NCBI GenBank assembly: GCA_943369205.1
Contig: CALRMP020000003.1
Coordinates: 17 to 64,016, forward strand
From: Gulosibacter massiliensis
Lineage (GTDB): Bacteria; Actinomycetota; Actinomycetes; Actinomycetales; Microbacteriaceae
Reading direction: 5' to 3'
DNA length: 64,000 nucleotides
The translations under genes were made by a program, and so were the position numbers. Every line of letters begins with the position of its first letter. Positions within the stretch are counted from its first letter, which is position 1. The notes under the pieces are model-generated. The model was not told the DNA's origin. It was given only the letters and a program-made list of their open reading frames with translations, and did not search any database. This document shows positions 1-64,000 of the stretch, piece after piece.

Positions 1-109
1 GGTCGAGAAACACATCTCGGCCATCTTCGCCAAGCTCGGGCTCGACGCGGCCGACGGCGACCACCGCCGCGTGCTCGCGGTGTTGGCCTGGCTACAGCGC
101 GCCAGCTAG
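1..109 (+). CDS. 3' end of a LuxR/NarL-family HTH regulator (partial, enters from window start)
   Basis: Frame 2 reads VEKHISAIFAKLGLDAADGDHRRVLAVLAWLQRAS, then TAG at 107-109. V-x-x-H-x-x-x-I-x-x-K-L matches the recognition helix of LuxR_C/GerE domains. Confidence 0.6.
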   Translation, partial: VEKHISAIFAKLGLDAADGDHRRVLAVLAWLQRAS

Positions 110-120
110 CTCGGCCGTGC

Positions 121-198
121 TGTTCGCAACTCAGGCTGTGCGGGCACATGTGCGGGTCGAGTGCGACACATCGCCGCGATCAGCCTGAGTTGCGAACA
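121..198. terminator. Perfect 18-bp inverted repeat with 42-nt spacer between convergent genes (possible bidirectional terminator or binding element)
   Basis: TGTTCGCAACTCAGGCTG (121-138) is the exact reverse complement of CAGCCTGAGTTGCGAACA (181-198). The spacer carries the palindrome GCACATGTGC (144-153) and three GTGCG repeats at 138, 150 and 161. Confidence 0.4.
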
Positions 199-199
199 C

Positions 200-1444
200 T
201 CAGTAGCGGGCGAGCACCTCGGCGTCGCGCGCGTGTGTCAGCCCGCGCCGCACGGCGTCGAGCGCCTCGACCGGGTCGGTGTCGATGAGCGCGGCGGATG
301 CCCGCAACTCGTCCTCCGCCTCGGCCAGTCGTGCCCGCGCTCCTGCGGAGCCGCGCGCTCCGATGGCCGCGCGTGCGGCAACCACCTGGGCCTCGGTTTG
401 CACCCGCGCGGCGAGATACGCTTCGCGCGCGTGCGCGAGTCGTTGAGCCTGCGTGCGCGAGGAGGCGAGCGCCACCTCGACGGCGTCCATCGCCTGGCGC
501 ACCTCGTCGAGCTGCTCGAGCGGGTCAGCGCTGCGCGCCTTCGCCGCAGCGATCGCCGAATCGAGTTCGCCCACGGCGGCGGTGATCGCGGCACCGGTGT
601 CGCCGTCGGGCGCGGCTTCGGCCGCCTCGAGCGCTTCACTGCGGGCCGTGCGAGCGTCATCGAGCAACCGCGTGAGCGCCGTCACGGCATCGTCGAGCCG
701 CTGCGCTGTCGCCGCGACGGAGGTGAGCGCTTCGTCGGCCGAGAACAGCAGCCGCTCGGCTTCAGCGAGGGTCGTCATGACGCTGCTCGCGGGGGCGGCA
801 GCACCCGGTGCCGATTCCGCTGCCAGGCTCTCGGAACGATCGAGGTCGCGGGCGGCTCGCTCGGGGGCGTCGGCGACGGGGCCGAGCGCGGTGCTCGGAT
901 GGGCCGCGAGCAGGGCATCCCGTTGCTCGATCGTTGTCGACAGGCGAGCGCGTGCGTCGGCGATGCGCGAACGCAGTCGCTCAAGCCGGTCGGGCGCGGT
1001 CGACTCGAGCGATCGACGGTCGCGGAATGCCGCCGACTGTTCACTGAGGGTGCGGTCGATGCGATCGGCGAGCATGACGATGCGCGCGGCCCGCTCGCGG
1101 TTGGCAAGCCCGGCGCCGGGCTCGTCGTCGATGAGTCGGTGCAGGCGAAAGACTTCGTCGCGGTCAGTGCGGGCCTGCGCAACGGCATCACGGTAGTCGC
1201 GCGCGGCCTTCTCGCCGAACTGCGCGATCGCAAACTCGACGTCGGCCTCACCCTCGGCGATGCGATCATCGGCGCGCACGAGCGCCGAGCCCGCTTTTCG
1301 ACGCACGTCGCCCGAGACCTGTGCGGGGCGCGACCGTCGGCGCGACACGATGACGATTCCGCCCACAAGCACGGCGGCAACGACCACGAGCACGGTGACG
1401 CCGCCCGCGACGAGCGCTGAGACAATTCCGCCGACGAGTTCCAC
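200..1444 (-). CDS. Membrane-anchored Ala-rich coiled-coil protein, function unknown
   Basis: 414-aa ORF with an N-terminal hydrophobic helix (GGIVSALVAGGVTVLVVVAAVLVGGIVIV) followed by RRRSR. The remaining ~370 aa are Ala/Arg/Glu/Asp-rich and helical. The opposite-strand ORF 161-1420 is Arg/Gly-rich junk. Confidence 0.6.
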   Translation of the reverse strand: MELVGGIVSALVAGGVTVLVVVAAVLVGGIVIVSRRRSRPAQVSGDVRRKAGSALVRADDRIAEGEADVEFAIAQFGEKAARDYRDAVAQARTDRDEVFRLHRLIDDEPGAGLANRERAARIVMLADRIDRTLSEQSAAFRDRRSLESTAPDRLERLRSRIADARARLSTTIEQRDALLAAHPSTALGPVADAPERAARDLDRSESLAAESAPGAAAPASSVMTTLAEAERLLFSADEALTSVAATAQRLDDAVTALTRLLDDARTARSEALEAAEAAPDGDTGAAITAAVGELDSAIAAAKARSADPLEQLDEVRQAMDAVEVALASSRTQAQRLAHAREAYLAARVQTEAQVVAARAAIGARGSAGARARLAEAEDELRASAALIDTDPVEALDAVRRGLTHARDAEVLARY

Positions 1445-1526
1445 GCCCCGATTCTAGGCTGACCGGATCGGGGGCAGACCGGGCTAAATCCCCGGAAAAT
1501 CGGGCCAGCGGCCGTAGGGTGGCCGC

Positions 1527-4500
1527 GTGTGGCGTGCCGACCGATACGACGATCATGAGATCGACGCCGACGACGTCAGCCGGGCAAACCCCCTGCAGCC
1601 CTCGTCGGTGCTGTTTGATGACCCTCGCGTTGCTCCCATGAACGTCGCCGCACCCGTATGGGAGCGCTGGCGCACCGAGCTCGCGACGATCGGCGGCTCG
1701 AACACGCTGCTGCACTTCAGCGATGACCCGCGGGGTCGCATCGAGCTCGGCACGAGCCACCCGGGCGGCCTGGCGCGCTTCATCGCCGGCAGCCCCACGC
1801 TGCTGAGCAACCTCGTGCGTGACGACGTCGCCCTCAAGCAGGCCCGCGTCGCGGCCGAGCGCATCGCCGATGCCGGCGTCGAGCTCGCGAGTGCGCGCGG
1901 CATCGACGCCGTGCAGCTCGGCATCGGGCTCGTCTCGTGGCGCGTCGATGGCATCGATCACTGTGCGCCGCTGCTGTTGCGTCCGCTTCGCTTGCGGCGT
2001 CGGGGTCGGGATGTCGAGCTCACCCTCACCGGAACCGTGACCGTGAACCCCGCGCTCGTGCGGGCGCTCGCCGAACAGTTCTCGGTGCACCTCGATGAAG
2101 CCGCGTTCGTTGCGCTCGCGCACGACGCCGAGGCCTTCAAGCCCAACCCGCCGCTTGACCGGTTGCGTGGCCTCACCGCGCACCTGCAGGGCATCACGAT
2201 CAGCGCTCGCCTCGTGGTGAGCACCTTCGCCGACGTCGGAACCGCGCTCGTCGCCGACGCGCACGATCTCGCGCACCCGGTGCTCGACGCTCTTGCCGGC
2301 AATACGAGCGCCCGCTGGGCCGTGAGCGATAGCCAGTCGCCGGTCGAGCCGGTGCCCGCCGACGAGCGCCCGCCCGAGACTGACTTGCTGCTGCTCGACG
2401 CCGATGCCGAACAAGAGCACGTAATCGCGTCGATTGCCGCGGGCAACTCGCTCGTCGTCAAGACCCTGCCGGGCACGGGCGCGACGCAAACCGTCGTCAA
2501 CGCTCTCGGCGCTCTCGTCGCTCAGAACAAGCGCGTGCTCGTCGTCAGCCCTCGTCGGGCGAGCCTGCGGACGATCGCGCAGCGGTTCGGCGACATCGGG
2601 CTCCCGGGCATTGCCGTTTCGCCGCACACTCTGCGCAAAGACGTGATTCGCGCGATCGTGCGCAACGAGAAGGCGCAGCGGCCCCGCGTCGCCGATATCC
2701 ACGAAGCTCTCACGCGACTTCGTTCGGTGCTGCTCGACTATCGCGAGGCCCTGTCGCGGCCCGATGCCGACCTGGGCATCAGCGTGATCGACTGTGTCAC
2801 CGAGCTCAGCCGGCTTGCGCTCTTGCCGACCCCGCCGACAACGCGCGCGCGCCTCAGCCGCGCCGCCGTTGAACTGCTCGCGGTCGACCGCCGCGAGGCG
2901 GCCGAGACGATGGTGCAGGCCGCCGAACTCGGCCAGTTCAGCTACGGCCCGGGCGACTCGCCCTGGTACGGCGCGTCGTTCCGCACGGGCGATGAAGCGG
3001 TTGTTGCGCAGCAGCTCGCCCGACGGCTGCACTACGAGACGGTGCCGCGCCTCGTTGAGCGCGGTCGCGCTCTCGTCGGCGCAACGCCCATGCGGCCCTT
3101 CGAGACCCTGGCCGAGCTGGGCGTCTACTTGCGCCTGCTCTCCGACCTTCGCGACACTCTCGACCGCTTCCAGCCCGCGGTCTTCGACCGTTCGTTGAGC
3201 GAGCTCATCGCCGCGACCGCGCCCCGTCGTGAGTCGTCGACCATGCCCGCGGCAACGCGCCGCCGCCTCAAGGGCCTCGCGAAGGAATACCTGCGCCCGG
3301 GCGTGAGCGTGACCGACCTGCACGAGGCCCTCACCCGCATTCAGCAGCAGCGCGTGCTGTGGCAGCGCTTCGTGCCGAGTGGCATCACCCCGACCGTTCC
3401 CGTCGGAATCGCCGACGTCGCCGTCGCCTTCCAGCAGGTCGAGCTTGATCTCGCGGCACTGGATGCTCCGCTCGGCCACCACAGCCGTGACCAGCAGCTC
3501 GCGCACCGCCCGCTGCACGAGTTGCACGCTCTGCTCGAGGGTCTCGCTGCCGAGAGTGACGTGCTCGCGAACCTGCAGGAACGCACGACTCTGCTCAGCC
3601 GGCTTGCGCAGTTCGATGTCGGACCGTTGCTCAGCGACCTGGCGGCGCGCCACGTGCCGCGCGAGCAGGTCGCAGCCGAGCTCGAGCAAGCCTGGTGGCG
3701 GTCGGCGCTCGACAGCTTGCTGCAACAGGATCGCGCGCTGCTCGGCGCCGAGCCCGACGTGCTCGAGCGGCTCGAAGCCGACTTCCGGCTCGTCGACGAG
3801 GCGCACGCGGCAGGGGCCGCTCAACTGCTCGCGTGGCAGCTCGCCGAGAACTGGTCGATCGGCATCACCGATTGGCCCGACGAGGCCGAGGCTCTGCGCA
3901 CAGCGCTCAAGTCGGGGCACCTGAGCCCCGCGACACTGCAGCGCGGTGCGCCGCACTTGAGCCGGCCGATTGCGCCGGTGTGGCTCGCGTCGCCCTACGA
4001 CGTGCACCTCATCAGCGACGACATTCCGTTCGACACTGTCATGCTGCTCGACGCGGGGGCGGTGACCGTGGCCGAAATCGCCGGGGCCGTGCGTCGGGGT
4101 CGGCAGGTGGTCGCCGTCGGCGACCCCGTCACGCAAGCGCCGGCGCCGTTCCGCATCGCGGTCGGCGACACGATTGACGACGGCGACGTCGACGCCCGTC
4201 ACGCGGCGTCGGCACTGTTCCAGCTCAGCGAGTTGCTGCCGTCGGTTTCCCTCACGCGCTCGTACCGCGCTGGAGGTGAAGACCTCGCCGAACTCGTGAA
4301 CCGGAGGTTCTACGCCGGCCGCATCGAGTCGTTGCCGTGGGCCGGGTCGTTCTTGGGGCATCCCTCGATCGCCGTTGACTATCTCGATGGCGGCCACGGC
4401 ATGCCCGATGACGACACCGGAGCGATCGAGAGCGTCGACGTCGAGGTGCTGCGCACGGTCGACCTCGTGATCGAGCACGCGACGACGCGACCGCATGAGT

Positions 4501-5246
4501 CGCTCATGGTGATCACCGCGAGTGCGAAGCACGCCGCGCGCGTGCACACGGCAGTGCTCGAAGCGCTCACGCAGCGCCCCGACCTGCACGACGTTCTGCT
4601 CGGCGACCGGCCTGAACCATCTGCCGTGCTCACGATCGAGCAGTCGGTCGCGCAAGCCCGCGACCGCGTGATCTTCTCGATCGGCTTTGGCCGCACGCCG
4701 CACGGCCGCGTGTTGAGCGAGTTCGGCTCGCTCGGCCGACCGGGCGGCGACCGCCTGCTTGCCGTCGCCATGACGCGCGCACGGCGTTTCGTGCGCATCG
4801 TCAGCTGCATTCGCCCGGACGACCTCGATGACGACCGACTGTCGCACGGCGCTCGCGCGCTCGCCGACCTGCTGAGCGACATCGAAGCCCGACGCACGGC
4901 CGACGAGTTGCCCGACGACAGCGACCCCATGCTCATCGACCTCGCGCGCCGGCTCGAGGCCCGCGGTATGACCGTCGCCCTCGGACACCGCGGCAAGTTG
5001 CCCCTCGTCGCGAGTCGCGGCGGCTACTGCGTGGCCGTCGAAACGGATGCTGCGCTCAGCCACCTCTCGCTGCGCGAGTCGCTGCGCCTGCGCCCCGACC
5101 TGATGCGCCGGCTCGGCTGGCACTACGCGCGCGTGCACGTGTTCGAGCTCTTCAGCGACCCCGAAGCGGTGGCCGACCGCGTGTTCGCCCTCGCGGGCGG
5201 CGTCGTGCCTGGCACGGCAACCGAAGAGCTCGCGATCTCACGCTGA
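1527..5246 (+). CDS. DUF4011 / Upf1-like SF1 helicase-family protein with C-terminal DUF559 (Vsr-like) fold; ATPase motifs degenerate
   Basis: 1239-aa ORF from GTG 1527; ATG 1637 (MNVAAPVWERW) is an alternative start. Helicase-core strings are recognisable: LPGTGATQT (Walker A position), VMLLDAGAV (motif II position), VAVGDPVTQAP, LTRSYRAG, LAVAMTRARRFVRIVS. The C-terminus (GYCVAVETDAA...RLGWHYARVHVFELF) looks DUF559-like. Confidence 0.8.
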   Translation: MWRADRYDDHEIDADDVSRANPLQPSSVLFDDPRVAPMNVAAPVWERWRTELATIGGSNTLLHFSDDPRGRIELGTSHPGGLARFIAGSPTLLSNLVRDDVALKQARVAAERIADAGVELASARGIDAVQLGIGLVSWRVDGIDHCAPLLLRPLRLRRRGRDVELTLTGTVTVNPALVRALAEQFSVHLDEAAFVALAHDAEAFKPNPPLDRLRGLTAHLQGITISARLVVSTFADVGTALVADAHDLAHPVLDALAGNTSARWAVSDSQSPVEPVPADERPPETDLLLLDADAEQEHVIASIAAGNSLVVKTLPGTGATQTVVNALGALVAQNKRVLVVSPRRASLRTIAQRFGDIGLPGIAVSPHTLRKDVIRAIVRNEKAQRPRVADIHEALTRLRSVLLDYREALSRPDADLGISVIDCVTELSRLALLPTPPTTRARLSRAAVELLAVDRREAAETMVQAAELGQFSYGPGDSPWYGASFRTGDEAVVAQQLARRLHYETVPRLVERGRALVGATPMRPFETLAELGVYLRLLSDLRDTLDRFQPAVFDRSLSELIAATAPRRESSTMPAATRRRLKGLAKEYLRPGVSVTDLHEALTRIQQQRVLWQRFVPSGITPTVPVGIADVAVAFQQVELDLAALDAPLGHHSRDQQLAHRPLHELHALLEGLAAESDVLANLQERTTLLSRLAQFDVGPLLSDLAARHVPREQVAAELEQAWWRSALDSLLQQDRALLGAEPDVLERLEADFRLVDEAHAAGAAQLLAWQLAENWSIGITDWPDEAEALRTALKSGHLSPATLQRGAPHLSRPIAPVWLASPYDVHLISDDIPFDTVMLLDAGAVTVAEIAGAVRRGRQVVAVGDPVTQAPAPFRIAVGDTIDDGDVDARHAASALFQLSELLPSVSLTRSYRAGGEDLAELVNRRFYAGRIESLPWAGSFLGHPSIAVDYLDGGHGMPDDDTGAIESVDVEVLRTVDLVIEHATTRPHESLMVITASAKHAARVHTAVLEALTQRPDLHDVLLGDRPEPSAVLTIEQSVAQARDRVIFSIGFGRTPHGRVLSEFGSLGRPGGDRLLAVAMTRARRFVRIVSCIRPDDLDDDRLSHGARALADLLSDIEARRTADELPDDSDPMLIDLARRLEARGMTVALGHRGKLPLVASRGGYCVAVETDAALSHLSLRESLRLRPDLMRRLGWHYARVHVFELFSDPEAVADRVFALAGGVVPGTATEELAISR

Positions 5247-5278
5247 CCCCCGCTCGACGCACGCGTACGCTTGAGGGC

Positions 5279-5449
5279 ATGAGCGAGACGGATGCGGGGC
5301 ACGCCCCGAGCGACCGCCGCCGCACCGCGCGCCGAGTCACCACGGCGCCCCCGCCCGGGTCGGATCCCGCTCCGAGCCCCGAACCCGCGCGGCACCAGCT
5401 CGACGAGAACGACGACCGGCTCCGCGCCGAGAAGCCGCCGCACTACTGA
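5279..5449 (+). CDS. Small (56 aa) Pro/Arg-rich protein, translationally coupled to the downstream ACT-domain gene
   Basis: ATG 5279 to TGA 5447-5449 gives MSETDAGHAPSDRRRTARRVTTAPPPGSDPAPSPEPARHQLDENDDRLRAEKPPHY. It is below the 60-aa track cutoff. About 52 of 56 codons end in G/C (hand count), as in real genes here. Its stop overlaps the next ATG (TGATG). Confidence 0.45.
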   Translation: MSETDAGHAPSDRRRTARRVTTAPPPGSDPAPSPEPARHQLDENDDRLRAEKPPHY

Positions 5450-5859
5450 TGACCCACGCTGACGTGCCCCCCGCCGGCGAAACCGACCTCGCCGTCTTGC
5501 TGCGGTCGATGCGCCCCGAGCTGCTGCCGGGCGACTGGTTCTTCGCCACGGTTGAGCCGGGTGCGACGGTCGACGCCGCAGCCACCGTGCACGAACCCGA
5601 AGGCCTCTCGGTCGTGGTCAACCGTGCGGAGGCCGAGCGGCTGGGCGTCGCCACAACCCACGCTTACCGCTGGATCACCCTGCGGGTGCACTCATCGCTC
5701 GAGGCGGTGGGCCTCACTGCCGCCGTGAGTGCAGCCTTCACGGCGCAGGGCATCAGCTGCAATGTGATCGCGGGCGCGTTTCACGACCACCTGCTCGTGC
5801 CCGCCGCCCGCGCCGACGACGCGATCCGTGCGCTCAACGACCTCAGTTCACGCGACTAG
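5449..5859 (+). CDS. ACT-domain-like small-molecule-binding protein (ACT_7/DUF2241-like)
   Basis: 136-aa ORF. The C-terminal half (ITLRVHSSLEAVGLTAAVSAAFTAQGISCNVIAGAFHDHLLVP) resembles an ACT fold. The call is by recollection of family sequences. Confidence 0.6.
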   Translation: MTHADVPPAGETDLAVLLRSMRPELLPGDWFFATVEPGATVDAAATVHEPEGLSVVVNRAEAERLGVATTHAYRWITLRVHSSLEAVGLTAAVSAAFTAQGISCNVIAGAFHDHLLVPAARADDAIRALNDLSSRD

Positions 5860-6209
5860 CTCGCGGCGGCAGCCTTTGATGGGGTGGAGGGCGTGCTGGG
5901 CGACGCGGACGAGCCGCTGCCGGACGAGCCCGAGCCCGATGAACCCGATGAGCCCGAGTCAGCCTTCTTGGTCGTCTCGGACGTGCTCGACGAAGACGAG
6001 CCCGAGCCCGAGTCGCCAGACCCCTTCGCACCCGCGCGGCTGTCCGTGCGGTAAAACCCCGAACCGTTGAAGGTGACGCCCACGGCCGAGAACACCTTGC
6101 GCAGTCGGCCGTCGCAGCTCGGGCACACCGTGAGCGAGTCGTCGGTGAACGCCTGCTGAAAGTCGAACGCCGTCGAACAGTCGGTGCAGCGGTACGAGTA
6201 CGTGGGCAT
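5856..6209 (-). CDS. FmdB-family zinc-ribbon regulatory protein with Ser/Gly-rich tail
   Basis: MPTYSYRCTDCSTAFDFQQAFTDDSLTVCPSCDGRLRKVFS shows the CxxC...CxxC signature. GGAGG lies 7 nt upstream of the ATG (complement of 6207-6209). Track ORF 5856-6707 is a read-through extension. Confidence 0.8.
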   Translation of the reverse strand: MPTYSYRCTDCSTAFDFQQAFTDDSLTVCPSCDGRLRKVFSAVGVTFNGSGFYRTDSRAGAKGSGDSGSGSSSSSTSETTKKADSGSSGSSGSGSSGSGSSASPSTPSTPSKAAAAS

Positions 6210-6277
6210 GGAAAAACCTCCACCCTCCAGAATACGGCGCGGGCGAGCATCCCCCGACCGCACCAGAAGGAGGGCGG

Positions 6278-6883
6278 TCAGTCGGTGAAGCGCAGAATCG
6301 CGCTCGGCGTCACGGCTCCGTCGACCGCTTGATCGTGACGCTGGCGCGGCAACTCGTCGACCACCTCGTGGTCGAAGACCACGGCGAAGACGGGCGGGCG
6401 ACGATCCATCGAGCCGAGGGTCTTGTCGAAGTAGCCGCGGCCCCAGCCCATGCGCATACCGCCGCGATCGACGGCCGCGGCGGGCACGAGAATGAGGCCG
6501 ACGTCGTTGACCGCGATCGGCCCGAGCACCTCGGTGGTTGGCACGGGCATGCCGATGACGTCGCTCGACTCGTCGGAGGCGTCGAACGTGGCCCAGTCGA
6601 GCAGCCCGTCGTCGCGCGAAACCGGCAGCAACACGCGAATGCCCTGCTCGGCGGCCCAGTGCAGAAACGGCCGCGTTTCGGGTTCGTTGGGGGTCGCGAG
6701 GTAGCACGCGAGCGATCGAGGGCCCAACGACGAGGTCAGCGCGATCAGCTGGCGCGTCAGGGCCTCCGTGGCCAACGCGCGCTCATGCTGAGTGCGAATG
6801 CGCCGGCGCTCGCGCAACTCAGCACGCAACGCGCGTTTGGCCGCGATCGCGTCGGCGTCGGGCTCAGTGGGCATACCGCCCAT
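6278..6883 (-). CDS. 5-formyltetrahydrofolate cyclo-ligase
   Basis: 201 aa. LILVPAAAVDRGGMRMGWGRGYFDKTL and the N-terminal KRALRAELRERRR pattern are typical of MTHFS. Synteny with FmdB and galU matches other actinobacteria. Confidence 0.85.
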   Translation of the reverse strand: MGGMPTEPDADAIAAKRALRAELRERRRIRTQHERALATEALTRQLIALTSSLGPRSLACYLATPNEPETRPFLHWAAEQGIRVLLPVSRDDGLLDWATFDASDESSDVIGMPVPTTEVLGPIAVNDVGLILVPAAAVDRGGMRMGWGRGYFDKTLGSMDRRPPVFAVVFDHEVVDELPRQRHDQAVDGAVTPSAILRFTD

Positions 6884-6942
6884 GCTAGAGGCGCCCCGTC
6901 AAGGGGGGCGCGCTGAACTCGGCGCAAGGATACGCTGAGGCC

Positions 6943-7833
6943 ATGAATCCGAGAATCAGCAAGGCCGTGATCCCTGCTGCGGGACTCGGTACCCGCTTCT
7001 TGCCCGCGACCAAAGCCATGCCGAAAGAGATGCTTCCGGTCGTCGACAAGCCGGCCATCCAGTACGTCGTCGAAGAGGCCGTTGCGTCAGGCCTCACTGA
7101 CGTGCTCATGATCACCGGCCGCAACAAGACGGCCCTCGAAAACCACTTCGACCGGGTCGGCGAGCTTGAGGCGACCCTCGAGAAGAAGGGCGACACCGAC
7201 AAGCTTGCGAAGGTGGAATATTCCACCGATCTCGCCGACATGCACTACGTGCGTCAAGGCGACCCCCTCGGCCTCGGCCACGCCGTGTTGCGCGCCCACA
7301 TGCACGTCGGCCAGCAGCCCTTCGCCGTGCTGCTCGGTGACGACATCATCGACCCGCGTGACCCGCTGCTCGACGTCATGATCGATGTGCACGAGCAGCG
7401 CGACACCAGCGTCATCGCCTTGCTCGAAGTCGACCCGTCGCAGGCCCACCTCTATGGCATCGCGACGGTCGAAGAGACGGACGACCCCAACGTTGTGCGT
7501 GTGCTCGATCTCATTGAGAAGCCCGAAAAGGGAACCGCTCCGTCGAACTACGCCGTCATCGGTCGATATGTGCTCAAGCCTGAGATCTTCGGCATTCTCG
7601 AGCACACCGCGCCCGGCAAGGGCGGCGAGATTCAATTGACGGATGCTTTGCTCGAGCTCGCCGACAACGCCGAAGCCGGCGGCGTCTACGGTGTGGTGTT
7701 CCGCGGCCGCCGCTATGACACGGGTGACCGTCTCGACTACATCAAGGCCATCGTGCAGCTCGCCGTCGAGCGCGACGACCTCGGCCCCGAGCTTCGCCCG
7801 TGGCTGCGCGATTTCGCCGCCACAATGGACTGA
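6943..7833 (+). CDS. galU: UTP--glucose-1-phosphate uridylyltransferase
   Basis: KAVIPAAGLGTRFLPATKAMPKEMLPVVDKPAIQYVVEEA is the canonical GalU N-terminus; 296 aa. Confidence 0.95.
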   Translation: MNPRISKAVIPAAGLGTRFLPATKAMPKEMLPVVDKPAIQYVVEEAVASGLTDVLMITGRNKTALENHFDRVGELEATLEKKGDTDKLAKVEYSTDLADMHYVRQGDPLGLGHAVLRAHMHVGQQPFAVLLGDDIIDPRDPLLDVMIDVHEQRDTSVIALLEVDPSQAHLYGIATVEETDDPNVVRVLDLIEKPEKGTAPSNYAVIGRYVLKPEIFGILEHTAPGKGGEIQLTDALLELADNAEAGGVYGVVFRGRRYDTGDRLDYIKAIVQLAVERDDLGPELRPWLRDFAATMD

Positions 7834-7836
7834 GCG

Positions 7837-8499
7837 GTGGCGGCACTGATTCCCACGCTCGTCGAGGGCGCGACCACCCTGCGCCCGATCAGGGTGCGTG
7901 ACGCGAAGCCCCTCGAGCGCGAACTGCTCGCAAGCCGCGCATGGTTGCGCCCGTGGGAGGCCACGAGCCCGTCGGCTCCCATGAACTGGGACACCAAGGG
8001 CAGCATTCGCTCGTTACTCGCGGGTGCTCGGGCAGGCCACGGTTTGCCGTTCATCATTGAGACGGATGGCCGCCTGGCCGGGCAGCTCAACGTCAGTGGC
8101 ATGACCTACGGCTCGCTGGCCTCGGCCACGATCGGCTACTGGGTTGGTGCAGGATTCGCGGGGCGCGGTCTCACACCCACCGCTGTCGCGCTCGCGACCG
8201 ACCACGTCTTCTTCACGGTCGGCTTGCACCGCATGGAGATCTGCATCCGCCCCGAAAATGCTCCGAGCTTGCGCGTCGTCGAGAAGCTCGGCTTTCGCTA
8301 CGAGGGGTTGCGTCGGCGCTACATCCACATCAACGGCGACTGGCGCGACCACTTCTGCTTCGGACTCACCGTCGAAGAAGTGCCGCAAGGGGTGCTGCAG
8401 CGCTGGCGATCCGGTCGCGTTGACTCCACGGTTGCGGTCGTGCCCGAGGTCGATCGCATTGCCGCTCGGCACAGCATCCCGCTGCCGCCTGCGCGCTAG
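7837..8499 (+). CDS. GNAT N-acetyltransferase, RimJ/RimL-like
   Basis: 220 aa. IGYWVGAGFAGRGLTPTAVALATDHVFFTVGLHRMEICIRPENAPSLRVVEKLGFRYEG matches the Acetyltransf_3 core. It follows galU, as rimJ does in mycobacteria. Confidence 0.85.
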   Translation: MAALIPTLVEGATTLRPIRVRDAKPLERELLASRAWLRPWEATSPSAPMNWDTKGSIRSLLAGARAGHGLPFIIETDGRLAGQLNVSGMTYGSLASATIGYWVGAGFAGRGLTPTAVALATDHVFFTVGLHRMEICIRPENAPSLRVVEKLGFRYEGLRRRYIHINGDWRDHFCFGLTVEEVPQGVLQRWRSGRVDSTVAVVPEVDRIAARHSIPLPPAR

Positions 8500-8509
8500 C
8501 GGCGACCAG

Positions 8510-9202
8510 CTAGACCCAGGTGACCGGAATGGTCAGCATGATGGCGCCGGCGAAGACGAAGATCGCAGAGCCGATGATGATCAGGGCGAACTGAACCCGG
8601 CGACTGCGCACGACGGCCGCGACACCAAGCAAGAACAGCGAAATGGCCATGAGCACGGTGGTGAGCGTGAGCCAGTCGCCTCGCGCGTCGAGCTCGTCAG
8701 CTTGAGCGGTGAGGGCGACGGCTTCTTCGCTCCTGTCGCCGTACGCGCCGAACAGCACCTGCTGGTACTCCTCGTCGTCGAGCGGGCTCGTGTAGAACTC
8801 CGTGTCGACCGCGTTGATGGCATTGGCGCGCTCGATCGCCGCGCCGAAGTGCTCGCTCACGGCCACAAAGTACAGGGCATCGTAAACGTCAGCCGCGATG
8901 GGGTCACCCGCGTCGATCTGCGCCTGCAGCTCGGTGAGCCGTGCGAGCGTCTGCGCGTCTTGCACGAACTCCTGATTGCCTTCGAGGTAGAGCGACTCCG
9001 CTTCCGCCGTCGCGCTCTGCGAAAGCGAGAGCGACTTCGCCGTCTGACCGTCATAGAGCGCGGCTTGAAACGACACCCACGCGGTCGTGACGGAGACGAT
9101 GCCCAGCAGAATCACGATCAGCAGCTCGGCGTTCCCGAAGAATCCGCGCAATCCGCGGGGTTCGGTGTTCGTCGTGGGTTCGACAGCGGGGCTCGACGAC
9201 AT
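8510..9202 (-). CDS. Membrane protein of unknown function (DUF4337-like architecture)
   Basis: ATG at the complement of 9200-9202, with AAGGAG 6 nt upstream. There is one TM after the N-terminus (LLIVILLGIVSVTTAWVSF), a helical soluble region, and two C-terminal TMs. Confidence 0.6.
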   Translation of the reverse strand: MSSSPAVEPTTNTEPRGLRGFFGNAELLIVILLGIVSVTTAWVSFQAALYDGQTAKSLSLSQSATAEAESLYLEGNQEFVQDAQTLARLTELQAQIDAGDPIAADVYDALYFVAVSEHFGAAIERANAINAVDTEFYTSPLDDEEYQQVLFGAYGDRSEEAVALTAQADELDARGDWLTLTTVLMAISLFLLGVAAVVRSRRVQFALIIIGSAIFVFAGAIMLTIPVTWV

Positions 9203-9304
9203 GGGGGCTCCTTGCAGTGACCTAGGGGGGTGATGGGGCCGCGGGTCTGCAGACACTCCGCTGGCTTCCGGTGACGACCGGCTGTCGAATCGTAACGTTA
9301 CCGC

Positions 9305-10240
9305 ATGGAGGTCACGGGTGGCGGCACGGCGATTCTCATCGCTGTTGCGGCAGCGATGTGGCTGCTCTATCTCGTGCCGATGTGGCGGCGCCGCGCGGAG
9401 TACCTCGCGACCGAGCGCAACGCCATTCGCCTGCAGCAGACCCTGCGCATCTTGGCGCAGACCGCCGAGGTGCCGGCCGAGGTGCGTGCCGAGTTGACGG
9501 CGCGTGATGTTGCCGCACAGCAGCGTTCCCTCGCGGCGCGCCAGCGCGAGGAGCTCGCGATCGCGCGCGCCCGCGAGGCTGCGGCGCAGCGGGCTGTGCG
9601 CATGCGGCTCACGGAGTCGGCTCCGGGTCTTGTTGCCGAAGTGGATGCTGCGCGCCTCGGTCAGCGTCGCCTTCGACGCTCACGTGCCGTGACCTCGCTG
9701 CTGACCCTGCTCGCCCTCGTGGGCGTCGGTGTCGCGATTGCCGCGGGCGCGTGGGCCTGGGTGGGCTTCGCGTCATTCGTTGCCATCAGCGGGGTCACCC
9801 TGCTCTCCGGGCTCGCTCGTGCGCAACGCCGTCGCACGGCTCCTGTCGCGGGTGTTGCGGCCTCGCAGTTCGTCGACCTCGCCCCGCCCGTGCGGCGCGC
9901 ACCCCCGGTTGCTCGGCGCGAGTGGACGCCAGTGCCGCTGCCCAAGCCGAGCTACCTCAGCGCGCCAGTTGTGCCCGCTGGGGCCGTGGCTCCGGCTCTC
10001 GACCACGCGGCCGCTCTTGCTGCTGCCGCGGCAGAGGCCGAGCGGGCGCAGCGCGCGGCGGCTCGCGCCGCGGCATCCGTCGACCGCACTCCAGCGCCTT
10101 CCCGAACTTCGGACGGGGAGGCACCGCGCATCGAACGCCCCGCCGCGAGCCGCTTCGACCGCATGGGGCTCGTCGAACAACTGCCGACGCGCCCGCCCGA
10201 CCTTGATGAGGTGCTGCGCCGCCGCCGCGCGGCGAGCTGA
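9305..10240 (+). CDS. Ala/Arg-rich membrane protein, unknown function
   Basis: 311-aa ORF with an N-terminal TM (AILIAVAAAMWLLYLVPMW), two central TMs (LLTLLALVGVGVAIAAGAWAWVGFASFVAISGVTLL) and a Pro/Ala-rich tail. Confidence 0.55.
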   Translation: MEVTGGGTAILIAVAAAMWLLYLVPMWRRRAEYLATERNAIRLQQTLRILAQTAEVPAEVRAELTARDVAAQQRSLAARQREELAIARAREAAAQRAVRMRLTESAPGLVAEVDAARLGQRRLRRSRAVTSLLTLLALVGVGVAIAAGAWAWVGFASFVAISGVTLLSGLARAQRRRTAPVAGVAASQFVDLAPPVRRAPPVARREWTPVPLPKPSYLSAPVVPAGAVAPALDHAAALAAAAAEAERAQRAAARAAASVDRTPAPSRTSDGEAPRIERPAASRFDRMGLVEQLPTRPPDLDEVLRRRRAAS

Positions 10241-10300
10241 CGCCCACCGGCCCTCCGTCGGGCACTGCGCCCGCGAATGGTAATGTTGTCGACGCACCAC

Positions 10301-10373
10301 GGGCCTGTGGCGCAGTTGGTAGCGCGCCTCGTTCGCATCGAGGAGGTCAGGGGTTCGAATCCCCTCAGGTCCA
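10301..10373 (+). tRNA. tRNA-Ala (anticodon CGC)
   Basis: A cloverleaf can be hand-folded: acceptor GGGCCTG/CAGGTCC with the G3:U70 Ala identity pair, D arm GCGC-AGTTGGTA-GCGC, anticodon arm CCTCG-TTCGCAT-CGAGG, T arm AGGGG-TTCGAAT-CCCCT, and discriminator A. CCA is not encoded. Confidence 0.9.
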
Positions 10374-10377
10374 CCGT
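10361..10377 (+). repeat. Direct repeat copy 1 (tRNA-Ala 3' end, att-core-like)
   Basis: CCCCTCAGGTCCACCGT, the last 13 nt of the tRNA plus 4 nt, is identical to 10432-10448. Confidence 0.7.
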
Positions 10378-10406
10378 CACACGAGTTGTTTCATGCAGGC
10401 GTGATC

Positions 10407-10431
10407 CGCGACCGCATAACCTGCGGTCGCG
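10407..10431. terminator. GC-rich hairpin between the two repeat copies
   Basis: CGCGACCGC-ATAACCT-GCGGTCGCG forms a 9-bp perfect stem with a 7-nt loop. There is no U-tract. It could terminate the tRNA and/or the convergent DUF4386 gene. Confidence 0.4.
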
Positions 10432-10448
10432 CCCCTCAGGTCCACCGT
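10432..10448 (+). repeat. Direct repeat copy 2 (duplicate of tRNA-Ala 3' end)
   Basis: CCCCTCAGGTCCACCGT is an exact 17/17 match to 10361-10377 and lies 54 nt downstream of copy 1. Confidence 0.7.
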
Positions 10449-10470
10449 TCCACCGGCTCGTTGAGCGGCG

Positions 10471-11148
10471 TCAGCGTGACTTCGCCTCGAGCGCCCGCGC
10501 GGGCACGCCGCGAATCAGCAGCGACAGCAGAATCGCGAATTCGCCGATCGTGGCGGGGATGACGAGTAGGTCGGCGATCGCGGTGGTCTCGGGCGCGAGC
10601 GTGATGAGCACGATGTTCGCGAGGTAGCCGGCGCCGCCGACGAGGAGCACCCAGCCGATCCAGCGCCAGGCGAAGCCTGAGCGCAGCACGAGCAGTCCCA
10701 TCGGGATGAGCCATGCGCCGAAGAACACCGTGCCGACGGCCCAGAAACCTTCGGAGAGGGTGATGAGCAGGGTTACCTGTTGGGCGGCGTCGGGGAGGCC
10801 AGCATCCGCAATCGTGATCGCGGTGCTGAGGGCGGCGGAGCTGCCCAGAATGGCGACGGCGTTCATGAGGCCGAAGGTCGTGAGCGTGATGGCGGCGAAC
10901 GAGTTCACCGCGCGGAAGAGCGCGAAGAACCAGAGGGCCGCGAGCACTTGCGTGACGACGACGCCGAGCTCGAGCAGCAGGCCGAGTCGCGCGAGCGGGA
11001 GGTTGCCGGTGAGGGCCTCGAGCACGGCATCGCTCTCGCCTGTGATGAAGACCTGGGGGCGGATGAGCAAGAAGCTCAGGGCGCCCGTGACGGCGAGGCC
11101 GAGGTAGAAGGCGCCCGTGAGGCGGGCGGTTCGGGTGAGGGGGTGCAT
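10471..11148 (-). CDS. DUF4386-family integral membrane protein
   Basis: Starts MHPLTRTARLTGAFYLGLAVTGALSF (complement of 11146-11148, with GGAGAA upstream). It has about 6 TM segments. The N-terminal TGxFYL pattern is typical of DUF4386. The gene is divergent from a TetR gene. Confidence 0.7.
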   Translation of the reverse strand: MHPLTRTARLTGAFYLGLAVTGALSFLLIRPQVFITGESDAVLEALTGNLPLARLGLLLELGVVVTQVLAALWFFALFRAVNSFAAITLTTFGLMNAVAILGSSAALSTAITIADAGLPDAAQQVTLLITLSEGFWAVGTVFFGAWLIPMGLLVLRSGFAWRWIGWVLLVGGAGYLANIVLITLAPETTAIADLLVIPATIGEFAILLSLLIRGVPARALEAKSR

Positions 11149-11168
11149 GGGGTTCTCCGTTCGAGAGG

Positions 11169-11217
11169 GTTGCGCGATTCGCAACCTTATGGCGTAAGGT
11201 TGCCTTACATCGTAAGG
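11169..11217. promoter_or_regulatory. Three consecutive inverted repeats in the DUF4386/TetR divergent intergenic region (putative TetR operators)
   Basis: The repeats are GTTGCG-N5-CGCAAC (11169-11185), AACCTTA-N5-TAAGGTT (11183-11201) and CCTTAC-N3-GTAAGG (11203-11217). Confidence 0.45.
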
Positions 11218-11249
11218 AAACGCAAGACTGAAGGTGACGAAAGGACGCC

Positions 11250-11960
11250 GTGACCCCCTCACCTCGAGCACCTCTGACGCGCGACCGAATACTCGCGACC
11301 GCGATGCAGATTGCCGATGCCGAGGGCCTCGCGGCCGTCAGCATGCGTCGCCTCGCCACCGAGTTGAAGGTTGAGGCCATGTCGATCTATCACCATCTCG
11401 CCAACAAAGACGCGATTCTCGACGGACTCGTCGAGCTCATCGCGCGCGAGATTCTGGCTGAGTCAGCCAGCGCCACCGTCGAGCCCGCGAGCGATTGGCG
11501 CGACGAAGTGCGAGCCCGCAGTCTGGCGGCAAGCCGCGTCATGATGCGGCATCCGTGGGCGCCCTCGCTCATTACGTCGCGACGCGCGATTCCGTTCGAG
11601 ATTCAGGCGGTCTTCGAAGCCGTGCTCGCCGCCATGATCAGAGGCGGGCTGTCGTATCGCATCGCCCACCGAGGAATGCACGCGCTCAGCAGCATGGCGC
11701 TCGGCTTCGTCAATGAGCCGTTCAGCCCGCCCGCCGAAGGCTCGTCGAGCAGTGACGCGCCGGCCGAGCTCGATGCCCTCGACCCCGAGATGATCGCCGC
11801 GATGGCCGATGTCTTTCCGCACACGGCGGCGATGGTTGCCGAAGAGCTACACGCCGAGAGCGACGCGATGCTCGGCTGGTGCGACTCCCAAACCGAGTTC
11901 GAGTTCACGCTCGGGCTCTTGCTTGATGGCCTTGACCAGGCCGCCCGATCGGAGGCCTGA
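11250..11960 (+). CDS. TetR-family transcriptional regulator (TetR-class C-terminal domain)
   Basis: The N-terminal HTH is LTRDRILATAMQIADAEGLAAVSMRRLATELKVEAMSIYHHLANKDAILD; 236 aa. Confidence 0.9.
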   Translation: MTPSPRAPLTRDRILATAMQIADAEGLAAVSMRRLATELKVEAMSIYHHLANKDAILDGLVELIAREILAESASATVEPASDWRDEVRARSLAASRVMMRHPWAPSLITSRRAIPFEIQAVFEAVLAAMIRGGLSYRIAHRGMHALSSMALGFVNEPFSPPAEGSSSSDAPAELDALDPEMIAAMADVFPHTAAMVAEELHAESDAMLGWCDSQTEFEFTLGLLLDGLDQAARSEA

Positions 11961-11963
11961 CTC

Positions 11964-12344
11964 ATGCCGATGCCTCGCTGGTGGGCCCATTTGAACAAGT
12001 GGATGTTCAACCCTCGTGAGCTCAAAAAGGGCAAGTATGCGGTGCTCGTGCACGTGGGCCGCACGTCGGGTCGCGAGTACCTCACGCCGCTCGAGCCGGC
12101 GCCCGTCGACGGCGGCTACCTGTTCGTGCCGGTCTATGGCGTGGAGTCGGACTGGGTGCGCAACGTGCTCGCGGCCGGCTCGGCGCGACTGCGCACGGGA
12201 GGCACCGAGGTGGTCGTGACGAACCCGCGGCTCATCGACACTGATGCTGCCTTCGCGCTACTTCCCGAGGGCGCCGAGCGGCCACCCAAGTGGCTCAAGC
12301 TCGAGCAGTATTTGCTGGCCGACTTCCAGCCGCGCGCGCGCTGA
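11964..12344 (+). CDS. Deazaflavin (F420)-dependent nitroreductase-family protein (DUF385/PNPOx-like)
   Basis: 126 aa. KYAVLVHVGRTSGREYLTPLEPAPVDGGYLFVPVYGVESDWVRNVLAAGSARL fits the DUF385 core pattern (G-R-x-S-G...T-P-L...W-x-x-N). Confidence 0.7.
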   Translation: MPMPRWWAHLNKWMFNPRELKKGKYAVLVHVGRTSGREYLTPLEPAPVDGGYLFVPVYGVESDWVRNVLAAGSARLRTGGTEVVVTNPRLIDTDAAFALLPEGAERPPKWLKLEQYLLADFQPRAR

Positions 12345-12394
12345 ATTCGCCATGTTCGTGCCGTAGAGCCCCCTCCCGTGGTTGACTGCACCTC

Positions 12395-12691
12395 ATGTCG
12401 ATGAATAGTTCGGTGACGGCCCGATCGCGCTTCAGCTACTGGGCGCTGTGGGTCCTCGGCACGGTTGCCATCCTTGTGGGCAGCGTGCTCTTGGCCACTC
12501 GGCAGACAGTCGTGTGGGATGACAATGCGCAGACGTGGCAGCTTGTTGATCTCGTCCCGACAGGCATCATTGTGACCGTCATCGGCGCACTCGTGGTCGT
12601 GACGCTTCTCGTGCTCGACGCCTACGTTGGCCCTCTGCACCGACGGCACGCCGCACCGGCAGAAACTGACGGAGAGCTCTCGAAAACATGA
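12395..12691 (+). CDS. Small two-TM membrane protein, unknown
   Basis: 98 aa with TMs YWALWVLGTVAILVGSVLLA and GIIVTVIGALVVVTLLVL. Its stop overlaps the next ATG (ATGA at 12688-12691). Confidence 0.5.
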   Translation: MSMNSSVTARSRFSYWALWVLGTVAILVGSVLLATRQTVVWDDNAQTWQLVDLVPTGIIVTVIGALVVVTLLVLDAYVGPLHRRHAAPAETDGELSKT

Positions 12692-13068
12692 GCTCGAGGT
12701 TCCGACAGACGCCGGCGGGTGTGACGGGGGCAGCCATCGCTGTCGCGGTAGCGACGGTGCTCGCCGCGTGCGCGGGCCCGGCTCGGGTGGGAACGTCGAC
12801 ACGAGAATGGATGTCTGACGATCAAGCCACAGCACTTGCCGATGGGGTCATTAGCTCGGATGAGTACGAGTCGGGGTTTTCCCGATACCGATCGTGCTTG
12901 GAAGCTGAGGGCTACGCCCTCGTGCTCGACGGTAAGAAGAACCAGAGCTATCAGTTCGGAATTCCCGCTGAAGCTGTCGACAGCGGGGTAGACGCACGGT
13001 GCTACGAACGAGAGTTCCGTGAGATCGACATCACCTGGCAACTCGCTCATCAAGACACCTCGCCGTGA
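12688..13068 (+). CDS. Putative lipoprotein, unknown function
   Basis: The signal peptide carries a lipobox (AVATVLAAC). The mature part has two further Cys residues. It is coupled to the upstream small membrane protein. Confidence 0.55.
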   Translation: MSSRFRQTPAGVTGAAIAVAVATVLAACAGPARVGTSTREWMSDDQATALADGVISSDEYESGFSRYRSCLEAEGYALVLDGKKNQSYQFGIPAEAVDSGVDARCYEREFREIDITWQLAHQDTSP

Positions 13069-13119
13069 CAGAGTTTGTGAGAACCATCTCGCGGGGGCGG
13101 GGAGCACTACGCTCGCGGC

Positions 13120-14112
13120 ATGGCCACACCGCTTCCCTCTGACGGCGTTCTGCAGTGGATGCTCGACACCGACCCGGCCCTGCGCTGGCAGGTCGAGCGC
13201 GACCTGCTCGACGAGCCCGAGGCCGTCTGGCAGGCCACGCGCGCACGCGTCGCGACGGAAGGCATGGGTGCCGAGCTGCTTTCGCACCAAGACCCCGACG
13301 GCCAGTGGGCCGGCGGCGCCTACTTTCCCGCCGAGTTCGACTGGGACAGCGAGGAGGCCCAACACGGTCAGCCCTGGACGGCCACGACCTGGAGCCTGCT
13401 GACCCTGCGCGAGCTCGGCCTCGACGCCGCGGCGCTCGCCGGCACAGCCGAGAAGCTCGCCGCCAACAGCCGCTGGGAATACGACGACCTGCCCTACTGG
13501 GGCGGCGAAGTCGACGCGTGCATCAACGGCTTCACGCTCGCCAACGGCGCCTGGCTCGGTGCCGACGTCGATGGCATCGCCACGTGGTTCGCCGAGCACA
13601 CCATGCCCGAGGGCGGCTGGAACTGCGAGTGGGTCGAGGGCTCCACGCGCGCGAGCTTCCACTCGACGCTCAACGCCCTGAAGGGCATCCTCGAGTGGGA
13701 AGAACGCACCGGCGACACCCGCTTGCGCGCCGTGCGCCACGACGCCCACGAATACCTCTATCGGCGACGGATGCTCTACCGCGAGTCAACCGGAGAACTC
13801 GTGGCGCCCTGGGCCACCCACTTCGGCTACCCGTTCCGTCACGTCTACAGCGCCCTCAACGTCATGGACTACCTGCGACGGTCGTCACTGCTCGAGGGCA
13901 CGCCGCCCGACGAGCGGGCATCCGACGCCATCGGGATTATCCGTGCCGCCCAGCAGCCCGACAGGCAGCGCGGTGCAGGAACGTGGCTGCAAGAGCGCCG
14001 CCACCCCGGCCGCGTCTGGTTCGAACTCGACGTGCCCGTGGGCGAGCCGTCACCGTGGCTCACCTTCCTCTCGCTCCGGGTGTTGCGCTGGTGGGACGAG
14101 GCGACGGCGTGA
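13120..14112 (+). CDS. Prenyltransferase/terpene-cyclase-fold (alpha-alpha toroid) protein, unknown function
   Basis: 330 aa with repeated QW-like motifs (HQDPDGQWAGGAY, MPEGGWNCEW, QQPDRQRGAGTW) like squalene-cyclase repeats. It is too short to be a full cyclase. Confidence 0.5.
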   Translation: MATPLPSDGVLQWMLDTDPALRWQVERDLLDEPEAVWQATRARVATEGMGAELLSHQDPDGQWAGGAYFPAEFDWDSEEAQHGQPWTATTWSLLTLRELGLDAAALAGTAEKLAANSRWEYDDLPYWGGEVDACINGFTLANGAWLGADVDGIATWFAEHTMPEGGWNCEWVEGSTRASFHSTLNALKGILEWEERTGDTRLRAVRHDAHEYLYRRRMLYRESTGELVAPWATHFGYPFRHVYSALNVMDYLRRSSLLEGTPPDERASDAIGIIRAAQQPDRQRGAGTWLQERRHPGRVWFELDVPVGEPSPWLTFLSLRVLRWWDEATA

Positions 14113-14184
14113 CCTGACGACGCACACGCGTCCGTCGATCCCCGCGGAAATCTTTCCAAACTTTCCGTGAAGTAGGTTGTTCGT

Positions 14185-15207
14185 ATGGTCCGGAACACGA
14201 GCGACGCACCCCGCGTCACTCTTGCCGACGTTGCGCGTCACGCCTCTGTCGCCGAGTCAACGGTCTCGAAAGTGCTCAACGGCCGCCCCGGGGTGTCCGC
14301 CGCACTGCGGGCCAGGGTCGAGCACAGCCTTCAGCACGCGGGGTATCACCGGCACCGCGGAGAGGGGTCTCCTGGTTCGGCCATCGAATTGGTCGTCGAA
14401 CAGATGTCCGGGCAGTGGGCTCTCGACATCTTTCGTGGCGTCCAACGCGTCGCGCTCGAAAACCAGACGGCAATCGTGCTGACCGAACGTGCCCGCCATG
14501 AACCGGGAGAGTCGTGGATCCAGAGGGTGATTCAACGCCAACCCCGCGGTCTCGTGCTCGGTATGTCGCAGCTGTCGACTCAAGCGAAGCAACAGTTGCG
14601 CGTGCGAGGGATACCGTTCGTCATGGTCGACCCCATGTCGTTGCCCGACGGAGACGCGCCAGCGGTCGCATCAGCGAACTGGGATGGCGGATTCATGGCA
14701 ACGCAGCACCTGATTGGCCTTGGCCACCGGCGTATTGGGGCGATCACTCTGCCCACATCGCTGTTGTTTGCGCGGGCCCGACATGCGGGCTACGGAGCGG
14801 CTCTCGAGCAGGTGGGAATTGAGGTTGACCCTGGACTCAGTGTGGTTGCCGGATCAGGGCCAGACGAAGGCTTTGCTGCAGCTCGTCGATTGCTCGAGCG
14901 CGAACCCCGCCCGACAGCAATCGTCGCGGGCAATGATCTCCAGGCGATTGGCATCTACGAGGCAGCTCGGCAACTGAACCTCCGCATTCCCGACGACCTG
15001 TCTGTCGTCGGCTACGACGATGTTCCTGCGGCGGAGTGGTTGTGGCCTCCCCTCACGACCGTGCGGCAACCCGTTGTCCACATGGCAGAGCAGGCTGCGC
15101 GGATGCTCTTCACTCTGATCTCCGGAGAAGCGCTCGCCATCTCACGGCTCACCGTTGATGTGTCGCTCGTGACGAGACAGAGCACGGCGCCGCCGCGGGA
15201 AGGGTGA
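14185..15207 (+). CDS. LacI-family transcriptional regulator
   Basis: VTLADVARHASVAESTVSKVLNGRPGVSAALRARV is the LacI HTH, followed by a periplasmic-binding-fold C-terminus (VVGYDDVPAAEW). Confidence 0.9.
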   Translation: MVRNTSDAPRVTLADVARHASVAESTVSKVLNGRPGVSAALRARVEHSLQHAGYHRHRGEGSPGSAIELVVEQMSGQWALDIFRGVQRVALENQTAIVLTERARHEPGESWIQRVIQRQPRGLVLGMSQLSTQAKQQLRVRGIPFVMVDPMSLPDGDAPAVASANWDGGFMATQHLIGLGHRRIGAITLPTSLLFARARHAGYGAALEQVGIEVDPGLSVVAGSGPDEGFAAARRLLEREPRPTAIVAGNDLQAIGIYEAARQLNLRIPDDLSVVGYDDVPAAEWLWPPLTTVRQPVVHMAEQAARMLFTLISGEALAISRLTVDVSLVTRQSTAPPREG

Positions 15208-15346
15208 TTCCGAGCGGAATAGCGTCGTTCGAAAGTTTTCCGAGATTGACCGCGGAGGTTCACGCGCGCGCAGCAATGCCTAGTGTGGCGTCAGCTCCGT
15301 CGGCGTCGCTGTCGGAAGCGACCGACCCCTCGAGAGGCTCTCACCC

Positions 15347-16069
15347 ATGGTCCCCACCGGCACCGGCAGCGCTCGTCCCACCAAGACGGCACTCGTTGTC
15401 CGTGGTGGGTGGGATGGCCATCAACCCGTTGAAGCAACCGAACGGTTCATTCCGCACCTTGAGAACAATGGGTTCACGGTTCGCGTAGAAGAGTCGACAG
15501 ACGTCTACGCGGATTCCGATTACATGTCGACGGTCGACCTCGTGATGCAAGCGAACACGATGAACACGATTGACCCCGAGCACCTCGCGGGGCTCATCGC
15601 TGCCGTTCGCAATGGAACCGGGATGGGTGGGTGGCACGGAGGCATTGCGGACTCGTATCGCAACAGCGCTGACTACCTCCACATGATTGGGGGCCAGTTT
15701 GCTCACCACGCTGCCGTAGAACCAGAACTCCGCATCGGCGAGCAATCGGACAACTACCTCGAGTACACGATCGAGATCGTTCCTGAACGCCGCGATCACC
15801 CGATCATGGTTGGGCTTGACGACTTCACGTTGACGACCGAGCAGTACTGGGTGTTGAGCGACTCCTACAACGACGTTCTCGCCAGAACGACAGTGGCCTC
15901 TCGACCGTTTGACGCCTGGCGTCGTCCGGTAGTGAGCCCGTCCGTCTGGACGCGGGAGTGGGGTCTCGGCCGAATTTTCGTCTGCACCGCGGGGCACAGA
16001 GTCGAGGTGCTCGACAACCCGACCGTGCGCACCATCATCGAGAGGGGATTGCTGTGGGCAAGCCGTTGA
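15347..16069 (+). CDS. ThuA-domain protein (trehalose-utilisation ThuA-like)
   Basis: 240 aa. ALVVRGGWDGHQP...GMGGWHGG...GGQFAHH matches the ThuA family pattern. A Gfo/Idh/MocA gene follows, as in thuAB. Confidence 0.8.
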   Translation: MVPTGTGSARPTKTALVVRGGWDGHQPVEATERFIPHLENNGFTVRVEESTDVYADSDYMSTVDLVMQANTMNTIDPEHLAGLIAAVRNGTGMGGWHGGIADSYRNSADYLHMIGGQFAHHAAVEPELRIGEQSDNYLEYTIEIVPERRDHPIMVGLDDFTLTTEQYWVLSDSYNDVLARTTVASRPFDAWRRPVVSPSVWTREWGLGRIFVCTAGHRVEVLDNPTVRTIIERGLLWASR

Positions 16070-17157
16070 CCGTAGGAATCGTCGGAGTAGGCACGATCTC
16101 GGGGCAATACCTCGCGAGCCTCGACTCCTATGCAGAATTGAGCCTCGTCGCGGTGAGCGACATCGACGCTGAGCGAGCGGCGGCCGTCGCCGCGACTCGA
16201 CCGGGCGTGGTTGCCGTGTCTCCCGACGAGCTCTACGCACTTCCCGAGCTCGACATGGTGTTGAATCTCACGACGCCAGCCCAGCACGTCGGCGTCGCTC
16301 TCGACGCAATCGCGGCCGGGCGAGGGGTCTATGGCGAAAAGCCACTGGCCACCACGACGATCGACGGACGGCGAATTGTGGATGCCGCGGCTGCGGCCGA
16401 CGTCATGATCGGTTGTGCGCCCGACACCGTTTTGGGCACAGGAATTCAGACAGCCCGCAAAGCGATCGACGATGGGCTCATCGGCACCCCGATCGCCGCG
16501 ACGGCAACGATGGTGACGCCCGGCCATGAGCGCTGGCACCCCGCTCCTGACTTCTACTATCAGCCGGGCGGAGGGCCGCTCTTCGACATGGGCCCCTACT
16601 ATCTGTCGGCCTTGGTGACCCTTCTGGGGCCGATCCGGAGCGTGTCGGGAATGTCCAGTCGCACGCGCAGCACCCGATCAATCGCGTCAGGCCCGCGCGC
16701 GGGTGCAACGTTCCCGGTTGACGTTGAGACCCACATCACGGCACTCCTGCAGCACGAGAGCGGCGCGATCACAACCTTGATCGTGAGCTTCGACGCGGTG
16801 GGGACGAAGTCGGCGAACATTGAGGTGCATGGCGAGTTGGGAAGTCTCGCGGTACCTGATCCGAACTTGTTCGCCGGACCAGTTGAGCTGCAGGAGCTTG
16901 GAGCCTCAACCTGGCGCGCCCTTGGGCCGAGTGCCGGCTACATCGACGCAGGTCGCGGTGTGGGTCTTGTTGACCTCGCCCGCACCGCTCCGGGCGGTGA
17001 GCCACGCGCGGGAAGCTCCCTCGCTTTTCACGTTCTCGACGTGATGGAGTCGATCCTGACGGCTGCCACCAAGGGCACAACCGTCGACATCGCGAGCACC
17101 ACGGTGCGGCCGTCGGTTGTGCCGCTCCAGCCCCTGTCACGACGGGACGCATCATGA
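16054..17157 (+). CDS. Gfo/Idh/MocA-family oxidoreductase (ThuB-like position)
   Basis: GTG 16054 gives VGKPLTVGIVGVGTISGQYL (Rossmann GxGxxG), with GEKPLA further on. The track ORF start at 15958 is a read-through. There is a 16-nt overlap with thuA-like. Confidence 0.85.
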   Translation: MGKPLTVGIVGVGTISGQYLASLDSYAELSLVAVSDIDAERAAAVAATRPGVVAVSPDELYALPELDMVLNLTTPAQHVGVALDAIAAGRGVYGEKPLATTTIDGRRIVDAAAAADVMIGCAPDTVLGTGIQTARKAIDDGLIGTPIAATATMVTPGHERWHPAPDFYYQPGGGPLFDMGPYYLSALVTLLGPIRSVSGMSSRTRSTRSIASGPRAGATFPVDVETHITALLQHESGAITTLIVSFDAVGTKSANIEVHGELGSLAVPDPNLFAGPVELQELGASTWRALGPSAGYIDAGRGVGLVDLARTAPGGEPRAGSSLAFHVLDVMESILTAATKGTTVDIASTTVRPSVVPLQPLSRRDAS

Positions 17158-18788
17158 ACGACTACCAGTTTCCGATCCTCGCCACTCCAGCAGCGGCCCC
17201 GCCGCGTACGGCCTACCTCATTGCGTCGGGCGACATGCGTGAGTCTGCCAATCGCTCCGGTTGGTCGACGCAGCAGCAGCTCGAACGGGCTCTCAGCGGC
17301 GCATTCGCCGACCTCGGATGGACGATCGTTCGTGCTCATGACGTCGATGCGTCGAGGGGGCACGGCTTCATTTCGAGCCAGAGGCAGGGCCTCGACGTAT
17401 TCGAGGGCATCCCGAAAGAGGCCCCGCTGATCGTTGCAGAAGCGGTCTGGCAGTACTCGCACCATGTCCTCGGCGGCCTGCGCAGCCACGAAGGACCGAT
17501 CCTCACCGTGGCCAATTTCTCGGGTGAGTGGCCAGGACTCGTCGGGCTTCTGGGGCTCAACGCCGGGCTCACAAAGATGCAGAAGCCCTACTCGACAACG
17601 TGGTCAGTCGACTTCACCGACGAGTGGTTCTTGGCCTGCATCGCTCAGTGGGTCGAGCACGGCACGATCTCGCATGACACGCGCCATGTGCGGCCGCTTC
17701 CTGAACTGCCCGATGCCCCCGAGGTGCACTTGGGCCGCGCGCTCGCCGCGCAACTCGCACGCTCGAAGGCCATCATCGGTGTGTTCGACGAGGGTTGCAT
17801 GGGCATGTACAACGCGATCATCGATGATGAGCTACTGAATCCCACCGGCATTCTGAAAGAACGACTGTCGCAGTCGGCTCTGTATGCCGAGATGCTGACG
17901 GTGCCCGACCGTGAGGCGGACGAGGCACTCGACTGGTTGCTATCTGCCGGCATGACGTTCCGTTTCGGAACCGATGAGAAGACCGAGCTGACGCGGGAGC
18001 AGGTGCGGTGGCAGCTGAAGATGTACATTGCCGCGTTGCGTCTCGCTGATGACTTTGGGCTCGACGCCGTGGGCATCCAGTACCAGCAGGGTCTCAAGGA
18101 CCTCGTTCCTGCCTCGGACCTCGCGGAAGGGCTGTTGAATTCGACGGACCGCCCGCCGGTCACGTCGCGTGACGGCACGCGCGTGCTGTTCGAGTCGCGT
18201 GCGCTCCCGCACTTCAACGAAGTCGACGAGGGGGTCGCGGTCGATGCTCTCGTGACCGATCGGGTGTGGCGCGCCATGGGCCTTCTGCCTGACAACACCC
18301 TGCATGACATTCGATGGGGTGACGACTTTGACGGTCGCTTCGTCTGGGTCTACGAGATTTCCGGATCGGTTCCGGGCTCGCACCTCGGCGGGTGGAGCCA
18401 TGCCGAGGGTTGGCGGCAAGGGCCTGTCTACTTTCCGGCCGGTGGCTCAACCATCAATGGGGTGTCGCGCCCCGGCCCGGTCGTCATCTCTCGTGTCTTT
18501 GTCGCCGACGGCGTTCTTCAGGCGGACATCTTCCGAGGGACGGTTATCGAGTTGCCTGAGGACGAGACGCGTCGGCGCAAAGAGGCCACGAACCCCGAGT
18601 GGCCCATCGCCCACGTTGTCCTCGACGGCGTGACGCGTGACCAGTTCATGGCACGCCACAAGGCCAACCACGCGCAACTCGTTTACGCTCCCGACGACGA
18701 CACCGCCGACCGTGCGCTGCTTGCGAAAGCTGCGATGCTCGACGCGATGGGCATCAGGGTGAACCTGATCGGCGAGACAGCGATTTAG
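17154..18788 (+). CDS. L-fucose/L-arabinose-isomerase-superfamily-like protein (function uncertain)
   Basis: 544 aa with an ATGA overlap to the upstream gene. The C-terminal part (GPVVISRVF...WPIAHVVLDGVTRDQFMARHKANHAQLVYA) recalls the fucose-isomerase C-domain. The call is from memory only. Confidence 0.45.
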   Translation: MNDYQFPILATPAAAPPRTAYLIASGDMRESANRSGWSTQQQLERALSGAFADLGWTIVRAHDVDASRGHGFISSQRQGLDVFEGIPKEAPLIVAEAVWQYSHHVLGGLRSHEGPILTVANFSGEWPGLVGLLGLNAGLTKMQKPYSTTWSVDFTDEWFLACIAQWVEHGTISHDTRHVRPLPELPDAPEVHLGRALAAQLARSKAIIGVFDEGCMGMYNAIIDDELLNPTGILKERLSQSALYAEMLTVPDREADEALDWLLSAGMTFRFGTDEKTELTREQVRWQLKMYIAALRLADDFGLDAVGIQYQQGLKDLVPASDLAEGLLNSTDRPPVTSRDGTRVLFESRALPHFNEVDEGVAVDALVTDRVWRAMGLLPDNTLHDIRWGDDFDGRFVWVYEISGSVPGSHLGGWSHAEGWRQGPVYFPAGGSTINGVSRPGPVVISRVFVADGVLQADIFRGTVIELPEDETRRRKEATNPEWPIAHVVLDGVTRDQFMARHKANHAQLVYAPDDDTADRALLAKAAMLDAMGIRVNLIGETAI

Positions 18789-18858
18789 TCAGCAGACGCG
18801 GGCAGGTTCAGCGCGTCGCGGTCGGCGTCGCGGTCGTTCCTCCGCTTGTTCGCGATCG

Positions 18859-19182
18859 TCACCCGGCCTGGCTTCCGAGCTCGATGAGGATCACGCCACC
18901 CACGATCGCTGCGACCCCCAGTGCCATCAGCCAGGTGAAGGGTTCGCGAAAGAGTAGTCGACCCGCGATGGCCGTGAGCACAACGCCGCAGGCTGTCCAA
19001 ATGCCGTAGGCGACGCCGATCGGCATTCCCGCCTGGAGGGAAAACGACAGCGCGGTGAAGGCAATGATGTAGCCACCGATGGTGGGAATGAGCCAGATCC
19101 ACCGCTTCTTCGACGCCATGCGCAGAGAAAGCGTCGCGCCGACCTCGGCGCCAATGGCAATCGCGAGAAACACCCAGCTCAT
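18859..19182 (-). CDS. SMR-family small multidrug/cation exporter subunit
   Basis: 107 aa with 4 TMs and a TM1 Glu (LAIAIGAEVGATLSLR); the overall pattern is EmrE/SugE-like. Confidence 0.9.
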   Translation of the reverse strand: MSWVFLAIAIGAEVGATLSLRMASKKRWIWLIPTIGGYIIAFTALSFSLQAGMPIGVAYGIWTACGVVLTAIAGRLLFREPFTWLMALGVAAIVGGVILIELGSQAG

Positions 19183-19577
19183 TGTTGATTACTCGCTTCC
19201 GAAACGGCGGCGAGCGCGCGAGCTCGCTGCAAACCCAACTCCACACACAGAACGCCGATGATGATCAGGACGATTCCGGCAAACATGACGGGCGTGAGTG
19301 GATCGCCGAATAGCAGGTGCGCGAAGACGGCGGTCAGGAGGACTCCGCACGCTCCCCAGATTCCGTAGGCCACGCCGACGGGCATTCCCGCAGCGAGCAC
19401 AAGGCCTAAGAGAGCGAGCGAGGTCGTGTAGCCGATGACGACGACCACAAAGAAGGCGGGAGTCGTTTGGGCGGCGCTCAGCGAGAGCGAGGCGGTCACC
19501 TCTACCGCGATCGCGAGCGCCAGAATTGCCCCAGCTCGGCCCCACAGGGGAGTTCGGGGGGTGGTCGAGACCGTCAC
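19179..19577 (-). CDS. SMR-family exporter subunit (paired with 18859-19182)
   Basis: The GTG start (complement of 19575-19577) overlaps the upstream stop (GTGA). The TM1 Glu is in LALAIAVEVTASLSL. A 4-nt overlap joins it to the next SMR gene. The start is uncertain; the track ORF extends to 19646. Confidence 0.8.
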   Translation of the reverse strand: MTVSTTPRTPLWGRAGAILALAIAVEVTASLSLSAAQTTPAFFVVVVIGYTTSLALLGLVLAAGMPVGVAYGIWGACGVLLTAVFAHLLFGDPLTPVMFAGIVLIIIGVLCVELGLQRARALAAVSEASNQQ

Positions 19578-21916
19578 GAGGTTTCCGACCTTACGGGCTT
19601 GTGATGGATGATCGTGCCGGCCGCACGCGGCGGCTCCACGACACACGACTCAACACTCCCGTGCCGGAAGGAAACCGTCACGACAGTGTCTTCGGGCGCG
19701 TGGAGTCGAAAGTCGACGTCGATCTCGTCGGGCCACGCGGGAAGGACGTGTAGGGAGCCGTCGACCTCCTGGAGCAGCATCTCCTGAACGCCGATCATGC
19801 CGCTCCCGCCCCAGTTGTGGTCGGGGGTCCAGTCGTGGCCCGGTCCCCAGAAGGCTGGGAATCGCAGGGGCCCGTCCGTGAGCTTGAGGCGTGCAATGCG
19901 GTGCGCTTCTTCGGTGAGGCCGAGTCGCGCAGCGAAGATTCCGTCTTGGTGCCACGAGATGTGGTCGCGCTGGCCGTCAATGTCTTCCGGGGCCGCGTAG
20001 GTCGCCCGTGCAATCTCGATGTCTGGGCGCCCCACGCCATGGTCGGCATACGGGAACACTCCGTAGAGCTGCGGGAGCTCGACATTCATGACATCGGACC
20101 ACCCGGCAGCAGGCGCCAGCACGTCGACTCCGTCCACCGTCCGTCGTGCGGGGGGAGGAACCGTGGCGAGCAGTCCGCGATAGTACTCGGCATGTGAGTC
20201 GTCGATGAGCGGACGCGCGTGTCCAAGAAGTGCCTCGAGCACGGAGCGCAGTCCAACCACGACGTCCGTGGGGTTGATCGCGTCTTTGTAGGTCTCAAGC
20301 GCGGTTGACGGAGAGATCACCAAGTGGCCGTCCAGTGACAACTCGCGGCCCGTGACCGAACGATGCCGCATGCGATAGTGCTCGTCGAAAAAGCGAACGC
20401 TCGCGTCGATAAAGGGCAGGTAACTGCGGATCTCGAGGCCGGAGTAACGATGAGCTTCGAGCATGAGGTAGCTCATTTCGAGCTGCGTTGAGTAGTGGTA
20501 GCGAACCCAGGGGCGGGCAAGCTCAGTCGGATCAAAGAATGGCTGGCGCGGATAGTGGTCGCCCGGCTCATGGTCGCGGGGCGATTCCCACCCCCACTCG
20601 TAGCTGATCGGAAGCCCCGAGTCATCGAGCTGCTCGGCGAACGCGACTCCGCCGTGGCCCCACAGTTCGTGCGTCCGCATCATCGCGTTGTCGAGCGCAC
20701 GCCGGTAGAACTCGAACTGCGGAAGAGTGAGCTCGACGTCTCCGTTCTTCAGCATCGGCCAGTGCACGAGTCGTTGATTCTGGCCGGTGATGCTCCCTCC
20801 GCCCCAGATTCGGAAGTCGGGAGTGGTCACACCGAATTCGTGCCCGGCGACGCTGTGCACAGCATCCATCGTGAAGAGTCCGCCATTGAACTTGGTCGGG
20901 AAGCCTCCGTGCGGGTTGCAGCCCAGCAGATAGCGAAACAGTGCGAAGTTCCGACCGATCTGCCAGTCGGGGTCTTCCGGTTGAGCAGGGCCCGGGCGAA
21001 CCTCGATCTCGCTGCGCTCCCAGAACTCCTGCCAGTAGCGGCGTGCCTCTCTGTCGGAGGCTTCTCGCTGAGCGTGGCTCGACACCGCTCGTGCGTGCGC
21101 TTCCGTGATGAACGTGTGGGGATCCGCCACGCGGTCATCATGCAAAGCGACCGTCAACGAGTGCCGAACGGCCGCCGGAGCCCGCAGCACCCAGGCGTGA
21201 AAGGGAACCTCAGCGTAGCTGCCGTCGTGTTCTGAGTGTGGCGTGAACCCTGGTCCGCTCATGACTCCACCGAATGCGCGGTCACGTTGTGGGTCCCAGA
21301 GATCATCGAGACGGTGCCCAAGACCTTGCAGGGTCGCGGACTGCACGAAGGAATTCGACTCGTCATTCCGGTGGAAGAAGACGACGGCGTCGTCGCTGAC
21401 GAGCACCTGGTCGGCGCGAGTAATGATGTCGTCTGGCTGCCCGAGTGCGCTGAAGCAGGATCGCCGTTGTCGATCGGGAACGATCCGATCGCGAGTGCGC
21501 CACGACTCATAGGCAGCGTCGACGGCGATCGGTTGCGACGCCTCCACGTCGACGTAGATGACGGGAGACCTGACGGCGCACCAAATGTCAACTCGTGTGC
21601 GTGAGCCGTCAGCGTCGACGCCTTCGATGCTCACGCGCCCCGCGTGAAGGTCGAGTCGTTGGGAAAAACGAGTCGCTTCGGGCGTGAACGGATTCGGGTC
21701 AAGGGTTAGGGCAACCCGTCCGAGCTTGAGCATGAGGTTGTTCTCGTCGAAGCTTCCGCTCCGGTCGATCGCGAAGCGGATCGCGCCGCCCTCCACCCAC
21801 ACAACGAGCCCGACGGAGTGCCCGCCACACGGCATGGCACCGCCCGAGTCCTCGGAAGGGCTGGCCCATTCGACATCAAACCTGCCGCTGCGTACGGCAC
21901 CTTCGCTCCTGCTCAC
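19574..21916 (-). CDS. Large putative glycoside hydrolase (DUF5703-N / GH95-like fold)
   Basis: 780 aa. The N-terminus (GGHSVGLVVWVEGGAIRFAIDRSGSFDENNLMLKLGRVALTLDPNPF) resembles DUF5703_N. The central GGSITGQNQRLVHWPML resembles the GH95 N-x-N...YWP motif. Confidence 0.55.
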   Translation of the reverse strand: MSRSEGAVRSGRFDVEWASPSEDSGGAMPCGGHSVGLVVWVEGGAIRFAIDRSGSFDENNLMLKLGRVALTLDPNPFTPEATRFSQRLDLHAGRVSIEGVDADGSRTRVDIWCAVRSPVIYVDVEASQPIAVDAAYESWRTRDRIVPDRQRRSCFSALGQPDDIITRADQVLVSDDAVVFFHRNDESNSFVQSATLQGLGHRLDDLWDPQRDRAFGGVMSGPGFTPHSEHDGSYAEVPFHAWVLRAPAAVRHSLTVALHDDRVADPHTFITEAHARAVSSHAQREASDREARRYWQEFWERSEIEVRPGPAQPEDPDWQIGRNFALFRYLLGCNPHGGFPTKFNGGLFTMDAVHSVAGHEFGVTTPDFRIWGGGSITGQNQRLVHWPMLKNGDVELTLPQFEFYRRALDNAMMRTHELWGHGGVAFAEQLDDSGLPISYEWGWESPRDHEPGDHYPRQPFFDPTELARPWVRYHYSTQLEMSYLMLEAHRYSGLEIRSYLPFIDASVRFFDEHYRMRHRSVTGRELSLDGHLVISPSTALETYKDAINPTDVVVGLRSVLEALLGHARPLIDDSHAEYYRGLLATVPPPARRTVDGVDVLAPAAGWSDVMNVELPQLYGVFPYADHGVGRPDIEIARATYAAPEDIDGQRDHISWHQDGIFAARLGLTEEAHRIARLKLTDGPLRFPAFWGPGHDWTPDHNWGGSGMIGVQEMLLQEVDGSLHVLPAWPDEIDVDFRLHAPEDTVVTVSFRHGSVESCVVEPPRAAGTIIHHKPVRSETS

Positions 21917-22884
21917 TGCCGAGCCTCCTCCGTCTGGTTTCTTTGCGCTGTGGTGCGCCGGTTCTCCAGCGCACGCACGAGTGCCGTGGTCGATGCCATC
22001 AGGTCACTCGCGGGCGGTTGCGATGGCGCTCCGGTTCGAATGGCGTCGACGATCGCTCGGAGCAGACCGGCGTCGATGGGGTCGCGCTCTTCGCGGCGAG
22101 TTCCCGCGGCGGTGGTGACCTCGATCGTGCGGGCGATTCCGTCGACCGCAAGAAGCCCCGCGGTTCCGACGATGCGAAGTTCATCCCGGCCCCACGGCTC
22201 GCCGGGGGTCTTCAAGTAGTCAACGACCACGCTCGCGATAGCGCCGTCATCGAATTGGGCGCTCACGATCGCAGCCATCCGCATGTCGCTCTCCGCGGGA
22301 TCCCCCGCGGTCGTTTCCAGGACGCTCACCGAGTGGATCGCCTGGCCTGTCACCATGCGCGCGACGTCGAGCCCGTATCCCGCGGACTGGAGAACCAGCC
22401 CACCCGTGAGTGATTCGTTGGTTGGCCGCCACGGTGCCCACGGGTACGAGCGGTGCGTCGTCACCAGCACCACCTCGCCGATCTCGCCCGCGGCGACGAT
22501 CTCACGCACGCGGCGGTAGGGCTCATCGAAGAACGTCGTCGCTCGCTCCCAGAGCCCCCCGGGGCTTGCCGCTGCCGCCGCGGCCAGACGCGCGAGATCG
22601 ACGGTGGTCGTGGCAGCGGGCCGTTCGATGATCACGTGGCACCCCGCCTCCAAGGCGATGATCGCAAGATCGACTTGCAGCGATCGGGGTGCGACATCCA
22701 CCGCAACGAGGCGTGTTGTCGGCTCTGCGCAGATCTCGGCAGCGCGAGCTCGAAGGTGCGTGACATCACCGAGGGTCGCATCCACTCGCGCGGTGATGTG
22801 CGCCCCGGCAACCGCGACGTCGTGCTCTGTCGGCTGGTGCCCGCCGACGCCCAGCAGGGCGAGACCAATGGATTCGGAACTCAC
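21913..22884 (-). CDS. Divergent Gfo/Idh/MocA-like oxidoreductase
   Basis: 323 aa. It has a weak Rossmann motif (LALLGVGGH), IERP in place of EKP, and a C-terminal alpha/beta domain pattern. It has 4-nt overlaps on both sides. Confidence 0.6.
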   Translation of the reverse strand: MSSESIGLALLGVGGHQPTEHDVAVAGAHITARVDATLGDVTHLRARAAEICAEPTTRLVAVDVAPRSLQVDLAIIALEAGCHVIIERPAATTTVDLARLAAAAAASPGGLWERATTFFDEPYRRVREIVAAGEIGEVVLVTTHRSYPWAPWRPTNESLTGGLVLQSAGYGLDVARMVTGQAIHSVSVLETTAGDPAESDMRMAAIVSAQFDDGAIASVVVDYLKTPGEPWGRDELRIVGTAGLLAVDGIARTIEVTTAAGTRREERDPIDAGLLRAIVDAIRTGAPSQPPASDLMASTTALVRALENRRTTAQRNQTEEARQ

Positions 22885-23882
22885 GAATTCGCTCCACGAA
22901 GCGCGTCAAGAATCGTCACGACGTTCACAATCGCCTCAGGGTCGACCAGCTCATCGACTGATTCGCCCCGAGCGGCGCGTCGCAAGATATCCCACTGGTA
23001 ACCCGACTCTCGCTGAACCTCTCGGTGCTCGACGACGCGGTGACCATCCACGACCGCGGAGACGGAGAGGGAGACCGTGTCGCCCTCGACAACTCCAATG
23101 TCTCGACGCACCGTGCCACGCTCGAAGCTGACTTCGAGCGACAAACGATACGGCTGACCGTCATCGATGCAGAACGACGAGTACACGGTTCCGATCGTGC
23201 CGTCGGCGTGCATGAGAAGGACGGCAGCGTTGTCACTCGTCGGGCGCCCCGTGAACACTCGTGACGCGACGACGTGCGTTTTCTCGACGGGGCCAAAGAG
23301 CCGACCGATGTCGGCGAAGAGGTAGATGCCGAGGCGCGTCAGTGGTGCAGCCGGCACGCGATCGGGGTCGTCGTACCAACTGCCGTCCGCGGTCTCGCGA
23401 TAGCTGCACCAGGTTGACGCGTGGTACCCGACGGGGCGTCCGAGATTGAGCCGAGTGATCCACTCGTCGATCACTCGGATGTCGGCCGACGGCGTCGGAG
23501 TCGGAGAGTTGACCAACACGGGAACGCCTGCATTGCGAGCTGCATCGAGGGCGCGCCGAGCTGCCGCGACAGACGTCTCGAACGGCTTGGTCGTCATGAC
23601 GGGCATTCCCGCCGCGACGCACCGTTCGACAAGCGGCCCTCGACCATCAGGGCCGACCATGAGCGCGACGGCTTCGATTCGATCGTCCGCCAGGATGGCG
23701 TCGAGGTCGTCGTATACGGCGACGTCGAATTCGGCAGCCACCTCACGGGCGACCTCCTGATTGAGATCACACACGCCGACGAGCTCGCACTCGAGCGCAC
23801 CGGGCCCCGAGCAGATCTCATTCTCAATCAGCCACCGGCCGAATCCCAGACCGACGACGGCGATGCGCAGTCGATCGGTCAT
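22881..23882 (-). CDS. Gfo/Idh/MocA-family oxidoreductase
   Basis: MTDRLRIAVVGLGFGRWLIE is followed by MTTKPF (EKP-like); 333 aa. Confidence 0.85.
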   Translation of the reverse strand: MTDRLRIAVVGLGFGRWLIENEICSGPGALECELVGVCDLNQEVAREVAAEFDVAVYDDLDAILADDRIEAVALMVGPDGRGPLVERCVAAGMPVMTTKPFETSVAAARRALDAARNAGVPVLVNSPTPTPSADIRVIDEWITRLNLGRPVGYHASTWCSYRETADGSWYDDPDRVPAAPLTRLGIYLFADIGRLFGPVEKTHVVASRVFTGRPTSDNAAVLLMHADGTIGTVYSSFCIDDGQPYRLSLEVSFERGTVRRDIGVVEGDTVSLSVSAVVDGHRVVEHREVQRESGYQWDILRRAARGESVDELVDPEAIVNVVTILDALRGANS

Positions 23883-26359
23883 GGTCTCGCCGCCCGCAGC
23901 TCGATGCCCTCAAGAGTGCCGCCGAGTAGCTCGAGCTCTTCACGCGTTACGCCATCCGCGTCGAGCGCGCGGTGGTAGATGCCCCAGCCCGTGCCGGCCG
24001 CAAAGAAGCACGAGAACGTGTCTCCCTCAAGCCGAGGGTCGAACGACAGCCATCCTTCGCGCGCGTTCATGGCGAAACCGCTGAGCGCCACCAGAACCCC
24101 GTAGCTCGCGAGTGATCGTGCGTAGTGGTGACCACATTCGACTTCGTTCCACGGGTTGCGTCGCACACCGTCGTGGCGTTCGCGTGTTGTGCGGACCAGC
24201 GTGAGTGCTTCATCGACGAAGCCCTCATAGATGAGGTGGGTCGCTACCTGGTACTCGATGCCGGTCCACACTTCGTCCGAGTAGGGGAACGGCAAACGCG
24301 GCCGCCCGCCGTCGGGCCAGGTGCAGAGCACGAGGCCCGACTCGTCGTTGAGTGCATACGTGCGCTGCGGATTGTGATGACGCGCGAACGACGAAAGGTA
24401 ATTGTGGTCGAACACGGCCTTAACCGCCCCGGCGACATGCTCACGCGGAAGGACGTATCCGAGCCCTGCGAGGTGGGCCAGTGTCTGCCCAAATACCTGA
24501 TCGGCAAGGCAACCACGACCGTATTGATAGCGAGCCGAGTCGACGTCGTCAATGGCCTGGATGTAGTACTCGCCACCCCACAGCAACTCGTCCGTGCGTC
24601 TCGTTCCTCGCTCGAAGGCCTCCCGATATCGTGTTGCACTTTCATCGTCTCCGAGGTGACGTGCGAGCTCTTCCCCTGCGCGCAGAGCCGCCAAGAAGAT
24701 GGAATTCACCATCGAGTTGGGCCCGTGGAAGTCAATGTCGTAGGTGTTGAACTGATCCGTGTCGAGAACGCCATCTCCGTCGGAATCCCAGCGGCTGAAA
24801 GCGTAGTCAAGAGTGGATTGCGCTGCCGGCCACACCTCGGCCAGAAACGCGTCGTCGCCAGAGATCCGCCACTCGCGATAGAGCCGCACGAGGGTACCCA
24901 GCTGGCCGTCTGCGGCGGGAACGTGATCGTGTCCTGGCATTCCCCAGGGCCGATACGAGCGGAAATTCATCTTGCCGTCAGCATCTGTCTCGACGAGGTA
25001 TTCGTTGCGACGCATCTGCATCTCGAGCTCGGGGAACAAGTAGGCGACGGTCTGCGCATAGTTCCACACGTGCGTGCACGTGCCCTCACAGCATCCTTCT
25101 TCATCGAAGCAGCCCTCCCACGCGAGAAACTGGCCGTCATCGAGCCAGATGCACGTGGGGCTCCGCACGACCGTGACCATGGCGCTCACCGCGTCGATCA
25201 CCTGCCACGGCAGAGTCGAGGAGGCCATGGCTCGGCGGAAGCCGCGAGAGGACGTCTCGAGATGTGTGAGGTTGTCGATCGTGTGACGCACAACGGCCCA
25301 CGCATCATCGAAACGCGCGTAACGCTTGCGGACAACGGGATATTCACCGACTGGAAGATGGTCGGTGTCGATAGCTTTTCCGCGGTAGTCGGCATCGTAC
25401 ATTCGGCGACTCCACGAGCGCACTCTCTGCGGAAAGTGCCACGCGAGCTGAAACTCGAAGGTAGCCGTCTCGCCCGGGGCGATCACATTGTGGATCGCGA
25501 GGGAACCGGTCTGATCGCCACTGACGTCTTTGGTGTCCTTCTGTGCGTAGGTTGATTCGGCTTCCAGGCGCCCGTCTGTGCAGAGGTCGTCCCAGAGGTC
25601 TTGAAGACCGTCCCACCAGCCGCCACGCAACCAACTGCGCTTGTGGCTGACGTCGGTCGCCGTCGTGGTCAGCGACATCGTGCCGTAGTAGAGGCTTTCC
25701 TTTGGCAGGTCTTTCGGTTGGAAAAACAGACCGCGAATGACACCGTCATCTCGGTACTCGTTGAGGTTCTCGCTCGCCGAATCGAAGTCTTGCCAGGTGT
25801 GACGGTGGTAGTCGATGAGGGAGGTCATGTTGCCGAGTGATCCCACGACTGAGACATCCACGGGCTCACGTGAGGTGTTGCGCACGTGGTACCGGATCAG
25901 TGCGACCGGAAGGCCCGAGGCGTCCGCATCGAGAGGGACGAAAGGCGTGAACGACTCCATCGTGACCTCGACCGGCATCTCGGAGTCGCGCAAGTCAACG
26001 GTAAAGAATGGGTACTCACCGTAGGCGACCGATGACTCGAATCGCGGCAGCCCCGCAACCTCGTGGTCGACGAAGCCGCGCGCTTGCGAGAACGGGGGAG
26101 TGAGCTGCGACTCAAGCACCTTGGCAAGGTGCGTTCCCGCAGCTGTCGCGACGCGGATCGCGAAGAAGGAGTTCGGGTTGTAATTCCTCTTGCCAGGAGT
26201 ATCGAAAATCTCCCAGTCCTTGAGTTGCCCGCGGGCGCCGACCGAGACATTGCCCGTTCCGATTCCGCCGAGAAGGAAGGCGACTTGGTCGGCGGTTCCG
26301 GGAAACCTGCGCGGCTCTCGCTGCTCGCGAAGCTCGGAGTGGGAGGAGGGAATCGTCAT
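23879..26359 (-). CDS. GH116-family glycoside hydrolase (GBA2-type beta-glucosidase family)
   Basis: 826 aa. The N-terminal FLLGGIGTGNVSVGARGQLKDWEIFD is the GH116 N-domain signature. The C-terminal DQFNTYDIDFHGPNSMVNSIFLAAL looks like the DUF608 catalytic domain. Confidence 0.85.
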   Translation of the reverse strand: MTIPSSHSELREQREPRRFPGTADQVAFLLGGIGTGNVSVGARGQLKDWEIFDTPGKRNYNPNSFFAIRVATAAGTHLAKVLESQLTPPFSQARGFVDHEVAGLPRFESSVAYGEYPFFTVDLRDSEMPVEVTMESFTPFVPLDADASGLPVALIRYHVRNTSREPVDVSVVGSLGNMTSLIDYHRHTWQDFDSASENLNEYRDDGVIRGLFFQPKDLPKESLYYGTMSLTTTATDVSHKRSWLRGGWWDGLQDLWDDLCTDGRLEAESTYAQKDTKDVSGDQTGSLAIHNVIAPGETATFEFQLAWHFPQRVRSWSRRMYDADYRGKAIDTDHLPVGEYPVVRKRYARFDDAWAVVRHTIDNLTHLETSSRGFRRAMASSTLPWQVIDAVSAMVTVVRSPTCIWLDDGQFLAWEGCFDEEGCCEGTCTHVWNYAQTVAYLFPELEMQMRRNEYLVETDADGKMNFRSYRPWGMPGHDHVPAADGQLGTLVRLYREWRISGDDAFLAEVWPAAQSTLDYAFSRWDSDGDGVLDTDQFNTYDIDFHGPNSMVNSIFLAALRAGEELARHLGDDESATRYREAFERGTRRTDELLWGGEYYIQAIDDVDSARYQYGRGCLADQVFGQTLAHLAGLGYVLPREHVAGAVKAVFDHNYLSSFARHHNPQRTYALNDESGLVLCTWPDGGRPRLPFPYSDEVWTGIEYQVATHLIYEGFVDEALTLVRTTRERHDGVRRNPWNEVECGHHYARSLASYGVLVALSGFAMNAREGWLSFDPRLEGDTFSCFFAAGTGWGIYHRALDADGVTREELELLGGTLEGIELRAARP

Positions 26360-27234
26360 TGCGAATCCTTATCGGCGACGTGAACGGTGCCAACGGCAAG
26401 CCGGGGCATCTGACGTTCGAGCACGGGTGATCCCGGCAGCATCGCTTCGACGTTGCCGGAAGGATCCACCACGGACCCGCTCCCACCGTGGTACAACCTG
26501 CGCCCGTCGTATCCGGTCATGTTGACCGCCGCGAAAGCCCGTCGGTACCGCACCGACGACGTGACGGCTTGAGCGGGGAAGGCGTGCTCCGTTGAGCGGG
26601 CGACGTGGTCGGCGAGACGCGCCGAGTCGTTGAGTTCTCGTTCTGAAACGGAGCCCTCGCGTGTGCCACCCGCGGCCGTCGGCAGCAACAGAAGTTCAAC
26701 GCCGAGCCGTTCGAGAATCTCGTCAAGTCCGCGCACGCCGAGATCGGCGCAGATGACAATCGCCGCAGTGACTCCGGCCACGTCGAAGACCTCGAAGTGA
26801 CTGCACCCCTCTGGCACATGACCGATCTCTTCCGTGTCGTCGAAGTAAAGCTCGACGCTGGGGTCGAGGGGGCTTTCGAGTGGCGTGACCCGATGCTTGC
26901 GCTGAGAAACGAAGTGCCCGTCAGGCCACACGGCATAGTGAGCGAGGAATCGTTGTGGTCCGTCAGCCTCGACGTAGCCGGCAAGGATGACGAGCTTGTA
27001 CTGTGCCGCCATCGCCGCGATTGCGCGATAGATGGGGCCATCGCCAGCACGCTCTGCGGTCGCGATCACGTCGGGGTACCCGCCGTACCCACTCGCGCTC
27101 ATCTCGGGGGTGAGGAGAAGATCGGCGTCGAGCGCTGCGGCCTGTCGAGCGAGCGTGTCGATCTGCTCCAGGTTTCCTTCCACGTCACCGGGAAGAGAGT
27201 ACGTTGACCCGATCGCGATGGTGAGGTCAGTCAT
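26356..27234 (-). CDS. Carbon-nitrogen hydrolase (nitrilase-superfamily amidase)
   Basis: Starts MTDLTIAIG, with an ATGA overlap to the upstream HEAT gene. Apparent Glu-Lys-Cys triad contexts are LLLTPEMSASGY, SQRKHRVTP and AAIVICADLG. Confidence 0.8.
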   Translation of the reverse strand: MTDLTIAIGSTYSLPGDVEGNLEQIDTLARQAAALDADLLLTPEMSASGYGGYPDVIATAERAGDGPIYRAIAAMAAQYKLVILAGYVEADGPQRFLAHYAVWPDGHFVSQRKHRVTPLESPLDPSVELYFDDTEEIGHVPEGCSHFEVFDVAGVTAAIVICADLGVRGLDEILERLGVELLLLPTAAGGTREGSVSERELNDSARLADHVARSTEHAFPAQAVTSSVRYRRAFAAVNMTGYDGRRLYHGGSGSVVDPSGNVEAMLPGSPVLERQMPRLAVGTVHVADKDSQ

Positions 27235-27809
27235 GAAGAGGCTCCCAGCATGTCTAGAGCTTTGCGCGACTCGACAGTGAGGCACCACTCATCAAGCGTT
27301 ACGGCGAACTGAAGATGCGGGATCGCGTCGGAATCTCCTACGCGACCGAGGGCTTTGGCGGCGGCCGCCTTCACCACGAAGTCCTCGTCCTCGCCGCGCA
27401 AGACGTCGTGCAGCAGCTTCCTCCAGGGGCCGTCTGCTGTGCCAATCGCGTAGACGGCGAGGATGCACGCTTGCCGCACCCGCCCGCGGCATTGCCAGTC
27501 ATCACGCTGGGTGGCCGTCGGCGGTGTGGCCCAAATGGCCGTTGTCGACACGAGCTGTTCTGCGGCGCGAGTGTCGTCGAAACTGCCGACGAACTCGAGA
27601 ACCTGGGGCTGACCATAGAGATCGCGCGAATCCTCGATCTCCATCATGGAACGCAAGGTGTCGAGCCACGTCGCGTCGCCGGTCTCGCCCATTCCGATCG
27701 CGGCCGCGTAGCGCACGCGCCAATTCGGGTGGCTGGAGTTCTCGGCCATCGCGTCCGGATCGATCAGCACGCGTTCCATGAGCTCGTAATCCCCGCCGAT
27801 CTCGCTCAT
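27231..27809 (-). CDS. HEAT-repeat protein
   Basis: 192 aa. Repeats of the type NWRVRYAAAIGMGETGD and DFVVKAAAAKALGRVGDSDAIPHL fit PBS-lyase/HEAT-like repeats. No catalytic motif was recognised. Confidence 0.6.
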   Translation of the reverse strand: MSEIGGDYELMERVLIDPDAMAENSSHPNWRVRYAAAIGMGETGDATWLDTLRSMMEIEDSRDLYGQPQVLEFVGSFDDTRAAEQLVSTTAIWATPPTATQRDDWQCRGRVRQACILAVYAIGTADGPWRKLLHDVLRGEDEDFVVKAAAAKALGRVGDSDAIPHLQFAVTLDEWCLTVESRKALDMLGASS

Positions 27810-30094
27810 GCGTCACCCCCCACGCCCACCTCAAGGTTGTATGTCCGGTGATTCGTGATCACGCGCACGTGGCGGCCTGACCTCTCCACCGACTCAATGC
27901 GCTCTTCCTCCACGGAGTAGCCAATGCCCATTCCGCCGGTCAGGCCGATCGTGCCCCATCCTTCTCCGTCGTAATGGCCGCGCGGCACCGAGAGAGCGAC
28001 GACGACCTCGACGCGATCTGACGTGTCGAAGCGCTCAGGAATACGAACACGGGGGGCGATCAGTTCGCCCGAGACGCGGAAGGCGGAGAGGTCGACCTCG
28101 TCGCCGTCGAAGAAGAGACGCGCATCGTGCATTCCGACGGGCAAGCGCAACCAGCTCGCCTCACGTTTCTTGGCGAGCACGATGCGGTACCACCACCTTT
28201 GTGTGGCGGGCAGGTCCGCTTCGAGGTAGGCAGGCAACTGCATCGCGACGCGAGTCGAGGTGGCGCTCAGAGCCACTACGGCCTCGTCGTAGGTGAGATT
28301 GGCCTCGATGTCGGGGACGACAGACACTGGCCCGACGGACGCTTCTGCCTCGAACACTCGCGAGGTCAGAGCGACGAAAATGCGTTCAACGTCGGTCGCC
28401 TCGGAAGTGAAGTCAATGAGATCACTCCCGTCGTCTGGCTTCGCCGGTACGTGGTCGGCTCTCTCGATGAGCACCGTGGATGCTGCGTCGACGTCGATGA
28501 GCTGCAGCGTTACCCCCTCCGGTGTCTGAACGCGTGCTCCTCCGGGTATCAGCGATGCGCCAGGCCGCATGACGAAACGCGAGGTGACGCGATGCGGTAG
28601 CTGGGTGCGAACGCGGTCAACGATGGTCACGATGCCGCCCTCGTGGAGCTGTGTACGGCGAGACACCTCCAGCACATCTGGCATGTTCTCGCGATAGATC
28701 GGAGTGACGTCAGCCCACACCCATTCGCCACGATCGTGGGCACTCGCTGACGTCTGAGGGCCATCACCGTGAGCCCGCATCCCTTCACGGCCGTCGAGAA
28801 GGATGACGGAGTGAGCGCCAGCGCACCCGTCTCCGAAGTTGTATCGATGGGAACTGTCCATGGCGAGGAAGGAGACTTCGCGCCACGTGTCGTCGAACTG
28901 AAACCTGTGGCGTGCGCCCTCCGTTGGCGACCCGTCTGCCGAAATCGGAACGCGATAGCCGCCGAACAGCACGGCGTTCGGGTTGACATGTGCCCGGGTC
29001 GGATAAACGGGCTCTGATTCGTCCCACATCTGTACGACGTAGCGATCCCCGTCGAGAGCCGAGAGGGCAGCTCCAACCTCGGGCTCGAACCAGTTGCGCC
29101 ACGCGGGATCATGCTGTGTCGAGCCGTGGGATGGCCACCAAATGAGCGTCCACACGAGGTCGTCGTAGGCCCAGCCGATTCCGATGTCATAGGTCCAAAT
29201 GACCTCGCGATCGAGCACCTGAAAGAACAGATCTTCACCGGCTCGCCGGGCGCCATAGGCGAGGCATGACCGCTCCCCAAACTGATATCCATAGTTGTCC
29301 CACGGCAGCAACAGCCCGCCCGGCATGAACGAACGCGCCATCATGCGCAACACTGCGACGGGCTCCGCGCCGTCGCGCTCGGTGGGGGTCTCGAGTACGC
29401 TCGTCAGCCCGCCGACGCGTTCCAACACCTCGACGGCGAGCGGGACAGCTGGCGCAACCACGCAGTTCATGTAGTCGCTGCCCTCGCCGGTGTACCCACT
29501 ACGGGGAAGGTCCGAGAGCATGCTCGGGAGTCGGCGGAGGCCATCGCGCTTCATGATCTCGGCCATTCGTGATGGCTTCTCGCCGCCCGAGAAGAGATGG
29601 CCGACGATTGTCGACGAGAGCACCAGTGACAGTGCCTGATTGTCGACACACTCGGGCTCGGGCTTGTCTCTCATGCCGTAGTAGAAGTTGACGAAGTGGT
29701 ACTCCACGAGCTTCTGACCGATGGTGTCTGCCTCGTCGGGGGTGTACGCCCCGATCGAGCACAGCCACTGGAAGTACAGCGCGACCTTTGCGTGAGGAAA
29801 CGCGAAGCACCAGAAGTGAAACTGGAGTCCGGTCGAGAACGACATGGGGTCAAGCTTCGAGAGATAGGCGTCGATGATGTGACGGGCCCGAGCGATGTCA
29901 CCGGAGTCGCGAGTGATGACGGCGACGAAAGGGACAAACCAGCCAAAGTCGTCTGGTGCTCGCCGCGCGCTATCGCGCAGCATTGTCCACAGTTCGAATC
30001 GACGACCGTCGGCTGGCCCGAGCGACAGCACGTCTGCGCGGAGGTCGCCAACGTTATCGAGCAGGAATGGTTCGGCGTTGACCATGTGTCTCAT
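27806..30094 (-). CDS. Large uncharacterised protein, possibly heparinase II/III-like (alpha-toroid plus beta-sandwich)
   Basis: 762 aa with no signal peptide. The N-terminal part is helical and Trp/Phe-rich. The central AHVNPNAVLFGGYRVPISADGS sits where heparinase II/III proteins have H-x-H-x-D...D-x-G. The ORF is solid; the function is tentative. Confidence 0.45.
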   Translation of the reverse strand: MRHMVNAEPFLLDNVGDLRADVLSLGPADGRRFELWTMLRDSARRAPDDFGWFVPFVAVITRDSGDIARARHIIDAYLSKLDPMSFSTGLQFHFWCFAFPHAKVALYFQWLCSIGAYTPDEADTIGQKLVEYHFVNFYYGMRDKPEPECVDNQALSLVLSSTIVGHLFSGGEKPSRMAEIMKRDGLRRLPSMLSDLPRSGYTGEGSDYMNCVVAPAVPLAVEVLERVGGLTSVLETPTERDGAEPVAVLRMMARSFMPGGLLLPWDNYGYQFGERSCLAYGARRAGEDLFFQVLDREVIWTYDIGIGWAYDDLVWTLIWWPSHGSTQHDPAWRNWFEPEVGAALSALDGDRYVVQMWDESEPVYPTRAHVNPNAVLFGGYRVPISADGSPTEGARHRFQFDDTWREVSFLAMDSSHRYNFGDGCAGAHSVILLDGREGMRAHGDGPQTSASAHDRGEWVWADVTPIYRENMPDVLEVSRRTQLHEGGIVTIVDRVRTQLPHRVTSRFVMRPGASLIPGGARVQTPEGVTLQLIDVDAASTVLIERADHVPAKPDDGSDLIDFTSEATDVERIFVALTSRVFEAEASVGPVSVVPDIEANLTYDEAVVALSATSTRVAMQLPAYLEADLPATQRWWYRIVLAKKREASWLRLPVGMHDARLFFDGDEVDLSAFRVSGELIAPRVRIPERFDTSDRVEVVVALSVPRGHYDGEGWGTIGLTGGMGIGYSVEEERIESVERSGRHVRVITNHRTYNLEVGVGGDA

Positions 30095-30948
30095 AGCTTG
30101 ACGGCCCCGGCCGTCAAGCCGCTCACGAAGAAGCGCATCGAGACGAAGAAGGCCACCAGCAGAGGAAGAGCCGCGAGGGCATAGCCGGCAAGCAACATTC
30201 CATAGTCGAGCCCGGCCGCAGACGAGAGCTTGAAGATCCCCACCGTGATCGTTCGCATCGCAGGGTCAGTCAGTGTCACGAGCGGCCAGATGAAGTCGTT
30301 CCAGATGAAGAGGATCACGTTCAGCGACATCAGCGCCACCATCGGGCGAAGCAACGGCAGAGCGAGGTGCCAGAAGATCCGAAGCTCGCTCGCACCATCC
30401 ATGCGCATCGCCTCGAAGAGCTCGCGCGGCTGGCTGTCGACGAAGGTCTTCATGACGAACACCCAGAACGGCTGGGAGGTGCCCATGCAGAACAAGGCAA
30501 TCACGAAAGGCGTGTTCAGGAGGCCGAGGTTCACCGCCAGCACGAACGAGGGCACCAGGAGCATGACGCCGGGCATGAACATCTTGATGAACAACAACAT
30601 GAACAGCGGCCGGCGGAGCGGGAACCGCAGCGCACTGAACGCGTAGCCCGCGATCGTCGCAGCGCCGACCGTGAGCACCACGCTCAGCGCGGCGTACACG
30701 ATCGTGTTGACGTAGTACGGCGCGATGTAGACAAAGGCCCGCGCATAGTTGTCCACATTGAGGGGCAATGTCGGAAGGAAGAAGTTGTCGAGGATCTGGT
30801 CGAGGTCCTTGAACGACCCGATGATCGTGAGATACAGCGGGAACAGCAACATCAGAACGATGGCTGCCATGAAGAGGTTCTTGAATACTCCGGCCGCTTC
30901 GAACCGGACCCGCCGAGGACGCCGCCGGGGTGCTTGCACAGTGGTCAT
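30091..30948 (-). CDS. Carbohydrate ABC transporter permease (MalG/LplC-like)
   Basis: 285 aa with 6 TMs and an EAA-type loop (LFEAMRMDGASELRIFWHLALP). Confidence 0.9.
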   Translation of the reverse strand: MTTVQAPRRRPRRVRFEAAGVFKNLFMAAIVLMLLFPLYLTIIGSFKDLDQILDNFFLPTLPLNVDNYARAFVYIAPYYVNTIVYAALSVVLTVGAATIAGYAFSALRFPLRRPLFMLLFIKMFMPGVMLLVPSFVLAVNLGLLNTPFVIALFCMGTSQPFWVFVMKTFVDSQPRELFEAMRMDGASELRIFWHLALPLLRPMVALMSLNVILFIWNDFIWPLVTLTDPAMRTITVGIFKLSSAAGLDYGMLLAGYALAALPLLVAFFVSMRFFVSGLTAGAVKL

Positions 30949-30951
30949 CCG

Positions 30952-31974
30952 TCAGTCCCGGTTCTTCAGGAGCTTGAGGGCGGTCAAGGAGAGCGTGAGC
31001 GCAGCGATGAACAGCATGAGGCCCAGCGCGTAGGCGTAGCCGTAGTCGGGCGCTCCGGTGTTCGGGAACGCCTTGAAGTACATCAAGAGACCGGGAGTAA
31101 TGAGGCCGTTGTGAACGGACGGGTTGTAGAAGACCAGCTGCACCGCGTAGGTCGTGATCGCCGTGCCAATGACCCCGATGATGATGAGGCGAAACTGGCC
31201 GAGGATCAACGGGAACTCGAGGTCGAAGAACTTCCGAATGGGGCCAACGCCATCGAGCTTCGCGGCATCCCAGACTTCGTCACCAATCGCCTGAATGCCG
31301 CCGAGGTAGATGAGCACGGTGTTGGCCGTGACGAAGGGGATTCCCGTGAGAAGAATCGTCCACTTGATGAGGTCGGGGTCTCCCAAGAACGGGACGCGCC
31401 CGAAACCGAGATCGTCGAGAAGCGTATTGATGGCCCCAAAGTCGTAGCCCAGGATGAAGATCCACAGCAGGGTGAAGACAAGAGCAGGAACCACCATGGG
31501 TAGGACGATGAGAACGCGGTAGAAGTACTGCAATCGTGCCCCGCGGATGCGGAACAGTACGACGGCGGTCACGATCGACGGCAGCATCAAGACGAGTGCG
31601 GCTACCAGGAAGAACATCATGTTTCCCAGCGACACGTGGAACTCCGGATCAACCAGCACACGTCGGAAGTTGTCGAAGCCGACAAACACCAACTCGGGGT
31701 TTCGATTTGTCCACGTGAAGAATGACCGCACGAACCCGTCGAGTGTCGGAATCCAGTCGAAAATGATGTTGCTGATGATCGCTGCTGAGATGAACGCCAA
31801 CCCGATCCAGTTCGATGAGCTCCGCAGGCGCTTTTTGACCTGACGCGGACTGTCATCGGGGTCAAGGTCGAGAATCAGGTACTGAACTCTTCGCCAAAAC
31901 GAGCGGGGGACGCCAGCGGACTGACGCCCCCCGTCGCTAGGGGCAGAGATGTTCGTCTCAGCCAAGTGGCTCAC
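30952..31974 (-). CDS. Carbohydrate ABC transporter permease (MalF/LplB-like)
   Basis: 340 aa with an EAA-type loop (VWDAAKLDGVGPIRKFFDLEFPL). Confidence 0.9.
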   Translation of the reverse strand: MSHLAETNISAPSDGGRQSAGVPRSFWRRVQYLILDLDPDDSPRQVKKRLRSSSNWIGLAFISAAIISNIIFDWIPTLDGFVRSFFTWTNRNPELVFVGFDNFRRVLVDPEFHVSLGNMMFFLVAALVLMLPSIVTAVVLFRIRGARLQYFYRVLIVLPMVVPALVFTLLWIFILGYDFGAINTLLDDLGFGRVPFLGDPDLIKWTILLTGIPFVTANTVLIYLGGIQAIGDEVWDAAKLDGVGPIRKFFDLEFPLILGQFRLIIIGVIGTAITTYAVQLVFYNPSVHNGLITPGLLMYFKAFPNTGAPDYGYAYALGLMLFIAALTLSLTALKLLKNRD

Positions 31975-31976
31975 TC

Positions 31977-33623
31977 TTAACGCTGCTCCGTCAGGTCGCC
32001 GGTCATGTTGTGGTAGTAGGTGTTGTACAGGTTCTCGCGCAATTGCGCGAACGCGAGAGCCCGCTCCTTACCTTCCTTCTCCTCTTCCGTGGCCGCATCA
32101 AGCTGCGCTTGCGCGTCAGCAGTTGAGGCAGCCAGGGTAGCCGAGTCGGGGATATCGGCGGCCCACTCCGTGAACGCAACCTGTTCGACGAGTTCCTCCG
32201 CCGTAAGGTCGCCGTTCAAGTACTGAGTGAAGACGACATCCCACCCAGCGCGACCCCACTCGATCACGGTGTAGCCGAGGACCTCTTGTGCGAATCCACC
32301 CTCAGGCTCACCGACAACGAACGGTTCGAGGCTCTCGACGAGTTCGACTCCGACCACAGGAGAGAACGACTGAGCGGTCTCGACGTACTTCGCCTGCTGC
32401 TCAGCGCTCGACAGGAACTGCAGGAAGTCGATAGCAACTTCGAGCTTCTCCGGGTCGTCCGCGAGGGTCTTGTTGAGCGTGAAGCCATACTCGTGGCGAC
32501 CAGCCCCACTCGCTGTTGCCGGACGGTCGACCGCGTACGGTGCAGCCGCTTCAGCCTCATCCGAGGTGATCCAACCCTTGTCCACGGCGTAGTCGAGGGT
32601 GTCCGCTCCGAAGTACGGCAACTGGAAGAGGCCGTATCCGTCGGGGAAGGTCGCGTCGCTGAGGGCACTGATGAGCGAGCCGTAGTCGGAGAAGCTCGTC
32701 TGCATCAACGCAGCCTTACCACTCGCGAACGTGAGGGTCTCGGTCTCGGGCGAGTTCTCCGTCCAGCTGTCCTGGAAGTAGCTCACGTGCTGCTTGATGA
32801 GCGCGAACATCGCTGGGTAGTACGGAAGCGAGGTCAGTGGCATCTCGGAGCCACCCGCGTAGTTGGTCAGCGTGTAGATCTTGTCGAAGAACAGGTCGCC
32901 CGACAGATCCGTGTTGCTGAACTCTTCCGCGAAGAACCGGTCGGCATACCGCTCACCGAATCCGTATCCGATCTGCGACACCTTTCCTCCGACGTCGCTT
33001 GAGCCGGCGATGGGGGCGATGTCAGCGTTGCCGTCAAGCGCCTCCATCCACTCGAAGAACTGCTTGAAGTCCTGAGGAGTCTCGTCGGGGTTCAGCCCGG
33101 CGTCCTGGACGATCTTCTTGTTGAAGATGTACATCCGGCCTGCGAAAACCTCCGGGTTTCCATCGTTCGGCACGAAGAGAATCGAGTTGGCGTTCACCCC
33201 GTTGTCTTCAACAGGGAACGCACCTTCGCCGCCCACGAAGGTGTCCATCCACAGTTCGCCTTCGCTGTAGGCGCTCTCGGCCGCGAGGTACTCGCGCAGG
33301 TCGAGAAGGTTGGGCGCGAAGGTCAAGCGTTGGCCGGACTTCATCTGAATGATGTCGGGGGCCGTGCCGCCAGCGAATCCGGTCTCGAGGATGCTGCCGT
33401 ATGAGGCGTCCTCTTCGTTCTTGATCGTGATCCGAACATCGGGGTTCGCAGCTTGGTAGTCGTTGATGGCCTGCTGGTAACCCTCGTAGTAGTTGGTGAG
33501 GGAATCAGGCCCGTGCCACGTGAGCAACTCGAGCGTCACTCGCGGTTCGGGCGCCGTGCATCCGCTCAGAGCTGTGAGCGCTAATGCAGCGCTGACAGCG
33601 AGAGCGATGGGCTTCTTGTTCAT
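31977..33623 (-). CDS. Large extracellular sugar-binding lipoprotein (LplA-like family-1 SBP)
   Basis: The signal peptide and lipobox are MNKKPIALAVSAALALTALSGC. The 548-aa size is typical of oligosaccharide-type SBPs. Confidence 0.9.
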   Translation of the reverse strand: MNKKPIALAVSAALALTALSGCTAPEPRVTLELLTWHGPDSLTNYYEGYQQAINDYQAANPDVRITIKNEEDASYGSILETGFAGGTAPDIIQMKSGQRLTFAPNLLDLREYLAAESAYSEGELWMDTFVGGEGAFPVEDNGVNANSILFVPNDGNPEVFAGRMYIFNKKIVQDAGLNPDETPQDFKQFFEWMEALDGNADIAPIAGSSDVGGKVSQIGYGFGERYADRFFAEEFSNTDLSGDLFFDKIYTLTNYAGGSEMPLTSLPYYPAMFALIKQHVSYFQDSWTENSPETETLTFASGKAALMQTSFSDYGSLISALSDATFPDGYGLFQLPYFGADTLDYAVDKGWITSDEAEAAAPYAVDRPATASGAGRHEYGFTLNKTLADDPEKLEVAIDFLQFLSSAEQQAKYVETAQSFSPVVGVELVESLEPFVVGEPEGGFAQEVLGYTVIEWGRAGWDVVFTQYLNGDLTAEELVEQVAFTEWAADIPDSATLAASTADAQAQLDAATEEEKEGKERALAFAQLRENLYNTYYHNMTGDLTEQR

Positions 33624-33877
33624 GCATGCCTCCTTGAATGCGGTTGGGGGTGAAGCGTTTGCCCGGGCACGAAGCCCAGGCCAATCCGTGAATCGGGAAT
33701 GCGGTTTCCCAGAGTTTCGGGTAGGAATCGATCGTTGTCAAGGACTCGTTGAATCTCGTGACAATTTCGCGACCCGCGCTTGTGAGGGGAGTGCAAAGAT
33801 GGCATTGTATGCGATCAGAAAGCGTTTACCCACAGTCGGGCATCAACCCGAGTTCGTACCACTGGAGGAACCTCACG

Positions 33878-35080
33878 ATGCACACCGTGCCGCGCATGCA
33901 AGAGACGACCGAGGCCCCCGCCGACAACTCTCCGCGGGAAATCGGTGTCATCGTCAATGGAGCGACGGGACGAATGGGGTACCGCCAACACCTCGTGCGG
34001 TCGCTGCTCGCGATCAGAGACCAAGGGGGTTTCGAGCTTCCCGACGGTTCTCGGGCGACAGTGCGGCCTCTCTTGGTCGGTCGTAGCGAACCAAAACTGC
34101 GGGAGATCGCTGCGCAGCATGGCATTGACGACTTCACGACTGATCTCACGTCAGCCCTGGCCGACCCTCGGTGGGAGATCTATGGCGACTTTCTGACAAC
34201 GAGAGCTCGTGCCGCAGCGATCCGCCAAGCGATCGCAGCAGGGAAGGCGATCTATACCGAAAAGCCTTCCGCCGAGACGTACCCCGAGGCGCTTGAGCTC
34301 GCACAGCTCGCGCGGGCGGCGGGCGTACGCACGGGCGTGGTGCACGACAAGTTGTATCTTCCCGGCCTGCGGAAGCTGAAGGTACTGATCGAGTCAGGAT
34401 TCTTCGGTCGAATTCTCTCGGTGCGCGGTGAGTTCGGGTACTGGGTGTTCGAGGGTGACTGGCAAGTCGCCCAGCGGCCAAGTTGGAACTATCGCGCCGA
34501 GGATGGGGGAGGAATCGTCGTCGACATGTACCCCCACTGGTGCTACGTGCTGGAGAACCTGTTCGGCACGATTTCGAGCGTCTACACGCAGTCCGCGATT
34601 CACATTCCGGATCGCTGGGACGAAGCGGGCGCACACTATCGAGCCACGGCCGAGGATGCTGCATACGGAGTCTTCGAGATTGAGGGGGGCATTGTCGCCC
34701 AGATCAACTCGTCATGGACAGTGCGAGTGCATCGCGACGAACTCGTCGAGTTTCACGTTGATGGCACGCACGGGTCAGCTGTCGTCGGCTTGTTCGGAGC
34801 GCAGATTCAGCATCGATCGGCAACGCCGAAGCGCGTGTGGAATCCCGACCTCGTCGATGACCACGACTACAGCGCTGACTGGGCCTCGATGCCCGCGAAC
34901 GAGGTCTTCCAGAACGGCTTCAAGCAACAGTGGGAAGAGTTCCTGACGGCGCATGTTCTCGGCGAGCCCTACCGCTTTGGCCTCTTGAGCGGCGCACGGG
35001 GGATGCTCCTCGCGGAGGCCGCGTTGGAGTCGAGTCGTCTCGGTCGAAAGGTCGAGATCCCTGCACTCATCGGGGAATGA
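33878..35080 (+). CDS. Gfo/Idh/MocA-family oxidoreductase
   Basis: ATG 33878 has GGAGGA 8 nt upstream. IGVIVNGATGRMG is the Rossmann motif and IYTEKP the EKP motif. The track start at 33749 is a read-through. Confidence 0.85.
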   Translation: MHTVPRMQETTEAPADNSPREIGVIVNGATGRMGYRQHLVRSLLAIRDQGGFELPDGSRATVRPLLVGRSEPKLREIAAQHGIDDFTTDLTSALADPRWEIYGDFLTTRARAAAIRQAIAAGKAIYTEKPSAETYPEALELAQLARAAGVRTGVVHDKLYLPGLRKLKVLIESGFFGRILSVRGEFGYWVFEGDWQVAQRPSWNYRAEDGGGIVVDMYPHWCYVLENLFGTISSVYTQSAIHIPDRWDEAGAHYRATAEDAAYGVFEIEGGIVAQINSSWTVRVHRDELVEFHVDGTHGSAVVGLFGAQIQHRSATPKRVWNPDLVDDHDYSADWASMPANEVFQNGFKQQWEEFLTAHVLGEPYRFGLLSGARGMLLAEAALESSRLGRKVEIPALIGE

Positions 35081-35084
35081 CGCC

Positions 35085-36272
35085 ATGCCTCGCGTGACTC
35101 TTCTCGACCCGGATGGTGCAACCTGGACCGCCGATGTGCGAGAACCCGCTGGGTTTCTCGTGCCCTCGCGGCCCCTTGAGCGACGAATTGCGTACTCGGC
35201 GGTTCACGTGGTTCCCCGAGCCGAGGCCGACAACACGCCGGGCAGGCCCGCGGACATCGACTGGGACTCCACCCTCGAGGTACGTCGGCGGATCTACCGG
35301 TGGGGGCTGGGTGTCGCGGATGCCATGGACACCGCTCAGCGGAACATGGGCCTCGATACTGCGGCAATTCGCGAGCTGATCGTTCGGAGTGCGGCGGTCG
35401 CGCGCGAGGAATCCGGACGTCTCGTGGTGGGGGTCAACACCGACCACCTCGAGGAGGAAGACGTTTCTCTCGAGACGGTGATCGACGCGTACTCCCGTCA
35501 GCGTGACTTCGCCGAAGAGCACGGGGCAGGACTTGTCGTGATGGCGAGTCGCCACCTCGCTCGGGCAGCTCGTTCGGCTGATGACTACCGGCGCGTCTAC
35601 CGCGCTGTACTCGCAGGGGCGTCGCGTCCCGTCATCCTCCACTGGCTGGGTACAGCCTTTGATCCCGCCCTCGAGGGCTACTTCGGCGACCGCGACACTC
35701 GTCGTGCCGCCGACGTCGTCCTCACGATCATCGAGGAGAACGTCGACCGCGTCGCAGGTATCAAGATGAGTCTGTTGGATGCTGAGGCCGAGCGGTCGCT
35801 TCGTCGCCGACTACCTGACTCGGCACGAATGTTCACCGGCGACGACTTTCACTACGTCGACTTGATCGGCGGGGACGACATTGGCGCAGACGATCATCAT
35901 TCCGACGCGCTTCTCGGCGCGTTCTCGGCGATTGCGCCACACGCGTCAGCCGCTATCCAGGCGCTCGACGCCGACGACCCGGCGCGGTTCCTTGAGGTGC
36001 TGGCGCCGACGGAAGAATTGAGCCGGCACATCTTCGCCGCACCGACCTACTTCTACAAGACGGGTATCGCCTTCCTCGCGTGGCTCAACGGGCATCAGCC
36101 CGCATTCCAAATGGTGGGCGGCCTCCACGCTTCCCGCAGCCTTCCTCACCTGTCGCGCATTGTTGAGCTGGCGAACGCGTGCCAGGCATTGGAACAGCCG
36201 GGCCTCGCCGTCGAGCGATGGCACGGGCTTCTTGGCCTCAACGGCATCGATGTATTGGAGGCATCGAGATGA
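35085..36272 (+). CDS. DUF993-family protein
   Basis: 395 aa. RIAYSAVHVVPRAEADNTPGRPADIDWDSTLEVRRRIYRWGLGVADAMDTAQRNMGLD matches my recollection of the DUF993 N-terminal signature (AMDTAQRGMGLD). Confidence 0.7.
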   Translation: MPRVTLLDPDGATWTADVREPAGFLVPSRPLERRIAYSAVHVVPRAEADNTPGRPADIDWDSTLEVRRRIYRWGLGVADAMDTAQRNMGLDTAAIRELIVRSAAVAREESGRLVVGVNTDHLEEEDVSLETVIDAYSRQRDFAEEHGAGLVVMASRHLARAARSADDYRRVYRAVLAGASRPVILHWLGTAFDPALEGYFGDRDTRRAADVVLTIIEENVDRVAGIKMSLLDAEAERSLRRRLPDSARMFTGDDFHYVDLIGGDDIGADDHHSDALLGAFSAIAPHASAAIQALDADDPARFLEVLAPTEELSRHIFAAPTYFYKTGIAFLAWLNGHQPAFQMVGGLHASRSLPHLSRIVELANACQALEQPGLAVERWHGLLGLNGIDVLEASR

Positions 36273-37156
36273 GTGTCGTCGACACTCGATTGTCGATCAA
36301 CCAGGCGACGCTCAAGCGCGCTGATCTTGCGACGGCCCTCGGAGCGGTTTCTGCCGCGGGCGTGTCGGCGATCGGTCTCTGGCGGGAACCGGTGAACGAG
36401 GTTGGCCTTTCTCACGCGGCCCGTATGCTCCGCGACTCGGGGCTTCAGTTCAGCACCTTGTGTCGCGCCGGCTTCTTCACGATGGCCGAGGGCCCGGAGC
36501 GTCGCGCGGCCATTGACGACAATCGTCGCGCAATCGAGGAGACCGCCGAACTGACGGCGGCCGCTGCGGCGGGATCAACCGCTGTGTTGGTCCTGGTCGC
36601 GGGGGGCATGCCACCAGGATCCCGTGACCTCATCGGCGCGCGCGGGCGCGTTCGGGATGCTCTCGAGGAGCTTGCCCCCGCAGCCAGCGCGGCGGGCGTG
36701 ACCCTCGCCATCGAACCACTGCACCCCATGTTTTCGTCCGATCGATGCGTCGTTTCGACTCTCGGTCAGGCGCTTGACCTTGCAGAAGGATTCGACCCGC
36801 ACGTCGTTGGCGTCGCCGTAGACGCCTATCACGTGTGGTGGGACCCCGAGGTGTGGACTCAGATCTCGCGAGCTGGGCGAGACGGCCGCATCGCCACGTT
36901 TCAGATCTGCGATTGGCGTACGCCGTTGGAACGCGACGTGTTGCTCAGCCGACACTTTCCCGGGGAGGGCGTCATCGACCTCCCCGCGCTCACGACCGCG
37001 GTCTGGGAAACGGGATATGACCGTCACATTGAAGTCGAGATCTTCAATGAAGCGATCTGGGATCAGCGGCCGGAAGCGGTCGTTGCTGAGACGGTGCGCA
37101 CTTTTGCGGCGAGTATGCCGTCGCGGCATGAGGAAACGAAGGTGCAGCGGCCTTAG
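36269..37156 (+). CDS. Sugar phosphate isomerase/epimerase (xylose-isomerase-like TIM barrel)
   Basis: ATG 36269 overlaps the DUF993 stop (ATGA). LAIEPLHP, DAYHVWWDP and HIEVEIFN are typical AP_endonuc_2/TIM motifs. Confidence 0.8.
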   Translation: MSVVDTRLSINQATLKRADLATALGAVSAAGVSAIGLWREPVNEVGLSHAARMLRDSGLQFSTLCRAGFFTMAEGPERRAAIDDNRRAIEETAELTAAAAAGSTAVLVLVAGGMPPGSRDLIGARGRVRDALEELAPAASAAGVTLAIEPLHPMFSSDRCVVSTLGQALDLAEGFDPHVVGVAVDAYHVWWDPEVWTQISRAGRDGRIATFQICDWRTPLERDVLLSRHFPGEGVIDLPALTTAVWETGYDRHIEVEIFNEAIWDQRPEAVVAETVRTFAASMPSRHEETKVQRP

Positions 37157-37167
37157 ACTCTCGGGCG

Positions 37168-38211
37168 ATGAGTGAGCATCACGAGATCAAGCAGGGGCGG
37201 TCGTCGCCGACGCTTCATGATGTCGCGCGGGTAGCAGGAGTCTCTCTCGCGACCGCGTCGCGCGTTCTCAATGGGTCGTCACGAACCGTCGCTGACTCGT
37301 ACCGTGAACGAGTTGAAACCGTCGCGACCGCTCTGGGATACACGACGAACATTGCGGCGCAAGCTACTGCGCGGGGCACGTCATCGACCATTGCCCTTCT
37401 CGTCGCTGATATCGCTGACCCGTACTTCGGAATTCTGGCATCGGGCGTCATGCGTGGCGCTGACGAAGCGGGAATGATCGTGACGATCTCGGTCACCGAG
37501 CGCGATGATGAGCGCGAGTTGCGCCTCGTTCAGTCGATTCGAGGCCAACGCCCTCTCGCGGTCATCCTTGCCGCCTCTCGCGGAAGCGACATTCCCGCGC
37601 CAGCACTTCAAGCGGAGTTGGACGCGGTTGCGGCAGCGAACGGGCGCGTGGTTGTGCTCGGCCCCGGCGTCGCGTCAGCACGCAGCATCTACATCGACAA
37701 CCGCGGCGGAGCCCGTGCTCTCGGCGTTGCCCTTCGTGCACGGGGGTATCACCGTGCGATCGTGCTCGCCGCATCAGCCGGCACTCGCACCTCCGACGAC
37801 CGCGTCGCAGGCTTCGCCGAGGGGTTCGGTACTGACAACATTGCGAGCGTTTATCGCGATGGCTTTACGCGAGAGGCGGGCGAAACAACGATGGCCCGTG
37901 CCCTTGCCGACGGTATCGAGCCCGGCACTCTCGTCTTCGCGGTCACGGACGTCACAGCCTTAGGTGCCCTCACCGCGCTCCGCGCAGCGGGTCGGGAGGT
38001 CGGAGTCGACGTCGCGCTGGCTGGCTTCGATGACATCCCGGCGAGTCGCGACGTCACGCCGTCTCTCACGAGTGTCCGCATCCCTCTTGAGGACCTCGGG
38101 TATGCGGCGTTTCGTGCCGCTGTCGATGTTGACTGGACCGCGCCCGAGGCGTTGCCCCTTGAGATTCGGCTTCGTGAGAGTACGCCGAGCCGAACAGGCA
38201 ATGTCGACTAG
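37168..38211 (+). CDS. LacI-family transcriptional regulator
   Basis: PTLHDVARVAGVSLATASRVLNGSSR is the HTH and LAGFDDIPASRD the C-terminal motif. Confidence 0.9.
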   Translation: MSEHHEIKQGRSSPTLHDVARVAGVSLATASRVLNGSSRTVADSYRERVETVATALGYTTNIAAQATARGTSSTIALLVADIADPYFGILASGVMRGADEAGMIVTISVTERDDERELRLVQSIRGQRPLAVILAASRGSDIPAPALQAELDAVAAANGRVVVLGPGVASARSIYIDNRGGARALGVALRARGYHRAIVLAASAGTRTSDDRVAGFAEGFGTDNIASVYRDGFTREAGETTMARALADGIEPGTLVFAVTDVTALGALTALRAAGREVGVDVALAGFDDIPASRDVTPSLTSVRIPLEDLGYAAFRAAVDVDWTAPEALPLEIRLRESTPSRTGNVD

Positions 38212-38242
38212 TTGGGTGCGACGCTTTTTCGCGATCAGGAGC

Positions 38243-38289
38243 CAGCGACCGGGCGCTGTCGGGCCCGGGCCCTATGGGGCCGGTCGCTG
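38243..38289. terminator. Hairpin between convergent LacI and SDR genes
   Basis: CAGCGACCGG (38243-38252) pairs with CCGGTCGCTG (38280-38289). The 27-nt loop contains GGGCCCGGGCCC. The right arm lies inside the SDR C-terminal tail codons. Confidence 0.4.
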
Positions 38290-39051
38290 AGACACAGGTC
38301 GCTGGGTCTCGCGAGCTCGGACGTTAGAGAACCCACCGTCGACGAGTAGTTCGGTGCCGGTGATGCCTCCCGACGCCGGGTCGCTGAGGAAGACGATGGC
38401 TCTCGCCACCTCGACGGGGTCGATCATGCGACCGATCGCTTGCCGGGCGTCCATCGCCGCACGTTCGGCGGCAGGATCAGGGAAGTTCGCGAGAAGCCTG
38501 TCGACGAAGGGTGTGTGCACGGTGCCGGGGCTCACACAGTTGACTCGGATCCCGTCGGCGACGTGGTCCGTCGCCATGGCAAATGTGAGGGCGAGCACAG
38601 CGCCTTTCGACGCGCTATAGAGCGCCCGCTGGGGAAGCCCGCGGCGCGCGGCGATCGAGCTGACATTCACGATCGATGCCGCTGACGATGCGCGCAGTGC
38701 GGGAAGCACCGCCGCTGTCATTCGGGCCATTCCCGTGACATTGACGTCGAAGACGCGCGCCCACTCGTCATCGTCGACGTCGGCGACCGTTCCAATCGAA
38801 CTGACGCCGGTGTTGTTGACGAGGATGTCGAGACCGCCGAACGTGTCGATCACTTGACTGGCCGCGGCATCCACGTCGGTACGCGACCGCACATCCGCGC
38901 GCAGCGCGAACGCGCCGTCAGGTGCCCCGTCAGGTGCGGAGTCGAGCACGGCAACGCGCACGCCACGGGAGAGGAGCTCGCGGGTGGTCGCAGCGCCGAT
39001 GCCGGATGCTCCCCCGGTGACGATGGCCCGTAAGCCTTTCAGCTCGCTCAT
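38272..39051 (-). CDS. SDR-family oxidoreductase
   Basis: Starts MSELKGLRAIVTGGASGIGAATTREL (TGxxxGxG), with YSASKGAV (YxxxK) further on. There is an ATGA overlap with the upstream amidohydrolase. The track ORF extends to 39117. Confidence 0.9.
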   Translation of the reverse strand: MSELKGLRAIVTGGASGIGAATTRELLSRGVRVAVLDSAPDGAPDGAFALRADVRSRTDVDAAASQVIDTFGGLDILVNNTGVSSIGTVADVDDDEWARVFDVNVTGMARMTAAVLPALRASSAASIVNVSSIAARRGLPQRALYSASKGAVLALTFAMATDHVADGIRVNCVSPGTVHTPFVDRLLANFPDPAAERAAMDARQAIGRMIDPVEVARAIVFLSDPASGGITGTELLVDGGFSNVRARETQRPVSQRPAP

Positions 39052-39917
39052 GCTCGCCCGATTCGTGCGAGTCGAGCGGGATCGAGCCGGTAGAACTCGG
39101 CCGCGGTGCCGCCCCACACGCGTTCGCGGGCGCCAGCGTCGAGCCCATCGAGCGCGATCGTCAACGCGTCAGTGGCTCGCGCGTACCCACCAGCGATGGT
39201 CACAACGGGCCAGTCGCTGCCGAACATGAGGCGCTCAGGCCCGAACGACGTGAGGGCGACCTGTACGACTTCTCGCACGTGATCGATCGTCCAGGCAGCG
39301 GGATCGGGGCCGGGTGCGTAGAGGCCAGATAGCTTGGCGCTCACGTTGGGAAGCTGCGCCGCCGTGTCGAGCGCCTCGCGCCAGCGCCGGAGGTCTGCAC
39401 CCAGTGGAGGCTTCATGAGGTGGTCGAGCACGATCCGCGCGTCGGGGTGCGCCCGCGCCACTGCCAGTGCTGCGTCGAAGTGTCCAGGAGTCGTGCCGAC
39501 AAGGTCCACAGCGAGGCCGGCGTCGGCGACAATCGCGACACCATCCAAGAACGCAGATTGCGTCATCCAGTCGTCGTTTTCGCGGTCGTGAGTCAGGTTG
39601 CGAATGCCGACGACGATGCGATCGGCGGTGAGTTCTTCGAGGGCCGCCGTCAGCTCGTCCGGGCGATGGAGGGGGGTGTAGGCGACAACGCCAACGACTC
39701 GCGGTTCGGTGCGGGCGATGTCACGCATTCTGGCTGTGTCGCGAGCGTCATCGTCTGCTTGGACGAGAATGATCGCGTCGATCCCCGCGGCCTCGGCCAA
39801 TGGCCGAGCTTCCTCGAGCGTGTAGTCGCGGTAGAGCGCCCCAGCCGCGGGCGTAAGCCACGAGTAGCTTGATTCGCCGAGCGTCCACACGTGATGGTGC
39901 GCGTCGATCGTGATCAT
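39048..39917 (-). CDS. Amidohydrolase_2-family protein (sugar-lactonase-like, e.g. fuconolactonase type)
   Basis: The N-terminus MITIDAHHHVWTL is typical of the amidohydrolase-2 lactonase/decarboxylase group, and FGSDWPV is near the C-terminus. An alternative upstream start exists at 39974. Confidence 0.75.
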   Translation of the reverse strand: MITIDAHHHVWTLGESSYSWLTPAAGALYRDYTLEEARPLAEAAGIDAIILVQADDDARDTARMRDIARTEPRVVGVVAYTPLHRPDELTAALEELTADRIVVGIRNLTHDRENDDWMTQSAFLDGVAIVADAGLAVDLVGTTPGHFDAALAVARAHPDARIVLDHLMKPPLGADLRRWREALDTAAQLPNVSAKLSGLYAPGPDPAAWTIDHVREVVQVALTSFGPERLMFGSDWPVVTIAGGYARATDALTIALDGLDAGARERVWGGTAAEFYRLDPARLARIGRA

Positions 39918-39970
39918 CGGTCTCCTCCCGCAGGCAATACAGCCACGGTATCCGGCAAGAGTGTCGATGG

Positions 39971-41008
39971 TCAAACGTTTGCGCTCGTCGTCCTCTCGAC
40001 GCCAGGAGCGGCCGTTGATGCCCGTTGCCGGACGTGTGGCGCAGGAGCCCGCACCACGATGTCACGCACCTCACCGGACTCGATTCGCGCGAGAAGTGCC
40101 TGAACGGCAGCCGTCCCCGCAGCGCCCAGCGGCATGTGCACCGTTGTGAGGGGCGGCCACGTGTTCTCCGCCGTGAGCGATTCGTGGATCGCGATGACAG
40201 ACATCTCAGCGGGAACGGAGACGCGGCGCCGCCGGAGCTCAGCGAGCACGCCGTACGCCGCATTGACGTTCGCGACGACCACCGCCGTGGGCGCGTCGTG
40301 AGCGTGAAGAAGGTCGCCTATTGCGGTCGCACCCTGCTCAGCGGTGTACCCACGACGGGTGATGTGGGTCTCCGGTAGGTGAACTCCCGCCCTGCTCAAG
40401 GTCTCCCTGAATCCCGCTTCGCGTCGGCCGGCGCTCATTGAGCTCGGCAGACCCCCAATGAACGCGATCTCACGATGACCAAGGTCGAGCAGGTGCTGTG
40501 CCGCGACCGATGCCCCCGCTTCATCATCGAGTGACACAGAGCCGGCGCCGTGCGGGTGAGTCGAGTTGACGAAGATGACGGGCGTTGACCCGCTGGTCAG
40601 GGCAGCGAGCGCATCGGGGTGCATCGCATCGCTTGTTTGGACGATGACCCCATCGACCCGGCCCTCGAGAACCAGTCGGGGAATTGCTTCGGGATCGCGC
40701 AAGAGGGCCTCCGCGCGCGCGAGCAGGGTCAAGTAGCCATGACGCGCCGCTTCTTCTTCGGCGGCATCGAGGAGGTCGATGTAGACCGAGTTCGCGAGGT
40801 CGGGCAAGACGACGGCGAGCACGTGCGTGCGTGACCCCTTGAGAGAGCGCGCGGCAGAGTTGGCGCGATAGCCCAGTGCTTCAGCGGCGGCTCGAATGCG
40901 TTCGCGGGTTTCCACGCTGGCTCGCGCGTCGGGGGCGTTGTTGAGCACGCGAGACGCGAGCGAGACCGACACCCCGGCCCGAGCCGCGACATCGGACAGA
41001 GTGGCCAT
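39971..41008 (-). CDS. LacI-family transcriptional regulator
   Basis: MATLSDVAARAGVSVSLASRVLNN is the HTH; 345 aa. Confidence 0.9.
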   Translation of the reverse strand: MATLSDVAARAGVSVSLASRVLNNAPDARASVETRERIRAAAEALGYRANSAARSLKGSRTHVLAVVLPDLANSVYIDLLDAAEEEAARHGYLTLLARAEALLRDPEAIPRLVLEGRVDGVIVQTSDAMHPDALAALTSGSTPVIFVNSTHPHGAGSVSLDDEAGASVAAQHLLDLGHREIAFIGGLPSSMSAGRREAGFRETLSRAGVHLPETHITRRGYTAEQGATAIGDLLHAHDAPTAVVVANVNAAYGVLAELRRRRVSVPAEMSVIAIHESLTAENTWPPLTTVHMPLGAAGTAAVQALLARIESGEVRDIVVRAPAPHVRQRASTAAPGVERTTSANV

Positions 41009-41017
41009 GGCGCCAGT

Positions 41018-41479
41018 TTAGGCGGGGGCCTGATCTCGTCGGCTCACGATGTATACGTGCACGAGGGAGAGCACAGTGTCTCCCCGTTGATTCCGCACGA
41101 GAACCTGCTCATCGACAAAGCCGACCTCGTCGGGACGTCGTGGATGCGGGCGGATCTCGGTGATCTCAGCAGTCACAGTGATGGTGTCGCCGATGAACAC
41201 GGGTGCGATGAATCGGATGCGGTCGTAGCCATAGCTCATCGACTGTGGGTTGATGTCGCCCGCGGTCATGCCGACCGCGACCGACAGGATCAGCGTGCCG
41301 TGAGCGATGCGTTGGCCGGCTGGTTGTGTCGCCATCCACTCCGCGTCCATGTGGTGGGGGTAGAAGTCTCCCGTCTGCCCTGCATGCAAGACGATGTCGG
41401 CTTCGGTGATCGTGCGACCCGTCGACGTGCGGAGCTCTCCAACCGTGAAGTCCTCGAGGAATCTCTCGCGCGTGATCAT
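41018..41479 (-). CDS. MaoC-family (hot-dog) dehydratase/hydratase
   Basis: 153 aa. [35 protein letters not shown] carries the MaoC hydratase motif context, followed by the hot-dog core. Confidence 0.85.
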
Positions 41480-42609
41480 GATTCTTCTCCCATTGTCTCT
41501 GCGAGTGTGTTGAGTTGCGCTGCGAGTGTTGACGCTGAACCTCGGCCAACAATGGCCTGATGAATGAGGTCACCCGCGGCATCCTGCAACGCGATGTAGT
41601 CGGGGTGCCGTGGGCGCAGGTACGCCGACTCGATCGTCGCTCGCGTGCCGCGGAAGAAGTCGAGGGTGGCGGCGTTGAGCGAATCATCCTCCCAGGCAGC
41701 GGCATGGCCTGGTTGCCCTCCGCCCTCGAAGTACGAGCCGCGCTGCGTATCGGCTGACGCGAGCCAGAACGCGTGCTGGATCGCTTCGGCGTGGTGCGGG
41801 CTGAAGGCAGAGACGGCGATTCCTGCACCACCCAGGAGCGACCCTCGCACGTGGCCATCGATCACGGGGATATCGCGATAGCGAAGCCGGTGGGGCCGGA
41901 AGCCGATGCGACTGTAGTTCGAGTACCCGAAAAGGAGCGGCGCGTAGATCGCGGGGGAGTCGGAGGCGAGGTCGTCGGCGACGAGAATCGGATTAGACGT
42001 CGCATGCCGCGGGTCGACGTAGCTCGCAAGGCTCGTCAGTAGGTCAAGGCTTCGCTCGAGCGTGTCGAGTGAGAGGAATTCTCCCGGCGCACGCAATGCC
42101 GGTTCACCGCATCCGCCAGCGACGGTAACGAGGCTCGAAAACGCATCGATGGGCTTGAACGGCCAGGCGACTCGACCTTCTCTCGCCAGCTCGAACACAC
42201 CATCCCAGTCGGTAGGGGGGTCGGCCAACTGATCAGGTCGGAAAGCGGCAACTTGAGCGGCGGCGTCACTGGCGAGCCCCCACTGCCGGCCCTTGTATTG
42301 GTAGCTTTCGTGCGACTGACCAACGGAGTGGCGCGCGAGCTCGGCGAGTTCGTCGTCGTGGCCTTCGCTATCGAGGGCGACCACGAGCCCGGCCTCTGCT
42401 GCGTGAGCAACATGCGGGTGGTCGATCACCAAGAGATCGTTCTCGCGCGCGAGAACCTCGAGGGGCTGATCGGCGAAGGCCTGTAGTGAGCGGAACGTCC
42501 ACTCGATTTCTACGTCGGGTCGCACCTGTCGATACGCTGCCGCGGCCGCTACGACGCTTCCGTAGCCTCGGGCGTGCTCCCAGGTGATTCCGCGAAGCCT
42601 CGTGGTCAT
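41476..42609 (-). CDS. Periplasmic-binding-protein-fold protein without signal peptide (cytoplasmic SBP-like)
   Basis: 377 aa. The N-terminus [17 protein letters not shown] has no hydrophobic h-region or lipobox. The overall pattern resembles family-1 solute-binding proteins. It has 4-nt overlaps with both neighbours. Confidence 0.5.
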
Positions 42610-43796
42610 GCGCTCACTCCTTCGTCGAGGTCGAACTCGCTTCGGATCGACGCCGAGTCTTCTCCGAGCAGAGGGGCTGCTTTCTCGTTCGTCAATCGAT
42701 GGCCGTCAACGCGCAGGGGCGAGCGTGTTGTGGCGATTCGCGACCCCCGGCGGTGAACTTCTTGAGTCATTGCGATTGCAGCGAATCCCTCTGACTCGAG
42801 CAGGGCATCAAGCGTGAGCACCGGAGCGCACCACACGTCAGCGTGATCGAGAATCTCGAGCCAGTGCGCGACGGGCGCTGTGCGAAAGCGCTCAGCGAGG
42901 AGCCGTTCGGCATCGGCGCGACGCTCCCACGCGTCGTTGGGGTCGGTGAAGGCCTCGAGCTCTGGGATGCCAAGAAGTGCTGCGAGCTTCGGCAGAGGGT
43001 TCATGGCGAGAGCGATATGGCCGTCCGACGTCTCATAGGTGCCATACGGCGCGGCCAGGAACGCGTGCGCGGAATTCGTACTTCCACGCTGCACTCGCAA
43101 CGCTGGTTCGGCCAACCGAGCGCTCAGCAGTTCGAACTGCAGATCGAGCATGGACTCCAGGAGGCTTGACTCCACCAGCCCACCACGACCGGTGCGCGCT
43201 CGGCGGACGAGGAGGGCACACACGCCCTGGGCGAGGTGGCAACTCAAGAGGTGGTCGGCGATCGATACACCGACGGGCACAGGACCACTTTCCGCCGACC
43301 CCGACAGCCACGGGAGGCCAGATACTGACTGGGCCAGGAGGTCTTGACCTGGCCTGTCTCGCCACGGGCCGCTATCGCCGTACCCGCTCGCGCTGGCATA
43401 GACGATTCCGGGGTTAACGTGCCGCACGCTCTCGTAGTCGAGCCCGATGCGCTCCATGACCCCCGGGCGGAAGTTTTGAACGATGACGTCTGCCTGGGCA
43501 ACGAGGCTGCGGACAGCGGCCAGATCGCGGGGCTCTTTGAGGTCGGCCGCGAACGACTGCTTGTTGCGGTTCATTGCGTGGAAGGAGACCGAGTCGCCGT
43601 CGACCCACAGGTTGCCAAAAGCGAGCGTGCGCCCAATGTCGCCTGCCCCTGGGCGCTCGATCTTGATGACACGTGCCCCAAGATCGGCGAGTCGCAGCGC
43701 GGCTACCGGCCCGGCGAGAAACTGGCTGAAGTCGAGAACCAGGGTTCCGGCAAGGGGAAGTTCATCGTCGGTCACAACTACTCCTGACATGATCAT
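42606..43796 (-). CDS. Family III (CaiB/BaiF) CoA-transferase
   Basis: LAGTLVLDFSQFLAGPVAALRLADLGARVIKIERPGAGDIGR is the canonical N-terminal signature; 396 aa. Confidence 0.9.
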   Translation of the reverse strand: MIMSGVVVTDDELPLAGTLVLDFSQFLAGPVAALRLADLGARVIKIERPGAGDIGRTLAFGNLWVDGDSVSFHAMNRNKQSFAADLKEPRDLAAVRSLVAQADVIVQNFRPGVMERIGLDYESVRHVNPGIVYASASGYGDSGPWRDRPGQDLLAQSVSGLPWLSGSAESGPVPVGVSIADHLLSCHLAQGVCALLVRRARTGRGGLVESSLLESMLDLQFELLSARLAEPALRVQRGSTNSAHAFLAAPYGTYETSDGHIALAMNPLPKLAALLGIPELEAFTDPNDAWERRADAERLLAERFRTAPVAHWLEILDHADVWCAPVLTLDALLESEGFAAIAMTQEVHRRGSRIATTRSPLRVDGHRLTNEKAAPLLGEDSASIRSEFDLDEGVSA

Positions 43797-43797
43797 G

Positions 43798-43815
43798 TGA
43801 TCAATCGTTTGTTCA
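43798..43815. promoter_or_regulatory. LacI-type palindromic operator candidate directly upstream of the CoA-transferase start
   Basis: TGATCAATCGTTTGTTCA matches its own reverse complement at 14 of 18 positions around a central CG, as in LacI/GalR operators. Confidence 0.45.
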
Positions 43816-43951
43816 CCCTAAGGTTTCCGGGCCAGCGGGCGCAAGGCGAGCCGGCAGTCGTCGAATCGGAACGGGAAAGCGTTTGCTCACAGCGCCCCGT
43901 GGCGCGTACTCTCAAGGCGCGGATCCGTCGTCCGCGTGTCGAGGAGGATTC

Positions 43952-45046
43952 GTGGCACCGTCCCCGCATGAAGCGTCCGTGCATCCCGGATATCTATTCG
44001 CTCTGCCGACCCACCCGCGTCCGATCGTCATCATCGGCGCAGGCGGAATTGTGCGCGACGCACATCTGCCGGCGTACTCGCGATACGGGCTACCAGTGCA
44101 TGCCATCGTCAATCGCACGACGGAGCGCGCTGAAGCACTCGCCGCGGAGTTTAGGGTCGACGTCGTCTCGAGCGATCTCGGCGAGGTTGTTGCAACTGCG
44201 CCGGCCGATGCCGTGTATGACATTGCGCTCATGCCCGAGCAGTATGAACAGACCCTTGCGGCCCTGCCGCGTGGCGCGGGTGTGCTCATTCAGAAGCCTC
44301 TGGGGCATGACGGCGATCAGGCGCGGCGAATTCTCGACATCTGCCGTGACCGCGGTTTAGTGGCTGCGGTCAACACGCAGTTGCGATTCGCGCCGTATGT
44401 CGAACAGGCGCGACGTGCGATCGCGGCCGGTGAGATTGGCGACCTGGTCGACGTTGAGATTCGTGTCACGGTTCGCCAGCCGTGGGAGCTCTTCCCCCAT
44501 GTGTTCGCGCTACCGCGGCTCGAGCTCAACATGCACAGCGTCCACTACCTCGACCTGATCCGGTCGTTTCTGGGCGAGCCGAGTGATGTGATGTGCGTGA
44601 CTCTCCCGCACCCCGAGAGGCCATACGCGAACTGTCGATCGACGATCCTTCTTCGGTATGGGGATCGTCCGCTGCGGGTCGTCATCGCCACGAACCACGA
44701 ACATGACTTTGGGCCGCACTACGAAGAGAGCTTCGTGAAGTTTGAAGGAACCCGGGGAGCGATTCGCATTCAACTGGGCCTTCTTCTCGACTATCCACGC
44801 GGAGGCCCCGACAAACTCGAGATCGTGACACACGATCGCCGGAACGAAGGATGGCGGCCCATGAGCTTCGAGGGTTCGTGGTTTCCCGACGCGTTCGCCG
44901 GCTCGATGAGCGTCCTCCAGCGCGCCATCGCAGGGGAGATTCCTAGCCTGCCGACGTCGGTAGAGGATGTCGTGCGCACCATGGATCTCGTCGATGCGGC
45001 TCACGAGTCCAGCGACCGCGGAGGCGTTGTTCCCCGGCGCACCTGA
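43952..45046 (+). CDS. Gfo/Idh/MocA-family oxidoreductase
   Basis: GTG 43952 is preceded by GAGGAGGA. IVIIGAGGIVRDAHLPAY is the Rossmann motif and LIQKPL the EKP-like motif. The track start at 43883 is less likely. Confidence 0.8.
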   Translation: MAPSPHEASVHPGYLFALPTHPRPIVIIGAGGIVRDAHLPAYSRYGLPVHAIVNRTTERAEALAAEFRVDVVSSDLGEVVATAPADAVYDIALMPEQYEQTLAALPRGAGVLIQKPLGHDGDQARRILDICRDRGLVAAVNTQLRFAPYVEQARRAIAAGEIGDLVDVEIRVTVRQPWELFPHVFALPRLELNMHSVHYLDLIRSFLGEPSDVMCVTLPHPERPYANCRSTILLRYGDRPLRVVIATNHEHDFGPHYEESFVKFEGTRGAIRIQLGLLLDYPRGGPDKLEIVTHDRRNEGWRPMSFEGSWFPDAFAGSMSVLQRAIAGEIPSLPTSVEDVVRTMDLVDAAHESSDRGGVVPRRT

Positions 45047-45087
45047 CCTGTTCGGGCTCCGTGCATGCCGGCTGGTCGTCGCCGGGG

Positions 45088-46002
45088 TTAGCGCTCCGGG
45101 GGTTCAGCTTCGTGAGCTGGTGGGATTCCGCCGTCGGAGCTGACAGCAGGGCGTGAGCGCGTTCCGTCGCGCTGGGCGGCAGCCCCCGCGATGACGACGA
45201 TCACGATGCCGATGACCTGCAACGCGCCGGGCGTCTGGCTCAGCACGATGAGCCCAATGATGATGGCGAACGCGGGCTCGATCGCGAGCAACGTGCCGAA
45301 CGCTGTGTGGGTCATGCGGCGCAGAGCGAGCATCTCGAGCCCGAACGAGATCACGGGCGTGAGCAGGGCGATTCCGGCGGCGAGCAGAATGATGGGCAGC
45401 GTGAGCGTGCCGCCGATAACCGACGGCACCCCGACGATCGTCGTCACGACGGCCGCAATCGGAATCGTGTAGGCGAGACCCGAGATGCCGCTGAAGCGAT
45501 CGCCGACGCGCTGCGTGAGCACGTTGTAGAAACCCCAGCAGGCACCGGCGAGCACGGCGAAGAGGATGCCGAGAGCATCCGTCGCCCCGTTCCAAGGCTC
45601 CGTGAGCAGCACGACGCCGACGAACGCGAGGGCGGGCCAGACGAGCGCGCGGCGCCGACGGCTCATGACGGCCGCCACCGTCAGCGGCCCGAGAAACTCG
45701 ATGGCCACGGCGGTGCCGAGCGGAATGCGCTCGAGCGCGGCGAGAAAGAGCGTGGTCATGAGGCCCGTGACGGTTCCGAGCAGGAGCAGATTCGGCACGT
45801 CGGCGCGTCGGATGGTTCGCAGGCTCGGCCGGACGATGAGCAGGAGGAAGAGTGCGCCGAAGCACATGCGCAGCCACGAGGCGCCGCCGGCGCCGACCGC
45901 ATCGATCACGGTGACCGAGAGCGCGCTCGACAGTTGGATGAACAGCATGGCCACGATGGCGAGCGACCAGGCCGGGGGAGTCGCGCGGGGGGAGTTAGTC
46001 AT
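45088..46002 (-). CDS. DMT-superfamily (EamA/RhtA-like) transporter
   Basis: Starts MTNSPRATPPAWSLAIVAMLFIQLSSAL (complement of 46000-46002). It has 10 TM segments in two EamA halves. The track ORF to 46419 is a read-through across the regulator gene. Confidence 0.85.
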   Translation of the reverse strand: MTNSPRATPPAWSLAIVAMLFIQLSSALSVTVIDAVGAGGASWLRMCFGALFLLLIVRPSLRTIRRADVPNLLLLGTVTGLMTTLFLAALERIPLGTAVAIEFLGPLTVAAVMSRRRRALVWPALAFVGVVLLTEPWNGATDALGILFAVLAGACWGFYNVLTQRVGDRFSGISGLAYTIPIAAVVTTIVGVPSVIGGTLTLPIILLAAGIALLTPVISFGLEMLALRRMTHTAFGTLLAIEPAFAIIIGLIVLSQTPGALQVIGIVIVVIAGAAAQRDGTRSRPAVSSDGGIPPAHEAEPPER

Positions 46003-46600
46003 CGGATGCTCCTCGAGAGGGTGTCGTACCGACGCCGGGCTCAAAGATCGCGAGGGAGAATCGCGCCGCGGTGTCGCCCGCACACGCGTAGCTGTGCGGC
46101 GTATCGCCGCGGAAGGTGATGGCGTCGCCGGTGCCGAGCTCGTGCACGAGATCGCCGACCTCGATGCGCATTGCCCCTTCGAGCACGTGCAACAGTTCGC
46201 GCATGCTGGGGGAGTGCGGTTCGCTCGCGTAGCGCTCGCCGGGCTGCATGGTCCAGTGCCACAGCTCAGCGAGGTCGGGCGACGCGGTGGCCGAGACAAG
46301 CGCACCCGTGCCGCCGTGCTCACCGCGCCACAGCACCGGGGCCGTGCCCGCGCGCGTGACGCGCTCGCCGGGCTGGGCTGGCGGCTCGACGAGCGCCGGC
46401 AGCCCGACGCCGAGCGCATCGCTCAGCCGGAGCAAGGTGCCGATGCTCGGGTTCACCTCACCCTGTTCGACGTTCACGACCATGCGGCGGCTGACTCCTG
46501 CGGCGGCGGCGAGCTGGTCGAGAGTCCACCCGCGCGCTGAGCGCTCGTGCCGCACGCGCGCGCCGATGACGCGCGCGAGAGCGTCCGTGTTCATCTCCAT
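45995..46600 (-). CDS. XRE-family HTH regulator with C-terminal cupin domain
   Basis: Starts MEMNTDALARVIGARVRHERSARGWTLDQLAAAAGVSRRMVVNVEQG (HTH_3). The cupin part is HSPSMRELLHVLEGAMRIEVGD...GDAITF. An 8-nt overlap joins it to the EamA gene. Confidence 0.85.
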   Translation of the reverse strand: MEMNTDALARVIGARVRHERSARGWTLDQLAAAAGVSRRMVVNVEQGEVNPSIGTLLRLSDALGVGLPALVEPPAQPGERVTRAGTAPVLWRGEHGGTGALVSATASPDLAELWHWTMQPGERYASEPHSPSMRELLHVLEGAMRIEVGDLVHELGTGDAITFRGDTPHSYACAGDTAARFSLAIFEPGVGTTPSRGASDD

Positions 46601-46601
46601 G

Positions 46602-46629
46602 AGTGCACAATAATGCACTTTTGGTGCAT
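46602..46629. promoter_or_regulatory. Overlapping inverted repeats abutting the XRE-cupin start codon (operator; likely leaderless promoter)
   Basis: The repeats are AGTGCA-N6-TGCACT (46602-46619) and ATGCAC-N5-GTGCAT (46613-46629). On the coding strand TATTGT (TANNNT) ends 8 nt before the ATG. Confidence 0.45.
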
Positions 46630-46674
46630 GATGGTGCTCGTGGCGGTGAGCGTCGGGCCGGCAGCGTCGCGCGC

Positions 46675-48108
46675 TTAGCCGAGCCGCGCGAGCGCGGCGC
46701 GCGCCGCGTTGAACCCGCCCATGCCGTGCACGCCGCCGCCGGGGATCGTCGACGATGAGCACAGAAACAACCCCGGCACGGGAGTGGCCCACGGCGTGAG
46801 CGAGAGTGACGGGCGTGCCGCGAGTTGCCGCCAGTCGGTGGCGCCGCCGCCGATGTCACCGCCCACGAGGTTGGCGTTCCAGGCTTCAAGCGTGGCGGGG
46901 CTCGACACGAACCGGCCGAGCACGCGCTCGCGAAAGCCGGGGGCGACGCGCTCGAGTTGGGCCTCGATGGCCGGCAGGGCATCCACCGTTGATCCGTTCG
47001 GCACGCGGCAGTAGGCCCACAGCGTGTGTTTGCCCGCGGGGGCTCGCGTGGGGTCGGCGACCGTGGCCTGCACGGCGAGCACCCAGGGGTCGTCGACGTG
47101 TCGGCCGCGCGCGGCTTCGCGTTCGGTGCGCGCAACTTGCTCGGTGGTGCCGATGTGCACGGTGCCGGCACCCGCGAGCGCGGGGTCGGCCCACGGCACG
47201 GAGCCGTCGAGCGCCCAGTCGACCTTGAAGACTCCCGCGCCGTAGCGCCAGCGGTCAAGGCGGCGGGCGTAGCGCGCGGGTAGCGCATCGCCCGCGATCG
47301 CACGCACCTGACGGGGTGTGAGGTCGAGCATGATGATGCGCGCGCTCGGCAGCTCGGCGAGCGAGGTGACGCGGTGGCCCGTGCGCAGCTCGCCGCCGAG
47401 CGAGGTCAATCGTGCAACGAGAGCGTCGGCGACCGACTGCGAGCTGCCGCGAGCGACGGGCCAGCCGACTCCGTGCGCGAGGCCGCCGAGCATGAGGCCG
47501 ATGCCGGTCGTGAGCGGTTGCCCGAGCGGGACAGCCGCGTGCGCAGCGAGCCCGGCGAAGAGAGCCCGCGCCGGCTCGTCGCGGAAGACCGTGCGCCTGA
47601 CGAGACTCGCGGGCCACAGCCCCCGCACCCCAAACGCGAACAACTCGCGCGGAGCGTGCGGCGGTAGGTGCGTCGCATCGAGCACCGAGGCGGCGAGGCC
47701 CGGCCAATTCGCGGAGAGGTGCGCGAGCATCCGTCGCCATGCCCGCCCATCGCGCCCGAGCCCCGCGGCGGTGTCGTCGATCGAGCGGTGCAGAATCGCT
47801 GACCGGTTCGCGTCGATCGCGTGGCCCAGGGGAGTGGGCGGATGCACGAGCTCGAGCCCGTCGCGCGACAGGTCGAGCGCCCGCATCGCCGGCGAGGCCA
47901 GCCCGAGCGCGTGCACCGTCGCGCCGAGGTCGTGCACGAACCCGGGCAAAGTCAGCTGTTCGCTGCGCAAGCCACCGCCGGGCTGTTCGGCCGCCTCGAG
48001 CACGAGCACCCGCAGCCCCGCCTCGGCGAGCGTGACAGCGGCGACGAGTCCGTTCGGCCCCGAGCCCACGACGACGGCGTCGACCTCGGGGGCGGGGGCA
48101 GAAGCCAT
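46675..48108 (-). CDS. FAD/NAD(P)-dependent oxidoreductase of the phytoene-desaturase (CrtI-like) family
   Basis: Starts MASAPAPEVDAVVVGSGPNGLVAAVTLAEAGLRVLVLEAAEQPGGG (GxGxxG...E...GG). The C-terminal GGGVHGMGG is typical of this family. Confidence 0.8.
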   Translation of the reverse strand: MASAPAPEVDAVVVGSGPNGLVAAVTLAEAGLRVLVLEAAEQPGGGLRSEQLTLPGFVHDLGATVHALGLASPAMRALDLSRDGLELVHPPTPLGHAIDANRSAILHRSIDDTAAGLGRDGRAWRRMLAHLSANWPGLAASVLDATHLPPHAPRELFAFGVRGLWPASLVRRTVFRDEPARALFAGLAAHAAVPLGQPLTTGIGLMLGGLAHGVGWPVARGSSQSVADALVARLTSLGGELRTGHRVTSLAELPSARIIMLDLTPRQVRAIAGDALPARYARRLDRWRYGAGVFKVDWALDGSVPWADPALAGAGTVHIGTTEQVARTEREAARGRHVDDPWVLAVQATVADPTRAPAGKHTLWAYCRVPNGSTVDALPAIEAQLERVAPGFRERVLGRFVSSPATLEAWNANLVGGDIGGGATDWRQLAARPSLSLTPWATPVPGLFLCSSSTIPGGGVHGMGGFNAARAALARLG

Positions 48109-48201
48109 GAGGCTGATTGTGCCGCATGAGCCTGCGGGCGCGTCGCGACCGGCGCCTTCCGGCCGCTCGCGACTGTCGCCCGCGAGGGCCAGACTGAACC
48201 C

Positions 48202-50559
48202 ATGACCGACCAGCACCCCGCCGACCGCCACGACATCATCCGCGTCGAGGGCGCTCGCGAGAACAACCTCAAGAACGTGAGCGTTGACCTGCCCAAGCGG
48301 CGGCTAACGGTCTTCACGGGGGTGAGCGGGTCGGGTAAGTCGAGCCTCGTGTTCGGCACGATCGCGGCCGAGTCGCAGCGCATGATCAACGAGACCTACA
48401 GCTCGTTCGTGCAGGGCTTCATGCCGAGCCTCGCGCGCCCCGACGTCGACAGCCTCGATGGGCTCACGACGGCGATCATCGTCGATCAAGAGCGCATGGG
48501 CGCCAACTCGCGGTCAACCGTGGGCACGGCGACCGATGCCAACGCGATGCTGCGCATTCTGTTTTCTCGGCTCGGTCAGCCCTACATCGGCTCGCCCAAC
48601 GCATTCTCGTTCAACATTCCCTCGAGCCAGACGAGCGGCACTCGCACGACGAGCACCGGCACGACCACGGTCGTCGAGAACGAGACCTACCTCGGCGGCA
48701 TGTGCCCGCGGTGCGAGGGCATGGGGCGCGTCAACGACATCGATCTCACGCAACTGTTCGACGACTCGAAGTCGCTGCTCGACGGCGCCCTCACGATTCC
48801 GGGTTACACGGTCGACGGCTGGATGGTGCGCATCTTCACCGCCTCAGGCTTTGTCGACCCGACCAAGCCCATTCGCGACTTCACCGACGCCGAGCGCAAC
48901 GACTTCCTCTACAAAGACCCCGTCAAGGTCAAGATCGACAACATCAACATGACCTACGAGGGCCTCGTGCCCAAGATTCAGAAGTCGATGCTGTCGAAAG
49001 ATGTCGATGCGCTGCAGCCCCACATTCGCGCCTTCGTCGAGCGTGCCGTCACGTTCACGCTCTGCCCCGAGTGCGAGGGCACCAGGCTCAACGCGGGTGC
49101 GCGCTCGTCAACAATCGCCGGCATCAGCATTGCCGATGCGTGCGCGATGCAGATCAGCGACCTCGCCGCGTGGGTGGCCGCGCTCAACGAGCCCTCGGCC
49201 GCGCCCCTGCTCGCGAACCTAAAGCGCTTGCTCGGCTCGTTCGTCACGATCGGCCTCGGCTACCTCTCGCTCGACCGGCCGTCGGGCACGCTCTCGGGCG
49301 GTGAGGCGCAGCGCACCAAGATGATTCGGCACCTCGGCTCGTCGCTCACCGATGTCACCTACGTCTTCGACGAGCCGACCGTGGGCCTGCACTCGCACGA
49401 CATTCAACGCATGAACGAGTTGCTGTTGCAACTGCGCGACAAGGGCAACACCGTGCTCGTCGTTGAGCACAAGCCCGAAGCCATTGCCATCGCCGACCAC
49501 GTCGTCGACCTCGGCCCCGGCGCGGGAACCGCCGGCGGTGAAATCGTCTTCGAGGGCACCATCGAGGGGCTGCGCGCGAGTGGAACCCTCACGGGTCGCC
49601 ACCTCGATGACCGCGCACGGCTCAAGAGTGCGGTGCGGGCATCCACGGGCATTCTCGAAGTACGCGGCGCTTCGTCCCACAACCTGCGCGACGTCGATGT
49701 GGATGTTCCGCTCGGGGTGCTCGTGGTCGTCACGGGTGTGGCGGGCTCGGGCAAGAGTTCGCTCATCCATGGTTCGGTCGCCAACCGCGACGGAGTCGTG
49801 TCAATCGACCAGGGCGCCATCCGCGGATCCCGCCGCAGCAACCCCGCCACCTACACCGGCTTGCTCGACCCGATTCGAACGGCCTTCGCCAAGGCGAACG
49901 GGGTCAAGCCCGCGCTCTTCAGCGCGAACTCCGAAGGCGCGTGCCCCGCGTGCAATGGCAACGGCCTGATCTTCACCGACCTCGGGCCCATGGCCACGGT
50001 CTCGACCGTGTGCGAAGAGTGTGAGGGTCGCCGCTTTCAGGCCGCCGTGCTTCAGTACACGCTCGGCGGCAAGAACATCAGCGAGGTGCTCACGATGCCC
50101 GTCGCCGAGGCCGAGCAGTTCTTCGCCGCGGGCGAGGCTAAACTGCCGGCCGCGCACGCGATTCTCGATCGCCTCGTCGATGTCGGGCTCGGCTACCTGA
50201 CGCTCGGCCAGCCACTCACGACGCTCTCGGGCGGCGAGCGCCAGCGCATCAAGCTCGCGACGCAGATGGCCGACAAGGGCTCGATCTATGTGCTCGACGA
50301 GCCCACGACGGGCTTGCACCTCGCCGATGTCGAAAACCTGCTCGGGCTGCTCGACCGGCTCGTCGACAGCGGCAAGTCGGTCATCGTTATCGAGCACCAC
50401 CAGGCCGTCATGGCGCACGCCGATCACATCATCGACCTCGGCCCTGGTGCGGGTCACGACGGCGGCCGGGTTGTGTTCGAGGGCACGCCCGCCGAGCTCG
50501 TCGCCGCACGCTCGACCCTCACGGGTCAGCATCTCTCGAAATACGTCGTCACCGCCTGA
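48202..50559 (+). CDS. UvrA-like ABC ATPase, short class (UvrA2/DrrC type)
   Basis: The N-terminus [43 protein letters not shown] is the UvrA signature. Four CxxC zinc motifs are present (CPRCEG, CPECEG, CPACNG, CEECEG), and there is a second P-loop ([10 protein letters not shown]). It is 785 aa, against about 950 for canonical UvrA. Confidence 0.9.
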
Positions 50560-50640
50560 GAGCGGTCGGTGTTGCAGCTGGTGGGGTGAGCGACGGCGGC
50601 AGGTGCGTCGTGGCCGCTGATAGCGTCGTCGCGTGAGCGC

Positions 50641-53600
50641 TTGGCCGGAGACAACCGCGAGGTGCTCGCGAGCATGATGCTCGCGCAGCGCCTCCGCAGT
50701 CGAGTGCGGCTCCTGGGGGCCACGGCGATGATCGTCGGTCTCGTCGCCGCGCTCGCTTCCGGGCTCACGACGATCGCCCAAGGAACAGTGATCGAGGGCG
50801 CTCGCACGGTCATCAGTCAGGCGCGAGGCGATGACGCGGTCGTGCGCGTCTCCATCCGCTGGGCCGGCCAGGGCGGTTCGAGTGAGGCGGATGCCGCGCG
50901 CGCGGCGGCAGAGCAAGATGCCGCGGTTCGCGAGGCAATCACGACGAGCATGCCGAACGCAGTGTTGACGCCGGTGTCGAGCATCCGAAGCGAGCCGCTG
51001 AATCTCGACGGCCTCGCGGCGTCTCTCGTTGTGGTGAGCGACGAACGCCTGCTCGACCGGGTCGAGATTGTCGGGGGCGAGTGGCCCGTAGCTCTGCGAG
51101 AGGGCGCCCTGCACGTTGCCGCCGCTGAGGCGCTTGAAATCGGCCTCGGTGATCGCGTGGTGCTTCCCGGCGAGAGCGGGGAGCCCGTCGAGGTGACGGT
51201 CACGGCGTTGTGGCAGGCACGCGACGGCGGCGAACCAGAGTGGGCCGGTGATCCTCTGGCGGAGCGCGGGGTCGACGGCCTCACGGCGGGTCCTCTCGTC
51301 GTCGACGCGGGGCTGTGGCGCCTGCTCGACACCCGCCCGATCGCGCAGTGGGTTTCCGTCATCGATGCGGCCACGGTGACGACGGCTGCGCTCGACGGGA
51401 TCTCGACCGGTCTGCCTACTCTGGCCGACGTCATCGACGACGACGACCGTAGTCAAGGCACAGGCATCGTCGTCGACGGTGGGCTGCAGGGTACGGTCGC
51501 CGAGGTGCAGCGGGCGTCGGCGGGAGTCGCAGCGATCCTCCCGATCGCTCTGGGGCTCGTCGGCCTGGCCGCGCTCGCGGCGTTGCTCGAACTGCAGCGT
51601 TTGCTCGCGACCGTGCGCAGGGATGAGACCACCTTGCTGCGCTCGCGCGGTGCTTCTCCGCGACGGTTGACGGCGAACGCGGCAATGGAGGCGCTCATCG
51701 TCTCTCTGCCGGCGGCCGTGGCCGGAGCCGTCGCAGGAACCGCTCTCGCTCACGGGGCGCGCGCCGGTTCGATCGGGCTCTCCACTATCGAACTGGCACC
51801 GCTCCTTTTCACGGCGAGCGTGAGCGTCCTCGTCGTGACTCTCTCCACCGTTGTGCTCGCGGTTGTGGTGGCGTCACGCAGTGCTCGACAGGCGCTCCGT
51901 CGCGACACGCTCGCTGATTCAGGGCGGCAGACGCGGGTCGTGAGCGCTTCCGCGCTGGTGCTCAGTCTGGTGGGCGCGGGGGTATCGGTGAGTCAGTTCG
52001 TGCTCTATCGGGGGCCCGTCGTTCCCACGGCAAATGGGGGAACGGCCGTTGACCCCGTCGCCGCACTGGCGCCCGTGCTCGTGCTGCTTGCCGGCGCATT
52101 GATCGTGGTCGTGCTGCTCGAACCGATCGCACGCCTCGTGTCTCGCGCAGCGGCGGGGAGTGATCGGCTAGGCCCGGTGCTCATTGCCCACCCTCTCGCG
52201 CGTTCGGCCGCGATCGTCACGGCACCCGTGCTGATCATGAGTCTCGCGGTGGGCGGACTCGTCATGGCCGCGTTCGTCGACTCCACGACACGATCGTCGG
52301 AACGCTCGGCCCGCGAACTCACGCTCGGTGCGGCGATCACCGTGAACGGCGGGGTGCTCGACGCCGCCACGCGGGCGAGCCTTGGCGCGGCAGGTGCCCC
52401 GATCGAGCTCGCCGGTCAAAGCTGGACGGGTGCGCCTGTCGCGCAGGTCGCGCTGTCGCTCGCAGAGTCGCCCGGCACCCTCGTTGCGATCGATGCGACG
52501 GCCGTTTCCGAGATCGTTTCCCCCGCCGGTGGCGCCGTCGATGGCGAGCGGATCGCAGCGGCGATCGCCCCCGGTCCGCTGCCGAGCGTCGAGATCCCCG
52601 CGTCGACCACGAGCCTCCGGCTCGACAGCGACGGTGACAGCGACGGCGTGCGGGCGGCGTTTTGGGTCGCGGATGCTCGAGGCGGTGTTACCCGAATCGC
52701 CCCCGACAATGCCGGGGTCGCAGCATTGCCTGACCTCGGGGGGCCGTGGCGCGTGCTCGCGCTCGATGTCTCGGCCTTCGCGAGTGGACGCGAGCTCGAC
52801 CTCCTGCTCTCAGGAGTCATCGCGACGGACGCCGATGGAGCAGAGACCACACTCGGCTTCGGGGAGCCGTGGGTTGCCCGCCCCGGAGTCATCTCTGGCT
52901 TCGCGGGAGAGGTTGCTGCGCGCACGGACGGCCGGAGCGGCTTCACGGCCACCGTTGATCGCGTCGACCCCGGGGCCGTGCGCATCACGCCGGATCCGAT
53001 CGCGCTGCGTCTCGCGGTGACCGCCGCAGCAGCCGACCGTTTCGGCGCCGCAACAGGAGATGGCATCACGGTTCGCGTTGCCGGGTCGGGGCGCGAATTC
53101 GTGGGGGTCGTGACAGACATCGTTGCCGCCATTCCCGGCGCGTCGACGACCTCTGCCGTCGCCGTCGATCTCGCGGCCGCCGCGCAGTCGCAACTGGCCG
53201 AGGCGGCGAGCCCCGTGGGCATCTCGGCGGTGTGGCTCGCGCCTCTCGATGGCGCGGAGGTCGACGCGGCATCGCAGCGGGAGGCTGCAGCCGAACTTCG
53301 GAAGGTCGCTCCCAGTGGGTCGTCGGTCGACGCGGTCGCCGATGTGCCTGCGGGGGCGCTCGCCGAGGGGGCGCGCATCGCACTGTGGATCGCCGCTCTT
53401 GGCGCCTTTGCCCTCGCCATCGCCGCGGCCGCCATCGTCTCGCGCGCGATCGGCGGGGTGCGCGAAGTCGATGTGGTGGTCTTGCGAGCGATCGGTGTGC
53501 GGTCTCGGGTGCAGGCCCGCGCGCGCGCCGTCGAGTTTGCCGGCGTTCTCGGCGTCGCCATGGCGGGAGGGCTCGTGGTCGGTGCGGCGGCAGCCCTGCT

Positions 53601-53796
53601 CCTCGCGGGCGACCTCGCTCGCGCCCTGATCGTGGATGCTCCACCGGCCCTCACGCTGACCGGAACGGTCGAGCCCGCGGTCGCTATCGCGGTCGCGATG
53701 GTGCTGATCGTCGCGCTCGCTGCCCTCGGCCGTGGGGCCGGACGCTTTGCGGCTCGACAGTCTCGCAGCCTGTCTGCCCGGGAGGTGCTGCGATGA
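50641..53796 (+). CDS. Large FtsX-family ABC transporter permease (two FtsX modules)
   Basis: About 1050 aa; the start is uncertain (TTG 50641 or ATG 50674). FtsX hallmarks are ETTLLRSRGASPRRL and VVVLRAIGVRSRVQ, each followed by TM helices, with long Ala/Val-rich extracytoplasmic regions. Confidence 0.75.
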   Translation: MAGDNREVLASMMLAQRLRSRVRLLGATAMIVGLVAALASGLTTIAQGTVIEGARTVISQARGDDAVVRVSIRWAGQGGSSEADAARAAAEQDAAVREAITTSMPNAVLTPVSSIRSEPLNLDGLAASLVVVSDERLLDRVEIVGGEWPVALREGALHVAAAEALEIGLGDRVVLPGESGEPVEVTVTALWQARDGGEPEWAGDPLAERGVDGLTAGPLVVDAGLWRLLDTRPIAQWVSVIDAATVTTAALDGISTGLPTLADVIDDDDRSQGTGIVVDGGLQGTVAEVQRASAGVAAILPIALGLVGLAALAALLELQRLLATVRRDETTLLRSRGASPRRLTANAAMEALIVSLPAAVAGAVAGTALAHGARAGSIGLSTIELAPLLFTASVSVLVVTLSTVVLAVVVASRSARQALRRDTLADSGRQTRVVSASALVLSLVGAGVSVSQFVLYRGPVVPTANGGTAVDPVAALAPVLVLLAGALIVVVLLEPIARLVSRAAAGSDRLGPVLIAHPLARSAAIVTAPVLIMSLAVGGLVMAAFVDSTTRSSERSARELTLGAAITVNGGVLDAATRASLGAAGAPIELAGQSWTGAPVAQVALSLAESPGTLVAIDATAVSEIVSPAGGAVDGERIAAAIAPGPLPSVEIPASTTSLRLDSDGDSDGVRAAFWVADARGGVTRIAPDNAGVAALPDLGGPWRVLALDVSAFASGRELDLLLSGVIATDADGAETTLGFGEPWVARPGVISGFAGEVAARTDGRSGFTATVDRVDPGAVRITPDPIALRLAVTAAAADRFGAATGDGITVRVAGSGREFVGVVTDIVAAIPGASTTSAVAVDLAAAAQSQLAEAASPVGISAVWLAPLDGAEVDAASQREAAAELRKVAPSGSSVDAVADVPAGALAEGARIALWIAALGAFALAIAAAAIVSRAIGGVREVDVVVLRAIGVRSRVQARARAVEFAGVLGVAMAGGLVVGAAAALLLAGDLARALIVDAPPALTLTGTVEPAVAIAVAMVLIVALAALGRGAGRFAARQSRSLSAREVLR

Positions 53797-56579
53797 CGCG
53801 TTCTCTGCGCATTTCGCTCGCCCAACTCCGCTCGGCCGGAGCGACGCTCGCGCTCCTCGGTGCTCTCGTCGCACTCGCCGCGGCGATTGCGGTCGCGGCG
53901 CCACTCGGGGTGACCTCCGCAACCTCGGACGAACTGCGCACCTCGATTGCCGAGCTCGCAGAAGAGCGGCGCAACCCCACCGGTGAGATTCGCGACCTCA
54001 CTGTGATCGATCTGCCGTTCTTCGCTACCGAGCCGGCGACCGAAGAGGCCGCGTACGGCGGCGTGTACGCCGCACTCGGCGAGGCTCGCGAGTCTCAACC
54101 CGAGCCGCTGCGGTCTGCGCTCGGCGAGGCGGAGCTCGTCATCATCAACGAACCGGTTCCGGTCGTTGCCGAGAACCCTGAGCCCGCCGACCCCGTCTTC
54201 CTCGTTCGCACCATCGTCGACCCGCTCCTCGACGAGCGCGTGACCGTTCGTGAGGGTCGGCTTCCCTCGCCGTGGCTTCCGAGCTCCTCAGCGCTGCAGC
54301 CTGGCTCCCCCGTCGAGTCTGAACCGGGCGTCGAGCTCTCGACGCCGGTCGAGTTGGCGCTCACGACCGATGGGGCGGATGCCCTCCGCTGGTCGATCGG
54401 CGAGCGCCGGGCGGACCCGCTATCGGGCATCGACCTCGTGCTCGTCGGCAACGTCGAGCCGGTTGACGCGGGAGCCGCGTACTGGCGCGGCATTCCCGGC
54501 GCTCCTGACGCGGAACGGTTCGACGACGGCAACCAGCAGCCGAGCGAGACTGCTGCGGCGTTTGTGCACCCCCTCAGCGCCGGTGCGCCGACGGCCTTCG
54601 GGCCGATTTCGGTCTGGTACCCGATCGACATCTCACGCCTCGACGCAAGCACGATCGACGTCGTGCTGCCACAGTTGCGGGCGTTCCTGTCGACCGGATT
54701 AACGATTCCCCTCGCCATCGAGGGTGGGTCGCAGTCGACGACGACACCGTTGACGTCGGAGATCCCCGCTGCGGCCGACGCGGTGCTCGATCGCGCGGCG
54801 GCAACCACCGCGATACTCGCCCTCATGGTCGCTGGCCCGCTCGGCACCCTGTCGGTCGTTCTGCTCTTGGCCTCCCGGTCGATGATCGACCGCCGCCGGT
54901 CAGCGCTCGCACTCCAGCTCGCCCGGGGAGCCTCACGAGCACGACTGCGTCTCGCAGTCGTGCTCGATGCCCTGCTCGTCACGGTGCCCGCAATGCTCGT
55001 GGGTGCGGTCACGGGTGTGGCGGCCGCCGGTTCGCTCATGAGCCTGAGCTTGTTCGACGCCGCCGCGGGGCTCCTCGCGCCCTCGTCGCTTATCGTGTTG
55101 GTTCTTGTCGCGCTCCTGCCCGCGGTGCTCCTCGCCGCCCTGGTGCCGCAGGCGTCCGACCTGCGCGATCGCCGCGCCGACCTCGCCGACCCGGGTCGGT
55201 TGCGGGCGCTCGTAGAACTCGTCATCGTCGCTCTCGCCGCTGTCTCGGTGTGGCTCGTCCTGCAGCGCGGCATCGTCACGTCGGCTGCCGTTGTCGGCGT
55301 CGATGCGCTCCTGGTGGCGATGCCGCTGCTCGTGGCACTCGCCACGAGCGCACTGACAATGCGGCTGTATCCCGTGCTCGTTACCGCGGCGCAGCGCGTA
55401 GTCCGTCGGTTCGGAAGCGCTGTTTCGGTGATTGGCGCGCGGCGGGCATCCCGTGATCGAACCGTTGCCCTGCCCGTCGCGGTCGCAACCGTGCTCGCGG
55501 CGTCGGTCGCCGTCTCTTCGCTGTCGCTTCTGGCTGTGCTTGACGCGAGCCTTGACGGTGTGGCTCGAGATCGGCTCGGGGCGGCCGTGCGCGTCACGGG
55601 ACCTGTGGTCAGTGCCGAGTTCGTCAGCGCGGCGCGGGAGCTGCCTGAGACGGAGACGGCGGGCGGCGTCGGTGTTGTCGGCCCCGCGGTACTCAATATC
55701 GAGGGGGTACGCGAGAACGCCACCGTCATGACGGTCGACGAGGCTGTTGCTCGGCTGCGAGACGACACGGTCGCCGACTGGCCACCGGCGTCTGCGACGC
55801 TCGAGGGCGACCGAGTGCCCGTGATGCTCAGTGACGACCTTCTGCCGAACCTCGGCGTGCTTCCGTTGCCGGATGCGGATATCTCCGTGGATGGAGTGCC
55901 GGTCACGGTTGTCGCCACCGGACGCGTCGCCACGGGCTACGGCGCTCCGAGCTCGTGGGTGCTCGTCGGCGAGGCCGATGCCGAGCTGTTCACGAACCGT
56001 CCCGCGGTTGACATCCTTGTCGCTGAGCCGACCGCGGGGGTGAGCCCGGCAGTATTCGGCGATGCCCTTCGAGAACTCGCTGCCGCCACCGCGGCGGGCG
56101 AGGCGCGTGTGGCGATCGCGCAGGCCGAGGCGGCCGAAGCGCGCGCTGTTCCGCTGACGGCAGCGCTGCGTTTCACCCTGCTTGCCGCGGCCGGGCTCGG
56201 GGTGGGGCTCGCGATCGTGGCGCTCGCCATCGCAGCCGTGGTCGGCCGCCCCCGACGCCAACGGGTTCAGGCCCTCGCCCACGTGCTCGGTGCACGGCGA
56301 TCGTCGTCGCTCGTTGCGTGGGAGCTCGCGCCCCCCGCAATCGTCGGAACGGTCGTTGGCACGCTCGTCGGCATCGCCCTCGTGCCGCTCGCGACCGCGG
56401 CGATCGATGTGCGGTTCGTGACGGGCGCGGCCGACCCGGTCGTCGCCTCGTTCGATGCCGGCGTGATCGGCGGCACTGTGCTCGCTCTCGTCCTCGGCGT
56501 GACAGCGGTCGTCGTGCTCGCGACGGCGCTCGATCGGCAGCCCCCGTTATTGACCACCCTGCGAACGGAGTCATCATGA
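53793..56579 (+). CDS. Second large FtsX-family ABC transporter permease
   Basis: ATG 53793 overlaps the upstream stop (ATGA). The protein starts MTRSLRISLAQLRSAGATLALLGALVAL. FtsX hallmarks are ALALQLARGASRARL and ALAHVLGARRSS. The track start at 53232 is a read-through. Confidence 0.75.
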   Translation: MTRSLRISLAQLRSAGATLALLGALVALAAAIAVAAPLGVTSATSDELRTSIAELAEERRNPTGEIRDLTVIDLPFFATEPATEEAAYGGVYAALGEARESQPEPLRSALGEAELVIINEPVPVVAENPEPADPVFLVRTIVDPLLDERVTVREGRLPSPWLPSSSALQPGSPVESEPGVELSTPVELALTTDGADALRWSIGERRADPLSGIDLVLVGNVEPVDAGAAYWRGIPGAPDAERFDDGNQQPSETAAAFVHPLSAGAPTAFGPISVWYPIDISRLDASTIDVVLPQLRAFLSTGLTIPLAIEGGSQSTTTPLTSEIPAAADAVLDRAAATTAILALMVAGPLGTLSVVLLLASRSMIDRRRSALALQLARGASRARLRLAVVLDALLVTVPAMLVGAVTGVAAAGSLMSLSLFDAAAGLLAPSSLIVLVLVALLPAVLLAALVPQASDLRDRRADLADPGRLRALVELVIVALAAVSVWLVLQRGIVTSAAVVGVDALLVAMPLLVALATSALTMRLYPVLVTAAQRVVRRFGSAVSVIGARRASRDRTVALPVAVATVLAASVAVSSLSLLAVLDASLDGVARDRLGAAVRVTGPVVSAEFVSAARELPETETAGGVGVVGPAVLNIEGVRENATVMTVDEAVARLRDDTVADWPPASATLEGDRVPVMLSDDLLPNLGVLPLPDADISVDGVPVTVVATGRVATGYGAPSSWVLVGEADAELFTNRPAVDILVAEPTAGVSPAVFGDALRELAAATAAGEARVAIAQAEAAEARAVPLTAALRFTLLAAAGLGVGLAIVALAIAAVVGRPRRQRVQALAHVLGARRSSSLVAWELAPPAIVGTVVGTLVGIALVPLATAAIDVRFVTGAADPVVASFDAGVIGGTVLALVLGVTAVVVLATALDRQPPLLTTLRTESS

Positions 56580-57475
56580 CCGAACCGCATATCCTGTGCA
56601 CCGACCTCGTGCGCATCTTCACTGCGCAAGGCGTTGAAGTGCAGGCGCTGCAAGGCTTGAGCCTGCGGGTCGAGCCGGGCGAGCTCACCGCGGTCGTTGG
56701 CGCGAGCGGATCGGGCAAGTCGACGCTGCTCACGATTCTGTCGGGGCTGGATACGCCGACAGCAGGGGGTGCGATCGTCGCTGGTCACGACCTCCTGACC
56801 ATGAACGAGCGGGAGCGTGTGTTGTATCGACGCCACACGGTCGGCTTTATCTGGCAGCAGACGAGCCGCAACCTCGTGCCGTATCTGAGTGCAGCCGACA
56901 ATCTCGAGCTCGTGCTCTCGATCGGCGGGCTCCGGCGTCGCGGCCGCGCCGCGCGCATCGCTGACTTGCTCGACCTCGTAGGCGTTGCCGAGCTCGCTGG
57001 GCGGCTACCGGTCGAGCTGTCGGGCGGACAACAGCAGCGCGTTGCCATGGCGGTCGCGCTCGCGAACGCGCCGACCGTGCTGCTCGCAGACGAGCCCACG
57101 GGAGAACTGGACGATGCCAGCACGGCCGATGTTCTCGAGGCGATGCGCGCCGTGAACCGCGAGCTCGGGGTGACGACGCTGATCGTCACCCATGACGCGA
57201 GCGTCTCGCAGCACGTGCGGCGCACCGTGCAGATTCGCGACGGCCGCACAGCGACCGAAACCCTGCGCCGTACGACGATCGACGGTGGTGAGGTACACGC
57301 AGAGGAGTTCGCGGTGCTCGACAAGGTCGGGCGTCTGCAGCTTCCCCAGGACTACGTCGATGCGCTCGGCCTGCACGAGCGTGTGCGCCTGACCCTGCAG
57401 CCCGAGCACGTCGAGGTGAGGCCGGGCGCCGACGCGCCCGCCCCGTCCGCGACCACAGAAGAGGAGGCGCCTTGA
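56576..57475 (+). CDS. ABC transporter ATP-binding protein with ~70-aa C-terminal extension
   Basis: ATG 56576 overlaps the upstream stop (ATGA). Walker A is GASGSGKSTLL, the signature LSGGQQQRV and Walker B LLADEPTGELD. Confidence 0.9.
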   Translation: MTEPHILCTDLVRIFTAQGVEVQALQGLSLRVEPGELTAVVGASGSGKSTLLTILSGLDTPTAGGAIVAGHDLLTMNERERVLYRRHTVGFIWQQTSRNLVPYLSAADNLELVLSIGGLRRRGRAARIADLLDLVGVAELAGRLPVELSGGQQQRVAMAVALANAPTVLLADEPTGELDDASTADVLEAMRAVNRELGVTTLIVTHDASVSQHVRRTVQIRDGRTATETLRRTTIDGGEVHAEEFAVLDKVGRLQLPQDYVDALGLHERVRLTLQPEHVEVRPGADAPAPSATTEEEAP

Positions 57476-58188
57476 CCGCCGTTTTGCACACAGAAGGCCT
57501 CAGCCGCGTCTTCGGTTCGGGCGAACGTGCCGTCACGGCCCTCGATCGCGTCGATCTGAGTGTCGAAGCGGGGGAGCTGGTCGTGTTGCGCGGCCCTTCC
57601 GGCTCGGGCAAGACCACGCTACTGACCTTGCTCGGCGGACTCGATGTGCCGACGAGCGGTCGCGTGGTCGTTGAAGGGACTGCCCTTGAGACGCTGAGCG
57701 AATCCGACGCCGCCGACCTGCGCGCGCGCAGCATCGGCCATGTCTTCCAGAGCTTTGGTCTCATTCCGGTGCTTTCAGCGGCTGAAAACATCGAGCTTCC
57801 CCTCCGCATTCTTCGCACTCCGGCTCCGGAGAGGGATGCACGAGTGGCCTACTTGCTTGACCGTGTTGGTCTCAGCGCCCACCGTGAGCAACGGCCATAC
57901 GAGCTCTCGGGCGGACAGCAGCAGCGTGTTGGAATCGCACGAGCTCTTGCGAATCGGCCCCGCTTGCTGCTCGCCGACGAGCCGACCGGGCAGCTCGACA
58001 GTGGCACGGGTGCGGCGATGATGGAGCTCATCGTTTCGGTCGTTCGCTCCGAAGGGGTCGCTGCGCTGGTCTCCACGCACGACCCCGCCGTGGCCGCCCG
58101 CGCAGATCGCGTGATCGAGCTCCACGATGGACGAGTGACCGCCGGGCTTACGCCGCCCGCCCGCTCAGCGGCTCGCCCTCGACGGTGA
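57472..58188 (+). CDS. ABC transporter ATP-binding protein
   Basis: TTG 57472 overlaps the upstream stop (TTGA). Motifs are GPSGSGKTTLL, LSGGQQQRV and LLADEPTGQLD. Confidence 0.9.
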   Translation: MTAVLHTEGLSRVFGSGERAVTALDRVDLSVEAGELVVLRGPSGSGKTTLLTLLGGLDVPTSGRVVVEGTALETLSESDAADLRARSIGHVFQSFGLIPVLSAAENIELPLRILRTPAPERDARVAYLLDRVGLSAHREQRPYELSGGQQQRVGIARALANRPRLLLADEPTGQLDSGTGAAMMELIVSVVRSEGVAALVSTHDPAVAARADRVIELHDGRVTAGLTPPARSAARPRR

Positions 58189-59749
58189 GCAGGGTGAGCT
58201 CGGGGTTCGTCGTCACGATCGAGCGGGCGCGCCACGGGGTCGACACGAGCGCGAGAATCACGCCGTCGCCGCGGCGCGCGACTTCGCACTCGCGCTGCCG
58301 GTCGAGCGCGGGGGCCGAGGCCTCGTCGGTGAGGTAGACCATCTCGTAGCTCATGGGTTCGAGAATCACGCGGCACGAGTACTCGAGTTCCATGCGCTGC
58401 GCGAACACCTCAAACTGCAGGGGGCCGACAGCGCCGAGCACGGGATGCTGTTCCCCGCGTCGCTCTGACCGCAACACCTGCAGCACACCCTCCTGCTCGA
58501 GCGACTCAACACCCTTGCGAAACTGCTTGTACTTCGACAGGTCGGCGGCCCGCACGACGCTGAAGTGTTCGGGCACGAAGCGCGGCAGCTCCGGAAACTG
58601 CACGGCGTTGCCGAGGTAGACGGTGTCGCCCGGCCGCAGCATCGTCGCGTTGACGAGCCCCACGACGTCACCAGGCCAGGCCTCTTCGACTGTCTCGCGC
58701 TCCGCACCGAAGAGCTGCTGCGCGTACTTCGTCGTGACGGTGCGACCCGACCGGGCGTTGGTGACGGTCATCCCGCGTTCAAATCGGCCCGAGCAGACCC
58801 GCAGAAACGCGATGCGGTCGCGGTGCGCCGAATTGAGCCCCGCTTGCACTTTGAAGACGTAGCCCGAGAAGTCGTCGTCGACCGCGCGCGCCGTGTCATC
58901 GACCGAGCGGCGCGCGACGGCGCCGGGGGCTTCGGCGGCAACAAGGTCGAGCAGCATGTGAATGCCGATGTTGTGCACCGCAGCGCCGAAGACGATCGGG
59001 GTGGTCTCGCGGGCGAGAAAGCGCTCAGTGGCGTGTACGTGGTCGTCGAGCGCGAGCAGTTCGACCTCTTCGCGCGCGGTCTGCCAGGCAGCCCTGTGCT
59101 CGGCAGAGGCTTGCTCGGGGTCGAGCTCGCTCCAGTGCGACACCGTGGCGCCACCACTCGACCGCTCGAACCGCTGCATCGTGCCGCTCGCGACATCGAG
59201 CAAGCCCTCGAAGTAGCCGGCCTTGCCGACGGGCCACGTCACGGGGGTCGGCAGCAAACCGGTGCGCTCGCGAATCTCGTCGACGAGCTCGAGCGCATCT
59301 TTACCCGGGCGATCCCACTTATTGACCATGGTGATGATCGGAACATTCCAGCGACGACACACCTCGAAGAGCTTCATGGTCTGGGCCTCGAGACCCTTGG
59401 CGGCATCGATGAGCATGATCGCGGCATCCACCGCCGACAGCACGCGGTAGGTGTCTTCCGAGAAGTCGGAGTGACCGGGGGTGTCGACGAGATTGATCAC
59501 AACGTCTCGATAGTCGAATTGAATGGATGCACTGCTGATCGAGATGCCGCGCTGCTGCTCGATCTGCATGAAGTCGGAGACCGTCGTCGAACGCCCGCGC
59601 TTCCCGTGCACGGCACCCGCGGTCATGATCGCCTGGGCGTGCAGCAACAGTGCTTCCGTGAGCGTTGACTTGCCGGCGTCGGGGTGCGAGATGACGGCGA
59701 TCGTGCGGCGGCGGGCAGCTTCGGTCGAGACGTCGAGCGCGGTGCTCAT
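58148..59749 (-). CDS. prfC: Peptide chain release factor 3
   Basis: Starts MSTALDVSTEAARRRTIAVISHPDAGKSTLTEALLL, followed by DTPGHSDF and NKWD G-motifs; 533 aa. The track ORF to 60169 is a read-through. Confidence 0.95.
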   Translation of the reverse strand: MSTALDVSTEAARRRTIAVISHPDAGKSTLTEALLLHAQAIMTAGAVHGKRGRSTTVSDFMQIEQQRGISISSASIQFDYRDVVINLVDTPGHSDFSEDTYRVLSAVDAAIMLIDAAKGLEAQTMKLFEVCRRWNVPIITMVNKWDRPGKDALELVDEIRERTGLLPTPVTWPVGKAGYFEGLLDVASGTMQRFERSSGGATVSHWSELDPEQASAEHRAAWQTAREEVELLALDDHVHATERFLARETTPIVFGAAVHNIGIHMLLDLVAAEAPGAVARRSVDDTARAVDDDFSGYVFKVQAGLNSAHRDRIAFLRVCSGRFERGMTVTNARSGRTVTTKYAQQLFGAERETVEEAWPGDVVGLVNATMLRPGDTVYLGNAVQFPELPRFVPEHFSVVRAADLSKYKQFRKGVESLEQEGVLQVLRSERRGEQHPVLGAVGPLQFEVFAQRMELEYSCRVILEPMSYEMVYLTDEASAPALDRQRECEVARRGDGVILALVSTPWRARSIVTTNPELTLLTVEGEPLSGRAA

Positions 59750-59911
59750 GAATCCCTTCCGATCGGCGGTGTCGTGCGCAAACCTCCATTCTAGGCGGGC
59801 GCCACGCCTGCCTCCTGCGACCGACCAACCCGGTCGTCGGGCCGCGGGCAGGCGTACGCTGAGTGCTGAAACAGCGCGCGAGCGTGCGCGCGACGAGCTC
59901 GGGAGGCTCTC

Positions 59912-60103
59912 ATGGCAGGAAACAAAACAATGCAGCAGGCGGCGCCGCTCGGGTTTTTCGGCCTGCTCGCCTACATCGGTGCGGCCGTCTACTTCATCGG
60001 TCAAAGCGATGGCAGTTTCTGGGGCGTCATTCTCGGGCTTCTGCAGGCGATCGTCTGGCCGGCCTACGCCGTCTACGGCGGGCTCACGGCGCTCGGCGTG
60101 TGA
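59912..60103 (+). CDS. Small two-TM membrane protein
   Basis: 63 aa, with GGGAGG 6 nt upstream of the ATG. The hydrophobic segments are LGFFGLLAYIGAAVYFI and WGVILGLLQAIVWPAYAVYGGL. Its stop overlaps the next GTG (GTGTGA). Confidence 0.5.
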   Translation: MAGNKTMQQAAPLGFFGLLAYIGAAVYFIGQSDGSFWGVILGLLQAIVWPAYAVYGGLTALGV

Positions 60104-60642
60104 GCACGACTCGATTCGGCTCGCTCGAGCTCGCTGCGGCGAGCGCACACCCCGACCTTCTCGCGCCACCCGTGCGCGACTTCCTTGCTCAGCACCCTGA
60201 CGATCGCGTTCTCGTGGGTGCGATCGACCCAGCGTTGGCTGACACGGCGGCCTTTTGCGAGCACTATGCGATCTCGCCCGAGCAAGGGGCGAACTGCGTC
60301 ATCGTTGAAGCCAAGCGCGGAGAAACCCGCACGCTCGTCGCGTGCATGATTGCGGGCAACGACCGCATCGATGTGAACGGGGCGGTGCGACGACTGCTTG
60401 ACGCACGGCGGGCATCCTTCGCCCCGCTCGATGCGGTGATCGAGGCGACGGGCATGGAATACGGCGGAGTGACGCCGATCGGGCTCCCGGCCGAGTGGCC
60501 GATTCTCGTCGATGAGGCCGTGGCCGCAAGCGGCCCGATGATCGTGGGCGCGGGCATTCGCGGGGCCAAGTTGCTCGTGACGGGCGACTACCTGGCGAGC
60601 CTCCCGGGCGCGCGCGTCGTGGCGATCGCGCAGCGCGGCTGA
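60100..60642 (+). CDS. YbaK/EbsC-family aminoacyl-tRNA editing (deacylase) domain protein
   Basis: GTG 60100. ANCVIVEAKRGETRTLVACMIAGNDRIDVN...ATGMEYGGVTPIGLP fits the YbaK/ProX pattern. The track start at 59863 is a read-through. Confidence 0.75.
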   Translation: MSTTRFGSLELAAASAHPDLLAPPVRDFLAQHPDDRVLVGAIDPALADTAAFCEHYAISPEQGANCVIVEAKRGETRTLVACMIAGNDRIDVNGAVRRLLDARRASFAPLDAVIEATGMEYGGVTPIGLPAEWPILVDEAVAASGPMIVGAGIRGAKLLVTGDYLASLPGARVVAIAQRG

Positions 60643-60698
60643 GCAGCGCGGCGCGGCTCACGACACGGGGCCGCTGACCAGCTCGGTGCCGCACGCGT

Positions 60699-61310
60699 TC
60701 AGTGCGCGAAGAGCACCTTGAGCACGACGATGACTCCGCACGCGATGGCGAGCACGAGCCCACCGGAGAGAGTGCGCCACGTCGCCTGGCGACCGCTCAG
60801 TCGTTCGACGAGAAAGCCGATGAGGGCGATGCGCGCGACCACCCACACCGCCGCAGCCACTTGCGCGAGTTGCGTGGGCACGACGTCGAAGCCCGCCGCG
60901 AACAGCACGATCGCCGGCACGAGCCCCGAGACCAGGATGGGCATCGCGTCGTAGATCTCGTGAACGATCTGAAGCCTGATCGAGTGCAGCCCACGGCCGA
61001 GTTGCTGACCGACGCCGTGAGCAAGAATGTGCGCGAAATAGGTGGTGAGGGTCGTGACGGTCACCAGCAGCGCGGCTTCGCCGCCCGCGATTGACTTGCC
61101 GGTCGCGATCACGACGGCCGCGAGCACGAGGATGTTGCCGTAGACGTAGGCGGCCAGTCGCAGCCGTAGTCGCTCAATCGTGAGGTGCTGGCCCGACCGT
61201 GCGATCATCCACGCGGGCATGCGGGGTGTCGTGACGACGGTGTCGGGGTCGAGATCGCCCTGACCGGTCACCCTCGTCGCCTCGGTGGGTTCGCCCGCGG
61301 GCTCGGTCAC
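60699..61310 (-). CDS. Integral membrane protein, unknown function
   Basis: 203 aa with about 5 TM segments after an acidic N-terminus. No family was recognised. Confidence 0.5.
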   Translation of the reverse strand: MTEPAGEPTEATRVTGQGDLDPDTVVTTPRMPAWMIARSGQHLTIERLRLRLAAYVYGNILVLAAVVIATGKSIAGGEAALLVTVTTLTTYFAHILAHGVGQQLGRGLHSIRLQIVHEIYDAMPILVSGLVPAIVLFAAGFDVVPTQLAQVAAAVWVVARIALIGFLVERLSGRQATWRTLSGGLVLAIACGVIVVLKVLFAH

Positions 61311-61314
61311 CGTT

Positions 61315-61614
61315 CTAGACCGAGTAGTCGACGACAGCTCGATCGCTGATCACCGACGCGATGAATGCCGCAGCTTCTTTGTGCGCGGGGTGCGCCTGGT
61401 AGGCCTCGAGCGCCGCATTGTCGTCGTGCTCGGAGACGAGAGCGACATCCCAGTGTCCGGCGACGAGCCCGAGGTCACGATCGACGCGAATGCTCTGGAT
61501 GCCCGGAATCTGCGTCTCGAGGGCTTCGAGCCGCTCGGCAATGCCGTGGGCGTCGTCGCGGCGCTGCGTTTCGTCGTCGGCGGCGAGTCGGAAGAGCACA
61601 ATGTGGCGGATCAT
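61315..61614 (-). CDS. Dabb-family stress-responsive alpha/beta-barrel protein
   Basis: MIRHIVLFRL...HWDVALVSEHDDNAALEAYQAHPAHKEA is the classic Dabb pattern; 99 aa. Confidence 0.85.
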   Translation of the reverse strand: MIRHIVLFRLAADDETQRRDDAHGIAERLEALETQIPGIQSIRVDRDLGLVAGHWDVALVSEHDDNAALEAYQAHPAHKEAAAFIASVISDRAVVDYSV

Positions 61615-61665
61615 GATGTCACTCTAGAGGGCGCGGCTCGAACCGCGGAGGGCTAGATTCAGCGC

Positions 61666-62649
61666 ATGGAATCACGATTCTCGACGCCGACACAGATGCG
61701 CGAGTCGGTCTTCTTCGACGGGCCCGAGTCGTCGGCGCGGTACAGCCGCTTCTGGATGCTGCTGATCCTCTCGTCGATCATTGCCTCGGCCGGGGTCGTG
61801 GCCGACTCGACAGCCGCCGTGATCGGCGCCATGATCGTGGCTCCGCTGCTGGGCCCGATTCAGGGCACCATGCTCGCGACTGTATTGGGCGACCGAGCGA
61901 ACCTCCTGCGCTCGCTCACGCTCGTCGTGGCCGGCGCGGCAGTCGCCGTGGCTATCGGTTACGTGGTCGGCCTCGTCGTCGTCGGCGACGTCACGGCAGC
62001 GACGAACTCGCAAGTTGCGGGCCGCGTGAGCCCGCGCCTCATCGACCTGCTCGCCGCGCTCGGCACGGGCGTGGTCGGCTCGGTGGCGCTCGTGCGACGC
62101 GACATTTCCGACACCCTTCCCGGTGTCGCCATCGCGATCTCGCTCGTGCCCCCGCTGACGGTTGTCGGCCTCGCCCTGGAGTCGGGTGCTGTGGGCGAAG
62201 CGGGCGGAGCCCTGCTGCTGTTCGTCACGAACGTCGTCGCGATCATCGCGACGGGCATCGTGGTGATGTCGTTCTACGGGGTCAACAAGCTTTCGGCGGT
62301 GGGGGCAGCCGAGGGCACGCATCGCGCGAGCCTGCGAAAGCCGGCCGCTTTGCTCGCCGTCATGCTCGTGCTGATTGGTGCGCCCCTGACGCTCACGAGC
62401 CTGCAGCTCGGCGCGAAGTCGATCATCGAGTCGGCCGTGCAAGAAGAAGTCGAGATCTGGCTCGTCGACACCAACTGGACCCTCGAAGGCTTCGATTATT
62501 CGGGCGACGATCTCACGGTGACCCTCGAAGGCCCACTGCCCCTTCCGGACACCGACGTGCTCGAGGCGGCACTCGTCGAGCGCGGCCTCGACACCGACCT
62601 CATCACCCTCGTGCTCATTCCCGTCTACGAAGTCGAACTGGGTGATTGA
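61666..62649 (+). CDS. DUF389 (TIGR00341) family membrane protein
   Basis: SRFWMLLILSSIIASAGVVADSTAAVIGAMIVAPLLGPIQG is typical of DUF389; 327 aa. Confidence 0.8.
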   Translation: MESRFSTPTQMRESVFFDGPESSARYSRFWMLLILSSIIASAGVVADSTAAVIGAMIVAPLLGPIQGTMLATVLGDRANLLRSLTLVVAGAAVAVAIGYVVGLVVVGDVTAATNSQVAGRVSPRLIDLLAALGTGVVGSVALVRRDISDTLPGVAIAISLVPPLTVVGLALESGAVGEAGGALLLFVTNVVAIIATGIVVMSFYGVNKLSAVGAAEGTHRASLRKPAALLAVMLVLIGAPLTLTSLQLGAKSIIESAVQEEVEIWLVDTNWTLEGFDYSGDDLTVTLEGPLPLPDTDVLEAALVERGLDTDLITLVLIPVYEVELGD

Positions 62650-62656
62650 GCCGCGC

Positions 62657-63349
62657 ATGCGTCGCGTCGGCCTCCTCGGCGGCATGAGTTGGCAGAGCTC
62701 GGCGCTCTACTACTCGGCACTCAACGAGGGCGTCGCCGAGCGGCTCGGCGGCGTGCACTCGGCCGACCTCGTCATGGTCTCGGTCGACTTTGCCGAGATC
62801 GAGCACCTGCAGGCAGCGGGGGAGTGGCACCGCGCGGGCGAGTTGCTCGCCCGAGAGGCGCAGGCCCTCGAGGCGGCCGGCGCTGAGGCGATCGTGCTCT
62901 GCACCAACACCATGCACCTCGTTGCGCCGGCGATTGAGGCCGCGGTGAGCATCCCGTTGCTGCATCTGGGTGATGTGACCGCGCGGGCGGTGCGCGGAGC
63001 CGGTCTCGATCGCATCGGGATGCTCGGCACGCGCTTCACGATGCACGAGCCCTTCATGCGCGAACACATCGCCTCGCACGGCATCGACGTGCTCGTGCCC
63101 GACGACGATGACCAGGCTGTCGTGCACCGCATCATCTACGACGAGCTCGTGCGCGGTGTCGTGTCGGAGACCTCGCGCGCGGCGTATCTCGCGGTGATCG
63201 AGCGACTCGTCGCGCGCGGTGCGCAGGGCATTGTGCTCGGCTGCACCGAGATCGAGTTGCTCGTCGAGCAGCGGCACGTCGACCTGCCGCTGTTCCCGAC
63301 AACGCGGCTGCACGCCGAGGCTGCGGTCGAGTGGATGCTCGCGCCCTGA
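62657..63349 (+). CDS. Aspartate/glutamate racemase-family protein
   Basis: Starts MRRVGLLGGMSWQSSALYY. The two catalytic Cys contexts are VLCTNTMH and VLGCTEI. Confidence 0.85.
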   Translation: MRRVGLLGGMSWQSSALYYSALNEGVAERLGGVHSADLVMVSVDFAEIEHLQAAGEWHRAGELLAREAQALEAAGAEAIVLCTNTMHLVAPAIEAAVSIPLLHLGDVTARAVRGAGLDRIGMLGTRFTMHEPFMREHIASHGIDVLVPDDDDQAVVHRIIYDELVRGVVSETSRAAYLAVIERLVARGAQGIVLGCTEIELLVEQRHVDLPLFPTTRLHAEAAVEWMLAP

Positions 63350-63375
63350 AAGGCAGCCCCGAGCGAATGCCCTGA

Positions 63376-64000
<625 letters not shown>

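Follow-up and report, generated by a model that had tools for sequence, protein, structure and literature searches.

Among the known systems closest to the locus reported here is the D-arabinan locus of Microbacterium arabinogalactanolyticum, which includes the GH116 enzyme ExoMA2, the GH172 enzyme ExoMA1 and the GH183 enzymes EndoMA1/2; ExoMA2 is a characterised exo-beta-D-arabinofuranosidase (PMC10509167) and the founder of GH116 subfamily 4. A second point of reference is BT0984, a GH139 2-O-methyl-alpha-L-fucosidase of the Bacteroides thetaiotaomicron degradome for rhamnogalacturonan II (RG-II) that is encoded in a SusC/D PUL. The published GH139 study (PMC12282258) treats GH139 and GH95 as mechanistically related fucosidase/galactosidase families, and PDB 9HYQ, which we read as BT0984 from its residue numbering, is one of its two GH139 structures. 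Further parallels are the intracellular lyases PL15 Atu3025 and PL17 Alg17c, both of which act after an oligosaccharide importer. Here we compare these systems with a locus of Gulosibacter massiliensis contained in a 64,000-nucleotide stretch of DNA (the window). With moderate confidence, we regard it as a compact catabolic operon for an imported, decorated, most likely uronate-containing oligosaccharide with L-fucose/D-arabinose-type caps, probably under LacI repression.

Twelve tightly packed genes form the operon

Twelve minus-strand ORFs of the window ORF list fill positions 18859-33623 (14.8 kb), in the following order.

31977-33623, minus strand: SBP lipoprotein of a CUT1-type sugar ABC importer, 548 aa (SBP_bac_1, SBP_bac_8)
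30952-31974, minus strand: ABC permease 1 (perm1), MalF/UgpA-like, 340 aa (BPD_transp_1; NCBIfam GlcT/UgpA/MalF-like matches)
30091-30948, minus strand: ABC permease 2 (perm2), MalG/UgpE-like, 285 aa (BPD_transp_1; GlcU/UgpE/MalG-like matches)
27806-30094, minus strand: 762-aa protein of predicted heparinase II/III-type fold, cytoplasmic, without signal peptide (weak Pfam match, AF2, Foldseek)
27231-27809, minus strand: HEAT-repeat protein, 192 aa (HEAT_2, HEAT_PBS)
26356-27234, minus strand: carbon-nitrogen (CN) hydrolase, a nitrilase-superfamily amidase, 292 aa (CN_hydrolase, E 3e-19)
23879-26359, minus strand: GH116 enzyme (Pfam N-terminal and catalytic domains)
22881-23882, minus strand: Gfo/Idh/MocA oxidoreductase 1 (Gfo1), 333 aa (Pfam; orthologues share GLxFGxW and TTKP motifs)
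21913-22884, minus strand: Gfo/Idh/MocA oxidoreductase 2 (Gfo2), 323 aa, divergent N-terminus (Pfam)
19574-21916, minus strand: GH139-family glycosidase (DUF5703; DUF5703_N, E 3e-80)
19179-19577, minus strand: SMR-A, 132 aa (Multi_Drug_Res; Qac/MdtJ/EbrB-like matches, all below cut-off; Lys/Arg at both termini)
18859-19182, minus strand: SMR-B, 107 aa (Multi_Drug_Res; Lys/Arg in loops 1 and 3, topology opposite to SMR-A)

Gaps of 2 and 3 nt separate SBP from perm1 and perm1 from perm2, respectively, and the remaining nine junctions are 4-nt ATGA or GTGA overlaps (30091-94, 27806-09, 27231-34, 26356-59, 23879-82, 22881-84, 21913-16, 19574-77 and 19179-82). Re-checking the ORFs and the sequence gave the same twelve coordinates and junction values as the preliminary description, and the genes form one co-linear, translationally coupled unit, which may be transcribed as the single polycistronic unit that it proposed. 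Its domain labels also held in a Pfam check (SBP_bac_1, two BPD_transp_1, HEAT_2/HEAT_PBS, CN_hydrolase, both GH116 domains, two Gfo/Idh/MocA and two SMR), with two refinements: the assignment to GH139 and the fold of the 762-aa protein. The start of perm2 is uncertain by 26 codons, an independent gene caller placing it 78 nt later (259 aa); the earlier start is favoured because it retains an Arg-rich cytoplasmic tail before TM1. Other starts are a matter of choice too, as longer ORFs exist for the CN hydrolase (27288) and SMR-A (19646). Since 4-nt overlaps are common both in this genome (other examples are 17154-57, 39971-74 and 42606-09) and in orthologous operons (junction gaps in Jiangella: 4, 69, 17, -4, -8, -4, -8, -4 and -4), the nine overlaps mark a very compact operon and are not an oddity as such.

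The SBP N-terminus, MNKKPIALAVSAALALTALSGC, contains a lipobox on direct reading, and no close relative of the protein was found among solved structures. Together with the two CUT1 permeases, this lipoprotein would bring in the oligosaccharide, with the ATPase supplied from elsewhere; in actinobacterial CUT1 systems, the ATPase is usually encoded apart from the importer.

Gene order is conserved across phyla around a modular core

The order SBP-perm-perm-762aa-HEAT-CN hydrolase-(GH116)-Gfo1-Gfo2 is found again in over 30 loci from Actinomycetota (including Microbacteriaceae), Chloroflexota and Bacillota, among them the cultured Jiangella mangrovi and Paenibacillus silvisoli, and overlaps are preserved at several junctions. 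The 762aa+HEAT pair is additionally found in Lentisphaerae, Verrucomicrobiota and Armatimonadota. Neighbourhood conservation had been proposed as a check on the locus, and since the gene order is conserved elsewhere, chance juxtaposition does not explain the operon. The rival view of a mosaic of unrelated genes, brought together fortuitously by genome streamlining and with no substrate in common, could draw on the separable modules (762aa+HEAT alone, the CN hydrolase elsewhere, GH139 and SMR rare) and on the general abundance of 4-nt overlaps. Synteny already disfavours it, however, with 8-10 genes keeping the same order in three phyla, and we regard such a mosaic as highly improbable.

Chloroflexota versions lack GH116 and any fucosidase, so the caps would not be part of the core substrate. 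At the 3' end, GH139 is present in Jiangella and in the window, and in Paenibacillus its place is taken by a true GH95 with an MFS transporter after it, a non-orthologous replacement. The operon is modular: a widely conserved core (ABC importer, 762-aa protein, HEAT protein, CN hydrolase, Gfo1 and Gfo2) is joined by an optional GH116 and by lineage-specific GH139 and SMR genes. Of the proposed single dedicated unit, then, the co-linearity stands and the monolithic make-up does not.

GH116 resembles a D-arabinan-degrading enzyme

ExoMA2 (PDB 8IC6) is the closest characterised relative of the GH116 protein (E 4.5e-218). The nucleophile Glu, acid/base Asp, His446 and Arg483 of ExoMA2 are kept as E415, D541, H430 and R467, all invariant in 16 module orthologues. 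The protein is a probable exo-beta-D-arabinofuranosidase or closely related furanosidase, which in the cytoplasm would release beta-D-arabinofuranosyl-type residues.

This similarity raises the prospect that the whole operon is the counterpart of the M. arabinogalactanolyticum locus, with GH116 as key enzyme for oligosaccharides of D-arabinan (mycobacterial/corynebacterial arabinogalactan or lipoarabinomannan). Both loci have a Gram-positive style, with a lipoprotein SBP, two permeases and exo-glycosidases without signal peptide; their GH116 enzymes are homologous and equal at all four key residues, and their hosts belong to the same or a closely related family, ours being a Microbacteriaceae relative. 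Furthermore, a fucose/D-arabinose-isomerase-like gene adjoins the operon, and a GH172 gene (exo-alpha-D-Araf-ase family) lies ~4 kb from the 762aa+HEAT module in Tenggerimyces flavus. The known D-arabinan locus was nevertheless rejected as the identity of the operon: the heparinase-fold protein, HEAT protein, CN hydrolase, Gfo pair, GH139 and SMR genes are missing there, and GH172 and GH183 (DUF4185) are missing among the annotated ORFs of the window. The text on the characterised PUL leaves heparinase-like, CN-hydrolase and oxidoreductase genes unmentioned (PMC10509167). The operon core is, moreover, complete without GH116 in other phyla, including many Chloroflexota loci, and D-arabinan offers no role for GH139 or GH95. 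We therefore consider a D-arabinan operon rather unlikely.

The GH95-like protein belongs to GH139

The protein that the preliminary description labelled GH95-like belongs instead to GH139/DUF5703, as indicated by Pfam and by a full-length match to 9HYQ (E 1e-172). Equivalents of Q411, N412, E561, N639, E641, W683, D723, N729, W403 and W490 are kept, including all -1 subsite residues, and W162 is replaced by Leu. Like BT0984, the protein conserves the catalytic Asn/Glu, the methyl-pocket Gln and the Asp/Asn relay; unlike BT0984, it is actinobacterial, cytoplasmic and encoded in an ABC-importer operon, has lost one of three substrate-binding Trp residues, and is not accompanied by other RG-II enzymes. 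It is probably a 2-O-methyl-alpha-L-fucosidase-type exo-enzyme that would release 2-O-methyl-alpha-L-fucosyl-type residues in the cytoplasm. The caps taken by GH116 and GH139 would both belong to the L-galacto stereochemical series.

A narrower version of the favoured explanation would have the operon act on fragments of plant RG-II or of a similar acidic polysaccharide rich in fucose, pectic or algal, from which GH139/GH95 would cut the cap (2-O-methyl-fucose or L-galactose) and in which the 762-aa protein would cleave the galacturonate/glucuronate part. RG-II breakdown is the only setting in which GH139 is known to date, the methyl-binding residues are conserved here, GH95 stands in its place in Paenibacillus, and the 762-aa protein has a lyase-type fold; GH28, GH35 and GDSL esterases also share Lentisphaerae loci with the 762aa+HEAT pair. 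RG-II breakdown, however, requires many more enzymes than are present, and the lost Trp is one of three that bind RG-II oligosaccharide. D-arabinofuranose, on which the closest relative of the GH116 enzyme acts, is not known as a constituent of RG-II, and most carriers are metagenome-assembled genomes for which plant association is not stated. We judge this narrower version unlikely.

The 762-aa protein, its HEAT partner and the amidase point to a probable acidic backbone

Previously left unlabelled, the 762-aa protein is, judged by a weak Pfam match, AF2 and Foldseek, a divergent heparinase II/III-fold protein. The Pfam Hepar_II_III_C signal is weak (E 5.5e-4; 20 bits, under the 24-bit cut-off) and covers the conserved His428...Tyr467 region. 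The AF2 model (pLDDT 86, pTM 0.89) predicts an (alpha/alpha) toroid, a beta-sandwich and an extra C-terminal beta domain, and its best Foldseek matches are PL33, PL15, PL17, PL12 and DS-epimerase (E to 7e-16, TM 0.41-0.67, 8-13% identity). A sequence comparison with solved lyases yielded nothing significant (E 0.22), and no position could be assigned to the catalytic Tyr/His. The predicted toroid and beta-sandwich are shared with PL15 Atu3025, PL17 Alg17c, PL33 GAG lyases, PL12 heparinase III and dermatan-sulfate epimerase, and the intracellular position behind an importer is that of Atu3025 and Alg17c; the low identity, the C-terminal domain and the HEAT neighbour set the protein apart from all of these. 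Among 1.84 billion representatives, only 187 were related to it at E <= 0.001; by sequence, it founds a small, unclassified family. On the strength of its model, we propose that it is a putative exo-acting uronate lyase, dehydratase or epimerase.

In 35 of 42 genome loci, some of them from Lentisphaerae, Verrucomicrobiota and Armatimonadota, the HEAT gene lies directly beside the gene for the 762-aa homologue, and its product carries the conserved motifs W-x-[CR]-RGR-x-x-QA and EWC. Rather than the free scaffold suggested earlier, it is a constant partner, and probably a subunit or chaperone, of the 762-aa protein. To our knowledge, no described PL family has an obligate HEAT-repeat neighbour, and a literature search for such a neighbour found none. 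Together the pair would act on the uronate remainder via beta-elimination, dehydration or epimerisation.

The Glu44-Lys113-Cys162 triad of the CN hydrolase is invariant in two alignments, of 20 and of 28 homologues. Its AF2 model (pLDDT 94.6) finds its nearest folds in Nit2 omega-amidase, D-carbamoylase, short-chain amidases and N-carbamoylputrescine amidohydrolase. The enzyme is predicted to be active and has the shape of a small-substrate amidase. The alpha-beta-beta-alpha fold (TM 0.59-0.79) and Glu-Lys-Cys triad are shared with the first two, the last and the Nesterenkonia amidase, but identity to these is 15-22% and the protein falls in no NCBIfam equivalog. We infer that it takes a small amide or carbamoyl group off a sugar or sugar acid. 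The amidase occurs outside the module as well: about 45 metagenome loci have it without the 762-aa family. In at least three other loci (L064, L078 and L129), the neighbour of the same clade is a different heparinase II/III-like protein, and L057 and L080 have one close by. Such a place in a carbohydrate operon, repeatedly next to heparinase-fold proteins, is unusual for the nitrilase superfamily.

An acid-sugar theme emerges from the 762-aa fold, these CN-hydrolase/heparinase neighbours and three further contexts: T. flavus, where a glucarate-dehydratase-like gene abuts the reduced module; L032, whose module has a PL8 nearby; and one Lentisphaerae locus, in which the 762aa+HEAT pair has a GH28 gene ~5 kb downstream. 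On predicted fold and context, an acidic backbone is most likely. Against this reading, no GH88/GH105 unsaturated-uronate hydrolase or KduI/KduD-type gene was seen among the annotated ORFs of the window.

Oxidoreductases and exporters accompany the glycosidases

Gfo1 has only distant solved relatives, and no pairwise similarity to Gfo2 was detectable; Gfo2 has ERP where most orthologues have EKP. The two dissimilar enzymes would oxidise or reduce freed sugars toward central metabolism. Nearby lie genes for an L-fucono-1,5-lactonase-like protein (E 6e-50, below cut-off), an SDR and Fucose_iso_C, and the window shares ThuA+Gfo and CoA-transferase/SBP8-like/MaoC genes with the Jiangella locus. 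The fucose-isomerase-like, SDR and L-fuconolactonase-like, ThuA and Gfo, and CoA-transferase/MaoC products may process the freed L-fucose/D-arabinose-type sugars or acids.

SMR-A and SMR-B probably form an antiparallel heterodimeric exporter, given their sequences. Like EbrAB and MdtJI, they are encoded by two adjacent short genes, each with a TM1 glutamate and with opposite positive-inside bias; in contrast to those systems, their family matches fall far below cut-off, and their genes are joined by translational overlap to an operon for glycosidases. Neither a guanidine riboswitch nor any other RNA leader was found at the pair. Among the loci compared, it is present only in the window and in a close relative, L003, and MFS transporters take similar places in Bacillota. 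Efflux, previously counted among the operon's functions, therefore does not define it. As a recent add-on, the pair might expel a cationic or toxic by-product, the weakest step of the scheme.

Redox and export genes could alternatively serve a small glycoside undergoing oxidative 3-keto-type cleavage, the Gfo enzymes oxidising the sugar, the CN hydrolase acting on a nitrile or amide aglycone and the SMR pair expelling the toxic aglycone. Five Gfo/Idh/MocA genes in a 30-kb island that also holds ThuA, DUF993 and a xylose-isomerase-type TIM barrel would fit such a route, as would NCBIfam matches to glycoside/disaccharide 3-dehydrogenases and the exporters attached to the operon here (SMR) and in Bacillota (MFS). 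These NCBIfam matches are weak, however (E 1e-4 to 1e-6, far under the 650-750-bit cut-offs), and conservation does not extend to the SMR pair. It is strongest for the polysaccharide-lyase-fold protein with its HEAT partner, a pair often found among polysaccharide-degrading enzymes, and the large, LplA-sized SBP and two exo-glycosidases argue for an oligosaccharide. We find this route quite improbable. Where 'glycoside or oligosaccharide' had been left as alternatives, the contexts favour a decorated oligosaccharide.

The operon carries candidate regulatory elements

33624-33877, no strand: promoter/operator region that separates the operon from the divergent Gfo-DUF993-TIM-LacI operon on the other strand (from reading the sequence; putative operator role)
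37168-38211, plus strand: LacI-family regulator (LacI, Peripla_BP_3), last gene of the divergent operon
31904-31933, minus strand: stable, GC-rich 13-bp hairpin followed by UUUU, within the first 25 codons of perm1 (40-70 nt in)

The extent given earlier for the upstream non-coding region agrees with an independent gene call on an identical metagenome contig, in which the divergent gene starts at the position corresponding to 33878. AAGCGTTTRC occurs in it twice (33653-33662 and 33820-33829) and three times in 64 kb against 0.12 expected, always at or just upstream of gene starts; a strong Shine-Dalgarno sequence (AAGGAGG) precedes the SBP start. The LacI gene accompanies the locus in L003 too. 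Its product is a candidate repressor of both divergent promoters, tentatively tied to AAGCGTTTRC through this short motif, and the operon is probably under LacI-family repression.

The 111-nt segment 31880-31990 containing the hairpin has a dG of -51.4 kcal/mol (z -3.25; 0 of 200 shuffles as stable). The hairpin is kept in L003, L044, L002 and L105 with G.U to G-C changes and one A-U to C-G change, and Jiangella has a different hairpin in the same place. It is a candidate partial terminator or mRNA stabiliser that could raise SBP expression over that of the downstream genes; because it is conserved behind the SBP gene, expression may well be graded. The operon is thus as closely packed as first described but not internally signal-free.

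A lead for carbohydrate enzymology

As the preliminary description had supposed, no described pathway accounts for the operon: no characterised match to the whole locus was found, the only characterised locus with a close homologue being the D-arabinan PUL, and literature searches did not find the gene combination described. We see in the operon a good lead for new carbohydrate enzymology, with uncharacterised central enzymes that co-occur in at least three bacterial phyla, and not a system of a new kind.

Organisation of the operon

An ORF check placed all 12 consecutive minus-strand ORFs of the operon (18859-33623) at the coordinates proposed in the preliminary description, in the following order.

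31977-33623, minus strand: SBP
30952-31974, minus strand: first permease (perm1)
30091-30948, minus strand: second permease (perm2)
27806-30094, minus strand: 762-aa protein
27231-27809, minus strand: HEAT protein
26356-27234, minus strand: carbon-nitrogen (CN) hydrolase
23879-26359, minus strand: GH116
22881-23882, minus strand: Gfo/Idh/MocA protein, Gfo1
21913-22884, minus strand: Gfo/Idh/MocA protein, Gfo2
19574-21916, minus strand: GH139
19179-19577, minus strand: SMR-A
18859-19182, minus strand: SMR-B

The junctions, read from the nucleotide sequence, also agreed with that description: the first two are gaps of 2 and 3 nt, and these are followed by nine 4-nt stop/start overlaps (ATGA/GTGA). 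Overlaps of this kind are also frequent elsewhere in the window and in orthologous operons, so the run of nine denotes an unusually compact operon and not an anomaly. An independent gene call, available for an identical metagenome contig, agreed for all of the genes covered with the exception of perm2, whose start it places 26 codons further downstream; longer alternative ORFs are present for the CN hydrolase and SMR-A. The genes lie on one strand, without intergenic gaps beyond these 2 and 3 nt and in an order conserved in other genomes, as is characteristic of a polycistronic operon.

A scan of the operon for promoter and terminator consensus sequences gave counts at or below chance. The view that the unit is free of internal signals is qualified by a conserved 13-bp GC-rich hairpin followed by UUUU, which is located directly after the SBP stop codon, 40-70 nt into perm1 (31904-31933, minus strand). 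The 111-nt segment containing this hairpin folds at -51.4 kcal/mol, compared with -39.6 for shuffles (z -3.25). Four Microbacteriaceae relatives retain the hairpin, with substitutions that preserve the stem, and Jiangella possesses a different strong hairpin in the same place. Comparison by eye with the homologous locus L044 revealed several synonymous changes in the perm1 frame across this stretch, which therefore still looks coding. The hairpin could act as a partial terminator or could stabilise the mRNA; in other ABC operons, similar stem-loops raise the expression of the binding protein over that of the permeases. Downstream of SMR-B, the 70-nt convergent gap was found to fold no better than shuffles (z +0.66), giving no sign of an intrinsic terminator. 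Rfam was also searched for RNA elements, riboswitches included, that might control the SMR genes or the leader; its single match in the window was a tRNA gene (10301-10373, plus strand).

A conserved core with interchangeable accessories

Gene neighbourhoods were compared using the 762-aa protein and the CN hydrolase as queries. Scanning with the 762-aa protein, with one genome retained per species, yielded 42 loci, the genes of which were then mapped one by one using tblastn. The nearest named relatives were Microbacteriaceae/Rhodoglobus MAGs. The order SBP-perm1-perm2-762aa-HEAT-CNhyd-(GH116)-Gfo1-Gfo2 was found in Microbacteriaceae, other Actinomycetota, Chloroflexota (Roseiflexaceae, Anaerolineae) and Bacillota (Oscillospiraceae, Clostridia), while in Lentisphaerae/Victivallales, Verrucomicrobiota and Armatimonadota the pairing of the 762-aa and HEAT genes alone is kept. 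Metagenome contigs were scanned reciprocally, with the CN hydrolase as query; about 14 loci again proved to contain the full module, and exact look-ups added more.

Several cultured bacteria carry versions of the module. In Jiangella mangrovi (GCA_014204975.1, JACHMM010000001.1, 6754700-6776988) all ten genes from SBP through GH139 are present, in unchanged order and again with overlapping junctions, while the SMR genes are missing. Paenibacillus silvisoli (CP133017.1, 4982054-5004324) matches as far as Gfo2, after which come a 293-aa protein of no recognised type, a true GH95 and an MFS transporter; Paenibacillus montanisoli is a further carrier. Tenggerimyces flavus retains only SBP, the two permeases, the 762-aa protein and HEAT, with a glucarate-dehydratase-like gene on the 5' side and GH172 nearby.

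Other genes vary by lineage. Among the scanned loci GH139 is confined to Actinomycetota, and GH139 and GH95 replace each other between genera. Within the 762-aa loci, the SMR pair was found only in the window and in one Microbacteriaceae MAG. Bacillota loci have an MFS transporter inserted between GH116 and Gfo1 and an added MtaA/URO-D-like gene. Regulators likewise differ: the window has LacI and Paenibacillus has AraC, and Chloroflexota and Clostridia carry a histidine kinase paired with a response regulator of the AraC type. Since the order recurs across phyla with lineage-varying extras, the locus comprises a conserved core with interchangeable accessories, and is not the chance juxtaposition that the preliminary description had named as the alternative. 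That the locus is real and conserved is well supported.

Two kinds of additional protein without a Pfam or NCBIfam match were observed in these loci. A protein of approximately 750-790 aa is encoded between perm2 and the 762-aa gene in two Bacillota loci (L013:7777-10017 and L018:7627-9993), and the 293-aa protein preceding GH95 is encoded at L125:18263-19144, a Paenibacillus locus.

GH116 and GH139

Pfam bore out the labels previously given to the SBP, the two permeases, HEAT, the CN hydrolase, GH116, the two Gfo/Idh/MocA proteins and the two SMR proteins. NCBIfam gave no match for the 762-aa protein, GH116 or GH139, and matched the remaining core proteins only below cut-off.

The GH116 protein contains an N-terminal beta-sandwich (PF12215, E 8e-54) and an (alpha/alpha)6 catalytic domain (PF04685, E 2e-47). 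It aligns (E 4.5e-218) with ExoMA2 (PDB 8IC6), a characterised exo-beta-D-arabinofuranosidase of GH116 subfamily 4 from Microbacterium arabinogalactanolyticum, in which Glu431 is the nucleophile, Asp557 the acid/base, and His446 and Arg483 separate the recognition of Araf from that of the glucosidases (PMC10509167). The corresponding residues E415, D541, H430 and R467 are present in the window protein and invariant in 16/16 orthologues from the same module. By its domains and key residues, the protein would belong to subfamily 4 (ExoMA2 type), with predicted exo-beta-D-arabinofuranosidase activity.

Such an activity raises the possibility of a D-arabinan locus. The published D-arabinan PUL combines GH183 endo-D-arabinanase(s) and a GH172 exo-alpha-D-arabinofuranosidase with GH116, and is without the core genes of the present operon (Shimokawa et al. 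2023, PMC10509167). We rejected this assignment: GH183 and GH172 were found in no annotated ORF of the window, and the core exists elsewhere without GH116.

The label "GH95-like" did not survive. The protein concerned is a member of GH139, matching DUF5703_N (PF18961) with E 2.7e-80 and the characterised GH139 enzyme BT0984 (PDB 9HYQ) with E 1.2e-172 across residues 13-764. DUF5703 corresponds to GH139, the 2-O-methyl-alpha-L-fucosidase family of rhamnogalacturonan-II (RG-II) breakdown, which is mechanistically related to GH95 and for which the structures 9HYQ and 9HMB have been solved (PMC12282258). A literature search retrieved no paper that mentions DUF5703 by that name. In GH139 the catalytic base is Asn412 and the acid Glu561, with Gln411, Asn639, Glu641, Trp683, Asp723 and Asn729 also contributing to the -1 subsite and proton relay (PMC12282258). 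The window protein and three actinobacterial orthologues retain the equivalents of Q411, N412, E561, N639, E641, W683, D723 and N729, as well as those of W403 and W490.

An RG-II-type substrate is a possible minority reading, favoured by the assignment to this family. W403 and W490 form, with W162, a tryptophan triad that binds the RG-II chain B oligosaccharide and is complete in only about 40% of the family (PMC12282258). In the window protein W162 is replaced by leucine, leaving the triad incomplete; this loss argues against RG-II chain B as the substrate, and not against membership of GH139.

A heparinase-fold protein with a HEAT partner

The 762-aa protein, which the preliminary description had entered by its length, was reassigned to a heparinase II/III-type fold on the basis of a sub-threshold Pfam match (Hepar_II_III_C, 20.0 bits, under the 24-bit cut-off) together with structure prediction. 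The AlphaFold2 model (pLDDT 86, pTM 0.89) comprises a predicted (alpha/alpha) toroid followed by an antiparallel beta-sandwich. When it was compared with the PDB using Foldseek, the top 32 matches were all heparinase II/III-fold lyases (PL33, PL15, PL17, PL12) or dermatan-sulfate epimerase (E 7e-16 to 1e-9, identity 8-13%).

Attempts to assign the protein to a known PL family from its sequence were unsuccessful. No membership of PL12, PL15, PL17, PL21 or PL33 was detected, the best profile match to a solved lyase having E 0.22, and a single-sequence search returned only spurious lectin matches. The family is small: at E <= 0.001, a search of 1.84 billion cluster representatives gave 187 relatives, so its profile appears not to reach the big, well-populated lyase families. 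Lyases of this clan have a catalytic Tyr/His and a residue that neutralises the carboxylate in the cleft between toroid and sandwich. R142, N152, Y268, Y270, H428 and Y467 are among the invariant residues of the family, and Y268 or Y270, H428 and Y467 may occupy the catalytic positions. The 762-aa protein represents an unclassified heparinase-fold family, with the HEAT protein as its obligate partner.

The CN hydrolase and its other contexts

The Glu-Lys-Cys triad of the CN hydrolase (E44, K113, C162) is invariant in its homologues. The structural model (pLDDT 94.6) confirmed the alpha-beta-beta-alpha fold and resembles small-substrate amidases and decarbamoylases.

In approximately 45 metagenome loci, a CN hydrolase of 43-52% identity occurs in the absence of the 762-aa family. 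In at least three of these (L064, L078 and L129), a 47-49% identical CN hydrolase directly adjoins another heparinase II/III-like protein of about 1,050-1,100 aa, and at two others (L057 and L080) such a large protein lies within a few genes of it. Other "solo" CN-hydrolase copies have GH4, Gfo/Idh/MocA, GH42, PhyH or MtaA/URO-D-like genes as neighbours. The large Hepar_II_III_C proteins (~1,050-1,080 aa) were considered as paralogues of the 762-aa protein and rejected (BLASTP E 0.4-0.8), the two being connected by fold alone. As they are not detectably similar to it, the recurring link joins this amidase clade to the heparinase fold as such. A small-substrate amidase in an acid-sugar setting suggests that an amide or carbamoyl group is taken off a sugar acid.

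The Gfo pair and transport proteins

Gfo1 and Gfo2 both contain PF01408 and PF22725 (a Rossmann domain and a C-terminal alpha/beta domain). They represent two unrelated subfamilies, each with its own conserved motifs. At the canonical GxGxxG and EKP motifs of the superfamily, Gfo1 has GLGFGRW and TTKP; Gfo2 has GVGGHQ, and ERP (residues ~91-93) where at least 80% of its orthologues carry EKP, so that the window copy may be catalytically altered.

A lipoprotein signal was read from the SBP sequence, and no signal peptide from that of any operon enzyme. Homology searches for the SBP ligand matched generic sugar SBPs, but weakly and in the N-terminal part only.

SMR-A and SMR-B both match PF00893, and the TM1 glutamate lies in AVEVTAS and GAEVGAT, respectively. 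Their charge bias is opposite, with K/R at the termini of SMR-A and in loops 1 and 3 of SMR-B, a pattern that would be expected of an antiparallel heterodimer. The Gdx/SugE guanidine-exporter subtype was rejected for this pair: SugE models scored 25-32 bits against a 126-bit cut-off, Rfam detected no riboswitch, and the genes overlap with the upstream gene.

Surroundings and regulation

Three groups of genes surround the operon.

33878-38211, plus strand: divergent four-gene unit of Gfo/Idh/MocA, DUF993 (E 4e-158), xylose-isomerase-type TIM barrel and LacI
15347-18788, plus strand, convergent with the operon: ThuA-like, Gfo/Idh/MocA and a 544-aa protein with the L-fucose-isomerase C-terminal domain only (Fucose_iso_C)
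38272-43796, minus strand: SDR, Amidohydro_2, second LacI, MaoC hydratase, SBP_bac_8-like and family III CoA-transferase

The divergent unit is conserved beside the operon in L003, the locus of the closest relative (a Microbacteriaceae MAG), and not in Jiangella or Paenibacillus; it possibly performs 3-keto-sugar or inositol-type chemistry. The ThuA and Gfo pair also flanks the Jiangella operon (60% and 56% identity). The Amidohydro_2 protein is L-fucono-1,5-lactonase-like (E 6e-50, below cut-off). Immediately upstream of the Jiangella operon, the trio of MaoC, SBP_bac_8-like and CoA-transferase genes is present as well (53-65% identity), which suggests a linked organic-acid/CoA step.

A fifth Gfo gene is located at about 43.9 kb. 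The decamer AAGCGTTTRC occurs three times in the 64 kb, compared with 0.12 expected, with two copies in the divergent intergenic region (33653-33662 and 33820-33829) and the third where the fifth Gfo gene begins (43877-43886). Every copy lies at the start of a sugar-related gene or a short way upstream of one. The decamer may be an operator for a LacI-family regulator, common to the operon, the divergent operon and this gene.

Over the stretch that includes the operon and the genes around it (about 14-46 kb), the G+C content is 0.60-0.66, compared with 0.67-0.73 at the window ends. The low G+C of this sugar-utilisation island and the spread of the module over several phyla are compatible with horizontal acquisition. 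Towards one end, at 1266-5246, two very long ORFs (1290 and 1239 aa) overlap on opposite strands, the only match being a weak one to REase_MTES_1575 at the C-terminus of the plus-strand ORF; this locus is unrelated to the operon.

Substrate and significance

The reading with the best support is that the operon serves to catabolise a decorated oligosaccharide after its import. Its overall logic is a familiar one, following the scheme of Gram-positive polysaccharide-utilisation operons (ABC import, cytoplasmic trimming, cleavage, oxidation); within it, the functions proposed for the Gfo pair and for the SMR pair are inferred. The accessory glycosidases and neighbouring catabolic genes point to L-galacto-series sugars, i.e. 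beta-D-arabinofuranose, (2-O-methyl-)alpha-L-fucose and L-galactose. Several findings indicate that the core handles an acid sugar: the fold of the 762-aa protein, which is the most conserved enzyme, the glucarate-dehydratase-like neighbour in T. flavus, PL8/GH28 in the loci of other lineages, and the repeated pairing of amidase and heparinase fold. An oxidative pathway for a small glycoside is a possible minority reading.

A bolder proposal, which we regard as unlikely, is that the 762-aa and HEAT proteins form a new family of polysaccharide lyases, or of oligosaccharide dehydratases/epimerases, in obligate tandem with the amidase, which would unmask a uronamide or carbamoylated acid sugar for backbone cleavage, after which the Gfo pair would complete the pathway. 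The operon would then be a route of a new kind for amidated acidic glycans from microbes or algae, common to Actinomycetota, Chloroflexota and Bacillota and, in part, to Lentisphaerae, Verrucomicrobiota and Armatimonadota. The ulvan "oligosaccharide dehydratase" P29_PDnc (PMC8511951) was weighed as a mechanistic analogue of the 762-aa protein; it is offered as an alternative chemistry only and not as a homologue.

No characterised counterpart of the core enzymology was found in structures, family libraries or the literature. In the literature searched, heparinase II, carbon-nitrogen hydrolase, Gfo/Idh/MocA, GH116 and HEAT were together in no paper found, and co-mentions of GH116 and GH139 were confined to CAZyme inventories. 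The core without a known counterpart consists of the heparinase-fold family with its HEAT partner, the nitrilase-superfamily amidase and two novel Gfo subfamilies.

Uncharacterised carbohydrate clusters are common, and we regard the locus as a solid lead and not a surprise. GH116 subfamily 4 and GH139, each represented by essentially one characterised enzyme, were characterised very recently and now appear in new hosts and contexts. If the core is as it appears, it would provide a new lyase-type CAZyme family dependent on a HEAT-repeat partner, an unusual and possibly first nitrilase-superfamily amidase in glycan breakdown, and a pair of unexplored sugar oxidoreductases, assembled in a portable module present in at least three bacterial phyla and in parts in three more. 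The cultured carriers Jiangella mangrovi, Paenibacillus silvisoli, Paenibacillus montanisoli and Tenggerimyces flavus make the question directly testable.

Follow-up and report, generated by a model that had tools for sequence, protein, structure and literature searches.

Polysaccharide lyases of families PL12, PL15, PL17, PL33, and PL35 belong to a fold class in which an (α/α) toroid is followed by an antiparallel β-sandwich. Among them, the PL15 oligo-alginate lyase Atu3025 (PDB 3a0o/3afl) is a multidomain protein of ~770 amino acids (aa) and is an exo-acting cytoplasmic enzyme for imported oligosaccharides. The PL33 and PL35 GAG lyases (BtPL33HA, 8r7x; GAGase II/VII, 8khv/8khw; and 9o3q) comprise ~580 to 620 aa with a two-domain catalytic core. 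We know of no HEAT-repeat partner for PL15 lyases and of neither a HEAT partner nor a carbon-nitrogen (CN) hydrolase in PL33 or PL35 loci. The same fold is found in the heparinase II/III family (Pfam PF07940; PL12 heparinase III, 5jmf/4mmh; PL17 Alg17c, 4ojz), and a His-rich, metal-binding H-x-H-x-D motif is typical of heparinase II and PL17. Dermatan-sulfate epimerase 1 (6hzn) is a eukaryotic Golgi biosynthetic enzyme that also shares the fold. HEAT repeats of the PBS-lyase type are found in CpcE/F and NblB, in the designed alphaRep proteins, and in MTH187, while the αββα fold of the nitrilase superfamily is represented by Nesterenkonia AN1 amidase (3hkx), mouse Nit2 (2w1v), the Pyrococcus amidase PH0642 (1j31/6ypa), D-carbamoylase, and N-carbamoylputrescine amidase. 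Here, we describe a bacterial operon in which relatives of these three protein types are encoded side by side.

Three coupled genes in a ten-gene operon

The window (the whole 64,000-nucleotide stretch of Gulosibacter massiliensis DNA that was analyzed) contains an operon with the following genes, in order of transcription:

31977..33623, minus strand: solute-binding lipoprotein of a CUT1-type sugar ABC importer, 548 aa, first gene of the operon (Pfam SBP_bac_1 and SBP_bac_8)
30952..31974, minus strand: ABC permease, 340 aa (Pfam BPD_transp_1; syntenic)
30091..30948, minus strand: ABC permease, 285 aa (Pfam BPD_transp_1); its stop codon and the 762-aa start codon form an ATGA overlap
27806..30094, minus strand: 762-aa cytoplasmic protein of an uncharacterized family, predicted polysaccharide-lyase fold (AF2 model and Foldseek)
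27231..27809, minus strand: 192-aa HEAT-repeat protein, apparent dedicated partner of the 762-aa protein (Pfam HEAT_2; synteny; fusions)
26356..27234, minus strand: 292-aa nitrilase-superfamily amidase (CN hydrolase) of an uncharacterized clade (Pfam CN_hydrolase)
23879..26359, minus strand: GH116 glycosidase, 826 aa, putative subfamily 4 type (exo-β-D-arabinofuranosidase-like; match to ExoMA2)
22881..23882, minus strand: GFO/IDH/MocA oxidoreductase, 333 aa (Pfam)
21913..22884, minus strand: second GFO/IDH/MocA oxidoreductase, 323 aa (weaker Pfam Rossmann-domain match; NCBIfam; synteny)
19574..21916, minus strand: GH139 glycosidase, 780 aa, end of the overlapping chain (Pfam DUF5703_N, 271 bits)

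The preliminary description had noticed three overlapping open reading frames (ORFs) between the ABC permeases and GH116, and the ORF coordinates (30094..27806, 762 aa; 27809..27231, 192 aa; and 27288..26356) and junction sequences bear this out: all three are intact, lie on the minus strand, and are flanked by the permease genes on one side and the GH116 gene on the other. Seven of the nine junctions in the operon are ATGA or GTGA overlaps, including every junction from the second permease to GH139. ATGA is found at the permease/762, 762/HEAT, HEAT/CN hydrolase, CN hydrolase/GH116, and GH116/GFO junctions, and GTGA at the two that follow. The three genes are thus translationally coupled inside a ten-gene operon. 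A fucose/D-arabinose-isomerase-like gene lies nearby, at 17154-18788.

Inspection by eye revealed no hydrophobic N terminus in the 762-aa, HEAT, or CN hydrolase proteins, in agreement with the earlier statement that the 762-aa protein has no signal peptide. In contrast, the solute-binding protein, whose gene is syntenic in related loci, has a lipoprotein-type N-terminal signal ending in LSGC; no close relative of this protein was found among solved structures.

A predicted polysaccharide-lyase fold with a divergent putative active site

The AF2 model of the 762-aa protein (pLDDT of 93.5, pTM of 0.93) consists of a helical toroid (residues ~15 to 320), a β-sandwich (~335 to 595), and a third β-domain (~600 to 755) resembling the N-terminal sugar-binding domain of GH2. 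A Foldseek search with this model returned PL15, PL35, PL33, PL17, PL12, and dermatan-sulfate epimerase structures at E values of 1e-16 to 1e-11, with a probability of 1.0 for the five lyase families. The best match was to the PL15 entries, Atu3025 and exoHep (E value of 1.7e-16), the highest target-normalized TM-scores (0.6 to 0.69) were to PL33 and PL35, and dermatan-sulfate epimerase 1 aligned over the whole length (8e-14). By this model, then, the protein has the (α/α) toroid and antiparallel β-sandwich that define the PL15/17/12/33/35 fold class, together with an extra sugar-binding-like β-domain. These matches are carbohydrate-active lyase folds and not unrelated ones, and the original designation of the protein as heparinase-II/III-like holds at the level of fold, even though its score for Pfam Hepar_II_III_C (PF07940) is 20.0 bits, under the gathering cutoff of 24. 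Two relatives, P0004 and P0032, score 29.5 and 23.2 bits, respectively.

Similarity in sequence is far more limited, with 10 to 14% identity to characterized lyases in the structural matches. We found no significant sequence similarity to any characterized CAZy polysaccharide lyase member, phmmer against PDB sequences gave no lyase match, and NCBIfam gave no match. A profile built from the family reached the GUS N-terminal domain (7e-11), Atu3025 (7e-10 over the β-sandwich), and PL33/PL35 (2e-8 to 2e-6); the reach to Atu3025 and PL35 requires a diverse family profile and is confined to the sandwich domain. The 762-aa protein is similar to Atu3025 in size and in its toroid-plus-sandwich organization but differs in its overall sequence (14% identity), in a toroid with no detectable sequence match, in the GH2-N-like third domain, in the residue that follows a conserved Asn, and in its apparent need for a HEAT partner. 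The PL33 and PL35 enzymes share the two-domain core at 10 to 14% identity and have no third domain, and dermatan-sulfate epimerase 1 is 11% identical and biosynthetic, whereas the context of the 762-aa protein is catabolic. The family is small: a set of 1.84 billion proteins yielded only 153 representative clusters.

Lyases of this fold class use a Tyr and a His for catalysis in the toroid, with an Asn as neutralizer, and have a further His in the sandwich. Residues conserved in the 762-aa family are N152-Q153, E204, Y208, R367, H369, N373, D387, Y467, R479, D493, and H501. The protein had been described as carrying NPN where heparinase II/III-like proteins carry a His-rich motif. NPN is indeed present, within H-V-N-P-N at residues 369 to 373, but the motif is not lost as a whole: its first His is retained, when H-V-N-P-N is equated with the canonical H-x-H-x-D by spacing. 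Next to the conserved Asn (N152), where we would expect a catalytic His, the family has Gln (Q153). In addition, the conserved Y208 is preceded at a distance of four residues by an invariant Glu (E204), an unusual arrangement in a uronate site.

The HEAT-repeat protein appears to be an obligatory partner

The 192-aa protein scores 60.1 bits for HEAT_2 (cutoff, 27.7) and 43.8 bits for HEAT_PBS (cutoff, 20.9). It had been thought to consist only of HEAT-like repeats; the repeats are confirmed, but they are interrupted by a conserved non-HEAT insertion of ~45 residues (~58 to 104). It shares its repeat type with the PBS-lyase-type proteins but differs from them in this insertion, in invariants of its own (W30, E59, Q67, W105, R108-G-R110, Q113, D143, C176, and E180), and in being tied to a glycan enzyme and not to phycobiliproteins. 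Low NCBIfam equivalog scores were obtained for NblB (31.8 bits; cutoff, 300) and for CpcE and CpeY (23 to 24 bits; cutoffs, 330 to 600).

The HEAT gene lies directly downstream of the 762-aa gene in all 36 related genome loci, which represent at least seven phyla (Actinomycetota, Chloroflexota, Bacillota, Lentisphaerota, Armatimonadota, Verrucomicrobiota, and Planctomycetota), and it adjoins the large gene in further loci beyond these. Fusions occur in both orders: HEAT repeats are joined to the N-terminal side of the large protein in P0004 (33% identity; E value of 5e-26) and to its C-terminal side in relatives of ~1,050 to 1,150 aa, in which the C-terminal HEAT region strongly matches alphaRep. 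The suggestion that the HEAT protein serves the large protein is strengthened by this pattern, and, judging from gene order and fusions, it appears to be an obligatory partner.

The CN hydrolase is probably active and fits no characterized branch

The upstream GTG at 27288 would extend the CN hydrolase to 310 aa. Translation almost certainly begins instead at the ATG at 27234 and yields 292 aa, because this ATG forms the ATGA overlap with the HEAT stop, orthologue N termini read MT[DEQ]L..., and a 99% identical protein has been called at 292 aa. The protein scores 69.3 bits for PF00795 (cutoff, 23.2). As proposed earlier, it keeps a Glu/Lys/Cys triad in TPEMS (E44), RKHRV (K113), and ICADLG (C162) contexts; these residues and a second Glu (E120) are invariant in alignments of 20 and of 59 orthologues and match the Glu-Lys-Glu-Cys tetrad of PH0642 residue for residue (E42, K113, E120, and C146). 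The AF2 model (pLDDT of 96.3) had 211 PDB matches at an E value of ≤1e-3, and the 50 listed were all superfamily members with the αββα fold. The closest are amidases and carbamoylases acting on small substrates, at 15 to 22% identity and TM-scores of 0.63 to 0.71. With its tetrad invariant and its predicted structure amidase-like, the protein is probably active, as first supposed.

The protein is about equidistant from several branches, and NCBIfam equivalog scores of 25 to 39 bits (cutoffs, 355 to 500) include nitrilase at 37.9 bits (cutoff, 479), the NAD synthetase glutaminase domain at 38.6 (410), and N-carbamoylputrescine amidase and deaminated-glutathione amidase at 25.1 and 25.0 (both 500). 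On these scores, it fits no characterized nitrilase-superfamily branch, and its carbohydrate-locus setting is also unlike that of known amidases. After the second Glu, the family has a 16-residue insertion of its own that could make for a larger pocket. The modeled structure is compatible with an amide-decorated substrate and equally with a small downstream metabolite.

Recurrence of the module in other genomes

Co-occurrence of the three genes, on which their proposed association depended, is complete for the 762/HEAT pair (36/36) and conditional for the CN hydrolase, for which synteny holds in 20 of the 23 ABC-transporter loci, spanning three phyla, versus 0 of 12 loci without the transporter. 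Taking the CN hydrolase as the anchor, we also examined 17 loci with sufficient flanking sequence. Seven carry the 762/HEAT pair, three (L065, L079, and L081) carry a second heparinase II/III-like family, to which the 762-aa family aligns weakly in hhalign (E value of 0.059), one carries a giant CBM9-family protein, and six have none of these. Because it is absent from all 12 non-ABC loci and lacks a lyase-like neighbor in 6 of the 17, the CN hydrolase is not mechanistically indispensable to the pair. The giant protein is a relative of one found beside the 762/HEAT pair in PVC genomes, and other carbohydrate-locus neighbors of the CN hydrolase include GH51, GH42, and a URO-D-like protein.

In Chloroflexota, the module forms a self-contained eight-gene cassette without a glycoside hydrolase, leaving the 762-aa protein as the sole candidate for bond cleavage; many freshwater Chloroflexota and gut Clostridia have the core cassette without GH116. 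The accessory glycosidases vary by lineage. A GH88 unsaturated glucuronyl hydrolase lies near a HEAT fusion and a PL8 adjoins the pair in L031 (a single locus each), and GH38 and GH92 neighbor the loci of relatives. Among cultured organisms, Paenibacillus silvisoli has the full cassette, with GH95 in the equivalent place, and Jiangella mangrovi has a HEAT-protein homologue. The module was sampled from freshwater, soil, and gut. A literature search found no paper on this gene cluster.

Neighboring glycosidases and oxidoreductases

The GH116 protein matches ExoMA2 (PDB 8ic6) at 730 bits, and its CTHVW and NFR motifs align with CTHVW and KFR of ExoMA2, so that the equivalents of His446 and Arg483 are kept, assuming a numbering offset of +4. 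ExoMA2 of Microbacterium arabinogalactanolyticum is an exo-β-D-arabinofuranosidase in which these two residues recognize substrate (PMC10509167). By homology, the GH116 protein is of this type (subfamily 4).

The GH139 protein matches 9hyq, which we take to be BT0984 from its residue numbering, at 579 bits. GQNQR and ALETYK align with AQNQR and ACETYK of 9hyq, preserving the Gln-Asn pair and the catalytic acid Glu, and two residues of the Trp triad are kept, W162 being the exception. BT0984 is an RG-II 2-O-methyl-fucosidase with a Q411-N412 pair and catalytic acid E561 (PMC12282258). The GH139 protein is accordingly of a predicted 2-O-methyl-fucosidase type. The oxidoreductase at 22881..23882 matched no NCBIfam equivalog; its gene is syntenic with that of the CN hydrolase in most ABC-type loci.

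Discussion

We tentatively favor, at somewhat short of an even chance, a reading in which the three genes form the core of a cytoplasmic glycan-catabolic cassette. The ABC system would import an acidic, uronate-containing oligosaccharide, and the 762-aa and HEAT proteins would act as a putative two-subunit enzyme that cleaves it, β-elimination being the likeliest mechanism. The HEAT subunit carries invariant Arg-Gly-Arg and Trp motifs and may help in substrate binding or in closing the cleft. The CN hydrolase would strip the substrate or a small product of an amide-type group (amide, carbamoyl, or formyl), the two GFO oxidoreductases would convert the released sugar for central metabolism, and GH116 and GH139 (or GH95) would be lineage-specific trimming glycosidases. 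GH88, PL8, GH38, and GH92 near relatives offer hints of acidic substrates and lyase chemistry.

Each half of this proposal has a competitor. That the CN hydrolase works off the glycan, either as an ω-amidase-like enzyme on a small downstream amide or carbamoyl metabolite or in nitrogen salvage, and is only loosely tied to the pair, is on the unlikely side but deserves weight: its closest structures (Nesterenkonia aliphatic amidase, Nit2, a P. horikoshii amidase with glutaramide, D-carbamoylase, N-carbamoylputrescine amidase, and formamidase) act on small molecules, and both its absence from the 12 non-ABC loci and the 6 anchored loci without a lyase-like neighbor fit a loose tie. Such independence sits poorly with translational coupling on both sides, with a position that is unchanged in 20 of 23 ABC-type loci from three phyla, and with recurrence beside two unrelated heparinase-like families and other carbohydrate loci, and the 16-residue insertion could enlarge the pocket. 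It is unlikely that the pair is no lyase and uses the fold for glycoside hydrolysis or for uronate C5-epimerization, as dermatan-sulfate epimerase does. The best structural matches are all lyases but one, GH88 and PL8 adjoin family members in two loci, and a catabolic import cassette would hardly have an epimerase for its sole large enzyme, although that one exception is the epimerase 6hzn, the Gln beside the conserved Asn, the Glu four residues before Tyr, and H-V-N-P-N suit nonlyase chemistry, and GH88, which usually acts after lyases, is missing from the window and from most loci.

Other readings turn on the substrate. A cassette for fragments of a complex acidic plant or microbial glycan (rhamnogalacturonan-II or a xanthan-like exopolysaccharide, for example) that enter as oligosaccharides through Gram-positive-type importers strikes us as quite unlikely. 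We know of no amide in RG-II or xanthan, so the CN hydrolase would be left without explanation, and the accessory glycosidases are not constant across lineages; the points in its favor are the closeness of GH139 to BT0984 with catalytic residues kept (PMC12282258), GH95 in the equivalent place in P. silvisoli, PL8, GH88, GH38, and GH92 beside relatives, and loci from freshwater, soil, and gut. Were the operon instead directed at D-arabinan (mycobacterial or corynebacterial arabinogalactan or lipoarabinomannan), with the three genes processing a decoration of that polymer, the 730-bit match of GH116 to ExoMA2 with both specificity residues kept (PMC10509167) and the isomerase-like gene at 17154-18788 would find a place, but no GH183 or GH172 was found among the operon genes scanned, the core cassette lacks GH116 in many freshwater Chloroflexota and gut Clostridia, and GH139 and GH95 speak for residues of the fucose or galactose type. 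We consider this decidedly improbable. Chance adjacency of three functionally unrelated genes deserves practically no credence, given the 4-nucleotide overlaps, and is refuted by gene order conserved across phyla together with the gene fusions.

A bolder form of the favored cassette reading, which we regard as improbable, is that the 762-aa and HEAT proteins would represent a hitherto unrecognized two-subunit glycan-cleaving class and a new CAZy family, with HEAT as part of the substrate site, and that in the CN hydrolase the nitrilase superfamily would have its first member dedicated to carbohydrate, for example by uronamide deamidation or removal of N-formyl or N-carbamoyl groups that enables cleavage.

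If the pair is enzymatic, it would be a carbohydrate-active family with an obligatory noncatalytic or cocatalytic repeat subunit; to our knowledge, polysaccharide lyases include no such arrangement. GH116 subfamily 4 and GH139, whose known settings are mycobacterial D-arabinan and Bacteroides RG-II, respectively, occur here in a different context. The association of the CN hydrolase clade with two unrelated heparinase-like families suggests an unrecognized role for the nitrilase superfamily in glycan catabolism. The 762-aa module is widespread (at least seven phyla) yet rare and has no name in Pfam or NCBIfam, and so marks a glycan or linkage with a breakdown route still to be understood; the existence of cultured carriers makes the module open to testing.

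Operon structure and gene starts

Ten open reading frames form a chain on the minus strand of the window, running from a binding protein to a 780-aa DUF5703_N protein.

Genes of the chain, in order
33623..31977, minus: binding protein, first in the chain
31974..30952, minus: ABC permease 1
30948..30091, minus: ABC permease 2
30094..27806, minus: 762-aa protein
27809..27231, minus: 192-aa HEAT protein
27234..26356, minus: CN hydrolase, 292 aa, ATG start
26359..23879, minus: GH116
23882..22881, minus: GFO/IDH/MocA oxidoreductase (GFO) 1
22884..21913, minus: GFO 2
21916..19574, minus: 780-aa DUF5703_N protein (GH139), last in the chain

The junction sequences contain a 4-nt ATGA or GTGA overlap at all junctions starting with permease 2, the signature of a translationally coupled operon. 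A simple promoter/terminator scan of the operon revealed no credible internal terminator; it returned fewer matches than shuffled sequence did and gave no help in delimiting the operon. The CN hydrolase was called mechanically as a 310-aa ORF with a GTG start 54 nt within the HEAT gene (window 27234-27288, minus strand). Its true start is likely the ATG at 27234, giving 292 aa, because of the ATGA overlap, the N termini of orthologs, and a called protein of the same length that is 99% identical. Judged by eye, the binding protein carries a lipoprotein signal, and none of the 762-aa protein, the HEAT protein, and the CN hydrolase has a hydrophobic N terminus (0/3), which argues that these three proteins are cytoplasmic and act on an imported compound. 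Neither the oxidoreductases nor the binding protein matched an NCBIfam equivalog, and no informative PDB relative of the binding protein was found. The G+C content of the window is 60-72%, and the nearest loci, in Microbacteriaceae and Rhodoglobus MAGs, share 70-92% amino-acid identity; together these assign the window to Microbacteriaceae.

The 762-aa protein has a lyase-type fold

The Pfam match of the 762-aa protein to Hepar_II_III_C is sub-threshold (20 bits against a cut-off of 24), NCBIfam gave zero matches, a phmmer search of PDB sequences found no lyase and only chance-level matches (phloem lectin), and a narrow ortholog profile reached Atu3025 only at an E value of 0.06. When 1.84 billion representative proteins were searched exhaustively with HMMER, only 153 clusters matched at E ≤ 1e-3, which makes this a small family. 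A confident AlphaFold model built from 69 family members (pLDDT 93.5, pTM 0.93) consists of a helical toroid (residues ~15-320), a β-sandwich (~335-595), and a further β-domain (~600-755). Foldseek matched this model to PDB structures with a probability of 1.0 throughout, at 10-14% identity; the matches include PL15 Atu3025 (E 1.7e-16), PL35 GAGase II and VII, PL33 BtPL33HA, PL17 alginate lyases, PL12 heparinase III, PL15 exoHep, and dermatan-sulfate epimerase 1. With a more diverse family profile, the sandwich domain matched Atu3025 (7e-10) and PL35 chondroitinase (2e-8), and the third domain matched the N-terminal sugar-binding domain of GH2 β-glucuronidase (7e-11). The heparinase-II/III-like character proposed in the preliminary description is thus borne out by model, structural search, and profile as a matter of fold, not of membership in an existing lyase family.

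Throughout the wide family, N152, Q153, E204, G205, Y208, W308, D311, W315, R367, P372, N373, D387, G388, Y467, R479, D493, and H501 are conserved; the ortholog set additionally conserves H93, Y201, Y268, Y270, H369, and H428. The canonical heparinase II/III-type motif is H-x-H-x-D followed by D-x-G. At that place, residues 369-373 of the 762-aa protein read H-V-N-P-N; going by the spacing, the protein seems to retain the first His and to have other residues in place of the next His and the Asp.

A second heparinase II/III-like family of ~1050-1100 aa (L065:4667-7918, L079:8993-12304, and L081:5505-8666 in our locus scans) directly adjoins CN hydrolase orthologs that are 48-49% identical to the window CN hydrolase. 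It scores above the Pfam cut-off for Hepar_II_III_C and just below that for Hepar_II_III_N, and it reads T-H-H-N-D-F-D...G-D-F-G at the motif. Its hhalign match to the 762-aa protein is too weak for transfer of catalytic residues.

The HEAT protein is the partner of the 762-aa protein

The HEAT protein matches Pfam HEAT_2 (60 bits) and HEAT_PBS. Across 25 orthologs it has a conserved ~45-residue non-repeat insertion and invariant residues (W30, L52, E59, Q67, W105, R108-G109-R110, Q113, A114, D143, C176, and E180) that are not found in generic HEAT repeats. We scanned one genome per species for synteny and obtained 42 loci with a 762-aa relative, 36 of which had at least 800 nt downstream and could be scored for HEAT adjacency. 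A HEAT gene lay immediately downstream in 36/36 loci, including one in which the two genes overlap (L001) and one with a divergent HEAT partner that retains the signature motifs (L036). This 762/HEAT pair occurs in Actinomycetota, Chloroflexota, Bacillota, Lentisphaerota, Armatimonadota, Verrucomicrobiota, and Planctomycetota, and it was also present in 4 loci found via remoter relatives and in Paenibacillus silvisoli (CP133017.1).

Gene fusions join the same two proteins. Relatives of ~1050-1150 aa from the representative search (P0017, P0018, P0022, P0024, P0032, P0040, and P0054) carry C-terminal HEAT repeats. At the other end, the N-terminal domain of P0004 (956 aa) is 33% identical to the whole length of the window HEAT protein (E 5e-26), and the remainder is a full-length relative of the 762-aa protein. 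Because the fusion is known in both orders, a read-through artifact is ruled out. Fusions are classical evidence of physical association, and they suggest that the 762-aa and HEAT proteins associate; the tie between the two that had been proposed earlier holds on both adjacency and fusion. A homolog search started from the HEAT protein returned stand-alone proteins only, of 171-230 aa, and a homolog is encoded in the cultured species Jiangella mangrovi.

The CN hydrolase retains an intact active site

The CN hydrolase (Pfam CN_hydrolase, 69 bits) was originally described as probably active on the basis of its triad contexts, and the site is indeed intact. E44 (TPEMS), K113 (QRKHRV), E120, and C162 (ICAD) do not vary among 20 locus-derived and 59 database orthologs. 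A profile alignment pairs them with E42, K113, E120, and C146 of PH0642 and shows 16 family-specific residues inserted after the second Glu. Pairwise phmmer alignment with Nit2 shifts the Lys by three residues, whereas the family profile places it correctly. The structures closest to the AlphaFold model (pLDDT 96.3) are only 15-22% identical (TM 0.63-0.71); they comprise a Nesterenkonia aliphatic amidase, Nit2, D-carbamoylase, Pyrococcus amidases, N-carbamoylputrescine amidase, β-alanine synthase, and formamidase. Against NCBIfam equivalogs, every score was ~10-fold under its cut-off. From sequence and model, the protein appears to be an intact nitrilase-superfamily member of amidase or carbamoylase type that fits no characterized branch. 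We also considered a true nitrilase acting on products of cyanogenic glycosides and rejected it, as no branch-1 nitrilase was present in the top sequence matches or the top 50 structural matches; the sole solved branch-type nitrilase matched was 8uxu (E 8e-4).

The CN hydrolase is an accessory to the 762/HEAT pair

Co-occurrence of all three genes, which the preliminary description had expected, depends on the type of locus. Where ABC permeases precede the pair, the gene after HEAT encodes the CN hydrolase in 20/23 loci; in contrast, it does so in none of the 12 loci without an ABC transporter. In those 12, mostly from the PVC group, the pair is preceded by a giant CBM9-containing protein. We also scanned metagenomes from the CN hydrolase outward and obtained 17 loci flanked by at least 2.5 kb on each side. 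The 762/HEAT pair was present in 7 of these, the distinct heparinase II/III-like family in 3, a relative of the giant CBM9 protein in 1, and none of the scored partners in 6; further neighbors are GH51, GH42, and URO-D-like proteins. Given these counts and neighbors, the CN hydrolase clade is recurrent in carbohydrate loci with a preferential link to lyase-fold proteins, and it is an accessory to the pair and not an obligatory third subunit.

The GFO pair travels with the CN hydrolase. In Chloroflexota, the cassette consists of exactly a binding protein, two permeases, the 762-aa protein, the HEAT protein, the CN hydrolase, and two GFO genes; genes for a sensor kinase and an AraC-type response regulator come next. 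The cassette contains no glycoside hydrolases, so the 762/HEAT pair is the sole candidate there for cleaving the imported compound. The full cassette is also found in the cultured species P. silvisoli.

Several other proteins recur in these loci. The CBM9 giant of PVC-group genomes is a 1320-1380-aa protein with CBM9 and NHL/FlgD-Ig-like parts (L022:5945-9916, L027:5773-9927, L040, L034, L041, L028, and L039); a 1776-aa relative (L073:8888-14218) adjoins a CN hydrolase ortholog, which ties the CN hydrolase and 762/HEAT modules indirectly. URO-D-like (uroporphyrinogen-decarboxylase/methyltransferase-family) genes lie near the pair, its fused form, or the CN hydrolase (L012:19576-20634, L006, L009, L017, L073:5474-7680, L105, L060, and L125:4630-5586). 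In seven loci from Clostridia, Bacillota, and Anaerolineae (L012:7777-10017, L009, L017, L020, L021, L033, and L055), the permease and 762-aa genes are separated by a gene for an unrelated Pfam-less protein of ~746 aa (46-51% mutual identity), which is probably a further uncharacterized enzyme of the same pathway; tblastn gave no match between the Clostridia protein and the window operon proteins. In Victivallales contigs (L044:71-2278 and L066), a CN hydrolase ortholog overlaps the end of a 735-aa Pfam-less protein. We rejected the idea that the latter is a disguised 762-aa relative, as no similarity was seen, and the 746-aa Clostridia protein is likewise unrelated to it. A 293-aa Pfam-less protein follows the GFO pair in P. 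silvisoli (L043:15430-16311), and a 34%-identical relative directly follows the CN hydrolase ortholog on a metagenome contig (L105:8888-9742).

Neighboring genes and the likely substrate

The window DUF5703_N protein (19574-21916, minus) is a GH139, scoring 579 bits to PDB 9hyq, which we take from its residue numbering to be BT0984. The Gln-Asn pair and the catalytic acid Glu are conserved in it, as are two of three Trp residues. BT0984 is a 2-O-methyl-α-L-fucosidase of rhamnogalacturonan-II breakdown (PMC12282258). More than 90% of GH139 members are from Bacteroidota, and only Bacteroidota and Ascomycota exceed 2% (PMC12282258), making an actinobacterial, cytoplasmic GH139 in this operon unusual. 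The GH116 (23879-26359, minus) scores 730 bits to ExoMA2, a GH116 subfamily 4 exo-β-D-arabinofuranosidase of Microbacterium arabinogalactanolyticum (PMC10509167). With a +4 chain-numbering offset assumed, it retains counterparts of two ExoMA2 specificity residues, His446 and Arg483, and is predicted not to be β-glucosidase-type. A scan of the operon genes and of flanking ORFs found no GH183 or GH172 D-arabinanase genes.

Two flanking clusters carry sugar-related genes. At 14185-18788 (plus) are a LacI regulator, a 399-aa GFO, and a 544-aa protein bearing an L-fucose-isomerase C-terminal domain; this set would be consistent with breakdown of L-fucose or D-arabinose following on from GH139 and GH116. 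At 33749-38211 (plus), divergent from the binding-protein gene, are a 443-aa GFO, a DUF993 protein (527 bits), a xylose-isomerase-like TIM-barrel protein, and a LacI regulator, which may belong to the same regulon as the operon.

Accessory glycosidases vary between lineages. In P. silvisoli, a GH95 takes the corresponding position and there are two GH116 genes, and the loci of three relatives encode GH38 or GH92 mannosidases. A GH88 unsaturated glucuronyl hydrolase lies three genes past the HEAT fusion P0004, and a PL8 lyase adjoins the 762/HEAT pair in one Actinomycetota MAG. Such hints, each from one or a few loci, favor an acidic, uronate-containing heteroglycan and lyase chemistry.

A proposed cytoplasmic cleavage module

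The evidence best fits a module working in the cytoplasm, where the pair would cleave, the CN hydrolase de-amidate, and the GFO pair convert. The lyase-fold and HEAT proteins would together form one enzyme that cleaves an imported oligosaccharide, presumably acidic, by β-elimination, and the HEAT subunit may take a direct part in catalysis or binding. The CN hydrolase would strip an amide-type group from the substrate or a product, and the GFO pair would transform the released sugar.

In the main rival for the pair, it is a hydrolase or epimerase built on the same lyase-type fold: a Gln stands in place of the expected His, a Glu lies close to the conserved Tyr, the His-rich motif is not retained, and one of the structural matches is an epimerase. 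For the CN hydrolase, the main rival to de-amidation of the glycan or its product is action on a small downstream metabolite, and all of its structural neighbors have small-metabolite substrates.

We found nothing relevant in the literature on this gene combination. The component superfamilies are known, and the system is not categorically new. As far as we can tell, however, three elements are undescribed: a lyase-fold family without a Pfam or NCBIfam name, its obligatory HEAT-repeat partner, and a nitrilase-superfamily clade within glycan loci. Cultured carriers such as P. silvisoli make the module testable.
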